Assembly (NCBI RefSeq): GCF_004010195.1
Contig: NC_057718.1
Span: 58,607,868-58,652,528 of the forward strand
Direction of reading: 5' to 3'
Source: Chiloscyllium plagiosum
Lineage: Eukaryota
Length of the DNA: 44,661 bases
Shown: one piece after another, positions 1-44,661 of the stretch
Position numbering within the stretch: position 1 is the first letter of the stretch
Layout of the letters: every line of letters begins with the position of its first letter
The notes under the pieces: model-generated
The model's database searches: none
Seen by the model: only the letters and a program-made list of their open reading frames with translations
Told to the model about the DNA's origin: nothing
Program-made: the position numbers and the translations under genes

Positions 1-150
1 GTGGGAGGAAACCGGAGCACCCGGAGGAAACCCACGCAGACACGGGGAGAACGTGCAAACTCCACACATTCAGTCGCCTGAGGCAGGAATTGAACCCGGG
101 TCTCTGGCGCTGCGAGGCAGCAGTGCTAACCACTGTGCCACCGTGCCGCC
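1..150 (-). mobile_element. HE1-type tRNA-derived V-SINE, 5' part (cut by window edge)
   Basis: Reverse complement reads GGGCGGCACGGTGGCACAGTGGTTAGC (A box)...GGTTCAATTCC (B box)...GTTTGCACGTTCTCCCCGTGTCTGCGTGGGTTTCCTCCGGGTGCTCCGGTTTCCTCCCAC (V-domain core). Confidence 0.9.
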
Positions 151-157
151 CACAAAA

Positions 158-490
158 CCTTACAGTGGTTTACAAAATTATGAGGGGCATGAATAGGATA
201 AATAGGCAAAGTCTTTTCCCTGGGGTCGGGGAATCCGGAACTAGAGAGCATAGGTTTAGGGTGAGAGGAGAAAAATATAAAAGAGACCTAAGGGGCAACT
301 TTTTCACGCTGAGGGTGGTATGTGTATGGAATGAGCTGCCAGAGGAAGTGGTGGAGGCTGGTACACTTGCAACATTTAAGAGGCATTNNNNNNNNNNNNN
401 NNNNNNNNNNNNNNNNNNNNNNNNNNNNNNNGCATGGACGGGTTGGACCAAAGGGTCTGTTTCCATGCTGTACATCTCTATGACTCTATT
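158..490 (+). mobile_element. CR1/HER1 LINE 3' end
   Basis: VYKIMRG...LFP...TREHRFRVRG...RGNFFTLRVVCVWNELPEEVVEAGT; ends CTCTATGACTCTAT. Confidence 0.9.
388..431. other. Assembly gap (44 N)
   Basis: Run of N. Confidence 1.
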
Positions 491-1239
491 TGAATGCTTG
501 TACTCTGTTTTCTTATCCAGTCAGAAAATATACTAATCTCCAAAGATTGTTGAACAGGGTATGCAACACAATTGTAAACTTAAATGCAACATTATAAAGT
601 TAACTAATACAAAAGTAACATTGCGTTCAACAAACGAAAACGCGGCACTACAAGGACATGGCTGTTAAAGGTCAATGGGCTCGGAGTATACCACCTCTGT
701 CCTTTTCAAGCTTGAAATACTGGACTGAAATGCAAAACAGAAGCACCTTATTCTTTGAGCTCTAACTCTGCAACATTTGACTATTGTCTTCACTCTATAG
801 TCTCATGCTGCATTTCTTTGTCAAATGAAGCTAAGCACAGTTACATGATATTAAAGTGACAACATCTGCATTAGCTATACTTAAGCAGAATAATATAACA
901 TTAAGTTAATCAGTGAATGTACCTTAATTGTATGATTGTAGTTAAACTGAGTCAGTCATGAAATATTAGCTTCCTTACTAACCCTACAGTTCCCCTCTGT
1001 GAGGTTTAAAATGTCTGGCAATTGATACCTCACATAATAATTTTCTTATCTATTTTACAATTGTAGTTACAATTATAAATTCAAGCATTTTGTCTTCTCT
1101 AAGTTAGTTTCAAGTGAAATTTAGGTTCCCTCAAGCGTTTTGTATTCTTACTGTGCTTAAATGATTTGTTGTGACTTTTTACACAATTAGTGTCTGTCAG
1201 AAGCTAAAGGTAGCTTGCTGATTCATTGTAGATTTATGG

Positions 1240-1690
1240 AAATGTTACTTGCATTTCAGGGGTTAGGTTTTGAGGAGATGTTATACAAATTAAGCCTGTT
1301 TTCTCTAGAATTGAGAAGGTTAAGGGATGGTCTGATTGAAGTCTTCACAACATTAACAGGAAAAGGCAGGGTAGATAAACTATTTCCATTGGTTGGGGAT
1401 TCTAGAACTAGGGGGCATAGTCTGATAATTGAGGCCAGACCATTCAGGGGAGATGTTAGGAAGCACTTTTCCACCCAAAGGACAGTTGATGTTTGGAACT
1501 CTCTTCCACAAATGGCAGTGGATGCTGCTCAGTTGTTAATTTTAAATCTGAGAGAGACCATTTTTGTTAAGCAAAGGTATAAAGGAATATGAGCCAAAGG
1601 GAGATATATATATAGTTAGCCATAATCTCAGTGAAGAGTGGAACAGGCTTGAGGGACTGAATGGCCTAATCCTGTTCCTCTGGTCATAGG
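1240..1690 (+). mobile_element. CR1 LINE 3' fragment
   Basis: LSLFSLELRRLRDGLIEVF...SRTRGHSL...VWNSLP; 3' UTR GGCTTGAGGGACTGAATGGCCTAATCCTGTTCCT. Confidence 0.85.
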
Positions 1691-2069
1691 TTTAAGCTTT
1701 GAGTGAGGCGATCTGTTCAAATTGCCAAATTTTCTTTAGATTTTAGATTCTCGACACCCATATTAAAACTCACCGTATTCTGTTTGTCGTAATCTCTGAA
1801 TAAAATTGATTTAGAGTTATGCTATACATCTGTTTGTCATCCTTCAGTTTTCACCAGCAGGTCAATTTACTCTATAGCAACAAAACAAGATCACAAATTA
1901 ATTTTAAATTCTCCAGGTCTCCCTTCACCTTGAAGACATTTCTTGCTAGCATTCTTATTCTAGACCCACAGTTGTTCGAATCAAATTTCTGTCATTTTTC
2001 TTTAATTTTATTCACGTTAGAATGTATCAATGTGTTTAACTGAATCCAAATTGTTTTAAGATCCCAATA

Positions 2070-2320
2070 CGGTGAGGGGGAAAGATTTAAAAGACAACTG
2101 AGGGGCAACGTTTTCACGCAGAGGGTGGTGCATGGTGTGGAACAAACTGCCATAGGAGGTGGCAGAGGCTGGTACGATTACAACATTTTAAAGGCATCTG
2201 GATCGGTATATGAATAGGAAGGGTTTAGAGAGATGTGGGCCAAATGTTGGCAAATGGGACTAGGTCAGATTGAGATGTCTGGTCGGTATGGACCAAAGGG
2301 TCTGTTTCCAGACTGTATGG
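2070..2320 (+). mobile_element. CR1/HER1 LINE 3' fragment
   Basis: GGGGCAACGTTTTCACGCAGAGGGTGGTG...GGACCAAAGGGTCTGTTTCC, homologous to 158-490. Confidence 0.85.
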
Positions 2321-3244
2321 GTAAAAGGTCCCTCTGATTTGCAGCTTTCTGCAACATTTATCCATTTAAATAATGTTTTCTTTTGTTCTCCCTTCCAAAA
2401 TGAGCAACTACACATTTTCCAACACTATATTCCATTTGCCAAGTTTTGTCCATTTACTTATCCTATCAATATAACTGTCCCTCTTGTATTGTTAAGTGGA
2501 ATAGGCCACTGTACAACTGAGCCCCCCTCATGCAGGCATTGAATGAGGCGTTAAGGAAGACACGTAATTGCCAATAGTTCGAATTGTTGCAATATTTGTG
2601 ACTTTTTTTTCAGCACTTGAACAGAAGTACAATGGGTTGGTTAGTTCAGATTAAATAGTTTCAGGCAAGTGTTAGAAGTCCTATGAAAGTCAATATGAGG
2701 TTCCTGACTCCTGATATGTTCATTGGAGCAATAAATATCTTTTGGGAGCCATTAATGATCTTAGAAGCTGTTTCTGGTGCCTTGTTGTCAGTAGTCACTG
2801 AACTATCACTCTTTCGAGCATGTTCTGCAGGCCAAGAGAAACTGCCTGAAGCAGGATGTAGGGGTGTACGTAGTTAGGCCAAAGGATCTGTTTCTGTGCT
2901 GTATAACACTGTAACTATGATTCTCTATGTAATGCATTTTGACTCTCTTTGATCTCACCAAAAGATCTGGATAGCCAGTCCTTACTTATCTCTGCATTCT
3001 TTGCCTCAGATGCTGGCCTGACTATCAAATTCAGTTCTCTTAAAAAGAAGACAAGGCCACAAACATTGCCAAGAGAAAAACATTGATTTATTGCTTTTAT
3101 TTAGTGTTTCCTTCCACTAAAATGCATGCTAATATCAAGTTGACCGAGTTACACCAAGACACATTTTTCCAATCTCTGTTATTTGCTGATTTATTTGTCT
3201 CTGTCTTGTAGCCTCAATTAATTTTTCTCATTTTAAATGTATGT

Positions 3245-3695
3245 GTAAGCACATAAGAAATAGGATCAGCAGTTGCAATTGAGCCCGTCAAGCCTGCTCC
3301 ACCATTTTATACAATCATGGTTGTACAAATCTCAGCCTCAAGTTCTATTTCCTGTTGACTCTCCAAAACCCTAAATTATAAACCTGTTTATCTCTTCCTT
3401 AAATTTATTTAGTGTCCTGGCATCCACAGCTCTCTGAGATAGTGAATCCCACAGATTCATGACATTTTGAGAGAAGTAACTCCTCCTCATCTCTGTTTTA
3501 AATCTGCCACTCCTTAGCTTAAAATTATGGTGTTTGCCCCACAAGGGGAAACATCCTTTCGACATCTAATTTGTTAATCCTCTTTAGCATCTTATATACC
3601 TCAATTAGATCTCCTCTCATTTTTCTCGTGAGTATTGGCCTAAATTGTGCAAACTTTCCTCATAAGACAAGCCTTCCACATCCCAGCAATTACTA
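3245..3695 (-). mobile_element. CR1 LINE 3' fragment
   Basis: ORF 3371-3565(-) RFKTEMRRSYFSQNVMNLWDSLSQRAVDA; CR1 3' UTR near 3250-3310. Confidence 0.85.
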
Positions 3696-3979
3696 TCCTA
3701 TCTCATTCATGAGCTCCAGAGAAACTTTTATGGTCCAATAAAATATTCTCAGAAAACTTTAAAGCAGGACTCAAATATTTATGTTTGATTCCAGGCAATT
3801 TTATGTTTTGTTTGGTTGTTCTTTATCTTAGATGACTTTAGTTTTCAAATATTACTTCATAAATCACTTGGGTTTTTATCACATCTCAAATTTTTCCCAA
3901 ATTCAAACACAACCATCTGTTTAAATGGGAGCATACTTGGAGGGATCCTCCAATCCTATGCATCCTGTGCTGGCTGCTG

Positions 3980-4640
3980 CAAGGGATGGTATTGGAAACT
4001 CCCCAATTACCTTTGTTTATGCATTCCATGGGGTCCTTAATCCATGTCTAAAGAAGGTGTCTTGGGCTTTGGCAAATTCACTCTTAGTTGATCACCAAGC
4101 TTGCCTCCCGAAATCGATTGAACTATTCTGATAAATGTTGCAAATGTTCTTTCCATGTATGATTAAAAATCACCAGGTCATCAATGTATACTACCCAATT
4201 GGGTAAACTGGATTTGACCGTATTGGTTAGTCTTTATAATGTGGCTGGCGCATTTTTCATACCAAATGGCATGATTTTAAATTGATACAGTCCATTCGGC
4301 GTTATGAAAGCCAAATTGTCTTCGCTCTTTCGGTCAAAGAGATCTGCCAGTACTCTCTGAGCAAGTCCAACTTAGTTGCCTCTCCCACCTTTTCAACACA
4401 AGTCTTCCAAATGTGGATTTGGATATGCATCAGTCTTGGTAATTGCACTGACTTTGCAATAATCCACACAACTGTTTGGTACCATTTGGTTTTTGCACCA
4501 TTAGATGGGTGAGCTCCCATCACTATAACTCATTTGATTTTGTCATCTTGGAGGATGCGTTCAATCTCCTTTTGAACCTGTGCCAACTTTAGAGGGATTG
4601 TGCCTATAAGGATGTTGCTTAATCAGAACAGCATTTTCTA
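3980..4640 (-). pseudogene. pol: Gmr1 reverse transcriptase remnant
   Basis: IKQHPYR, TKLDLLREYWQISL, MPFGMKNAPATL, YIDD (4177-4188), TKVIGEFPIP. Confidence 0.88.
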
Positions 4641-4879
4641 AATCTACATTATGGATAATTACGTTCGTACTTCCCAGCTTATTTCCACATATCTCCCCAT
4701 GTGATTTCAATAACCCTTTCAGGTCATTTTGATTTTCCTGTGGAAGGTAACTCAATAATTTATCCCAATTTCTGAAAACTTCCTCATTGTTCAATTTAAT
4801 TTGAGGAATGTCCAATTCAGAATCCTCTGAACTTGATCCTTCACTCCTTGTTGTAACTAATAACACATTCTCCTTTTGT

Positions 4880-5900
4880 TTTCCTTCCCTATCAAAATAC
4901 CTTTTGAGCATATTCACATGACACACTCTGTGAGATTTCTTTCTGTCTGAAGTCCTTGTCAAATAGTTCACCTCACTCAATTTCCTTTCGACTTGATAAG
5001 GTCCACTAAACCTTGCTTTTAAAGGTTCACCAATACTGGAAGTAACACTCAATTTAACTCTGATGGCAAAATTGCAAGTTTTTGATTTCTTGTCTGTTTC
5101 CTCTTTCTTTGTATGCTGTGATACTTTTAAACACTACCCAGCCCACTCAATTTAATCATTCCCTAAAATCTGACGCACAGTCCAAATATGTGGTCTTTGA
5201 AATCTGGCTCAACAATTTCTCCTTATTTAGTTTTAATGGTCCTCTCACTTCATGCCCAAAAGCTAATTCAAATGGACTGAATTTGGTTGATTCATTTGGT
5301 TTATCTCTAATGGCAAAAAGTGCAAATGAAATTCCTTTATCCAATTTAATCTGGACTATAAGTCCTCAACATGATCTTTAATGCCTGATGCCACCTTTCT
5401 AGTCCTCCCTTCAATTCTGGATGGTACACAGTAGATTTGAATTGTTTTATTCCTAAACTGTCCATAGCTTTCTTGAATAATTTTGATGTAAAATTTGACC
5501 CTTGATCTCTGTGGGTAATCTGTATCTTGTGAAAAAATTTGAGTAAATCCTCTGCAATCCTTTTAGCTGTGATATTGCTTAATGGAATAGTCTCTGGAAA
5601 TCTCGTGGACATGTCCATTATTGTTAACAAATATTGATTGCCTCTTTTTTGTTTTAGGTAGGAGTCCTACAAAATCAATTAAGGCTCTTATAAAAGGTTC
5701 TTCAAATGCAGGAATAGGGATTAAAAGTGTGGGTTCTATTATTGCCTGTGGTTTTCCAGTTTCCTGAAATGTATGACATGTCTGGCAAAATTCAACTACA
5801 TCCTTGTGCAGTCCAGGCTTGAGTTTGTCTTACCCCTAAATGACTTCCTACTGGGAGTTCATGCACTACTCACAACACCTCCTTTCTATAACCCGCTGGC
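4880..5900 (-). pseudogene. pol: Gmr1 integrase remnant (HHCC, DDE core, GPY/F)
   Basis: HEL..GSHLG...FCQTCHT; LIDFVG; DQGSNFTS; YHPE..GGLERWH; FSPFELAFGHEVRGPL; ARFSGPYQV...HVNMLKRY. Confidence 0.9.
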
Positions 5901-6329
5901 AATATGACTTGATGAACTTCTGTCCATTTCTCATCTGCCTGAATGTGTGATGATTTCCATTTCCTCATTAAGACATCATTTTTAAGATAGTAGCACTCAG
6001 GGGTAGATCTAGGTTATTCTTCCATGTATGTCTTTTTATACAATTGCTTTAATTTTTTTTCATCTTTCTGCTGTAACTCAGTTAATTTCTTTGAGCTAAA
6101 GATGTCTACTTTATCATCCATTTGCTCTTGGTTTGTCTCAACCATCTGATCAAACAGGATCTCTGCTAATTCCACTTCAACCTTCTTATCTGTACTGTTT
6201 GTTCTCTCCTGTTTCAACTAGTGACTTTGTGACCTCATTATCGCACAGTCAGGAGATGCTTCCTGTAATAGCTCAGTTGCCTGATTTTCCACTGGCTTTT
6301 TCACAGTATGCAGCAATCCTACCTGTGTA

Positions 6330-6640
6330 CCAGCTATTTCATTAGCAAGGACAAATTATTTTGTAGGAGCTGAGAGTTTTTCCAGTACTCCTACCATGAC
6401 TTCTCCACTCTTCATTGGACAGTCTAACCTCACGTTACATAATTGAGCACTTCTTGTATCACTGTGAATTCCACTTACTAGCATTAATCTGGCAGTAGTC
6501 CTTCGGAGGTACATATCTCCTCATCTTTCAACATTAAATATTGAGAGGATCCTCTGTCTCTTACTATTGTAACCTCTTGACCTGCTGCTCCTGGCGTACC
6601 TGAGTAAAGCTTACCTTTGCAAGTGTATGGTTTAAGAAGA
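6330..6640 (-). pseudogene. pol: Gmr1 aspartic protease remnant
   Basis: VTIVRDRGSSQYLM resembles the (L)RDTGAS(Q) protease motif and lies between gag and IN. Confidence 0.7.
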
Positions 6641-6779
6641 CCTGGCACTTCCTCCTTAACCAGCCTCTGACCAGCTTGTACATTCTGGTACAGCTTTCTA
6701 GCCTCCACTGTGCTTTCTGTTACCACTCCAACAAAATTCACTGGCTTTTCCTGCTTTCCTACATCTGGCTTCCCAGTGC

Positions 6780-8010
6780 TTTTCCTAACCCACCATAACT
6801 ATGATTTCATATTGCTTACTTTATTGCAGTGAAAACATCAGAGCCTTTTAAGTTCTCTTTCCCTTTCAAGGGTTTCCTTTTTACCCTGTGGTAAGTTATC
6901 CTTATGATCTTCACCAAGATCTACTTTTCCCTTACCATGTGAGGATTTCTCTTTTCCCCAATTTTTATCCCTCCCGGATTGAAATTGATGTTGGAAGCCA
7001 AACTTTGATTAATGGACCAAATCATAATCATCAGTCATTTTAGCTGTTATCTTGCTGTTTTAACTCTCTGCTCTTCCACATGGATTCTCACTAGTTCAGG
7101 AAATGAATTAATGAACTCCTCCAAAATAATCGTCTAAGAGCGTCATAGGTTTGCTCTATTTTTAATGCGCTTATCATCCTATCACAATTACTTTGTTTGA
7201 TCCTTTCAAATACAATGTAGATTTGACCAGGATACATGCTTAGATTCTTGAAACGTTGTCTGTTGGCTTCTGGTACAAGCTCATATGCACGTAAAGTGGC
7301 TGTCTTCATCTCCTCATACGCCTCAGATACCTCCTCTGATAGTGATACAAATACCTCACTAGCTCTACCTACAAGTTTGTTTGGATCAACAAAACCCACA
7401 TGTTTCATTTGTTTAGCCACCTTATCAAATGAGATGAAAAAGGCTTCTACATCTTTGTCATCAAATTTCGGCAATGCTTGGATATTTTTAAACAGATCCA
7501 TACCAGGTCTTTGGCTCCAATGGGTTTGCTCATCCTTATGCTCTTCCTTACTCAACTTACCTTCTGCCTTCATCTCCATCCTTTTTCACTGACTTTCCTG
7601 GCTAAGTGCCAATTTATGAAGTTCAAATTCTCTCTTTCTCCCTTTTTTCTTCTCTGTCTTTTTCTCTCCTCTCTCTCTCACTTTCTTCTCTCTCTTTCTT
7701 TCCTTTTGTCTTCCCTCTGCTTTTAATCATCATTTCATTTTCTCTTTCTTTTTCTTTTGCTTCTAACTCAAGCTGCTTCATTTTAAATTGGATTTTAGCC
7801 ATCTCCAAAGATTCTGATGGTCTTTACTGCAAATTCAAATGCTGAACTATTGTTGCAATAACCACATCACTTTTCAGAGACACAGACAATTTCAACTCCA
7901 ATTTGACTGCCAATTCCAGCAGCTTTTCCTTGTTCACCTTTTGTAAAGCCTCCAAATTCACTTCTTCCACCCCCAGAAAACTCTTGGCAACTGAAAGAGT
8001 CATTACTGCA
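6780..8010 (-). pseudogene. gag: Gmr1 gag remnant (coiled coil, capsid-like region, degenerate zinc knuckle)
   Basis: LQKVNKEKLLELAVKLEL; E/K/R-rich coil 7620-7800; PKFDDKDVEAFFISFDKVA...LRAYELVPEANRQRFK; CFHCNK near 6820-6837. Confidence 0.82.
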
Positions 8011-8123
8011 CCAACACTGTTTAAAGCAATCGAATTCAACACCCAGAGCAAAAGACAATAAAGCCTACATCTCGCTGCCTTTGAGTTCAAGAACCCGAAT
8101 TCCAAATTGGAACGATAGAATAA

Positions 8124-8142
8124 ATCCTGAAAAGAGCCCCCA
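8124..8142 (-). promoter_or_regulatory. Primer-binding site, tRNA-Pro-like
   Basis: Minus strand TGGGGGCTCTTTTCAGGAT, 3 nt after the LTR end; resembles tRNA-Pro PBS TGGGGGCTCGTCCGGGAT. Confidence 0.8.
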
Positions 8143-8145
8143 ATC

Positions 8146-8775
8146 TGTTATGGACCAGGTCAGACCCCCTCAAAATATTTTAAAGAAGGTAACCCAGACC
8201 CTAACGTTTCCAGTTGTTTTGGGCAAATGTTAAGGTGGATATCGCAGGCATGATGCAGCAGATCAAACCACTTGGCTTCAAGTAAAATAGAATTTATTTA
8301 CACACCACCAAAGGAAATAAAAACAAAATAATTCAATTTAGAATAACAACAACTTGAAAACCTGACTAGCACGATCTAACTTAACAAAGAACCATTCCAA
8401 TTACCTGCAACATCCCATAAACACACTGCCTTGGCAAAAAGGTAATTTCAAACACAGGTTCTTACAAGACAGATGGCAGAGAGGAAGAGAGAGAATCGAT
8501 GTGGAGCCTCTTTTCAGTGTAGCTGTTTCTTTTTCCCTAGTAGTTTCTTGGGGTCCCCAGCTAAAACTAAAAGCCAAACTAGAAAAATCTCTGAACTGGG
8601 AGAATTGGCCACTCCCCTTTCAAAAATCCGTTTCCCTGATTATTGCCTTAAGCAGTATCTGTCAACCATTAGCAAAGTCCCTAACCCAGACAAATCGAAC
8701 CTCTGTCTTTACAACCCCTCTTGGAAAAAAAAGCCAAGGACAACTTAACCTTGTTAAAGGAGCAGCATCGTCACA
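8146..8775 (-). repeat. 5' LTR of the Gmr1 element (about 630 bp)
   Basis: Minus strand TGTGACG...CATAACA (TG...CA), AATAAA inside, next to the PBS, homologous to 15239-16851. Confidence 0.8.
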
Positions 8776-9119
8776 GGATGTAAATGGAAGGCAACACAAA
8801 CTACTCCTTCACAGAGTGAGTTTAGGCTCAGCCTATTATCTAGCGTGAACCCCCCCTCCCCAGCCCTCCCAAACCTTCATGTTTCATTCTTCTTTGCCCA
8901 CCCTGTTAACTCCGTCAGGTTTGAGGTACCCTATGTTTGCATTCAACACCTTTACTTAACTCTTTATCTTTCTACCCTATGAGCCTGAGTCTTGCCGTTT
9001 AGTGATTCCAAATGATGTAAGGTACTGTACCCGAACGGAAGCCCACGGTGGTGGTGACCAATGATGCCTTCAATGGTTCCTTTCCGTAGGATCCTCTGAC
9101 TATCAAAAGCATCTCTTGA

Positions 9120-9220
9120 AATAAAAACAGAAAATACTGGTGAAACTCAGCAGTCTGGCAGTATCTATGGAGAGAGAAACACAGTTAATGTTTTGTGTCC
9201 AGTGAAATTTCTTTGGAACA
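9120..9220 (-). mobile_element. Old Penelope-like pLTR 3' end fragment
   Basis: ACAGAAAATACTGGTGAAACTCAGCAGTCTGGCAGTATCTATGGAGAG matches 29390-29440, the terminus of a GIY-YIG element. Confidence 0.55.
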
Positions 9221-9514
9221 GTCACAATTGCCTTGACAAAATCACCTTAGTTTTGAGACATGATCTTTTGGTTGAAGCACTTTCGGTGTGTTTGCTGCAT
9301 CAGCTTTTGGCACATTCTGTAGGCATGTTATTAATGTAGTATGGTGACATTCAACAATGTAGTCATTCCTGCCAGACATGACAGATGACTGGTTGTTATC
9401 TGTGCTAAAAGGCAAGGCGAAGTAATATGAACCTTTAAATTCTGAATGTGGCAGCAATGTACAGTAAGGCAAGGCTAGGTATAGAAGCTGCGAGCGTCTA
9501 AGTAAGCACAAAGT

Positions 9515-9808
9515 GGGGCAGCATAGTTGTTAGCACTGCTGCTTCACAGCACCAGTGTGTCCCAGGTTTGATTCCAGTCTTAGGTGACTATCTGTGTGAA
9601 GTTTGCATGCTCTCCTGTGTCAGTGTGAGTTTCCACTAGGTGCTCCAGTTTCTTTTCGTAATCTAAAGATGTGCAAGTTAGGTTTAGCCATGGTTAAAAA
9701 AATGCTCATTGCAGGGTTCTGGGTCTGGATGGAATGCTGTTTGAAGGGTTGGTGCAGGTTCAATGAGCAAAATTACTTCTTTCTGCACTCTTGAGATACT
9801 ATGATTCT
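9515..9808 (+). mobile_element. Diverged HE1-type V-SINE
   Basis: GGGGCAGCATAGTTGTTAGCACTGCTGC...GGTTTGATTCC...V-domain-like core...ACTATGATTCT tail. Confidence 0.8.
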
Positions 9809-9821
9809 TTGAAACGAAGTA

Positions 9822-10165
9822 TAGGTACACAATCCTTTGTCCAAAATTTCGTAATCCGAAAAGCTCTGAAATCCAAAGTTTTTGTCGTGAAGTTTTTTTG
9901 TATAACAAGGTTGTTTGGCATGCGAACAGGTGACCCAACTTCAAACACCTTCGACCCACATCACTCAGGTGTCATGAGGTAGCGTGGCACAGCACTGGCA
10001 GGCATCAGTTGTGCCTCAGTGCTCGTAGTAGACACACATGGGTCTACTGTTTAATAAGATGTTTTAATTTCACTGTGAAAATGTCATTTATTCTGAAATC
10101 TGAAAAATCACAAAATCACAAAAACAACTGGCCCCAAGGAATTTGGATAAAGGATTGTGTACCTG
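9822..10165. mobile_element. Non-autonomous Tc1/mariner (pogo/Tigger-like) MITE
   Basis: 24-bp TIRs TAGGTACACAATCCTTTGTCCAAA / TTTGGATAAAGGATTGTGTACCTG (22/24 match); TA on the left, TC on the right. Confidence 0.8.
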
Positions 10166-10846
10166 TCTTAAGAAATCAAGCGTTGAGTTCTACCCATTTC
10201 TGATGCATAACGCTATTGTCCCTGAGCACAATGCAGCCTGGAAGTATTACATTGAGAAGTATTGGTGAACCCCAAAGTACAGTATTAGATTGGTGAACTG
10301 GATTATTAGCGATTCCGAGATATGCCATGGTGATGGGGTGAGTCTGGTGTGCTTGGTCAATGTCAATCTCTCTGGTTGGAGGATGGGGGTGATCATTGCA
10401 CATGGAATACCCCACATGAAACTGGCCACCATGATGACTCAGAAAGCACATTGGTGAGTGACAGCTACCTGTTGCCAACTATGACTTTCATATTGGAAAT
10501 TGTCACTGTCTACTTTCTTACCACTGCTTGGGAAAATAATAATGCACAGATAAACGAGGCAATATTTGTAATAACAAAATGCTAATGCATGCAAATAGGC
10601 CCCTTGCTATTCACTTGCGCGATTCTCAATTAGAGGTTGAAATATTCTGCGCAAAATCAAACTTTCATTTCTGTATGTAAAGAATCTGATTTCTACATTT
10701 GCACTATATTTTCCCAATTGTTTCATCATTGTCCATGTTGTTCAGGAACTGGGAAAATTCAGCCCAATAATTCAGGACAAAATTAATCATTACTTGGGCA
10801 AATGTGGGTCTTTTAAGAAAAACCAGAATGGATTTGTTATCATTGA

Positions 10847-11027
10847 GGAGAAAGTGAGGTCTGCAGATGCTGGAGATCAGAGCTGGAAATGTGTTGCTGG
10901 AAAAGCGCAGCAGGTCAGGCAGCATCCAGGGAACAGGAGAAGGGCTTATGCCCGAAACGTCGATTCTCCTATTCCCTGGATGCTGCCTGACCTGCTGCGC
11001 TTTTCCAGCAACACATTTCCAGCTCTG
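10847..11027. mobile_element. Palindromic Penelope-derived mini-element (family A pLTR ends, inverted)
   Basis: 64-nt arms 10878-10941 and 10964-11027 with 1 mismatch; loop GGGCTTATGCCCGAAACGTCGA. Confidence 0.85.
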
Positions 11028-11369
11028 GATTTGTTATCAGTCAATTGTGTTTAACTAAGTTGCTTGCATTTATAGATGGAGTGACAGTGAATAAAATGAG
11101 GGTCATGATTATATGGTGTGTTATCGTATTTTTACTCGACCTGTATAGACATATTATGGCATACTTCTGGAGCAGGTGGGACTTGAATCCGGACATCAGG
11201 ATACAAGATGTGATCTGTGACATTTGAACTGCTGCAACAGCACACTCATAATTAATGAACAATGTCGTACAGGATTTATCAATGACAAACAAAATTTACA
11301 AACTAATCTCTCTGTATTCAGTTGGGTCCTTACTTTATAAATATCTCAAAGAGCATGATTCAATTTTAT

Positions 11370-11885
11370 GATAGACATCCCCAGGGATCAGTGTTCAGGC
11401 CTCTGCTCCTTCCAATGTATGTTGACCATTGAAATCTTGATTTACAGGGTATCATTTCAAAAGTTACAATTGGCACAAAACTTGGAAGTATCATAAATCA
11501 TGAGGAAGATGGTATAGAATCTTAAAAATAATTTAGTAAAATGGATAGACAAGTAACAGAGGGCATTCAATGCAGGAAGGTAAGAAATTATTCAATTTTG
11601 GGAGGATGAGCATAGAGAAATAAAACAAAAATGAAAGGAAATTTCTAAAGAAGGCACAGGAACAGAGAGAGAGAGAGGGAGAGACTAATGAATATATGTA
11701 TGTAAGTCTTTGATGATGGTAGGATGTGTTGAGAGAGATTAATAAAGCATGTAGCATCCAGACTTCATCAACTGGAACATAGAAAACAAAATGAAGGGGC
11801 TTACATTAAACCTTTACAAAACAGTGGTTCAAAATCAGCTGGAGTAATGCATCTTGTTCTCTGGGCAACAACGTTTGGGAAACTT
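11370..11885 (+). mobile_element. Old CR1 RT fragment
   Basis: CCCCAGGGATCAGTGTT (PQGSV) followed by degenerate downstream CR1 RT motifs. Confidence 0.6.
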
Positions 11886-12175
11886 GAGGCCTCAAATCAC
11901 TGTTATCTGGTTCTCATGCTTTTGCCAATAGAAACAGATTCTCTCTAAGTACACTGTTCTGAGGCACTGCAGTTTTGAACACTTCAATCTGACCTCCTCT
12001 TAATTTTCTCTTATCCAAAGAGAACAGCTCCAGATCCTCTATTGTATTCACAAACTGAAGTTCCTTATCCATGGATTCATTCTTGGGAGTCTTTTCTGCA
12101 TGCTCTCTGATGTCTCCATAGCCTTCCCCAACTGTGATTCACAGAATTGGGCACAATCTAATTGATATTAAACCA
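11885..12175 (-). mobile_element. Old CR1 C-terminal fragment
   Basis: Minus strand reads LELFSLDKRKLRGGQIEVFK. Confidence 0.55.
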
Positions 12176-15100
12176 AATGTTTTACACGTGTTTATTGTGT
12201 TAACTTATTTAGTTTTCATTATGTATATGAATTAGATTAATAAGAAATAAAGTATCTTTCTTAATGTTCACATCAACATAACTTCCCAATACCAATACAC
12301 AAACAAAATTTAAATCTGTCATTCTTTCCTTGCATTGAGTTGGAGGACTGTCAGGAGTTCCGTTGCTGAGAAAAGGGCCACTGTTCGATTTTCATTGGTT
12401 ACTTGGGAATAAAGCATAAGGTATTAGTATCATAATACTATTGAGTTTAGCTTAATCATCTCTTCGTATAATTAATAACTAAGCCCCTCTGAACCACCCT
12501 TTCAATTCATTTCAGTAGGATATTAGGTAATCCACATCACATTGCTGACAGTGCTATGTTAGCAAATGGCCTCTGCTCATTAGATAAAAACTAAACTTAA
12601 TGAAAGCACTCAAATGAAATGGCAAACCTGTTTTTCAATTGAATACTATTACTACTTATTATCTTTGACCTATCATTGATGCTCGGTAAGTTAATAGCTG
12701 CTCCTCACTAAAGTTATCAGTGCTCAGTTGAGAAAAAAAACATTGCAATTGTCAACATTATAGTCACTGTACCTTTTCAATTTCTGAGACAATGGAATTA
12801 AATAATTTATCATTAGTGAAAGAAAATCCACTTTGGTCCAAAATTGCATCAATGTGAAATTTTCCTACAAACGGCAGCAGCACCAGCTTTTCATGTAAGT
12901 GATCATTTTACCAGACAGAAGAAAAAAAACGTGATCCTTCAGAGAGGCACAATCAACTAGAACATAGACGTGAACAGTCAGCTTTAACCTGGAACAATAG
13001 CTGAGGAGGTGGATGGAATTAGTATCAAGATATAAAATTTCAATCCCAGGTCATAGGTAATGGCAGTGGTTGCCCTAGTATCTGACAAAGATAATGGCAG
13101 GTTCAGGAATGTTGAAGGAAACATAAAGCTTATTCATGTCAGTGTATATGTGAAGTCTGGCTCAGTAGTGGGGTTACATTTTCCTTTTGAGATGTGACTC
13201 ATGAGTTAGGAGATTTCTATGCAGTGCAGTTCTGAATCCTGCCCATCACTGCCCACTCACACTGTCTTCATGGTGAGGTGGCAGGATTGGACTGGAATTT
13301 CAGTCATAGTCTCCTGAAAAAGGCCTGTTTTGCTGGGACACTGGCCCAGTTCTGCTATGAATGCTAAGCAGCCATTACCTCTTGATAACAATCTCAATAA
13401 ACCTCTGCGAGCTAAATTCACTGTTAGGTTTTTGAACCACAGCCAAGCATTCATAGTGAGATTCCATTGCACAAATGTGTTCACAAAACTTCCCGATCTG
13501 AATATAGTAAAGGCCTTGAAGTAGTTGTTCAGATTGCCATCTATCCCACTGCCTCAAAACCTGAAAACTACCTGACGTGTCAACCTATGAAAAGATGAAA
13601 ATCCAAGATGCAAATACAAATTAAAATCAGAAAACTAATACTGTTCAATAAGAATTTGGCCTTTATCCATTGGATAAATTAATTTAATATTTTGAAAACC
13701 TTTTCACTTTCACAATTTTGATCAATTTATTCATCACCTTTTCTAAAAAGGAACTCATGATCACTCACTGTATTACAGGCATTTTTTAACTAACAACATG
13801 ATTATAATGTGAAGTTAGCAATCCATTTTACATTTCCCTGTCACAACTCTAGAATAGGCCTCACTCCAGTTCTCAGCTGGTATAAACCACATCTCCGAAT
13901 ACTGACTCGATTAAAAATGGCAGTGGTCCTGACATCACTGACTCAGCAATGGATCAGTCATATTGGGATTGCAACATGCACACGGGAACCTAAACCTCTT
14001 ATTTCTTGCCATCAGAAATATGACATGATGGGATTAGGGGAGGAGCTCTGAAATTGGGTCCTGCCTGCAAGTCTTTTGGGTCCTGCCTATGCAGGTCTTT
14101 TGTGCTCTGGGATCACAAGATTTGGCACCATGTCTGTGAATGACACCATCATAGGGTGGCACATGAACGAGGAGGTGCTGGGAAATGTTTATATTTTTGT
14201 CGAGAGAGAGACTTTGAAGGTAAAGATATAAAGGTATCACAGCAGTACAAAGATAAAGCCCGCAGTTGTTGGTGTGTATTCTTTCCCTTTGGATAATTAG
14301 AAGCCAAACCAACAGATCAATAGATAGCAGTAAAAATGTTTGCATTTTTCCAGAAAAAAAGGTTCAGATTATAACACAACCTAAAAGTGGAGCTGCTGAA
14401 CATTTGCAATATGTTCAGGATTAATACATCATTAGTATACAATATTTCTTGGCTGCAAAAGTGCAAAGTATTTTACAATTATTGTGATGTTGCTGTAGAT
14501 GAGATGAGATGGTTGTTTTCATACTAAACAGCTGCAGCATTTAGAAGATTTATAGCACATTTTACTGTTGAAGTGGGCCCTTCATTTGTGACCATGATGT
14601 AAAGAGATGTGATTTAGTGCAGTGCAAATTTTCCTTCTTCATAGACAGACTAACGGAGATGGAGTTCCCCTGACAGCTACATTTTAATGAATTATTTGAT
14701 GAACTCGGTCTCAATGATAATTTTGACCTAAGGATTTGACAAAAATACTGTTATTAAACCTACCTAATTAATTTCCAATCTGATATAAATTTTGGTGACA
14801 GTGGGTTGAAAAACTACTAAACGTTTTTTTAATGGTAGAAATGTCATCACATGATATAAAACTTAACTGTGATAATTAACCTCCTGCCTGCACAATTATA
14901 GCATTTACTTGACTGCACTCCACTCTTAGAATTTATTGGCTTGCGAATGTTATTCCAAGGGAGCACATTTTCTCTGAACCTTAGAAAAATATGATTTAAT
15001 GTTGGGTGACAATAATCCATTAGTAATAAGGAAATCACAAATTAAAACATTTTAGCACAGTCCAATTAAAGACCATTTTTGTGTGTGTTATGACTGGACT

Positions 15101-15605
15101 ATAACCTTCTGCATCTGTTTGGTTGAAAATTGTTCTTTTGGGCATGTAGTGCTGTTTCTCTATCCTGAAATATAGTTCTGGCTGCACTAATATGCATGTG
15201 AAAACATTCAGAATTGGCCAAATCAACACAATGAGAGTTGTAACAAGACTATGGCTTTAAGAGGTATGTTTTGTCTTGGTTTTACTTAATGAAGAAGTGT
15301 GAGTGGTACCGAGCAACCTACTTAGAGCTATTAGAGTAAACAGTTTATTAGGTCTTGGATTTTTTTTAAAGTAAGAACAATAGAAGCAGCCTGAATGTAT
15401 GGGGCAAGTTCCCATGGAATCAGGATTTTTAGTTTTCAGTTTTCGACAGTTGTTGCTAGGTTCTTGAAGCTGGGTTTGGAAGCGGCAGTACCTCTCTCCT
15501 TGCTATTCTTCCGGTCAACGTTTTCTCTTGACGCTTTATTTGTTTATGCTAGAATTGCATGTGAGACAATCTGTTGAACTAAATTTGTCTTTTGCCAAGG
15601 GTGTA

Positions 15606-16407
15606 CATAGAACACAGAACAGTACAGCACAGAACAGGCCCTTCAGCCCACGATGTTGTGCTGACCATTGATCCTCATGTGAGGTAAACCTAATGTACAA
15701 ACCCTCAAATTTCTGTGACCATATGCATGTCCAGCAGTCTCTTATTATATCCCCAATGACCCCGCTTCCACAACTGCTGCTGGCAATGCATTCCATGCTC
15801 TCACAACTCTCTGTGTAAAGATCCAATGAAAGAAGTCCGAGCTTAGTCAACCTCTCTTCGTAAGATAAGCCCTCCATTCCAGGCAGCATCCTGGTAAACC
15901 TCCTCTGAACCCTCTCCAAAGCATCCACATCTTTCCTATAATAGGGCGACCAGAACTGGACACAGTATTCCAAGTGCGGTCTAACCAAAGTTATATAGAG
16001 CTGCAACAAGATCTCACTGCTTTTAAACTCAATCCCCCTGTTAATGAAAGCCATAGCACCATATGCTTTCTTAACAACCCTGTCCACTTGGGTGGCAATT
16101 TTAAGGGATCTATGTACCTGCACACCAAGATCCCGCTGTTCCTCCACACTGCCAAGAATCCTGTCTTTAATCCTGTACTCAACTTTCAAGTTCGACCTTC
16201 CAAAATGCATCACTTCGCATTTATTCTGGTTGAACTCCATCTGCCACCTCTCAGCCCATCTCTGCATTCTGTCATTGTCACGCTGCAACCTACAACAGTC
16301 CTCTATACTGTCAACAGCACCTGCAACCTTTGTGTCGTATGCAAACTTGCTAACCCATCCTTCAATCTCCTCATCCAAGTCATTAATAAAAATTACAAAG
16401 AGTAGAG
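15606..16407 (-). mobile_element. CR1/HER1 LINE, 5'-truncated with an internal deletion near 15820
   Basis: ORF 15536-16378(-) SKFAYDTK...LQRD...WQMEFN...LVRPHLEYCVQFWSPY...RRFTRMLPG; TTCTATG-like tail. Confidence 0.92.
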
Positions 16408-16529
16408 GCTTTATTTGCTGATGCTAGAATTGTGGGATGTTACCATATTAGAACAGTTAGTGTTTAGTAGTAAATTAATCTATTATTCTGTTAAGTTTTC
16501 CAGTACAGTTATCCAATCCCTTCTTCCTC

Positions 16530-16680
16530 ATGGGTATATGAATAGGAAGGGTTTGGAGGGATGTGGGCCAGGTGCTGACAGGTGGGACTAGGTTGGGTTG
16601 GGATATCTGGTCGGCATGGACGGATTGGACCGAAGGGTCTGTTTCCATGCTGTACATCTCTATGACTCTATGATTCTATG
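16530..16680 (+). mobile_element. HER1 3' end inserted in the solo LTR
   Basis: GGACCGAAGGGTCTGTTTCCATGCTGTACATCTCTATGACTCTATGATTCTATG. Confidence 0.88.
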
Positions 16681-17159
16681 TACTTTAACTATAGTATTTG
16701 AGTAACATGTGTTTTACTTCAAATCTGGTAGTTTGATCAGTCAAAATGTGCATGAAATGCAATACCTGACACTTGCCTTTAAAATAAGATTAAGTTAGGG
16801 TCTGGGCTATCTTTTTAATATATTTTGAAGGGGTTTGGTCGGTCTATAACAGAGTGAATGAGAGAGAGGGAGAGACTTGAGCATCCAATGTGGCAATGTT
16901 TGTCTGTGATAAGGCGTGATGGTATGATCATTGAAGAAAAGGAACCATTTTATAAAGTTGATGTTGTTACTGATTGTATTGATACAGCTTCAAATACCAA
17001 AGCCAATGAAATCTACTAACTTTCAAGGATGTGCTTTAGGATAATTGTGCAGCAAACATAAATTAATTGAAAGTACTAGTAAAGAAACACAGGGAGAGGC
17101 AGAACCCATAATTTGTGTTGGCCTATGTCTGAAAATAACTTTTTAAAACAATGTTTCCT

Positions 17160-17255
17160 TCTCAATCTGTTCAAGACTATTACACATCTCTGGTAGAAGT
17201 CAAACTGGGGCCGATCAGTTTACAGATGAGGTCTCTACACTGCGCCATAAGTTCC
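17160..17255 (-). mobile_element. Possible short degenerate tRNA-derived SINE
   Basis: Minus strand CTTATGGCGCAGTGTAG (A-box-like); weakly similar to 11160-11195. Confidence 0.35.
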
Positions 17256-17339
17256 CTCAGCCTTTGTCTTATTTTGTGCTGCTAATTAATAGGAAATGGA
17301 ATAATCAGTAAAATCTGGATGCCTGATTATTCCAGCCCT

Positions 17340-17467
17340 CCTGAAGAAGGGCTTATGCATGAAACGTCGATTCTCCTGCTCTTCGGATGCTGCCTGGCCT
17401 ACTGTGTTTTTCCAGCACCACATTTTTAAACTCTGGTCTCCAGCATCTGCAATCCTCACTTACTCCT
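17340..17467 (+). mobile_element. Penelope family A pLTR 3' end starting at the hammerhead core
   Basis: CTGAAGAAGGGCTTATGCATGAAACGTCGATTCTCCTG...CTCCAGCATCTGCAATCCTCAC. Confidence 0.8.
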
Positions 17468-17495
17468 ATTCCAGCTCTATCCCAGCTGCCATCAT

Positions 17496-19990
17496 GATTT
17501 GATTTGATTTGATTTATTATTGTCAAGTGCATCATATCATAACATACAAAGACACAAAGATCATAGGGTGATTGGACAGAGCCTAGGATACAAAGTTATG
17601 GCTGCAAAGAAGGTGCACAAAAAAAAAGATCAACATTAGATTTGAAATTTGAGAGGTCCATTCAGAAGTCTATTAACAATGGGGAAGAAGCTGCTCTTGA
17701 ACCCGTTAGTGTGTATGTTTAAGCTTTTGTATCTTCTATCTGAGAGAAGAGGTGGGAAGAGATAATGACCAGAGTGGGAGGGGTCTTTGATGATGGCTGC
17801 GTTTCTGTGGCAGCGAGAAGTGTAGATGGAGTCAATGGATGGAAGGTTGGCTTGCGTGATGGTCTGGGCTGTGATCACAACATTCTGTAGTTTCTTACAG
17901 TCCTGGGCAGAGCAGTTGCTGATAGAATGCTTTCTCTGGTGCATGTGTAAAATTTTGGTGAGGGTCCTTCTGGACATGTTGACATTCCTTACATTCTCGA
18001 GGGAGAAGAGGTGTTGTTTTGCCGTCTTGAGCATTGCATCAATACGGGTGGTCCAGGATAGATTGTTTGTGATCTCACTCCTAGGAACTTGACTGTCTCA
18101 ACCATCTCCACCTCAGCTCCATTGATGTAGGTAGGGGCGTGTCCTCCTACTTCCTGAAGTTGATGATCAGCTCTTTAGTTTTGCTGACATTGAAGGAGAG
18201 ATTGTTATTTTTGCATCACGTCACCAAGCATTCTATCTCCTTCCTGTATTCTGTCTCATCATTGTTTGATATCCAGCCTACAACAGTAGCGCAGTTGGAG
18301 TTTGGACGAAATTTGGCCAGAAGGTCATGAGTCTATAAGGAGCTGGGGTGCTGAGTACGCTGCCTTGCAGGGCACCGGTGTTGATTGCCGTGGAGGAGAT
18401 GCTATTTCCTATCCTCACTTACAGTTGCGGTCTGTGTGTCAGGCAGTCAAGGATCCAGTTGCAAAGGTTGGAGCAAAGGATTTAGGTCTGAGTTTGGAGA
18501 TTAGTTTGGTTGGGATTATCGTGTTGAAGGAGTTATGGTCAATGAGTAGAAGTCTGATGTAGGTATCCTTATTAACCAGTTGAGTGTAGGGCTAGGGAGT
18601 TGATGTCTGCCATGGACCTGTTGCACTAGTAGGCAAATTGCAAGAGACCAAGGCTGACTGGGAGGCTAGAGTTGACATGAGCTATGGCTGTCAAGAATGT
18701 GTGCTGGAAAAGCACAAATGGTCAGGCAGCATCCAAGGAGCAGGAAAATCAACATTTCGGGCACAAGCCCTTCTTCAGGAATAAAGCTGGGAGCCTTGGG
18801 GGTGGAGAGATAAATGGGAGGGAGTGGGGTTGAGGAGAAGGCAGCAGAGAGTACAATAGGTGGTTGGAGGTTGGGGTAAAGGTGATAGGTCAGAGGGGAG
18901 GGTGGTGCAGATAGGTGGGAAGGAAGATGGGCAGATGAGACAGGTCATGAGCTTGAAGATTGGAACTGGGGTAAGATGGGGCGGTGGGAAAATAAGGAAA
19001 CTGATGAAATGCACATTGATGCCATAGGGTTGGAGGATCCCAAGGCAGAAGATGAGGCGTTCTTCCTCCAGGCATTGGAGGGGTAAGGGAGTGGCGGTGG
19101 AGGAGGCCCAGGACCTGAATGTCCTTGGCAAAGTGGAAGGGGGAGTTGAAGTGTTCGGCCACGGGAAGTGGGGTTGAAGCGCTCTGTGAGTAGGCAGCCT
19201 GTCTCCCTAATGTAGAGGAGACCGCATTGCGAGCAAAGGATACAATAAATGATATGTGTGGAAATGCAGGTGAAACTTTGATTGAAGTGGAAGGTTCCTT
19301 TGGGGCCTTGGCTGGAGGTGAGGGGGGAGGTGTGGGTATAGGTTTTACAATTCTTGCTGTAGCAAGGAAGGTGACAGAAGGTGAGGGTGGGTTGTTCAAG
19401 GGGCATGGACCTGACGAGGTATTCACGGAGGGAACGGTGAAAACTGGATAGGGGTGGGGAGGGAAATATTATCTCTAGTGGTGGGGTCTGTTTGTAGGTG
19501 GCAGAAATGGCAGAGGATGATGCGATATTGGTGGGATGAAAGGTGAGGACCAGAGGAGTTTTGTCCTCGTTGCAGTTGGAGGGATAGGGTTCAAGGGCGG
19601 AGGTGCGGGATCTCAAGGCACTTCATAATTATGGAAGTCAGAGCCACTGCATGGTAGTCATTGAAGCACAATGCATGTGTTTTCTTTGGTACTAGGATGA
19701 TGATGGTTGTATTGAAACAGATGGGAGTTCAGATTGTAGCAAACACAGGTTAAAGATGTCCGAGAATACTCCTGCCAACTGGCCCGCACAGAATCTGAGT
19801 GCACAGCTAGGGACTCCATCTGGGTCAGTTGCTTTCTATGGGTTCACTCTCAAGAAAGCCGATCTGACATTTGCAGCAGTGACTGAGGGAACAAATGCAT
19901 CTGGAGCTAAAAGGTGACACCATTTCACTGATCTTCTGCTCAAACTGAACATAAAAAAAATTGAGCGCATCAGGGAAGGATGTAATTTGT
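17496..19990 (-). mobile_element. Rex1/Babar-clade LINE (decayed), split by a Penelope insertion
   Basis: PDALNFFYVQFE, AGILSDIFNL, NDYHAVALTSIIMKCL, CKKLQNVVITAQTIT...IIKDPSHSGHYLF..LLSDRRYKS...FKSSFFP; (AAATC)n tail at 17496-17515. Confidence 0.82.
18696..19612 (-). mobile_element. Penelope-like element family A, 5'-truncated: GIY-YIG C-terminus plus pLTR
   Basis: FTCISTHIIYCILCSQCGLLYIRETG; LEEERLIFCLGILQPYGIN; pLTR with CTGAAGAAGGGCTTGTGCCCGAAATGTT; possible TSD TCAAG (18691-18695 and 19613-19617). Confidence 0.88.
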
Positions 19991-20269
19991 CTGCTGTCCT
20001 GTTCTACTTCATTTTGTAGCTTGTTATGTCGTGTAGGCCTTGCCACAGACCTATCACAAGTATATAATTGCTCTACTTCTGGAAACATTTGTGGCAATGC
20101 TGCAATTTTAGAACAACAAATTAGTGTCAACTGGCATGAATGTGCAACAGACCTTTACATTTGCTGATCAAAAAACTCTCCATGCTACATGAGCTCACAG
20201 CTCTAAACAATGAGAAGGAAGACTGTTCTGGACACACAAACTGTCTTCACAGCTTCCATAATTGCAATT

Positions 20270-20590
20270 AAATTGGACTTGTTAGAAGATTAAAAGCCCA
20301 TTGATCCATGAAAGTTGGATCTAAAAATTGAAGGAAAGGATAATGATCCTACAAAGTTCAGTACTGGAGCCCTTGTTGTTTCTAGTATATATCAATAATT
20401 TAAAGTTAAATGTAGGCAGCATTACAAAGTTGTTTGCGAATAATATGATTATTAGGTATTCGATTGATGATGTCGAAGAAGGCTATAGTTTACAGGAAGA
20501 TATCAATGGAAGATGGGCGGAGAAAGGGCAAAAGGAATTCAGTTGAAAAACTGTTGAGAAATGCATTTGGGGAGGGCAGTTAAAGCAAGG
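20270..20590 (+). mobile_element. Old CR1 RT fragment
   Basis: LQSSVLEPLLFLVYINNL...LFANN...LQEDI. Confidence 0.7.
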
Positions 20591-20689
20591 TAATGTGCTG
20601 TTCACTCCCACTTCCATCATGTACCCAAACGTGCTTCACACTAAAACATCATCCCAAGGTAAAAAATGATCTATTTGGAAAGAGCTGCT

Positions 20690-21195
20690 ACAGCCGGAAT
20701 ACCGTGAACAGTTTTGGGTCCATTATCTAAGGGAAAAATATGCTGGCAGTGGAGGCAGTCCAAAGAAAGTTCACTAGGCTGACCCAGGACTGGAAGAGAT
20801 TGAGTAAGATGGATCTGAATTGTTGCAACATAGAAGAAGGAGAAGTGACCTTATTGGAACATACAAGATTTGAACTAGTTATGTTCAGAAAGGTTGTTAC
20901 CTCTTGTGGGAGAGTCTGGGACCAGAGGGCATAATCTCAATTAAGGAGTTGCATATTTAAGAAAGATATGATGAGGAGGAATTTCTTCTCCCAGAGGGTT
21001 GTGAATCTGTGAAATTCTTTACTGCAGAAGGCTGTTTTGAAGCTGGCTCATTACGTGTATTCAAGGCTGAGATAGGGTTATGGGGAAAAGGCAGGAAAGT
21101 GGAGTTGAGAATTATCAGATTAGCTATTAACTCATTGAATGTTGTGGCACACTCTAAAGGTCACTTCTGCTCCTGTCTTGTAGTCTTATGGTCTT
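20690..21195 (+). mobile_element. CR1 3' fragment
   Basis: AVEAVQRKFTRL; GAGGAGGAATTTCTTCTCCCAGAGGGTTGTGAATCTGT; tail TAGTCTTATGGTCTT. Confidence 0.75.
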
Positions 21196-21301
21196 AAGAG
21201 CTATTAAACTTTAGAATGTAGTTACTGCTTCTTGTGGTGACAGCCTAATGCTACTTGTAGGTGTCCTTAAGATTGCATTTAACCAGAATCCATGCAGTTA
21301 A

Positions 21302-21627
21302 GATTAGATTAGATTAGATTAGATTAGATTACAGTGTGGAAACAGGCCCTTCGGCCCAACAAGTCCACACCGACCCGCCGAAGCGAAACCCACCCATACC
21401 CCTACATTTACCCCTTACCTAACACTACGGACAATTTAGCATGGCCAATTCACCTGACCCTGCACATCTTTGGACTGTGGGAGGAAACCGGAGCACCTGG
21501 AGGGTGCCCACGCAGACACGGGGAGAATGTGCAAACTCCACACAGTCAGTCGACTGAGGCGGGAATTGAACCCGTGTCTCTGGCGCTGTGAGGCAGCAGT
21601 GCTAACCACTGTGCCACCGTGCCGCCC
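21302..21627 (-). mobile_element. HE1 V-SINE with (AATCT)n tail
   Basis: tRNA-derived head at 21627, V-domain core, HER1-like 3' end GGGCCGAAGGGCCTGTTTCC, (AGATT)n at 21301-21330, TSD GTTAA (21297-21301 and 21628-21632). Confidence 0.93.
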
Positions 21628-22099
21628 GTTAATTCCCTATAGTTATTATCAGGAAGGTATGCCAGAAATTGGAGATGAGATAAGCGCCAGCATTTTGAAT
21701 AGGACCACTCAGATGCTTGTTGCTATTGATCACTCTGCAATACCTATTTTTATATTGTGTCATTTAAAACATGAGACGCTATGATTATCATGCTTCTGAA
21801 GAATTCTCAAGCATTAGAATTTATCAAGGACTCAAATATCTCATTCCTTCAATCAGGCCTACTAGCACGCAATCTTTACAGGATAAATTGAATGCTGTGT
21901 TCAATGGACTTGTTAAGATCTGTGTAGCTCTGTTTGTATGTACAAGCATAAGGGTTTTGATGGGTGGGTGCAGAAAGGTGATAAAACATTTGCTTCACTT
22001 TCCCCGATTGATGTTCTTTAAACTTCCAAAACAAAACTGCCATTATTGTTGTACCTTCAGCTTCACTTACTTTATTTGGTGTCACCACAATGATAGTGA

Positions 22100-23316
22100 T
22101 CACCGCAAGGCTCAGTGTTGGGATCACAACTTTTCACTTTATACATTAACGATCTAGATGAAGGAACTGAGAGGATTCTGGCAAAGTTTGGAGATGATAC
22201 AACGATAGAGAGACAGGTAGTACTGAGGAGATGGGGAGGCTGCAGAAGGATTTGGGCAGGTTAGGAGAGTGGGCAAAGAAGTGGCAGATGGTGAACAATG
22301 TGAGAAAGTTTGAGGTCATGCATTTTGTAGGAAGAGGTATGAACTGTTTTCTAAATGTGGAGAAAGTTCAGAAGTCTGAAGTGCAAAGAAACTTGACAGT
22401 TCTAGTCCAGGGCTGAAAATGTGTTGCTAGAAAAGCGCAGCAGGTCAGGCAGCATTCAAGGAACAGGAGAATCGACATTTCAGGCATAAGCCCTTCTTCA
22501 GGAAGAAGGGCTTATGCCCGAAACGGCGATTCTCTTGTTTCTTGGATGCTGCCTGACCTGCTTCGCTTTTCCAGCAACACATTTTCAGCTCTGATCTCCA
22601 GCATCTGCAGCCCTCACTTTCTCTCAAAAAGTTCTAGTCCAGGATTCTCTTAAGATAAACTTGAGTCAGTAGTTAGGAAGACAAATGCAATGGTGACATT
22701 TACGTTGAGAGGACTTCAATATAAAAGTAGGGATATACTTCTGAGGCTCTATAAGGCTCTATTCAGACCACATTTGGAGTATTGAATGCAGTTTTGGGCC
22801 CCATATCTCAGCAAGGATGTACTGGCCCTGGAGCATGTTCAGGGAGGTTCACGAGAATGTTTCTAGGAATGAAAAGCTTAACTTATGAGGAACGTTTGAG
22901 GACTCTGGATCTATGCTGAATGGAGTTTTGAAGCTTAGAAGGATGAGGGGGATTTAATTGAAACTTACACAACACTGAATGGCCTGGACATAATGGATGT
23001 TGGGAAGATGTTTCCATTAGTAGGAGAGACTGGGACTCAAGGGCACAGCCTTGGAATAAAGGGAAGACTTTTTAGAACTTCTTTAGCTAGAGAGTGGTGA
23101 ATCTATGCTATTCGCTGCCACAGAAGGCTTTGGAGGCCAGATCATTGAGTGTATTTAAGACTAAGATAGGTTCTTGATTGTCAAGGGGATCAAGGGATAC
23201 AGGGAAAAAGCGGGAGAATAGGGTTAAGAAACTTATCAGTCATGATTGAATGGCAGAGCAGACTTGATGGGCTGAATGGACTACTTTCTGCTCCTATCTC
23301 CTATGGTCTTATGGTT
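22100..23316 (+). mobile_element. CR1 LINE, 5'-truncated RT plus 3' UTR
   Basis: PQGSVLGSQLFTLYINDLDE, KFGDDT, LQKDLGRLGEWAKKWQM, RPHLEY; tail CTATGGTCTTATGGT. Confidence 0.9.
22412..22629. mobile_element. TSD-flanked palindromic Penelope-derived mini-element with back-to-back hammerhead cores
   Basis: Arms of about 87 nt spanning 22412-22589, centred on CCCTTCTTCAGG|AAGAAGGG; 14-bp TSD AGTTCTAGTCCAGG (22398-22411 and 22630-22643). Confidence 0.92.
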
Positions 23317-24971
23317 TTCCACATCTCCTCCTGTCAGTCATCCATTCTTCTTTCAATACTGCTCCAATTAAGAGCTGTCAGAAGGGAGTCCTTTCATCTA
23401 GTCTAAGACTTTCTTCTTAACCTTCGTCTTGGCAGTCTTACTTTAATCACTATTCTCACCATATGTCCTTTCAACCTCCACAACCACAATCTCTTCTCAG
23501 TTACTTTCTTCAATGCTTCCTCACCTTGACTCCTTGATGTTCTGGTTAACATCTATTGTTATCCTTGACAAAACCAAATACTGGCTGAATAAAAACAATA
23601 TAATTTGATTGATAACAGCAAAAACTAAAAGAAAACAACACAAACTATTAAAAGTGACTTAAGAAAAAAATCAAATGCCATTTTCAGCTTTGTGTCGAAT
23701 AACCTTAGTTCCATTTCCACTGGGCAGGGCATGAATCAATGGTATGTGGCCAGGACTGGATAAAAATAACATACACATTTCAATATTATTAATAATAATG
23801 ATTCTCATTGGTCTTGAAAAGATCTATGGAAAGAAATTACCATTCTGAAATAGCTAACAACAGCGTTGACATAAATTCCCAGAGGAGCACATTGTTCTAC
23901 AAGCTGAGCAATTAGTTATGCTTGTATTTTCACATAATGTCAGTATTTGTGACAGTTAGATGAGTGTCTAAGACTGAAGAGGCTTTTGTAATTAACATGT
24001 GGTTTGACAATACAGCCTCCAACTTCTCCTTGATGTTATAAATAATTGACAAAGAAAATAAGCCTGTGATATTTTTCAAAGCAGATAACCAGTCACATGG
24101 AGGTGTTGAAATATTGGGGCAATTTAAATTCCCTGATGGCATGGGATTGCAATGGGTAAGAAGTTAAAATGTGCTACTTTGTTTTCCACTGTCTTTCTGT
24201 TGATTTTCAATATTTTTACTATTAATTTGACCAAGGATAAGGGGCCTCACTTTAAATAAATGATATCAGTCAGTTAAAGTACAATAGGTGTGAATTATTG
24301 TTTAGCTAATGCAGCTTCCTCTCTCCACTCCTACTTCTTTCGTGTGTCCAGTTCTGATTTAAAATTAAGCCCAATACTGGGTCTGTATTCAAAAACGCTC
24401 TATTGTCTTGATGCACAGACAGGTTTTCACTGGGTGATTCCCCAAATTGCAGACCTGCCTCAATACCCAATTTTAACTCTAGGTAGGGGGAGATGGGATT
24501 CAGTTGAGCACACTAATCCTGGAAGCAGATCATTACATGACCACAGAGGTGGCAAGCAAACAGGCTGGTCAGAACACAAACAGTTTTCTGGAATTTTGGC
24601 CCCTTTCTGTCAGAACTGTTAACTATTTTAGCCCTCACCACTGAAACCTGCTCGCTGCCACCCTGACCATGCCACAACCACCACCCCCCACCACCTAAAC
24701 CTCCACCCCTAAATGCCCCATGGCCCTCCATGCAATTCATATCATCAGCAATCTCCATGTCCCCTCATACCCCCATGGTTCCAGCATACCAACTCATGTC
24801 TGACTTCCTCCTTGTTCCCTTGTAACAGCCAAAGCTCTTCCCTGCCATATCACATGTCTAACCTATCCCTTGTGTCCACTCATACATCCCATATCGCTCT
24901 ATACCAAGCTTTGGCTGCTATCCACATTCCCCAAAACCCCCTCCCCCTACCTCCTAATCAGGATTAGTAAT

Positions 24972-25030
24972 CAGCACAGACTTTGTGGGCTGAAGGGCCT
25001 GTTCCTGTGCTGTATTGTATTGTAATGTAC
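24972..25030 (+). mobile_element. HER1/HE1 extreme 3' tail
   Basis: GTGGGCTGAAGGGCCTGTTCCTGTGCTGTATTGTATTGT. Confidence 0.7.
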
Positions 25031-25202
25031 AATTCCGAAATAGCCTCTTTCAATTATCAATTAAGCTGTGAGTTTAGAACTGCTGAGCTAATTATGGTTT
25101 TGGAAATTCAGGCAAGCATTCATAATGACATAATATTAACTTTTGGGAATCAGACAACAAATTATTCTATTTCAACTGTACTAACAGACTGTATTTTTCT
25201 TC

Positions 25203-25750
25203 AAAGTTTGGGAGAAGATTTGTAGCTCGGGTGCTCGCTGTTGTGGTTCTGTTTGCCGAGCTCCCAGATGTGTTGCAGACGTTTTGTCCCCTGTCTAGGT
25301 GACATCCTCAGAGCTTGGGAGCTTCCTATGAAGCGCTTCTGTGATGTTTTCTCCGGCATTTATAGTGATTTGTACCTGCCGCTTCCGGTTGTCAGTTCCA
25401 GCTGTCCGCTGCAGTGGCCGGTATATTGGGTCCAGGTCGATGTGCTTATTGATTGAATCTGTGGATGTGTGCCATGCCTGTAGGAATTCCCTGGCTGTTC
25501 TCTGTTTGGCTTGTCCTATAATAGTAGTGTTGTCCCAGTCGAACTCATGTTGCTTGTCATCTGAGTGTGTGGCTACTAAGAATAGCTGGTCATGTCGTTT
25601 CGTGGCTAGTTGGAGTTCATGGATGCGGATCGTTAGCTGTCTTCCTGTTTGTCCTATGTAGTGTTTTGTGCAGTCCTTGCATGGGATTTTGTACACTACA
25701 TTGGTTTTGTTCATGCTGGGTATGGGGTCCTTCATCCTGGTGAGTTGTTG
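25203..25750 (-). mobile_element. Penelope-like element family B: GIY-YIG C-terminus plus pLTR
   Basis: ORF 25295-25735(-) NVVYKIPCKDCTKHYIGQTGRQLTIRIHE...FDWDNTTIIG...REFLQAW; degenerate hammerhead at 25278-25311. Confidence 0.92.
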
Positions 25751-27220
25751 TATTTTTCTTCCCTAATCCCCAACAATAATTTGAACAGTCAAAGCAGTCT
25801 AGCAGTCTGGTTTTTCTGTAAATTTGTCTTGGTAACTTAAGCCTTTTATTTCACTTTTAGATCAAAGAACAGGCGATTTAAAGAACTTCAGATCATGACA
25901 TTTACCGACCTTACATACGCTTCAAGAGCATTTGTGTCTCATTCATCAATTATGATGCCCATTTTGCAGATTAAGGTCCCTGTAACAGTCAAAATCTGGT
26001 GTATTTGAACCTGCACTAATTTTGAATGTCCCTGCTGAGTTTTATTTTCCTGCCTGCATGAATCATGGCCTGTCCCCTTCTCTCTTCTGACTAAATTTGT
26101 TTTGTTAAAAGGTGGACTGGGTCCTGAAACATGTAGTTTCTGATTTTTGAGTGGTTCAAATCACTCCCGGATCCCTGGTTCTGGACACTGGACTTCTTTA
26201 TGGAATGCGAAATGAAGTGGCAGTTGACATGTTTCAGGGCAAAAGAATCTCTGTGTTTATTTAAAATACTAAAGGTAATTTTAATATAAGAAAATAGTTA
26301 ATGCAATTAAACAGGAAATTGCCGCAATTGCAGAACAGTGGTACTTAAAATACACAAGTAACTATATGACTATTATGAGAATACTATCCTATAAGTATAC
26401 TACACACAGGAAACAACAGTGTTTAATTTCAGACACTTTAATTAGAATTCCTACCCTTGGGGTCCCAATGCACTATCACCATCCACCTTCCCCCTCCTTG
26501 CTAGATGAGTCAGAACTTTGGGGTCTCGGGAGCTTATGCTCACCACTCAAAACATGGTTTTGAAGTGCACCCAGTTGTTGAGGTCATTGCCATCGGTTCT
26601 CTTGATTCAGAACAGGCCCGTGTCTGGAAGCTCTTGTTCAGATGGTGCTTAGTTGGCTTCCCCCCCTCTCAGATGTCCTTTGTTCCATGAATGCTCTTGG
26701 TTTGGCTTCCTGATTCAGCTTCTCTGTTCAGTCTCTTGATTCAGCCTCTGTGATTCTTGGTTCTTGGTTGGGAGTGGAAGCCTGTGAGGAAGCTGTTCGT
26801 GCAGAAGCTTATTGTTGAGAAAAGCCGCACCCCTCTGGTGAGATCAGGGCTGGCAGTTATACTGACTGTGCCTCATTATCTCCCCTCAAATCTGTAGTTT
26901 TCTTCAAGGTCTTTATGTTCTCTTCTGAAGTTATTTGGCTATTTAGATGATTAGAGTTTGTGTGAATGGGTTTTGATCGGGGTAGAATGTCCAGTATCTC
27001 TGTAGGCCCCATACCATCTGCACTTTACAGCCCAAGGTATAAAACCTGTCTCTGGCTAGGGCCTGTTAATTTTGGTCGATTGTTCTTTGAGAGGGGTGGT
27101 GAAAATTGGAATTCCAGGCTGAACAATAATCCCAGAACAGCAGTCTCTATTCCCAGGCCTTGCTAGTTGTGTATTTCCTGCAGACTCATTTCAACTTTCA
27201 TTTATCCTTTAAAAATTATG

Positions 27221-27293
27221 AGAAGTCCAGGGTTTTGTTCAGTATTTTAGATATTGGAAGAAGTCCAGAGTTTTGTCCAATATTTTAGATATT
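27221..27293. repeat. Imperfect 38-bp tandem duplication
   Basis: AGAAGTCCAGGGTTTTGTTCAGTATTTTAGATATT and AGAAGTCCAGAGTTTTGTCCAATATTTTAGATATT. Confidence 0.85.
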
Positions 27294-27899
27294 CAAATTT
27301 TTGCTTGATCCTATAAATGGCATCCACAATTTTGAAATATCCATGGAGTTTTTTCAACTTTAATAAAATCTGGGTTTGTGGAAGTCACAACAACAGACAG
27401 ATTCCAGTGCAAGTGTTAAAGCAAAATGTCTATTTCCAAAGCTAAATGATACATTCTAATTAGGTCATGTATTAATTGTTTACTAAAATTACCTGAGTAA
27501 TCAGTTGACTGTTAAAAGTCAAAGTGAGAATAGATAAGTAATGTTGACACAGATGAAACTGTGCTATCACTTGTTTTATTGCTTGGACTTTCTTGGATCT
27601 ATATCTGGTGACAATGTAAATCATGTGGAACCAAAACAACTATTATTGAAATTTATTTATGAAAATAAATATAGATGTTTGTTTTACTTCTTAAATTCCT
27701 TATTTTAATATAAGTAACTGGTGGAAGTTGATTTGAATGTGAAAAAATATTAAACTGCACAGTAGAAAGATTTTTTTGGAGTATTGGGATTCTTTTCAAA
27801 ACACTAAGGCATTGAAATTGCATTCTATGATGTTAGCATGACAACCCTTGGTGAGCTTAGTTTTGAATAACTTACTGGGTAGAATTATATGAGGATTCT

Positions 27900-28320
27900 C
27901 CTCTATGACATGTCAATCATTGGTTTCCTCCATTGCCACAGTGAATCAGACTGCAAATTGGAGGAACTTCATCTTCTGCCTGGGCAGCCTACAGCCTGGA
28001 GGACTCAACATTGAGTTCTCCAATTTCAGATAACCTTCCCACCTCACCCTAACTTCCTTTTCAGCCCTGACTTCTCCCTTCCATCTCTCCAGCTGACCCC
28101 TCCTTCCAGCTATCAACCGGATTTGTTCCTCCTATCAACCTACCAGGTATTCACCTGTCACCATCTCTCTACTCTGCCCCTTACCCACCTATAACCCTTC
28201 CCCTTTATCTGCAACTCCCCCTACCCCCACCTCCATTCCTGAAGAAGGGTTATACCTGAAATCTTGAACTTCTGATGCTGTCTGTCTTACTGTGCTCTTC
28301 CAGCCTCCTGCTTGCCTGCT
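27900..28320 (+). mobile_element. Penelope family A-related 3' fragment
   Basis: IFCLGSLQPGGLNIEFSNF, then a C-rich pLTR and CTGAAGAAGGGTTATACCTGAAA. Confidence 0.8.
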
Positions 28321-28342
28321 TTGAATTACATGAGGAGCTGGA

Positions 28343-28469
28343 TTGGTGCTGTAAGTGGACAATGAAGAAGGTTATCTAAGATTACAAAGAGATCTTAGTC
28401 AATTTGGTGCTGTAAGTGGACAATGAAGAAGGTTATCTAAGATTACAAAGAGATCTTAGTCAATTTGGT
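28343..28469. repeat. Perfect 61-bp tandem duplication at the LINE 5' end
   Basis: 28343-28403 is identical to 28404-28464, with TTGGT microhomology. Confidence 0.95.
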
Positions 28470-29316
28470 CAGTTGGCTGAAGAGTGGTAAATGGAGTTTA
28501 TTTTGGATAAATGTAAGGTATTACATTTTGGTAAAACAAACAAAGATAAGACTTATACACTTCAAAGTAGGGGCTTGGGCAGTGTTGTAGAATGGAGAGA
28601 CGCAGGGATTCAGGTACATCATTCTTTTGAAGTTTGCATTACATCTAGATAAGGTGGTTAAGAAGGCATTTAGCTTGCTTCACCTCATTGCTTAGACCTT
28701 GGAATAGAGGAGGTGGGACATTTCAGTTGAGGTTGTGCAGGATATTGGTGAAGCCTCTTCTGGGGTACCGTGCCCAGTTATGGTCACCCTGTTATAGGAA
28801 GGATATTATTAATCTGGAGAAGGTTCAGAAGAGATTTACCAGGATGTTGCCTAGAATGGAGGGTTTGAGTTATAAAGAGAGACTGGATAAGCAGGGACTT
28901 TTTTTACTGGAGCATAGGAGGTTGAGAGGTGACCTTGTAAAGGGTTATGAAGTCATGAGGGATATAGATAAGGTGAGTGGCAGGTGTCTTTTCACTAGGG
29001 CGAGGGATTTCTAAACTAGGGGGCATGTTTTTAAGGTCAGAGAAAGTTTTAAAAAAGACACGAGAGGCAATTTCTTTACACAGAGAATGGTTTGTGTGTG
29101 GAATGAATTTTCAGTGGAAGTGCTGGATGCAGCTAGAGTTTCAACTTTTAAAAGACATTTAGCTAAGTAAGTGAATAAGAAGTGTTTGGAATGATATGGA
29201 TCAAGCACAGGCAGGTGGAGCTAGTTTATTAGTTTAGGATTATGGTCTGCATGGACGGTTGGATCAAAGAGTCTTTATCTGTGCTATATGACTGTACAAC
29301 TCTATAACTCTATGAC
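28343..29316 (+). mobile_element. CR1/HER1 LINE, 5'-truncated
   Basis: LVKPLLGYRAQLWSPCYRKDIINLEKVQKRFTRMLPRMEGLSYKERL...RRLRGDL; tail AACTCTATAACTCTATGACT. Confidence 0.9.
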
Positions 29317-29384
29317 TGTTAGCAGAAAGATAAGTAAAACATCTAAATTCATCTCTATTTGAAGCCACTCATGAACAGGACTGA

Positions 29385-30330
29385 AACAGACACAGAAATT
29401 GCTGAAAAACTCAGTATGCCTGGCAGCATTTGTGGAGAAAAATGGAGCTATGTTTTCAAGCCTGTTACTTTTCACCAGAAATGAGGGCAATTCAAAGGTT
29501 TGGAAGCAAGGTGGGGAAGGTGAGAAACCAAATGGAAGGTTTACAACAGTGTGAAGTACACTGCTGATTAAATAGCAAAGGATTTCATGATGTCACAGCC
29601 AAAAGAATAGTAATGGGTTAAGAAAATAAATAAAAGCTAAATTTAAATGAGATGTGAATGGCATATTAGCAGCTATCTGAAGTGGCAGTAACAGGATTAA
29701 AAAAGAAGAGAAATCTAATCAAGCTGATTGGGGCAGAGGTTATGACCTGAAATTATTAAACTCAGTGTTAAATTGAAAACTCTGTAAAATGCCAAGTTGA
29801 ATAACAATGTAGTGTTCCGTTCCATTAGAACATGGCAGCCAATCAAGTACAGAAAGGTTTAGGTATGAAAAAGAAACATAATTGAAGTGGCAAATGAAAG
29901 AAAGGAAGATCAGGGTCCTGACTGCAGACTGAACAAATATGCTTTTCCATGCAGTGCTCCAATCTACATTTGGTCTCCCTAGTAGAGAAGAAGCCACATT
30001 GTGAGTCATAACACTTTATACAAAATTGAAACAAGTAAATGTGAATCATTATTCGTATGAAAGCAGTGTTCAGAACCTTGGATTGTGAGAAAGGATGAGG
30101 TAAAAGAACAAGTGCTGCATATTTTGCACTTGCACGGAAAGAAGTCACAGTGAAGTGCTGAATGAGGAGTGGATCAGGGAGTCACAGAAAGAAAGGATGT
30201 TTTGGAATGTTGAAAGGGGACAGTAGGAGAAGATGTAATTGTTGGTGGCATTATACTACAAGTGGAGAAATGGCAAAGTGCGATCTGTTGAATGCACAGC
30301 CCGGTGGATGCATTCTTCTTTGATGAAATT
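29385..30330 (-). mobile_element. Old Penelope-like element (GIY-YIG remnant plus pLTR)
   Basis: SQCGFFSTRETKCRLEHCMEKHICSV; IVIQLGILQSFQFNTEFNNF, homologous to the 18696-19612 C-terminus. Confidence 0.72.
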
Positions 30331-30377
30331 GGAAGATACATGAAGTGCTACTATGAAATATTCCACTTTTTTTTTCA

Positions 30378-30535
30378 CTTGCAGGATATGGGCAACGTTG
30401 GCTGGCCAGCATCTTTTATTGTCCATTCCTAGTTACCCTCAACAAAGCTAGTGGTGGAGAACTGCATTCTTGAATGCTATAGTCCATGTGCTATAGGTTA
30501 TCTCACAATGCCATTAGGGAAGGAATTTCAGAATA
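30378..30535 (-). mobile_element. Isolated 3' tail of LINE family 2
   Basis: GGATATGGGCAACGTTGGCTGGCCAGC... homologous to 30600-30750 and to the reverse complement of 38340-38440. Confidence 0.75.
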
Positions 30536-31499
30536 TGTACAACAAAATCACTCTGAACATCAGTACTTTCCAGAGTCCTATCCATCTTGTTGATTTCACT
30601 CGTGGGATGTGGGTATCAATGGCTGGCCAGCATTTATTGCCCATCCCTAGTTGCCCTTGAGAAGGTGATGGTAAGCTTCTTAAACCACTGCAGTCTACAT
30701 GCTGTAGATTGACCCACAATGCCCTTAGGGAGGGAATTCCAGGATTTTGACCCAACAACAGTGAAGGAACAGCAATATACTTCCAAGTCAGGATGATTAT
30801 TGGCTTGGAGAGGAGCTTGCAGGTAGTGGTGTTCTCATGTATCTGGTGTCCTTGTCATGATCATGGATTTGGAAGGAGCTGCTGAAGGATCTTAGTTGAA
30901 TTTTAGCAGTGCATCTTGTAGATAGCACACTGCTGCTTTGACAGTCGGTGGTTGGGGGGGTGGGCTGTGGCGGGGGAGGGGGGGGAATGTTTGTGGGTGT
31001 AGTACCTATCCAGCAGGCTGCTTTGTCTTGGATGGTGTAAAGCTTCGAGTGTTTGGGCTTCACCCATCTAGGAAAGTGAGGAGAATTCCGTCACACTCCT
31101 ACCTTGTGCTTTGTAGATGGTGGACAGGATTTGGGGAGTCAGGAGGTGAGTTACTTAATGCAGTACTACGAGCCAATGACTTCTTTCATAGCTGTTGTTT
31201 TTTTATGGAAAGTCCAGTTGAGTTTCTAGTCAATGGTAACTCCAAGAATGTTGATAGTGGGGATTTCAGTGTTGGTGACACCACTGAATGTCAAGGAGCA
31301 GTAAGTAGTTTGTTTCTTATTAGAGATGGTCATTGGATTACATAAGTTGATAGAATACAGATGGAGAGAATGGAATTCTTACCGATTTGCTCATGGGTTG
31401 TAGGTATCACTGGCTAGGCTAGCATTATTGCCCATCCACAATTGTCTTTTACCTTGGAGACAAGGAAACACTGTGCAATCTTCAGCAAACATTACACTG

Positions 31500-31885
31500 C
31501 TCAACATTTTTCCCTGGAGTATCGGAAGGGCGATCTTAGAGAAGTTAATAAAATCATGAGAGGCATGGACAGTGTGAATAACCAAGGTCCTTGTCCCAGG
31601 GTAGGGAAGTCCAAAACTAGCAGGCATAGGTTTAAGGTGAGAGAGGAAAGATTTAAAAAAGGCCTGAGAGTTAACCTTTTCAAGCAGAGGATGGTGCATA
31701 TGTGAAACGAGCTGCCAGAATAAGTGGTGGAGGCAGATACATTTAAAAGGCACCTGGAATAGTTTATGAATAGGAAAGGCTTATGGTGCAAATGCTGACA
31801 AATGGAAGTATATCAGTTTGGGACATCTGGTCCATGTAGATGAGTTGGACCAAAGAGTCTGTTTCCATGCGGTATGACTCCATGA
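31500..31885 (+). mobile_element. HER1 3' fragment nested in LINE family 2
   Basis: GDLREVNKIMRGMD...RHRFKVREERFK; tail GGTATGACTCCATG. Confidence 0.85.
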
Positions 31886-32728
31886 AGTAGTGGAAGATGT
31901 TTGAGCCTAGGATACAACCCTGAGGAACTCCTGCTGTGATGTATCAAGCCTGAGACAACTGATTTCCAACAACCAGAAGCATATTCCTTCATACCAGGTA
32001 TCACTCCAAGCCCTGGAAAGTTTTCCCTGTATTCCCATTGACTCCAGTTTTGCTTGGGCTCCTGTACGTAATACCCAGTCAAATGCTAACTTTGTGTTAA
32101 GAGCAGTCACTCTCACCTTCCCTCTGGATTTTAACTCTTCTGCCCATGTTTAGACCAAGAGTGTAATGAGGTCAGGAACTGACAGCCCCTGCTAGAACTG
32201 AAACTGAGTGTCGATGCGTAGGTTGTTCCTATGCAAATGTAGCTCGATAGCACTGTTGATGACACCTTCTATCACTTTATTGATGATCAAGAATATGCTG
32301 CTAGGGTTAAAATTGGCTGTGCTGGATTAGTCCTGCTATATGTGCCCAGGACATATCTGGGTAATTTTTGACATTCTTAGTTACCTGCTAGTATTGTTGT
32401 TGTGTTGGAGTAGCTTGCTGATGGGCACAGCTAGTTCTGTAGTCTTCAATATTATTGTCAGAATGTTGTCATGGCCCACAGCCTTTGCGGTATTCAATGC
32501 TTTTGATCATTTCTTGATATCACATTGAGTGAATCAAATGGGTTGAACACTACCATCTGTGATACTGGGAGACCTCAGGACAAGGCTGAGATAGATCATC
32601 CACTTGACGTTTTGATAAAAGTGGATGCAAATATTTCAGCCTTGCCTTTTGCACTAATTTGCAAGGTTAACCCATCATTGGGGAGAGGGATATTAGTGCA
32701 GCCTCTCCTTTTGGTTAGTTATTTAACT

Positions 32729-33669
32729 TAGCGAGTTTTGAGAAGATTTGTAGCTCAGGTGGAGGTTCTGCATGTAGGTTTGCTCGCTGAGCTGGAAGGT
32801 TCATTTCCCGACGTTTCGTCACCCTACTAGGTAACATCTTCAGTGGGCTTCCGGGCGAAGCAATCATCCTAACATCCACAAAAGAAGCTGCATCAGAATA
32901 TTATTTCAATGAGCCACCTCACATTGCAGCACAGAGGAACTAGGCAGAGCAGAGGAAAATTACCTATACCGAGTATTCAAAAAGAATGGGTACCCAATGA
33001 ACACAGTCCACCACTTTCTCAGCAACAAACCCAAGCAAGCAGACAAAACATGTCCAGAAACCTTAGCCACTCTCCCCTACATCAAAGACATCTTGGAAAT
33101 GACTGTCAGACTACTCAGACCCTTTGGCACCATGGTAGCACACAAACCCACCAACACACTGAAACAGTAGCTAATGAACTTGAAAGACCATATACAGACA
33201 ACAAGCAAAGCTAATATCTTTTACACAATACCGTGCAAGAACTATAACAAACACTACATTGGACAAACAAGCAGAAAACCAGCCACCAGTATACATGAAC
33301 ATCAACTAGCCACAAAATGACATGACCCTCTCCCACTAGTATTTTTATACACAGATGAAGAAGGACACCACTTCAACTAGGACAACACATCTATCCTAGG
33401 ACAAGCCAAACAGAAACACGCACGAGAATTCCTCGAAGCAAGGCATTCCAACCGGAACTCTATCAATAAACAAATTGAGTTAGATCCCATCTACCACCCC
33501 TGAGAAAAAGAACAGGAAATGACAGCACCACAGGAAATTGCATCACCATCAGAAATGACAAAGAAACCCAAACATATAAATAGAAAGCAGGAATCATCAG
33601 CAGTGCTTCGCCCGGAGGCCCACAACATCTGAAAATGAACCTTCCTGGTCAGCGAGCAAACCTACATGC
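32729..33669 (+). mobile_element. Penelope-like element family B with an inverted 5' pLTR
   Basis: 12-bp TSD AGTTATTTAACT (32717-32728 and 33670-33681); IFYTIPCKNYNKHYIGQTSRK GIY-YIG; 32770-32862 is an inverted copy of 33600-33669. Confidence 0.92.
32810..32843 (-). ncRNA. Minimal hammerhead ribozyme core (PLE family B)
   Basis: CUGAAGA-U-GUUACC(UAGUAG)GGUGAC-GAAAC-GUC. Confidence 0.75.
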
Positions 33670-34284
33670 AGTTATTTAACTATCCTTTACCATTCACAAC
33701 TGGTTGGGCAAGATTGCGGAGTTTCAATTTGACCCATTAGTTATGGATTTAAATTTGTCTCATCTATTGCGCGTTGATTCCATTGTTTGACCCGTGTTTT
33801 AACTTCATGCATTATCATTTCATTTCATTTCTCAGCACACTGCTGTTGGCATGCCATCTTGCACTCTTCACTGAACCAAGGTTGATTTCTTGATTTGATG
33901 GTGATGGTAGTATGGGGAAATGCCTGGTCATAAGTTAACAGACTTTTGTTGAATCCACGTCCATTCCTATTGGTGGCCAAAGGCAGCCCATGGATGCCCA
34001 GTTTTGAGTTGCTACCTCTATTGCAAATCAATTTAGGACATTGAGACTTTTACACTACATGATGGAGACTGGACTATGCTTGCATAAGCATCGTGTTAAT
34101 GTCCATCTAAGTGATATTACTCCTTTAAGTGATGTTCAACATGGAGGAGTGTTGATTTACCAGCCGAGCGCGGTGCGGTAGCCAGTTGTGATAATTAGCA
34201 CAAGGTTTCCTTGCCCGTGTTTGGCCTGGTAGCATGAGATTTCACGAGGTCCATGAAATTTAATGGACTTAATGTTGAGGACTT

Positions 34285-34716
34285 TCGGTGAGAACTAATT
34301 CCAGAGTGAACAGGCTTGTCTGATGCGTGGAGATTGACCAGTTTAGGCCTTTATTCATTAGATTTTAGAAGGATGAGAGGAGATCTAATTGAGGTATATA
34401 AGAAACCCAAGGGATTAACAAAGTAGATGTCAAGTAGATAATTTGCCTTATGGGCCAATCTAGAATGAGCGGTCATAGTTTTAGGCTAAGGGGTTGCAGA
34501 TCTAAAACAGAGATGAGAAGGAATGACTTCTCTCAATTGGTTGTTAATCTGTAGAATGCACTACCCCAGAGAGTGTTGGATGCTGAGATGCTGAATACAT
34601 TTAAAGGGGAGATCGATTTTTAATTAAAAGGTGATAAGGAAAGTGGATTTGAGACCAAAATTAGATCAGCCATGATCGAATTAATAGCAGAGAGCATCTG
34701 GTCCTCTTAGTTTTTA
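34285..34716 (+). mobile_element. CR1 3' fragment nested in LINE family 2
   Basis: FRRMRGDLIEVYK; GAGATGAGAAGGAATGACTTCTCTCA. Confidence 0.8.
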
Positions 34717-35229
34717 AGTACAGGGTAACTCCCTCTTGATTGTATACCACTGTGCTGCCATCTTCGCTGGGTCTGTCATTGCCAGTGGGACAGAACATAG
34801 TTGATGATAGCAATGTCTTGAACATTGTATATAAGGAATGATTCTGTGAGTATGGCTATGACAGGTCTTGACTAGTCTGTCATACATCTCTCCTATTTTG
34901 GCTCAAACCCCCAGATGTTGGAAAGGAGGGTTGAGAGGTCTGTGTTTACTGTGTCATTCTAAGATGTGGGCCGATGCCGGATTGGTCATGTTTCCTTTAG
35001 ACTTTTTGTTGTCTGAGGCATCTAACTGGCTTGCAAGGCCAAATCAGAGGGCAGTTAAGAATCACTCACGTTGCAGTTTTATGTCTGCCAGGCCAGCTAA
35101 GGATGGAATATTTCTTTCCCTAAGGGGCATTAGTTAACCAGATGGATGTTAACAACAGTTGACAGTCACAATTAGGCTAGATTTTAATTGCAGATTTCAT
35201 TGAATTCAAATTTCACCAGTTGCCATGGT

Positions 35230-35294
35230 GGCATTTGAACCCATGTCCCCAGAACATTATTCTGGATTTCTGGATTGACATTACTACGAAGCCA
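35230..35294 (-). promoter_or_regulatory. Degenerate tRNA-type internal Pol III promoter (A and B boxes)
   Basis: A-like TGGCTTCGTAG (35294-35284); B-like GGTTCAAATGCC (35241-35230). Confidence 0.6.
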
Positions 35295-35455
35295 TCACTT
35301 GTAACAGAAACAGAGTGTGAGGAATTGCAATCAAGTATCTGTCAGCTTGTAATGAATGTGAGACAGGATGTCAAAGAAGGGAAAGAAAGAGTTAGGATTG
35401 AACTCTGAGAAGGAAGAGATGGTTGGAAATTGGGCATGTTACCTGGAATTTTGAC

Positions 35456-35536
35456 AAAAATCACATGACACCAGGTTATAGTCCAATGGGTTTATTGAAA
35501 ACACTAACTTTTGGAGAGCTGCACCTTCCTCAGGTG
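35456..35536 (-). mobile_element. Penelope-like pLTR end (family C) with degenerate hammerhead
   Basis: Minus strand CACCTGAGGAAGGTGCAGCTCTCCAAAAGTTA...AATAAACCCATTGGACTATAACCTGGTG. Confidence 0.55.
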
Positions 35537-35776
35537 TGAACAGCATGCCATTCCTGATGATGCAATTGAAAAGTCATCAGCTTCCGTTCTTTTTGTCTTG
35601 TTGCCCATAAGATTGCAACCATAGTTTGAAATGCTGGGAGGCGTGCATGCAAACAACATACAACTTATAGCCTGGAGAAGCTTTTCATTTGAGAAACCTG
35701 CTGTCAGTTGATAATGTTGCACCTATAGGTCAGCTACCAACTCATGTGCTGGTCAAACAGTAAAATCTGCATCACA

Positions 35777-36276
35777 NNNNNNNNNNNNNNNNNNNNNNNN
35801 NNNNNNNNNNNNNNNNNNNNNNNNNNNNNNNNNNNNNNNNNNNNNNNNNNNNNNNNNNNNNNNNNNNNNNNNNNNNNNNNNNNNNNNNNNNNNNNNNNNN
35901 NNNNNNNNNNNNNNNNNNNNNNNNNNNNNNNNNNNNNNNNNNNNNNNNNNNNNNNNNNNNNNNNNNNNNNNNNNNNNNNNNNNNNNNNNNNNNNNNNNNN
36001 NNNNNNNNNNNNNNNNNNNNNNNNNNNNNNNNNNNNNNNNNNNNNNNNNNNNNNNNNNNNNNNNNNNNNNNNNNNNNNNNNNNNNNNNNNNNNNNNNNNN
36101 NNNNNNNNNNNNNNNNNNNNNNNNNNNNNNNNNNNNNNNNNNNNNNNNNNNNNNNNNNNNNNNNNNNNNNNNNNNNNNNNNNNNNNNNNNNNNNNNNNNN
36201 NNNNNNNNNNNNNNNNNNNNNNNNNNNNNNNNNNNNNNNNNNNNNNNNNNNNNNNNNNNNNNNNNNNNNNNNNNNN
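35777..36276. other. Assembly gap (500 N, probably a scaffold join of arbitrary size)
   Basis: Run of N. Confidence 1.
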
Positions 36277-36374
36277 TCTCCATGGAAGAGGCAAATCCCT
36301 TGCCTTGTGCCATAGAGTTAAACAAGGAAAAGCACTGACCTCAGATAAAACTGCAAAATGTGACAGATGCATGT

Positions 36375-38445
36375 TACTTTCAACCCTGGCTCAGTAAAGA
36401 GTGCAGGAGGGTGACTTAAGTGCAGTACCCAGCATAATAAAACATGAGGTGTCAACCTGAAGCTACAGCATAGGACTACTTCTGTGCAAAACAGCATAAG
36501 CATCAAGTGATAGACAGAATGAAGTGATTTCACAACCAATGGATCAGACCCAAGCTGTGCAATCCTGCTTCATCCAGTGGCAATTGGTGGTAGAAATTTA
36601 AAAACTCACTTGAAGAGGGGCTCCACAATTACTCATCCACAGTAATGAGAGAGTCCAGCAGATTAGTACAAAAGATCAGATGGATATGTTTGCAATTCTG
36701 CCAAAGTGTCGAGTCTACAATCCACCTTGGCCTTCTTAGATACGCCAGGCTTCAGTCAATACAATTTTCTCCATGTGATATCAAGGAAGGACTGAAGGCT
36801 TAGGATGCCACAAAAGCTATTGGCTCTGACAACATCCTGGCTAGAGTACTGAAGACTTTTGATCTCGAACTTGCTGCTCCCTATTTAAGCTGTTATTATC
36901 AACGATGATGTCAAGCAGCACGTGCTTAGCAACAACTTGCTCACTGACACTCTGTTCTGTTTCCACTAAGTCCACTCAGCTCCTGACTTCATTACAGCCT
37001 TGCTTCAAACATGGACAAAGAGGTTGAGGCGAGAGTGATTGACCTTGACCTTGACATTACATTTGACAGAATCCTGGGAAATAAAATAGAGTCTGGGAAT
37101 CAAGGGAAAAAAAGTACTTGGTTTGAGTCATACCTAGCACATAGCAAGTTGATTGTGGTTATTGGAAGTCTGTTATCTCAGCTGTAGAACATCGCTGCAG
37201 GAATTCTTCAAGGTTGTGTGCTAGACCTAACCATCTTCAAAAGTTTCATCAATGACCACCCTTTATTGTGAAGCCAGAAGTGGAGAGTTTCACTGATTGC
37301 ACAATGTTCAGCACCATTCGTGACTCCTCAGATACTGAAGCAGTTCATGTCAAAATGCAGCAAGACCTGGACAACATCCAGGTTTGGACAGATAAGCAGC
37401 AATAGCATTTGTGCCACACAGCGCGATGCAATTATTATCTGTAGCAAGAGAGAACCTAACTGTCATTCTCTGGAATTCAACAGCACTACCATCACTAAAT
37501 CCTCCATTATCAAAACATTAACAACATTCTGGGAGTAAACATTGACTAGAAACTGAACTGACCTAACCATATAAGTACTGTGGCTACAAGAGCAGATCAG
37601 CAGTCATAAATTGGGCAGTGGCTCAACTCCTGACTCTCCAAATCCTGTCCACTATTGATAAGTAACAAATCAGGAGTGTAATGGAATACTACCCACTTAC
37701 CTGAATGAGTGCAGTTCCAACAACATTCAAAAGGTTAGACACCATCCAGGACAAAACAGCCTGCTTCATTGTCATCCACAAAGGTTCATTCCTTCCACCA
37801 CTGATGCTCAGTGGTAGTAATGTATACCATCTACAAGATGTAGAATTCACCAACGCATTCTGGATAGAACCTTCCAAACCTATGGCCATGACCTTCTAGA
37901 AGTGCAAGAGCAGCAAAATAAGTGGGAACACCACCATTTGTAAGTTGGTCTCCAAGCCACATAGCATCCTGACTTGGGGGTATATCATTATTCTTTCACT
38001 AGTACTGGGTCAAAATCATTGAACATGCTCTTAAGCTCATTGTCATCCACAAAGGTTCATTCCTTCCACCACTGATGCTCAGTGGTAGTAATGTATACCA
38101 TTTACAAGATGTAGAATTCACCAGCGCATTCTGGATAGAACCTTCCAAACCTATGGCCATGACCTTCTAGAAGTGCAAGAGCAGCAGAATAAGTGGGAAC
38201 ACCACCATTTGTAAGTTGGTCTCCAAGCCACACAGCATCCTGACTTGGGGGTATATCATTATTCTTTCACTAGTACTGGGTCAAAATCATTGAACATGCT
38301 CTTAAGCATCATTATGAACTACCAACAGTAGATAAACTGCAATGCTTCAATCAGGCAGTTGACTACCATCTTCTCAAGGACAATTAGTGATGACCAATAA
38401 TTGCTGGCCCATCCAACAAAGCCCAAATCCCCTCAATGAATTAGA
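36375..38445 (+). mobile_element. LINE family 2, second copy (RT half, decayed)
   Basis: QPWLSKECRR, DNILARVLKT, HSAPDFITAL, AGILQGCVL, MQQDLDNIQVW, RLDTIQDKTACFI; 3' tail CTCAAGGACAATTAG...AATAATTGCTGGCC. Confidence 0.85.
37766..38307. repeat. 271-bp tandem duplication
   Basis: 37766-38036 vs 38037-38307; four substitutions found by eye. Confidence 0.95.
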
Positions 38446-38661
38446 AAAATACAGAAAGTATCTTAAATGTGGCTATGTAATTTCTAATCTAATTTTCTAA
38501 TGACATGTCCACCTGATTTTATTTTCTGGTAATTACTGCATTAAAATAATTGTTTCATATTACTGCCATTTTGCTTGTGCTGCCTGAGATCTTTATCACT
38601 TAGCCATTTTTTGTCTTTAATTTACATGGAATATTTCACTCCTTAATATATGTTCCCTGAT

Positions 38662-38922
38662 TATTTAGTTCTGAATTCCCGCTTATGCATTCTAATTGTG
38701 TGCTTTTTTAAACTCTCCTAATTTGTTTTAGTGCTCTCCTTGGGATTCGTGTACTCGTTGTTTATCTTTATCTTTTCTGCATTTTTTCCCATATTTAGTT
38801 CTGAATTCCCGCTTATGCATTCTAATTGTGTGCTTTTTTTAAACTCTCCTAATTTGTTTTAGTGCTCTCCTTGGGATTCGTGTACTCGTTGTTTATTTTT
38901 ATCTTTTCTGCATTTTTTCCCA
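38662..38922. repeat. 130-bp tandem duplication
   Basis: 38662-38791 vs 38792-38922; one extra T and one substitution. Confidence 0.95.
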
Positions 38923-40559
38923 ATGTTTTCACTCATTCACCATATACCATTGTTGTTTATTTATTCTTGCTTTGAGAGCAATATATTTCTCTGAACTCTG
39001 TTGAACACTAGTTTGAATGCTTCCCATTGCATTTCATATCATTGTTTGCCAAAAATGTTATTAATGATACTTTTTCAAATTTCATTAAGCTGATCAATTG
39101 CTAGAAAGAAGTAAACAGCTACTTTGATCATCTATATTCATACATGTCATGTCTAATTTTGGTTCTTCTGTCACTTTGTCAGACATTGATCACAGCACTG
39201 GTAATAAGCCTTGACCCATACAATTCATAAAAGGCATTTGTCAATGGTAAGCACAGATATAACACATTGTCACAATAAATTTTGTTCCTAATGAGAACAA
39301 GTTGTAGTAATTACCATCATCTCAGTCACTGAGCCCCAGGCGTATTTTATAGTGTTGTCTGAATGATTATGTAACTCATTTTAGCAACTGTAATTCTGGG
39401 AAGTATGTCAATATTTTTCAATATATCATAGATACATGTTTGATATGCCAAACATTTGTTTAATAGATGAAGTAAGAGTTTCATGGAATATTGAAATGCT
39501 TTGAATTAAAGTTGAAGAAAGATGAATAATACAAAGCTGTCAAAAGGTGATGAATTGCTAATGTGTTATTGCTGAAGATCTATTTATGGCAATTAATCTA
39601 GGAATAATTAGGTTCTTTGTTTTTTGACACCTCCGATGTAAGCATGACTTGTCATCCAGAGTTTAATGTATCCAAATGGCCTTGAATTCACAATGTGATC
39701 AAGTCAAATTTGTGACAGATATTCACAATGTGGAATGGCAGATAGAAGTTACCTCCTGTTGATATTTTATCAACAACAAGAGGAAATCAGATGAAACTTG
39801 TAGAAGGAAGGAAGTAGGGTTGGCATGGGAGCTGGTAGGAGGTAGAACTGGAAGGAGGTAAAGCAGAGCTTTTCACATTACTCCAAGAGGGAGAGAAATT
39901 TAGACAGAGTGGGTAAAATGTCCAGATTAAAAGCTTGTGAAGGCAACAGAACACCAGCAATGGAAATTGGTTGAACGTGTTTGAAATTTTCTGATTGGTC
40001 TATAGTTTCACATAATTAATGCAGAAACCTATCAGAAATGTGATGCAGGAATATTAAATTCACTGTCTACCTCCCCTCCAGTCCAACATAACAGCACACA
40101 GGAAGACATCAGGAGTTCTACCAAAACTGATATGGAACAACTGCCAGATATATTCCTGCTTCCATTTTCCTACTTTAACAATGGTAGATAATGAGGGTCC
40201 CTTTTGGAGAGGTGGTGCACTGCAATAGAATATTTAAAACAAGTTCACCTCATATAATTGGGAATCAGATTTAAACCAACTTCTGCTGTTTCCAAGGATG
40301 TGGAAAAACTGGAATTGAAAGAGAAGTGGGAGCTTTTGCTCCAGATGTTGGGTACTTTGATAACACTGCTTGTGGTTGTGGAGATGAATGAGCAGTACCT
40401 TTCACCTCACCCCTAAGTGAAGTGTTTAGCCTTCCTTCTGCTGGTCACAACACCCCCAAACTTCAATCTGACATCCATGATCATAGCTGTCCTCTGTTGC
40501 TCTTAACCTAACAAAGTACAAATAACCAATATTTAAATAGTCATTTAGTAGTGCAGAAC

Positions 40560-40892
40560 TTGAGTATTGCTGAAAAAGGTTGCTAATTTGTTGAAGCTTG
40601 TCATCTTGCATTCATCAGGACAATTCATAAGAATACCAATTCAAAAGAAAAAAAAAATCACACTTATGAGGTGACAGGGCTGATTGATTGGCAAGGTGCA
40701 CTCTGATTGGAAAATACATTGCCATGAAGAATGTGTTCATTAATGGGTGCTTACTACATGGGTGCTAACTGACATCATTACTTTTTTTCTCATGTAGCAC
40801 AAATATTGGTATTTCTTGTAAATTGTCCTGATGAGTACAAGGCAAAAAGAAAAACCCTTTGACAACATGTGTCCTTTTTTTCAGCAATAACC
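40560..40892. mobile_element. Inverted pair of hammerhead-like pLTR ends (putative PLE family D)
   Basis: Minus ATTGGTATTCTTATGAATTGTCCTGATGAATGCAAGATGACAAGCTT...TTTTTCAGCAATA vs plus ATTGGTATTTCTTGTAAATTGTCCTGATGAGTACAAGG...TTTTTCAGCAATA. Confidence 0.65.
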
Positions 40893-41230
40893 AGTATTTC
40901 TGAATTAAGTAGAGTTCCTTAAGCAAGATTTTATAAACGTTCACTCCACAAACTGTGAAAATAGCATGGACCCTCCAGGGACTAGAATTCTTGAATATTG
41001 GCAGCACAGGTAATTCCTTTTCTTTCCTGTTCCTCAAGTTAAACTGTATCTCAGAAAAATTAAGATCATGGTGAAACTACAGCACAGAAGGTGTTGCATT
41101 TCCCACATTTATCCTAAATTCCAATGACTGCGTGTTTCTTTTTCAAAATGTTTTATTTAACTTTTTCCATTGTCTTTAAATGAAGATCAATATGTATCAT
41201 CCCCACCTTTGTAAATTGAATCATGTTGTG

Positions 41231-41349
41231 GGGGCTTATGCCCGAAACGTCGATTCTCCTGTTCCTTGGATGCTGCTTGACCTGCTGCGCTTTTCCAGCA
41301 ACACATTTTCAGCTCTGATCTCCAGCATCTGCAGTCCTCACTTTCGCCT
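41231..41349 (+). mobile_element. Penelope family A pLTR 3' end, truncated inside the hammerhead
   Basis: Starts GGGCTTATGCCCGAAACGTCG and is nearly identical to 41745-41860. Confidence 0.9.
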
Positions 41350-41570
41350 GTGAAAACAAAAGCCTATTTCATACTCCCTAGGTCCCAGGAACTAGCATTT
41401 CATTATTTGAACAAATAACATCTCCTCTTAGGTACAGAAAAGTTGGACAAACAATGTTACCTCTTCTTATCAAGCTATCAACTAAGGTGTAACTATTCAC
41501 TTAACAATCCGAGAAATGCAACGCAATTAAGAACAAATGTTTCTTTCAGAGGTAAAATGAACAACTTCAC

Positions 41571-41866
41571 CGCCTTCCTAACCTGCAATCATCTTCCTGA
41601 CCTCTCCGCCCCCACCCCACTCCGGCCTATCACCCTCATCTTGACCTCCCTCCACCTATCGCATTTCCAAAGCCCCTCCCCCAAGTCCCTCCTCCCTTCC
41701 CTTTATCTTAGCCTGCTGGACACAGTTTCCTCATTCCTGAAGAAGGGCTTATGCCCGAAACGTCGATTCTCCTGTTCCTTGGATGCTGCCTGACCTGCTG
41801 CGCATTTCCAGCAACACATTTTCAGCTCTGATCTCCAGCATCTGCAGCCCTCACTTTCTCTCAAAG
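41571..41866 (+). mobile_element. Non-coding Penelope family A pLTR insertion
   Basis: 8-bp TSD AACTTCAC (41563-41570 and 41867-41874); C-rich body, hammerhead core and the shared 3' end. Confidence 0.9.
41737..41764 (+). ncRNA. Minimal hammerhead ribozyme core (PLE family A), intact consensus
   Basis: CUGAAGA-A-GGGC(UUAU)GCCC-GAAAC-GUC; palindromic ACGU stem III; stem I weak. Confidence 0.75.
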
Positions 41867-42071
41867 AACTTCACATTTCCCCACATTACATCTATTTGCC
41901 AAAATTTTACCCATTTAATCAATATCTCTCTGTAGACTGTGTGTATCCTGCTCACAACTTGCACCCATCTTTGTGTCACCTGCAAATTTGGCTGCAGAAA
42001 ATTTGTTTCCTTCCTCCAAATCATTAGAATATATTATTGCAATAGTTGCGGTCTGAGCACTGATCCCTGGC

Positions 42072-42467
42072 TAACTACAGGCCCATTAACATAACATCCA
42101 TTGCTGGCAAAATATTGGAATCATTTACTAAGGAAGTAATAGCAGTACCTTTGGAAAATCATAATCTTATCAAGCAGAATCGGCATGACACTGTGAAAGG
42201 GAAATGGTGTCTGACTAATTTATTAGAGTTTTTTTGAGGAATTTTCGACCAGAGTGGAGAGGGGAATCAGTAGAGGTGTTGCATTTGGACTTCCCAAAGC
42301 ATTTGACTAGGTACCTTACAAAAGGTTGAGTCATTCGATAAGAGCCCAGGGTGTTGGAGGTAGTCTATTGGTGTGGATAGAGAATTGGTTTATGAGCATG
42401 AAACAACAAATGGGGATGAGGAGTTCTTTTTCAGGTTGACAACTTGTAACTATTGGGTTTCCACAGG
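42072..42467 (+). mobile_element. CR1 RT N-terminal fragment
   Basis: NYRPINITSIAGKILES...CLTNLLEFF...LDF...VTIGFPQ. Confidence 0.8.
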
Positions 42468-43320
42468 TCATAGAGTCATAGGGCAATACAACACGGAAAC
42501 AGGACCTTTGGCCCAAACTGGTCCATGCTGACCATGGTGCCCACTCAGTTAGTTCCAATTGCCCGCATTTGGTCTATATCCCTCTAAACCCTTCCCATCC
42601 ATGCACCTATCCAAATGTTTTTTAAATGTTGCTATTGTACCTGCCTCAACCACTTTCTCTGGCGGCCCATTCCATATACGCATCACTCTGCATGAAGACG
42701 TTGTCCCTCAGGTCCTTCTTAAATCTCTCCCCTATCACTTATACCTATGCCCTCTAGTGTTCAATTCCCCATTCCTGGGAAAAAGACTACATGCATTCAT
42801 CGTATCTATCCCCCTCATGATTTTCTACACCCCATGAAGGTCACCCTTTATTCCCCTACATTCCAAGGAATAAAGTCCTTTCCTGGCCAACCTTTCCCTC
42901 TGATTTAGGCCTACTGGTCCTGACAAAATCCTTGTAAATTTTCTTTGCACTCTTTCCAGTTTAACTATGCCTTTCCTATAATAGGGTGACCAAAACTGTA
43001 CACAGTACATCAAGTGCGGCCTTACCAATAACTTACAACTGTAACATATATTCTCAACTCCTATACTGGGTGCCCCAATCGATGAAGGCCAGCATGCTAA
43101 ATGCCTTCTTCGCCGCCATGTCTACTTGTGATGCCACTTTCAAAGAACTATGTACTTGTACTCCTAGGTTCCTCTGTTCCACAGCACTCCTCAGGACCTT
43201 ACCATTTACTCTATAAGTCCTACCTTGGTTTGACTTTCCAAAGTGCAATACCTCACACTTATCTGTATTGAATTACATTTGGCAATCATCAGCCCACTTC
43301 CCCATCTGATCAAGATCCCT
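42468..43320 (-). mobile_element. CR1/HER1 LINE, 5'-truncated
   Basis: HFGKSNQGRTY...LGVQVHSSLKVASQVD; VRPHLMYCVQFWSPYYRK; tail CTATGACTCTATGAC. Confidence 0.9.
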
Positions 43321-44370
43321 GAGGGCTGTAATCTGCTGTAGTTTAGCAATGGAGGGCCTATCAACATGCGCTGTCTCAGCTGCCTTCAGGCGAGCCTCAA
43401 GCAGCTGCTGTTGTTCTCCCTTTTGTCTTTTCCGGGTCGCAGAATATAAGATAACCTTGCTGCACGCGTATGCCTTAGTAGGTCTCCCACATCACCGATG
43501 GGTTACTGGCCATGCCTGAATTGATATCCCAGAAAGTTTTGAATTCCTGCGAGAAATGTTCTATGAACTTACGATCCTTCAATAGGAAAGAGTCCATATG
43601 CCAGTGTCAGGAACCCATCCCGTCATCGCTAGTCTTAACCTCCACATATACTGTGGCATGGTCGGAAATAGTTATATTACCTATTTTACAAAACAATATC
43701 AAATTCAGAAAGGTTGAAGGGACAAAAAAACATATGGCACTTGTGTGGATTAGAATAAAAAGTAAAATATCTACCCTCAGGGTGAAGACACCTCCCCACA
43801 TCTACCAGCCCCAACTCCCTATTCAGATCAGCCAACTGCCTAGATCTCAGAGACATATCCGTGGAGCTCCTAGGTATCCTGTCCACCTCAGGGTCGATAA
43901 TACAATTAAAACCTCCCCCTATAATTGTGTGATGCACCCCGAGAGCTATCAACTTAGAAATTCTCTTACAAATTTAAAAGGATGTGCCGGGGGGCAGTAA
44001 ACATTCAAAATCCCGTATTCCTCTCCATATATTAGGGCTTTAAGTAATATATACCGTCCAGACGCATCTTTTATCTGACTTAGCATTTGGAAGCAAAGAT
44101 GCTTCTGAATACGAATGGCCACTCCCCTACTTTTTGAACTAAAAGATTAAAGGAACACCTGGCCAAATCCACCCTGTTGCAGCTTCGAATGCTCCTTATC
44201 AAGTAGATGTGTGTCCTCTAGAAGGGCTACATCAACCATTTCTTTTTAAAGACTTGATAATATCTTTTTCCTTTTAATTGGTGAGTGGCTCCCCTTGACA
44301 TTCCAGGTGCACCATTTAAACGAATGACTGGTCATGATCGTTCAAGCAAGTCTGAGACCCCCCAGGAGGA
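43320..44370 (-). mobile_element. L1-clade LINE ORF2 N-terminus (APE endonuclease), decayed
   Basis: ATG at 44335: MTSHSFKWCTWNVKGSHSPIKRKKIL; SKSRGVAI; DASGRYI; LNVYCP; IIGGGFN; LVDVGRCLHP..FTFYS; ISDH. Confidence 0.85.
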
Positions 44371-44661
44371 AGAACATAGAACATAGAACAGTACAGCACA
44401 GAACAGGCCCTTCAGCCCACGATGTTGTGCCGAACATTTATCCTAACTTAAGCACCTATCCATGTACCTATCCAATTGCCGCTTAAAGGTCACCAATGAT
44501 TCTGACTCTGCCACTCCCACAGACAGCGCATTCCATGCCCCCACCACTCTCTGGGTAAAGAACCTACCCCTGACATCCCCCCATATCTTCCACCCTTCAC
44601 CTTAAATTTATGTCCCCTTGAAACACTCTGTTGTACCCGGGGAAAAAGCCTCTGACTGTCT
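44371..44661 (-). mobile_element. HER1 LINE 3' end (runs off the window)
   Basis: (AGAACAT)n tail, ACAGCACAGAACAGGCCCTTCAGCCCAC, TTCCATGCCCCCACCACTCTCTGGGTAAAGAA. Confidence 0.9.

Follow-up and report, generated by a model that had tools for sequence, protein, structure and literature searches.

Minimal hammerhead motifs of several Penelope-like families in a shark genomic window lie in short truncated insertions that are probably dead copies

The motifs analyzed here have their closest described counterparts in the minimal type I hammerhead ribozymes that metazoan Penelope pLTRs carry (Cervera and de la Pena 2014, PMC4209133); fish, coelacanth and frog genomes were reported to contain thousands of them. 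The motifs in our window, meaning the whole 44,661-nt stretch of DNA that was analyzed, share with them the catalytic boxes, the extra nucleotide, stem II, a palindromic stem III, a short stem I and the presence of several families per genome; in both cases, most are solo motifs from truncated elements, and paired copies on opposite strands are separated by 100-700 bp. Truncated Penelope copies with minimal hammerheads have been published before, as have such paired copies and a high copy number. The window differs from that account in its shark-type host, in a U.U mismatch in stem I of family A, in a very short stem II and possible pseudoknot in family D, and in 5' ends that pile at the edge of stem I. 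In EN+ Penelope insertions, pLTRs are direct or inverted with a 30-40 bp tail at one end, and inverted pairs with a tail on one arm are the published pattern (Arkhipova 2013, PMC3846280; Craig 2021, PMC8557442); pLTRs also hold the first codons (PMC3846280), with which the conserved ATG of family A can be compared. The insertions in the window show the same inverted 5'-truncated arm, a tail at one end only and duplications of about 8-16 bp but, unlike EN+ Penelope, are often hairpins of 180-350 bp without a coding body.

For the anole Poseidon element PAc, the published account (Frangieh 2024, PMC11167929) describes two reverse-transcription start sites bounding the tail, cutting and extension of both target strands, uncleaved RNA as the template, and RNA-seq without ends at the hammerhead site. 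The same features are likely at this locus; the anole result is biochemical, whereas ours is inferred from insertion ends. Unlike PAc as described there, family A is putatively Neptune-type with an ATG after the hammerhead, and the ORF of family B1 stops inside the hammerhead. Non-LTR retrozymes, as described (Cervera 2020, PMC7229834; Li 2026, 10.64898/2026.07.22.740005), resemble the present units in being small and non-coding, in carrying a type I hammerhead and in depending on Penelope machinery. However, retrozymes combine tandem repetition, complete hammerheads and circular RNA, whereas the units here are solo or inverted and their cores are minimal and often broken. A literature search covering few subscription papers returned no shark Penelope hammerheads, no 5'-end pile at stem I and no pseudoknotted pLTR hammerhead for Penelope elements.

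At least five coding-linked Penelope-like families were found in the window as short 5'-truncated insertions (Table 1). We consider it quite probable that they are dead-on-arrival copies of uncleaved element RNA, which decayed afterwards; they are likely dead leftovers, not a new ribozyme system. Thirteen hammerhead motifs corresponded to 11 insertions, and a 12th insertion was added here. Every site of the original prediction was recovered at its position and strand; family F (about 29380-30140, -) and two coreless arms (10848-10941, -, and 33604-33671, +) are additional. At least seven families were distinguished, in agreement with the expectation of at least four. GIY-YIG/RT remnants were present in five of them (A, E and F, Neptune-type; B1 and B2, Poseidon-type) and matched proteins carrying RVT_1 and GIY-YIG, which bears out the identification of the motifs as Penelope-like pLTR hammerheads of several families; no full RT plus C-terminal GIY-YIG ORF was detected in the window. 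Families C and D had no coding remnant in the window, tblastn with 157 proteins gave no match near either, and a duplication was likewise sought at the family C core and not found. The closest named proteins came from bamboo sharks, and one bamboo-shark RT+endonuclease protein showed 88% identity to B1 and 59% to B2. A HMMER search with the family A fragment returned 722 relatives at E<=0.001; among eight that were scanned, the six long ones consisted of RVT_1 plus GIY-YIG. The CX2-5CxxC motif was found in 146 of 150 family A relatives, with a degenerate copy in the window, and E and F matched the same set of relatives (E 3e-8 and 1e-8). Families A, E and F are thus placed provisionally in the Neptune clade by the CX2-5CxxC linker before the endonuclease, on sequence matches rather than a tree. 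No match was obtained in a word-indexed protein search with the family A fragment or in a comparison of the family A pattern with viral and metagenome contigs, and Pfam applied directly to the decayed endonuclease fragments detected none of five. The predicted abundance was clear: in one run, 92,975 contigs aligned to a 601-bp stretch, with depth confined to the element.

Table 1. Penelope-like insertions and hammerhead cores in the window
Feature	Position	Strand	Remarks
Family A inverted insertion	10845..11025	.	Duplication 10829-10844 / 11026-11041
Minus arm	10848-10941	-	Tail; no core; starts 2 nt past scissile bond
Plus arm	10938-11027	+	No tail; first box clipped
Family A stub, second subfamily	17339..17466	+	Starts at core; duplication 17328-17339 / 17467-17478
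Core	17341-17368	+	Boxes intact; stem II broken
Family A Neptune-type 3' fragment	18696..19622	-	Frameshifted linker and GIY-YIG remnant, then core
Core	18751-18778	-	Near-intact; two CpG changes
Family A inverted insertion within a LINE	22412..22629	.	14-bp duplication 22398-22411 / 22630-22643
Minus arm, core	22474-22501	-	No tail; boxes intact
Plus arm	22502	+	Tail; first box clipped; U16.1>G
Family B1 Poseidon-type 3' fragment	25203..25748	-	GIY-YIG region; 13-bp duplication
Core	25278-25311	-	G12>A, A2.1>U; GIY-YIG ORF terminates inside hammerhead
Family E Neptune-type fragment	27907..28325	+	
Core	28239-28265	+	Boxes intact; stem III palindrome lost
Family F Neptune-type fragment	29380..30140	-	
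Core	about 29450-29478	-	Heavily decayed
Family B2 Poseidon-type inverted insertion	32729..33669	.	12-bp duplication
Short minus arm, core	32810-32843	-	Tail
Long plus arm		+	Broken ORF 32859-33500; core deleted near 33623; no tail
Family C decayed core	35505..35533	-	4-bp stem I; stem II 3/5 pairs; G12>A
Family D inverted insertion	40535..40885	.	14-bp duplication, 1 mismatch; very short stem II
Minus arm, core	40593-40618	-	Tail; A14>C
Plus arm, core	40828-40860	+	No tail; G12>A; stem III insertion
Family A stub	41232..41349	+	Starts at stem II; first box absent; tail; no duplication found
Family A 3' fragment	41571..41862	+	Tail to 41860; 8-bp duplication
Best core	41737-41764	+	Stem I 41733-41736 / 41765-41768; conserved ATG at 41783

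Target-site duplications of 8-16 bp, scoring >=8, were present at 7 of 12 insertions compared with 5 of 300 random pairs, and none was detected at the other five. In all four inverted pairs, which belong to three families, a duplication was accompanied by a tail restricted to one arm, and family D shares this inverted, tail and duplication architecture of Penelope-like elements. The boxes, extra nucleotide, stem II, palindromic stem III and UH were complete at 41737 and 32843. The description of these two sites as intact holds for their boxes, and for a 7-bp stem II at 32810-32843(-), but not for stem I, which at 41737 has merely 2 bp, a U.U mismatch and 1 bp, family-wide, and at 32843 has an A.G mismatch at its first pair; stem I has 4 bp in family C and 5 bp in one copy of family D. 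Hammerhead features were broken or clipped at the remaining sites except 18778 and 22501. The latter two (18750(-) and 22472(-) of the original prediction, where they were called decayed) are nearly equal to the intact sites because all catalytic boxes and UH are kept and the changes are wobble-compatible only. Similarly, 10942, 22502 and 41231, classed as decayed or partial, proved to be 5'-truncated at a junction rather than decayed. CpG-type decay was confirmed in family A, where 7 of 58 CpG positions had changed, compared with 11 of 293 C/G positions outside CpG (p=0.017).

The value of this population lies in its scale: with so many copies, the role of pLTR hammerheads can be tested by counting insertion ends, where an end at the stem I edge would indicate the template start and one at the GUC bond would indicate cleavage. 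If the elements behave like the anole one (PMC11167929), their protein would nick both target strands and prime reverse transcription from two internal positions of the RNA, shortly downstream of the hammerhead. Two priming sites would yield one arm with a tail and one without, and priming at the sites nearest the RNA 5' end would likely leave a run of about 128 nt to the transcript start, giving a stub headed by the hammerhead. Most templates appear to have been uncut at GUC, because the copies retain sequence on both sides of the bond. The hammerhead probably worked in the parent elements, either as a dimer or assisted by protein, but not in the solo copies. In public contigs from two organisms, summed depth rose about fourfold at 41735, and loose ends piled up at 41733/41734 (321+251 contigs in run X1 and 361 in run X9) and at 41860 (1101 in X1 and 1195 in X9). 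The 5' pile of family A lies 4 nt ahead of the core, where stem I has its outer edge, and not at the cut site; family A 3' ends fall at two places about 30 nt apart. In the main family A subfamily, the ATG at 41783 opens a frame running through the tail. Some contig joints, of unspecified kind, connect 41764 or 41767 to 41733/41734, and the arm at 10941(-) begins at the equivalent of 41767; cleavage may thus have affected a minority of templates.

The sharp 41733 pile sits on the A of an initiator-like motif that is kept in four subfamilies and fits families A, E and F, and a TTTATC box 35-36 nt before the core is kept in three of those subfamilies. These elements argue against a possible, if somewhat unlikely, origin of the pile from the element endonuclease acting on a cDNA intermediate, or from reverse transcriptase stopping at a folded or protein-bound hammerhead. 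That origin is favored by the ATT at 41733-41735, which is the most frequent cut of the anole enzyme in its own pLTR (PMC11167929), and by window 5' ends also falling at 41737-41745, around the predicted-stable stem II; it would alter one step only, and the copies would still be dead stubs. Against a transcription start at 41733, no sharp TATA or initiator peak was observed upstream of the core among 62 non-redundant metagenome motifs. The sequence TCAKT was mildly raised in metagenome motifs (14 in the last 20 nt versus about 2 per 10 nt farther up). Also against such a start, the Penelope element of D. virilis has an internal promoter, with the hammerhead farther downstream (PMC2377424, PMC4209133). 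A joint reading, in which the stubs record Penelope RNA ends, minority arms trace cleavage and family D is pseudoknotted, is unlikely as a whole. If it is true, most stubs would be "strong-stop"-like cDNAs from internal priming sites to the transcription start, which would coincide with the first base of hammerhead stem I; the minority inverted arms beginning at the scissile bond would provide the first sign of pLTR hammerhead cleavage in vivo, and family D would be a pseudoknot-stabilised hammerhead with a 2-bp stem II. In RNA, one poly(A) single-cell run, about 2% of which was read and which is ill-suited to ribozyme ends, gave 3107 reads on both strands with no end pile and none at GUC. Family A is thus present in poly(A) RNA, and 94% of these reads continued into unlike sequence, poly(A) libraries missing circles. 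A second RNA run, X22, gave 0 matching reads and so bears on the question in neither direction.

The original prediction also proposed retrozyme-like derivatives, and the stubs might accordingly be a non-autonomous family whose tandem or dimeric hammerheads excise a unit-length RNA, which would then be circularised and serve the Penelope protein as template. The very high abundance fits this improbable reading, as do head-to-tail joints from 41860 to 41736 (three contigs in X1 and one in X9) and the non-LTR retrozymes of one chondrichthyan reported in a 2026 preprint (10.64898/2026.07.22.740005). However, such joints are rare in X1 compared with the 1101 contigs that run from 41860 into unrelated flank, none of the tandem repeats in the window contains a hammerhead, and the start of the unit lies 32 nt upstream of the scissile bond rather than coinciding with it. 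The end module of the stubs also occurs attached to GIY-YIG remnants, and the RNA library, weak in this respect, gave no ends at GUC. No insertion is a tandem, and therefore none is a retrozyme; the copies carry their own target-site duplications, and the proposal is not supported.

Inverted copies had further been suggested to supply or block dimer partners. They cannot supply one, because a hammerhead read as its reverse complement loses the motif; blocking, by contrast, agrees with folding predictions, in which the sense core is enclosed by a long hairpin formed by inverted copies (-152 kcal/mol, z -18.7). Inverted stubs would also place long double-stranded hairpins in host transcripts. 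It is very improbable that solo cores cut host transcripts through a same-strand neighbor, such as core 41737 acting on the GUC of 41251, and shape RNA processing. These copies share a strand, are separated by 505 nt and have an ACGU palindrome that could pair between them, and the family occurs in polyadenylated transcripts, but the predicted cross-stem probability in a 41231 + 41737 dimer is 0.00 and the pairing of stem I is weak. Even as dimers, minimal hammerheads were reported to cleave poorly (PMC4209133), and the anole hammerhead to cleave only in the presence of protein (PMC11167929). In single copies, the predicted stem I pair probability was <=0.01, and stem II was the sole helix predicted to be stable.

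A structure-aware score of >=4 was reached at eight sites, all already in the original prediction, compared with a mean of 0.38 and a maximum of 3 in 150 dinucleotide shuffles of the window. Bare CUGANGA..GAAA box pairs were uninformative (nine seen versus 4.8 expected per window in shuffles). A covariance model built from metagenome motifs only, and biased toward the GG..CC/GAAACGU type, recovered 8 of 13 sites at E<0.001, namely seven family A sites and 28239, with a best match of E 4e-12; 40594(-) and 32843(-) were found at E 0.12 and 40828 at E 4.3, and 25278 and 35505 were missed. The probability that a repeat-rich window produced these motifs by chance is negligible: box pairs alone are frequent in shuffles, an Rfam search of the window returned no hammerhead and both family D copies, scored singly, fall inside the chance range, but against this stand the eight high scorers, the strongest covariance-model matches and the fixed position of the motif downstream of GIY-YIG remnants, and chance was already refuted for families A, B and E. 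A candidate at 39572(+) was left out (score 3.8, within chance; E 1.6), and three Rfam microRNA matches on the 10.9-kb hairpin were attributed to chance.

For family D, a loop II pseudoknot is predicted as possible; a general one was rejected among 106 metagenome motifs (6 seen versus 9.6 expected). The family D pattern had eight prokaryote matches and one viral match outside the window, none in a hammerhead context, and family D is therefore without outside copies. The covariation expected for stem II was observed for both stems I and II, in metagenome homologues rather than in shark consensuses, with a score of 0.51 versus 0.13 that none of 500 shuffles reached, kinship being ignored. A stem I of >=3 bp was present in 58 of 99 distinct metagenome motifs, compared with 9.9 after swapping of the 3' strands.

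The hammerhead and Penelope stubs of the window are real, abundant, and of an already known kind. The motifs described by Cervera and de la Pena (PMC4209133) are likewise minimal and lie in truncated Penelope copies; a genome can hold several families and thousands of copies, some of them paired on opposite strands. All 13 sites of the original prediction were found when read back from the window, and one decayed core near 29478(-) (family F) had been omitted from it. The catalytic box pairs by themselves are weak evidence of hammerheads because nine bare pairs were seen against 4.8 in shuffled sequences. When the score included stems I, II, and III, eight sites reached at least 4 (mean 0.38 and maximum 3 in 150 shuffles), and all eight belonged to the predicted list. 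A covariance model was trained on the 48 metagenome motifs, of 101, whose stem II region spans 11-12 nt. In the window, it detected all seven sites of family A plus 28239 (family E) with E below 0.001, matched 40594 (family D) and 32843 (family B2) only marginally, and missed 25278 (family B1) and 35505 (family C). Rfam gave no hammerhead entries for the window. A further hammerhead-like candidate was within chance (score 3.8, model E 1.6).

A more permissive motif scan of metagenomes gave at least 120 loci (about 3000 estimated). Stem I had at least 3 bp in 58 of 99 distinct motifs versus 9.9 with strands swapped, stem II pairs left unspecified covaried, and Penelope-like protein matches lay within 400 bp of 6 of the 120 loci. 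These results indicate that the motif is a conserved structure among metagenome motifs; the anticipated stem II covariation was thus seen in a homologous set rather than in per-family shark consensuses.

The family A fragment upstream of 18778(-) had 722 relatives. RVT_1 and GIY-YIG were matched in all six long relatives scanned, several below Pfam's cut-off, and 146 of 150 relatives carried the CX2-5CxxC linker, a feature named for Neptune (PMC8557442). Family A relative proteins also matched upstream of 28239 and of the family F core. Among named proteins, those most similar to the ORF that precedes 25311(-) (B1) belong to Chiloscyllium, Hemiscyllium, and Rhincodon (72-90% identity), which makes an orectolobiform shark the likely host. 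One RT and endonuclease protein matched both B1 (88%) and B2 (59%). Since only one of nine relatives of B1 and B2 has the cysteine linker, these families are provisionally called Poseidon-type, a grouping by linker rather than by tree. Two shark proteins share the terminal peptide of B1 with Thr in place of the Ser in the window, which implies that the B1 parent probably had the first stem I pair. Shark relatives of B1 end in TEDVT or TDEVS, in line with variation at free position 7. Two predicted shark proteins, kinase and nucleotidase isoforms (P0004 and P0005), end in Poseidon endonuclease sequence and represent annotated exonisation of Poseidon-type elements. No coding remnant for families C and D was found in the window.

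Two cores had been called intact, a label that needs qualification: the first stem I pair of 32843(-) is an A.G mismatch, and stem I of 41737 is weak, its two pairs being followed by a U.U and a single further pair. All seven family A window copies retaining the 3' strand share this stem, and no variants of it were among the public-data variants listed; the weak stem I is therefore the family A state. A U.U at the third pair occurred in 6 of 99 metagenome motifs; stem I of one unrelated metagenome motif, L087, is identical to that of shark family A, including this U.U. Sites 10942, 22502, and 41231, described as decayed or partial, are indeed incomplete, the cause being clipping at the 5' junction, and 18778(-) and 22501(-) retain every box, with wobble-compatible changes. 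CpG-type decay was borne out by enrichment of family A transitions at CpG (7/58 versus 11/293 elsewhere, p = 0.017).

Both family D copies are decayed; judging from their sequences, stem I would have 5 bp and stem II 2 bp. The loop II region of the 40828 copy pairs at 7/7 positions, 6 of them Watson-Crick, with sequence immediately before stem I, as do about 1.4% of random 15-mers, in a post hoc test over about eight motif types; the other copy has only four consecutive loop II pairs. A loop II pseudoknot in family D is thus possible, as a lead only. Pseudoknotted hammerheads with a short stem II are already known (PMC3088659). A pattern search of prokaryote and viral sequences found no family D copies outside the window. 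CCAAT-like boxes lie upstream on the minus arm of the family.

Duplications of 8-16 bp were found at 7 of 12 insertions, with equal scores in 5 of 300 random pairs. In all four inverted pairs, one arm carries the 30-35 nt tail and the other ends short of it, a published pattern (PMC3846280; PMC8557442). Tandem units define retrozymes (PMC7229834; 10.64898/2026.07.22.740005), and no hammerhead lay within any of the 10 arrays in the window, so the proposed retrozyme-like derivatives are not supported there. In single copies, stem II alone is predicted to form. The core of the inverted unit at 22.4 kb is predicted to be buried in a -152 kcal/mol hairpin; of the proposal that antisense or inverted copies supply or block dimer partners, blocking is consistent with this hairpin, and supply fails because the antisense arm cannot be a partner.

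Coordinates of features in the window
Feature	Position	Strand	Remark
Inverted pair	10845-11025
Inverted pair	22412-22629		Penelope hairpin within a LINE fragment
Inverted pair	32729-33669
Inverted pair	40535-40885
B2 insertion	33604-33640	+	Deletion took exactly the hammerhead core from the long arm; short inverted arm retains it
End of B1 ORF	25290-25311	-	Last codons overlap first catalytic box and stem II; stop codon inside
Loop II and the stretch before stem I, family D 40828 copy	40814-40842	+
Loop II and the stretch before stem I, other family D copy	40604-40633	-
Further candidate	39572-39600	+
LTR-retrotransposon-like region	4561-8147	-	Broken; integrase core, SH3, and integrase C-terminal domains
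LINE fragment	159-489		RT remnants
LINE fragment	2079-2337		RT remnants
LINE fragment	15536-16423		RT remnants
LINE fragment	22100-23310		RT remnants
LINE fragment	28343-29305		RT remnants
LINE fragment	31535-31891		RT remnants
Tandem duplication, 271 bp	37766-38313		Two copies, near-perfect
Tandem duplication, 131 bp	38662-38922		Two copies, near-perfect
Tandem duplication, 61 bp	28343-28469		Two copies, near-perfect

Public contigs were matched to 41420-42020, a stretch that includes a family A copy. The contig run X1 gave 92,975 contigs and X9, from another organism, 77,584, in agreement with the very large population of Penelope-linked motifs predicted. Summed depth, which is not a copy number, was 10^6-10^7 within the element and less than 30 in its left flank. 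Depth climbed about fourfold at 41735, and loose ends piled up at 41733/41734 and 41860; thus, the common family A unit measures ~128 bp: it begins at the first base of stem I, spans the scissile bond (41764/41765), and finishes where the tail does. Head-to-tail units do occur but are uncommon among the contigs listed: three X1 contigs and one X9 contig return from 41860 to 41736. Several of the joints listed, of a kind not given, tie 41764 or 41767 to 41733/41734, and the inverted arm 10941(-) begins at the 41767 equivalent. Several opposite-strand joints tie 41732-41771 to 41826-41832, close to the tail-less end, possibly reflecting an element inserted into its own pLTR. RNA results rest on X21, a poly(A) single-cell library of which about 2% was read (X22 yielded 0 reads): 3107 reads were on both strands, 94% continued into unlike sequence, and no pile of RNA ends was seen.

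YYANWYY is an initiator consensus. The base of the 5' pile is the A of an initiator-like motif of this form in family A, the second subfamily of A, E, and F; in three of these, a TTTATC box is also conserved, 35-36 nt ahead of the core. Both features argue against endonuclease cutting, rather than template start, as the origin of the pile. Against a template start, which may nevertheless be the origin, the three pile bases read ATT, the preferred cut of the anole endonuclease, and the 62 metagenome motifs showed no sharp promoter signal. As for the template, in the anole element the tail lies between two internal start sites of reverse transcription, cutting and extension occur on both target strands, the main template is uncleaved RNA, and the hammerhead cleaves only in the presence of protein (PMC11167929). 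Family A fits this priming scheme: the frame opened by a conserved ATG at 41783 runs through the tail, and its 3' ends fall at 41860 and close to 41830. Were priming to occur at whichever sites are closest to the RNA 5' end, it would give a short cDNA reaching the template start.

Elsewhere in the window, the 271-, 131-, and 61-bp tandem duplications may be artefacts of assembly or may have arisen very recently.

Follow-up and report, generated by a model that had tools for sequence, protein, structure and literature searches.

Insertions of Penelope-like elements (PLEs) are described, in the accessible portion of Arkhipova et al. 2013 (PMC3846280), as having head-to-head inverted pLTRs, palindromes at the junctions, a 31-bp tail on one of the pLTRs and TSDs of 8-10 bp, and the available parts of Craig et al. 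2021 (PMC8557442) and of PMC8969392 likewise treat inverted pLTRs and tails as known features of the group. In PLEs of the Neptune clade a CX2-5CxxC linker precedes the GIY-YIG domain, according to the same portion of PMC8557442. With a purified PLE protein, both strands of the target are cut and extended from two start points within the RNA that delimit the tail, and in vitro this does not depend on hammerhead cleavage (PMC11167929); the origin of the inverted pLTRs and tails is called unresolved both in that paper and in the accessible text of PMC8557442. The hammerheads of metazoan PLEs occur mostly as single truncated copies, with dual motifs in Schistosoma that lie on opposite strands 100-700 bp apart (PMC4209133, available sections), while animal non-LTR retrozymes are built of direct tandem repeats, with a hammerhead per unit on one strand, and form circular RNA (PMC7229834; bioRxiv 10.64898/2026.07.22.740005; both as partially accessible). 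The one Penelope promoter that has been mapped, in Drosophila, is internal and TATA-less (PMC2377424).

The insertion considered here lies at 22412-22629 of a 44,661-nucleotide stretch of Chiloscyllium plagiosum DNA (the window). We read it, with a probability of about 0.6, as a head-to-head pair of 5'-truncated copies, both from the end of a high-copy Penelope-like retroelement that bears the hammerhead, placed there in one event in which both target nicks served as primers. That it is a by-product of PLE activity by one of three routes, namely two-nick priming, fold-back or later central deletion, we regard as very probable indeed. Its parts, and the principal related features of the window, are collected in the table.

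Structure of the insertion and its hammerhead cores

The hairpin reported in a preliminary description of this DNA, with arms of about 87 nt, proves somewhat longer: arms at 22408-22499 and 22502-22593 comprise 92 nt and are 90% complementary, and the RNA fold predicted for the insert (-144.9 kcal/mol, z = -17.1) was matched in stability by none of 200 shuffled sequences. The perfect 14-bp TSD reported there also stands. When the insert and one 14-bp repeat are deleted, the interrupted reverse transcriptase (RT) frame becomes continuous across the site (tblastn against the other RT remnant of the window, E 1e-31), and this continuity at the reconstructed empty site marks 22412-22629 as a true insertion with a TSD, located, as had been stated, within a CR1-like RT. 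The CR1 label is presumptive; the RT remnant used for comparison, at 15539-16423, matches Pfam RVT_1 at E 8.8e-05, which falls below the curated cut-off. An ORF had been said to be absent, in agreement with stops in five of the six frames and with a sixth, stop-free over 72 codons, that is without coding signs. The two arms differ at 8 of 88 positions, with four private changes in each and no compensatory changes, and the insert is likely a dead end after neutral decay.

An earlier likening to a MITE fails at the termini, which are not mutual inverted repeats (3-9 of 20 letters agree at seven offsets, 0-6). The asymmetric 3' extension ending in AAAA is, as described, one-sided, over 36 nt, but the identical CTCTCAAA closes the solo copy at 41570-41866, so that the terminal AAAA probably comes from the template; a poly(A) tail was considered and rejected on this recurrence.

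The centre had been interpreted as two back-to-back ribozyme cores sharing an overlapping CUGAAGA box. Cores on opposite strands do abut there, but both are damaged, and a whole box exists on the minus strand alone. On the plus strand the sequence is CAGGAAGA, in which C3-U4 are missing, and the cut site is GGC instead of GUC; the minus-strand core carries two CpG-type changes, one leaving a G-U pair in helix II and the other converting C15.2 to U. These assignments follow the minimal descriptor of PMC4209133, no Rfam hammerhead model having matched. By that descriptor the hammerhead of the solo copy (41737-41765) is intact, and in the subfamily represented at 28239 helix II is altered by matched changes. 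Rfam returned no match across the whole window at gathering scores, hammerhead included, and the 13 and 5 sub-threshold matches obtained at E up to 10, mostly generic hairpins with no hammerhead among them, were rejected as chance.

In silico, helix II of either strand has a pairing probability of 0.0 when the hairpin is folded in full, as against 0.83-0.92 in the solo copy, and the two cores, being on opposite strands, never occur within one RNA; ribozyme action in the insert is on both counts predicted to be unlikely. Hammerhead cleavage was also weighed as the origin of the insert's centre and rejected, both arms extending some 26-31 nt beyond the cut site. In the second palindrome of the family (copy 2) the tailed arm stops 2 nt from that site, so cleavage may be relevant in some insertion events. 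Elsewhere in the window, at 40828-40852, a hammerhead-like match, CTGATGAG...GAAA, with no evident helix II or repeat context, is probably due to chance.

Table. Coordinates of the insertion, its parts and related features (window positions)
Feature	Position	Strand	Remarks
Left TSD, 14 bp	22398..22411	+	repeated exactly at 22630-22643
Inverted tail-less pLTR arm, 93 nt	22412..22504	-	corresponds to solo-copy 41734-41826; 4 private substitutions, two at CpG
Minimal hammerhead core	22474..22501	-	whole CUGAAGA box (22501..22495), helix II, GAAA, GUC; descriptor from the accessible part of PMC4209133
Centre junction	22502..22504	.	3-nt overlap (GAA) common to both arms
Direct pLTR arm	22502..22593	+	5'-truncated inside the box; no C3-U4; GUC to GGC at 22526; 4 private substitutions
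One-sided PLE tail, 36 nt	22594..22629	+	no partner arm; 3' loose ends at 41860 in public contigs
Right TSD, 14 bp	22630..22643	+	exact direct repeat of 22398-22411
Decayed CR1-like LINE RT remnant (label assumed), host of the insertion	22130..22913	+	tblastn against RT remnant 15539-16423, E 1e-31
Second same-family palindrome (copy 2), 183 bp	10843..11025	-	14-bp TSD 10829-10842 / 11026-11039; sister subfamily
Related PLE 3' end	18696..19604	-	endonuclease ORF remnant, then pLTR 81-86% like the insert's arms; ends without tail
Head-to-head insertion, unrelated PLE-like family	32729..33669	.	TSD of 12 bp; hammerhead motif in the short, tailed arm; ORF remnant in the tail-less arm of ~800 bp; arms overlap by 4 nt
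Solo 5'-truncated pLTR of the insert's subfamily	41570..41866	+	intact minimal hammerhead, tail, 8-bp TSD; reference for contig alignment

Relatives in the window and in public contigs

Sequence matching the insert's arms occurs at six further sites in the window, namely copy 2 and five solo ends at 17337, 18696, 28236, 41232 and 41570. Palindromes accordingly make up two of the seven window insertions of this pLTR group, and TSDs flank four of the seven (14, 14, 9 and 8 bp), with none of at least 7 bp at the other three. The derivation from PLE pLTR ends put forward in the preliminary description is borne out by the 81-86% identity of the arms to the pLTR at 18696-18784. Because this pLTR adjoins a PLE ORF remnant, and because the motif of the solo copy fits the minimal PLE hammerhead, we infer that the insert sequence is the pLTR end of a Penelope-like element; the link to an endonuclease ORF is by way of a sister subfamily, the window holding no ORF of the insert's own subfamily. 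The remnant beside the 18696 end is 49% identical to bamboo-shark protein P0001 (E 9.7e-28, the one match among 138 candidates). P0001 in turn matches Pfam GIY-YIG at E 0.0046, below the cut-off, and has a CxxC preceding the endonuclease; the window remnant keeps two of the three cysteines. Pfam gave no match, at E up to 0.1, for the PLE-like ORF remnants of the window themselves. The related pLTR ends at 17337-17466 and 18696-19604 face each other about 1.2 kb apart, and are probably separate insertions, since the first has its own TSD.

The longer head-to-head insertion at 32729-33669 belongs to an unrelated family. Its ORF remnant, at 32859-33500, we take to be PLE-like from a YTIP-HYIGQT motif, and the hammerhead and tail layout also underlies this call. 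An ORF remnant with a pLTR related to the same family is found at ~25200-25760.

Among other contents of the window are near-perfect adjacent direct duplications at 37766-38313 (277 bp, 98%), 38662-38922 (131 bp, 98%) and 28343-28469 (66 bp, 100%), which are either tandem duplications or assembly artefacts, and a run of N at ~35770-36315. A SINE-like repeat recurs at 1-151, 9521-9692 and 21440-21627, with 93% identity between two of the copies, and minus-strand ORF remnants at 4561-5133 and 7091-7585 resemble parts of a decayed LTR retroelement, from its integrase end and from a gag-like region.

Positions of the form 417xx-418xx are given below in the numbering of the solo copy, 41570-41866. 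In the insert, the tail-less arm covers 41734-41826 and the tailed arm runs from 41739, with an overlap of 3 nt; in copy 2 the corresponding arms run from 41741 and from 41767, with an overlap of 4 nt and no whole box, so that the two centres differ. The two palindromes have outer ends that differ in position by 2 nt, and each shows pairing of the final 2-4 TSD letters with family sequence, in one and the same CUG register; target pairing of 2-4 nt is found at all three tail-less ends in the window. Both arms of copy 2, and neither arm of the insert, have 41779C and 41822C, the former contributing 23% of depth in one related organism (A) and ~1% in two others (B and C). Since centres and subfamily markers both differ, the sequences suggest that the two palindromes are likely separate events from different subfamilies. 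The centre of copy 2 is also that of the insert minus 36 nt between two TTCT repeats, and could have been produced by a later deletion between those repeats. Each of the three head-to-head insertions in the window combines a tailed arm with a tail-less one, between TSDs of 14, 14 and 12 bp and with an overlap of 3-4 nt; the 5' extent is always greater in the tail-less arm, by 5 nt, 26 nt and ~700 nt (n = 3).

The abundance and boundaries of the family were viewed in contigs from three public DNA runs of the three organisms, aligned to the solo copy and not to the insert's locus (102,034, 71,159 and 110,372 contigs). The listing on which the figures below are based comprises 15 of the 112 joints and 18 of the 1096 rows of loose ends, with counting incomplete in two of the runs and joint geometry absent from the table. 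The top listed 3' loose end is that of the tail, at 41860 (1087, 1150 and 1389 contigs), and tail-less 3' ends are listed at 41818-41822 (342; 294+254; 335+281), so that the family has two fixed 3' ends with a spacing of about 30-40 nt. The top listed 5' loose end with mixed, low-agreement flanks lies directly before the box, at 41733-41734 (348+246; 344; 373). Summed depth is ~7-16x higher downstream of 41735, a ratio that is not copy number and is inflated by subfamilies with other upstream sequence. Contigs meeting at 41826 (370, 410 and 449) have the tail but other upstream sequence, with an agreement of ~0.5, and probably represent an additional subfamily that carries this tail.

None of the 15 listed joints (of 112) stands out as a dominant centre junction; each of them occurs in at most 8 contigs and at a depth of at most 215, and the insert's own junction type is absent from the same 15; short-word assemblies handle hairpin centres badly, and a common junction could be hidden outside the listed joints or lost at such centres. 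Counting copies with one shared centre had been proposed earlier as a check on whether palindromes propagate; to the extent that the count, which is incomplete, goes, the two window palindromes differ and no listed joint dominates, which tends to speak against propagation. In seven of the listed opposite-strand joints one site lies at 41732-41742 and the other varies, and these joints, if read as head-to-head, overlap by only 0-2 nt; some opposite-strand joints recur in two to three organisms. The tailed end is joined to the opposite-strand tail-less end at 41822/41860 in 7, 6 and 8 contigs and at 41828/41860 in 7, 5 and 2, and direct tandems of a 127-nt unit occur in 2, 2 and 4. In all three organisms, 41764-41768, near the cut site, is also joined to 41733-41734 at the start of the box, which would be either an inverted or a tandem duplication of the core. 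Pattern scans beyond the window returned no match in viral contigs, none and then six in metagenomes, and one in prokaryote genomes; these seven metagenome and prokaryote matches, considered as further copies, were rejected as chance, only 21-26 letters around the pattern matching.

Routes to a two-arm insertion

In priming from both nicks, the reading that we prefer, the PLE endonuclease would cut the two target strands 14 nt apart. One nick would prime reverse transcription at the end of the tail, and the other, by pairing over 2-4 nt with the RNA, at an inner start. The tail-less cDNA would extend to or near the 5' end of the RNA, placed at an initiator-like TCATTCC that immediately precedes the box; the tailed cDNA would stop earlier, possibly in the course of displacing the first cDNA from the same RNA; the 3' ends of the two cDNAs would then anneal on their short overlap (3-4 nt) and be filled in. 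The subfamily markers common to the arms suggest either that a single RNA served as template, with strand displacement, or that one locus supplied two RNAs. The hammerhead would thus be central in the insert because it stands first in the template RNA, and not through cleavage; the stop at 41733 lies 31 nt upstream of the site at which the ribozyme would cut, and is thus distinct from it.

The boundary at 41733 invites comparison with a promoter. TTTATCT is found 31-32 nt upstream of ATTCC in all three subfamilies that extend that far (41702-41737, 18778-18815 and 28204-28240), the sequence between the two motifs differing among these pLTR subfamilies, and the arrangement is a possible core promoter. 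The TCATTCC at 41733 resembles the initiator consensus, and a transcription start near that position, judged from copy ends and this motif, is plausible; ATTC may, on the other hand, be conserved for helix I rather than as an initiator. The broader proposition, that the family RNA starts just before the hammerhead, that both nicks prime on it, and that the stubs constitute an extensive natural archive of the formation of inverted structures by PLEs, we advance tentatively, at something short of even odds.

The layout published in the accessible portions of PMC3846280 and PMC8557442 supports one of two readings offered in the preliminary description, that of a minimal product of the PLE inverted-pLTR mechanism. 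Self-priming is proposed and preferred for PLE junction palindromes in that part of PMC3846280, and the available text of PMC8557442 ascribes the tail to endonuclease resolution; applied here, a single cDNA or antisense template would fold back on a short complementarity and copy itself, the endonuclease trimming the returning arm at the tail boundary. Subfamily markers common to both arms, and the short overlaps at the centre, agree with such a fold-back. The returning arm of a tailed cDNA, however, could hold nothing 5' of the point at which the tailed arm stops, yet the tail-less arm extends further 5' in all three insertions; its outer end pairs over 2-4 nt with the target end, in the manner of a primer, and tail-less ends also occur solo (18696). 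Self-priming on an antisense template is compatible with the arm data, and we judge fold-back as a whole to be unlikely.

A still smaller likelihood attaches to the view that a longer head-to-head PLE insertion was present at first and that its centre, being unstable, was subsequently lost by deletion between short repeats, so that a stub remained. An insertion of the longer kind does exist at 32729-33669, its long arm having lost the hammerhead by a 33-nt deletion, and the 36 nt by which copy 2 falls short of the insert, set between TTCT repeats, would be in keeping with a deletion of this sort. Against this, copies that are solo and free of any hairpin also start at or near the box (17337 and 41232), and 41733-41734 is the top 5' loose end in three organisms among the rows listed; because solo copies and top 5' ends start there, a stop at the box needs no later deletion.

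Least credible, and in our estimation quite improbable, is the other earlier reading, an independently propagating fold-back family, in which the palindrome itself is transcribed and re-inserted by PLE proteins as a hammerhead-centred, retrozyme-like, non-autonomous unit with tandem forms. It could draw on the two palindromes among seven window insertions, with nearly the same outer end; on the tailed-to-inverted tail-less joints and 127-nt tandems present at low counts in all three organisms, with the recurring opposite-strand joints as possible traces; and on the vertebrate PLE-derived retrozymes reported in the accessible part of bioRxiv 10.64898/2026.07.22.740005; but it is left unsupported by the different centres and subfamily markers of the insert and copy 2, by the ceiling of 8 contigs for any listed joint (15 of 112) against more than 1000 for tail ends, by the insert not being a direct tandem, its cores lying on opposite strands with one truncated and both buried (helix II 0.0), by the lack of compensatory changes between the arms, and by the occurrence of the same layout in an unrelated PLE family (32729-33669).

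As an element, the insert matters little, being one decayed copy among very many. Two-arm stubs with clean TSDs, on the other hand, record both priming sites, both stops and the joint within ~200 bases, and cataloguing them genome-wide could show whether two-nick priming or fold-back self-priming is at work. If palindromes were in fact to propagate as units, they would represent an inverted-repeat kind of retrozyme, which was not found in the literature searched.

Comparison with described systems

MITEs are small, non-coding, hairpin-forming and TSD-flanked, with terminal inverted repeats and with short TSDs whose fixed length matches a DNA transposase. The insert is likewise small, non-coding, hairpin-forming and flanked by a TSD, but its termini are not mutual inverted repeats, the length of the TSD varies among family copies, and the sequence is that of a retroelement end. 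Twin priming of LINE-1, in which both nicks act as primers, yields an inverted 5' part, a TSD and a short junction overlap. The cDNAs of L1 cover different parts of the RNA, whereas those of the insert cover the same 90 nt, and strand displacement or two RNAs would therefore be needed.

Animal non-LTR retrozymes, as portrayed in the accessible parts of PMC7229834 and bioRxiv 10.64898/2026.07.22.740005, share with the insert a short, non-coding sequence, a type I hammerhead, a relation to pLTRs, a long TSD and a GC content below 50%; in place of their tandem repeats, the insert has a single inverted pair set in LINE flanks. The hammerheads that Cervera and De la Pena 2014 (PMC4209133, available sections) describe as minimal in metazoan PLEs have in common with those described here the CUGANGA box, an extra base, a helix II starting with G-C, GAAA, a palindromic ACGU and no helix III loop. 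The dual motifs of that paper stand apart, whereas the two motifs of the insert abut and overlap, and both are damaged. The literature search, which covered freely readable papers, yielded no description of the insert's family or of self-propagating palindromic PLE stubs, and the family may well be catalogued already.

The closest correspondence is with the insertion units of EN+ PLEs, all five features of which are found here: the pLTR of an element with RT and GIY-YIG, an inverted truncated copy, a one-sided tail of 30-40 bp, a TSD and a minimal pLTR hammerhead. As set out in the accessible portions of PMC3846280 and PMC8557442, these units have the same head-to-head copy, one-ended tail, TSD, short junction overlap or palindrome, and pLTR hammerhead. 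The arms of the insert are only ~90 nt long, with no ORF left, and its TSD is 14 bp, as compared with 8-10 bp in the rotifer examples; an ORF-less two-arm stub is not described as a common class in those portions of the two papers. The insertion pattern of PLEs is, on the same sources, already in print, and the proposal that this locus might represent an undescribed system is accordingly not sustained.

For the Poseidon element PAc from Anolis, Frangieh et al. 2024 (PMC11167929) offer no derivation of the inverted structure, and its priming sites are not homologous to the cut DNA, as against the 2-4 nt of pairing at all three tail-less ends seen here. The two RT starts of PAc fit the two 3' ends of the present family, and the dispensability of cleavage in that system fits arms that read through the hammerhead cut site.

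Follow-up and report, generated by a model that had tools for sequence, protein, structure and literature searches.

The Zenon LINEs of sharks and a ray almost certainly share one architecture, which consists of a tRNA-derived head, a SINE-like body and a single APE-RT reading frame, about 3.3 kb in all. The copy considered here lies on the minus strand, positions 35294–30597, of the window, i.e. the whole 44,661-nt stretch of DNA that was analysed. By its sequence it belongs to the elasmobranch Zenon LINEs (CR1 group), as a dead copy that has decayed and is interrupted by four nested inserts (Table 1). Pol III transcription of full-length Zenon from the head is a candidate whose chances are put a little short of even.

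Zenon-derived sequence at the locus comes to 2,828 nt, in line with the first-pass annotation of the window, which had put the element at about 3 kb once the inserts are removed. Most Zenon consensuses are 3.2–3.3 kb long and the window copy is internally deleted. Two motifs of this copy are present in the Zenon consensus rows of PMC13343379, one in 6 places and the other in SquAca-3. By eye, the copy is collinear with the elasmobranch consensuses over the first 400 nt of each consensus, the 3′ parts lying outside the comparison. The nearest protein matches are from whale shark, sevengill shark, horn shark, manta and catshark. In a quick tree of 114 rows, the window RT pairs with a whale shark sequence (P0014, support 99) and falls within a 29-row group (support 86), which also holds a lepidopteran protein that presumably is Zenon; there is no labelled Repbase reference among the rows. 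The first-pass annotation took the element to be autonomous, but the window copy is heavily decayed and thus non-autonomous. A word-index protein search with a clean fragment gave 5 matches and no intact shark ORF2, and two decayed queries gave nothing.

The 5′ edge is abrupt, with a summed contig depth of 17,244 at 35124–35286 versus 14 at 35287–35420 (run X1). No convincing TSD was found around the element; the best candidate, a 6-mer, lies some 60 nt away from the 3′ end. The poly(A) is eroded in the main copy, and a sister tail copy displays A9 at 30375–30367. The second copy of the family in the window shows 72–73% identity to the main copy where aligned. A Pfam search of the insert at 32726–33680 gave no match.

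Table 1. Features of the Zenon locus and of neighbouring family copies (window positions)
Feature	Position	Strand	Remarks
tRNA-derived head	35200–35294	−	collinear by eye with 7 published consensuses
A box, degraded	from 35294	−	within the tRNA-derived head
Second head hairpin	35265–35249	−	folds in the window copy
B box	35241–35231	−	good match to pattern
SINE-like body	35020–35199	−	common to 7/7 elasmobranch Zenon consensuses
Body-APE leader/spacer	34936–35019	−	strongly diverged in the window copy
APE endonuclease, N-terminal part	34695–34935	−	NIWG at 34919; profile match
CR1-type 3′ fragment, nested	34312–34690	+	matches window 3390–3674
Remaining APE (internal deletion) and linker	33682–34290	−	33680–34100: profile 15.3 bits, 0/200 shuffles
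Insert taken to be Penelope-like, nested	32726–33680	+	48-nt direct repeat at 32768–32815 and 33624–33671
Reverse transcriptase, N-terminal half	31890–32725	−	
CR1/HER1-type 3′ fragment, nested	31504–31885	+	
RT catalytic-motif remnant FAEDC	31455–31503	−	
Short tail-only copy of the same Zenon family, nested	31384–31450	−	
RT C-terminal part and ORF2 end	30680–31345	−	
3′ tail	30597–30680	−	common to the short form; poly(A) eroded
Separate tail-only copy	30367–30534	−	ends in A9
Second copy of the same Zenon family	36530–38450	+	5′-truncated; 271-nt tandem duplication

A and B boxes had been placed at 35294–35230. The B box stands; the A box matches only when 4 mismatches are allowed, where four other positions match equally, and because of this degradation only comparison with the family consensus makes it recognisable. 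In the elasmobranch consensuses an A box and a B box are found at tRNA spacing (by eye). The first head loop reads AGT in most elasmobranch consensuses, and the head may resemble tRNA-Thr. The first hairpin is partly missing by deletion in the window copy. Dogfish and white shark differ by two double-sided changes in the second hairpin, and its pairing is retained in both (by eye). Heads of different consensuses are separated by indels, and HypSab and SquAca-3 are without some parts. ARAGORN and Rfam yielded no tRNA at the window head, which belongs to a decayed copy, and folds of the body and tail are no better than shuffles. Among control LINE loci ARAGORN gave 0 tRNAs in 41, and of 39 upstream regions 5 fitted a loose A/B pattern, though none did so convincingly; these negatives are weak because both tools miss the window head as well.

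The body does not resemble the printed sequences of the Meta, UCON3 or Deu domains by eye (for Deu, the end sequence), and motif searches in the sequence files covered were negative. An assignment of the head to SacSINE1/Deu was dropped, as SacSINE1, a tRNA-headed shark SINE described as of Deu type, has an L2 tail and a partner LINE that is not Zenon, and the body displays no Deu likeness by eye. HE1 (V-SINE) is also a tRNA-headed shark SINE, and its partner LINE is HER1 and not Zenon. An HE1-type copy is present in the same window, and BLAST gave no match between it and the head. Pattern scans with the head and tail motifs gave 0 hits in viral contigs and 0 in prokaryote genomes, and the viral-contig locus search confirmed none. 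A lone metagenome motif match (L001) was set aside as a chance bacterial sequence. The tail motif appeared in 0 papers in a full-text literature search.

The joining of head and endonuclease is a trait of the family and is not peculiar to the window locus. This head and body open all seven shark and ray Zenon consensuses in the supplement of PMC13343379 (first 400 nt of each), i.e. Zenon-1 of CarCar, RhiTyp, ScyCan and HypSab and Zenon-1/2/3 of SquAca, five species in total. None of the three coelacanth and hagfish Zenon consensuses starts in this way over the same length. Thus, on the consensus sequences, the tRNA-derived head is present in sharks and a ray and absent from coelacanth and hagfish Zenon. 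Two of the seven run on into the APE start within the first 400 nt. In each of the 3 DNA runs, one per organism, a single same-locus contig spans the junction and joins body to APE (34503–35230, 34472–35140 and 34472–35145). No other copies aligned across the spacer at 80%, the depth at 34961 and 35013 being that of a single copy; bridging in multiple copies therefore rests on the published consensuses. The recurrence of the junction, proposed as a check in the first-pass annotation, is borne out by these consensuses.

The APE codons begin at NIWG, 375 nt from 35294, as had been noted, with no tail between head and APE, and there is no room for an ORF1. On a profile built from 25 relatives the APE start scores 8.0 bits, which 0 of 200 shuffles reached, and the RT region gives 123 bits; positions 34090–34300 show no profile match and were assigned by eye. 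Pfam searches of the decayed frames gave no match, and the three head frames no meaningful match. A canonical CR1/L2 element with an esterase ORF1 and a long Pol II 5′ UTR was rejected on this lack of space and of meaningful Pfam matches. The lack of ORF1 had earlier been regarded as unusual. It is unremarkable, however, because it is published as universal for Zenon.

A SINE-like short form made of the Zenon head and tail exists, and a search for such forms had been proposed earlier. A tail-to-head joint, 30656–35195, is found in 3 contigs of run X1 and 7 of run X17, and in none among the matches listed for X13. A further joint, 30655–35046, with one letter between, is found in X17; here the short form joins body to tail at about 35046. 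The earlier proposal that internal deletion of the LINE yields SINEs is thus upheld as to the existence of the short forms, the direction from LINE to SINE being a candidate reading.

The Zenon pieces of the window (4,562 nt) are poor in sense-strand T runs, which act as Pol III terminators, with 4 runs of T4+ versus 13.2 expected (P = 0.003) and 0 of T5+ versus 3.2 expected; A, C and G runs are normal. An amino-acid-aware null gives 2.6–3.3 T4+ runs per kb versus 0.88 observed, and the CR1 remnants in the window are enriched (26 versus 16.6 expected). Of the four window runs, three are absent from the other family copy and the fourth falls in a stretch deleted there. By eye, none of the seven elasmobranch heads (400 nt each) contains a T4 run, and several are present in LatCha_Zenon-1 and EptBur_Zenon-1. 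An observed/expected ratio at or below 0.30 is found in 4 of 80 control LINE loci. For non-shark Zenon-group loci the T4+ ratios are 0.26 (L003), 0.45 (L043) and 0.89 (L002), the L003 and L043 sequences being without a 5′ end. Because two of these three are also T4-poor, the scarcity is only suggestive of Pol III.

In the RNA run there is no pile-up of read starts or ends over the element. Reads are biased to the sense strand over the head (25.4 versus 4.4), similarly over the tail, and to the same degree over most of the presumed Penelope-like insert. Directly after the head, 52 reads bear poly(A), which suggests that the head may end a read-through RNA rather than aid it. Against a Pol III message, many upstream ATGs lie within the head, and uncapped Pol III RNA translates poorly. 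According to Kojima (2024), Pol III processivity caps such elements at about 1 kb, and autonomous partners require Pol II.

In the preferred mechanism, a headless ancestral Zenon would have acquired the 5′ part of a SINE in the stem lineage of elasmobranchs; the simplest route would be a template switch by the RT, from LINE RNA to SINE RNA. The captured head would be retained because its internal promoter is copied with each full-length insertion. TFIIIC/Pol III would initiate at the head and read through the 3.3-kb, T-run-poor unit. Translation of ORF2 from that RNA may begin unconventionally, by reinitiation downstream of a short upstream ORF. The protein would bind the 3′ tail, after which target-primed reverse transcription would insert the element. 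Body-to-tail deletions would leave SINE-like elements that keep the promoter and tail but no coding sequence. The mechanism as a whole, Pol III step included, is given a probability of about 0.45. Elasmobranch Zenon is thus put forward, tentatively, as an autonomous, Pol III-transcribed coding retrotransposon that may have purged T runs, use non-canonical translation and yield SINEs by one deletion.

A serious contender, itself below even odds, is that the full-length RNA is made by Pol II, from host read-through or a promoter in the body, and that the tRNA fold is kept for its structure, e.g. as an RNase P-type cut site at the 5′ end or an aid to translation, Pol III serving the short forms only. 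This reading accounts just as well for the conserved hairpin and for a start exactly at tRNA +1, the T4 scarcity of non-shark Zenon-group loci agrees with it, and LINEs are regarded as Pol II units. Other LINEs without an ORF1 are known to process their own 5′ ends, which ribozymes define in R2, RTE and Ingi. However, the consensuses conserve both A and B boxes, the shortage of T4 runs is confined to one strand and does not extend to CR1 of the same window, and the poly(A)-bearing reads just after the head also tell against it.

A neutral head, acquired from the 5′ part of a SINE in a single capture, which marks the extent of reverse transcription and has no role for the LINE, is improbable. 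Heads do vary by indels and two consensuses lack parts, but in sharks and a ray the head is retained precisely at the 5′ end and shows compensatory changes, and a promoterless element would be expected to erode from that end. A chance SINE insertion beside a 5′-truncated LINE, or chimeric consensuses produced by extension, is largely refuted and highly improbable. The window copy has no TSD, and with a depth over the head 6–10 times that over the APE start, consensus building might be biased by headed short forms; yet head, spacer and APE of the window copy are collinear with the consensuses with no tail between, all 3 DNA runs have a junction-spanning contig and the seven consensuses from five species agree. 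The preferred reading remains a Pol III-driven Zenon.

The prevailing view separates LINEs, as Pol II units, from SINEs, which are short and belong to Pol III; a LINE family that keeps a tRNA head in both sharks and rays makes this divide less clear. If Pol III drives Zenon, its RNA would be a naturally occurring Pol III mRNA of several kilobases, and its mode of translation would need explaining. Zenon would also let SINEs arise in a single step, and with one ORF in 3.3 kb it is a compact retrotransposon. Elasmobranch Zenon (Stuart et al., 2026; PMC13343379) shows the same head, body, APE start and single ORF, no ORF1 and a length of about 3.3 kb, the window copy differing only by decay and nested inserts. 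The main text of that paper gives 0 matches for tRNA, promoter or pol III; the head is present in the deposited sequences and is not described there, and no mention of a tRNA head on Zenon was found in it or in the literature searched. What the window adds is the T4+ depletion of the Zenon pieces, the missing ORF1 being already known. Persaeus SIDE, a lepidopteran Zenon derivative (PMC6740152), is a short, non-autonomous internal-deletion element that keeps both ends, like the head-tail form here, but is stated to be without tRNA homology or a Pol III promoter, whereas the shark form keeps a tRNA head as its 5′ end. ZenoSINE/Fritillar (PMC6685494) and bivalve V/Core/Meta/Deu SINEs (PMC11481361) combine a SINE head with a Zenon 3′ tail, as found here; in these the head is on the SINE only, and in shark Zenon the LINE itself carries it. 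Bipartite SINEs derived from RTE/Vingi, such as Bov-tA (PMC5786205), are further examples of LINE derivatives that seed SINEs, but there the tRNA head is added after deletion. The TRIMp3 elements Cassandra, Helenus and Ajax (PMC10886601) have a captured Pol III promoter, comparable to the putative one in the Zenon head, but unlike coding Zenon are LTR elements without coding capacity, no longer than about 1.3 kb. The nearest precedent is RTE-1_DAn, an ORF-bearing LINE of a different clade, for which a tRNA-like sequence is noted briefly in PMC5786205.

The window is animal DNA, rich in repeats and shark-like: the RT of the headed Zenon element has its nearest protein matches in whale shark, sevengill shark, horn shark, manta and catshark. 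Among host gene predictions, a manta and a catshark protein (P0158 and P0159) hold a Zenon RT fragment, either an exonised repeat or a gene-model error. The head starts at 35294 of the minus strand and the NIWG codons of the APE at 34919, which gives the 375 nt spacing claimed in the first-pass annotation. The B box (35241, minus) is clear; the A box is degraded and, taken alone, is no better than chance, and neither ARAGORN nor Rfam finds a tRNA in the head of this decayed copy. A profile built from 25 long relatives matches the APE start with 8.0 bits, a score reached by none of 200 shuffles, and the RT pieces are collinear by profile, reaching approximately 30850. Of the four nested inserts, two are CR1-type 3' fragments, one is Penelope-like and one is a further copy of the same Zenon family reduced to its tail; without them the Zenon-derived length is 2,828 nt. 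No convincing TSD was found around the element.

Repeats, duplications and assembly gaps in the window
Feature	Position	Strand	Basis or remark
Second Zenon copy, 5'-truncated	36530-38450	+	sequence comparison
Tail-only Zenon copy	30367-30534	-	
HE1-type V-SINE	21627-21300	-	young, A/B boxes intact; tail of CTAAT repeats
HE1-type V-SINE	1-151	-	young, A/B boxes intact
APE-like frame of another LINE	43970-44329	-	13.8 bits to profile
High-copy repeat	10846-11062, 17339-17467, 18702-18784, 22406-22628, 41216-41352, 41729-41865		
Near-palindromic pair, example	22408-22499 and 22502-22593		90%
Tandem duplication	37766-38307		271 nt; near-perfect
Tandem duplication	28343-28464		61 nt; near-perfect
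Tandem duplication	38662-38922		about 130 nt; near-perfect
Assembly gap (N run)	35777-36276		larger gap; about 480 nt upstream of head, without contact
Assembly gap (N run)	388-431		

The two V-SINE copies presumably belong to the HE1 family. Some copies of the high-copy repeat are direct, and others form near-palindromic pairs joined tail to tail, which we take to resemble Penelope-type inverted ends. The tandem duplications (98–100% identical) lie within old decayed sequence and are recent events or assembly artefacts. The other LINE is probably, as a guess, of the L1/Tx1 type.

The supplement of PMC13343379 was searched with window motifs and its Zenon rows were matched. In the supplement sequences compared by eye, the proposed recurrence of the head-APE junction is borne out: head and body open all seven elasmobranch consensuses (five species, 2,886–3,314 nt), in two of which the first 400 nt already reach into the APE start, and no such head is present in the first 400 nt of three coelacanth and hagfish consensuses. 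Contigs were placed on the window at 80% likeness. Summed depth in sequencing run X1 is 14 at 35287–35420, 17,244 at 35124–35286 and 2,804 at 34961–35123, then on the APE side 1,730 at 34798–34960 and 3,103 at 34635–34797; the 5' edge of the element is sharp because of the step from 14 to 17,244. At the window locus the span from body to APE is crossed by one contig in each of three DNA runs (organisms A, B and C), with 2, 22 and 34 differences. Thus the junction is no assembly error and is older than the split of these organisms. Depth at 34961 and 35013 is single-copy only at this likeness, and therefore contig placement by itself is no evidence that further copies cross the spacer. The head-APE architecture is real and family-level. 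The order head, body, APE, RT and tail is shown to be a family trait, confined to elasmobranchs among the vertebrate Zenons examined.

In the consensuses, two tandem copies of an anticodon-arm-like hairpin lie between the A box and the B box (by eye). The loop of the first reads AGT in most consensuses, and the head may resemble tRNA-Thr. In the second, five pairs persist by eye although dogfish and white shark differ there by two double-sided changes; it also folds in the window copy, where the head gives z = −2.85 with one of 200 shuffles equally good. The body is unlike the Meta, UCON3 or Deu domains by eye, as these appear in the portions of PMC7245038 and PMC4824008 compared. In the HypSab consensus, the sole one with a cleanly traceable APE frame, that frame lacks, by eye, any ATG downstream of the nearest preceding stop codon, and a short reading frame that begins with ATG runs across the APE start in another register. 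This layout suggests that ORF2 initiation is probably non-standard.

SINE-like elements of the same head and tail, also anticipated earlier, exist according to contig joints between tail and head. The joint 30656–35195 is carried by at least three contigs in X1 and at least seven in X17, and by none among the X13 matches listed, with two end positions only. Among the joints listed, with more than 5,000 others existing, X17 also has 30655–35046, with one letter between and a short microhomology common to both sides. This microhomology fits deletion from the long form, one junction leaving the direction unfixed.

T runs stop Pol III, and the sense strand of a Pol III unit is expected to be without them. 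The Zenon pieces of three window copies, 4,562 nt with segment borders set by hand, hold 4 T4+ runs versus 13.2 expected (P 0.003; 2,000 shuffles) and 0 T5+ runs versus 3.2, with A, C and G runs at normal frequency; CR1 remnants (4,330 nt) hold 26 T4+ runs versus 16.6 expected. An amino-acid-aware null gives 2.6–3.3 T4+ per kb versus 0.88 observed in the Zenon pieces. Three of the four runs are missing from the other Zenon copy, as expected of later mutation, and the fourth falls within a stretch deleted there. The 80 LINE-like control loci, drawn from prokaryote-labelled assemblies and read as host DNA, have a median T4+ observed/expected ratio of 1.15, with 4 of 80 at or below the window's 0.30. 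Those in the tree group of the window RT give 0.89 (L002), 0.26 (L003) and 0.45 (L043), which counts against a head-specific depletion. L003 (67–3030) is a near-complete Zenon-group element with its 5' end missing and one T4 in 2,733 nt of coding region; a GA microsatellite comes after its poly(A) tail. Scarcity of T runs may go back further in Zenon, and could then have permitted head capture rather than followed it. The control loci (L002–L081) come from species-representative assemblies (symbiont and sediment MAGs), many with uninterrupted frames, and point to eukaryotic host contamination; P0170, a protein from such a locus, is named bacterial at NCBI.

RNA data consist of one poly(A) single-cell run (X21, about 2% of reads). 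First mates cover the head at 25.4 on the plus versus 4.4 on the minus strand, with a similar strand bias over the tail, and no pile of RNA starts was found in this sample. On the minus strand, 52 reads have 13 further nt past 35195 and then long poly(A), added about 20 nt downstream of a position reading AATAAA in some consensuses. These reads may come from few loci, and head copies may serve as sites of polyadenylation or yield short polyadenylated RNAs. Coverage, strand bias and poly(A) reads point to neither polymerase.

The head would have been acquired by template switching, and Pol III would start at the head and read through the whole LINE. Such read-through transcription of the headed Zenon has a probability of roughly 0.45. 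Pol II may instead make the RNA, the tRNA-like fold serving as a processing or translation element; this is a serious reading of somewhat lower probability. That the head is a passenger is unlikely. Chance adjacency of head and APE, set beside seven headed consensuses, is very improbable.

No description of a tRNA-headed shark LINE was found in the literature covered, which includes parts of PMC6685494, PMC11481361, PMC10886601, PMC5499810 and bioRxiv 10.1101/443036; Repbase Reports, Dfam, subscription journals and supplements could hold one. The accessible main text of PMC13343379 makes no mention of tRNA, promoter or pol III. The tRNA head of elasmobranch Zenon appears undescribed so far, within the literature searched. 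Neither the Zenon family nor the absence of ORF1 from it is new: in the accessible text of PMC13343379, Zenon is universally without ORF1 and poly(A)-tailed, and the elasmobranch consensuses are more than 84% alike. A Zenon-derived short element, Persaeus, is likewise known from the portion of PMC6740152 compared.
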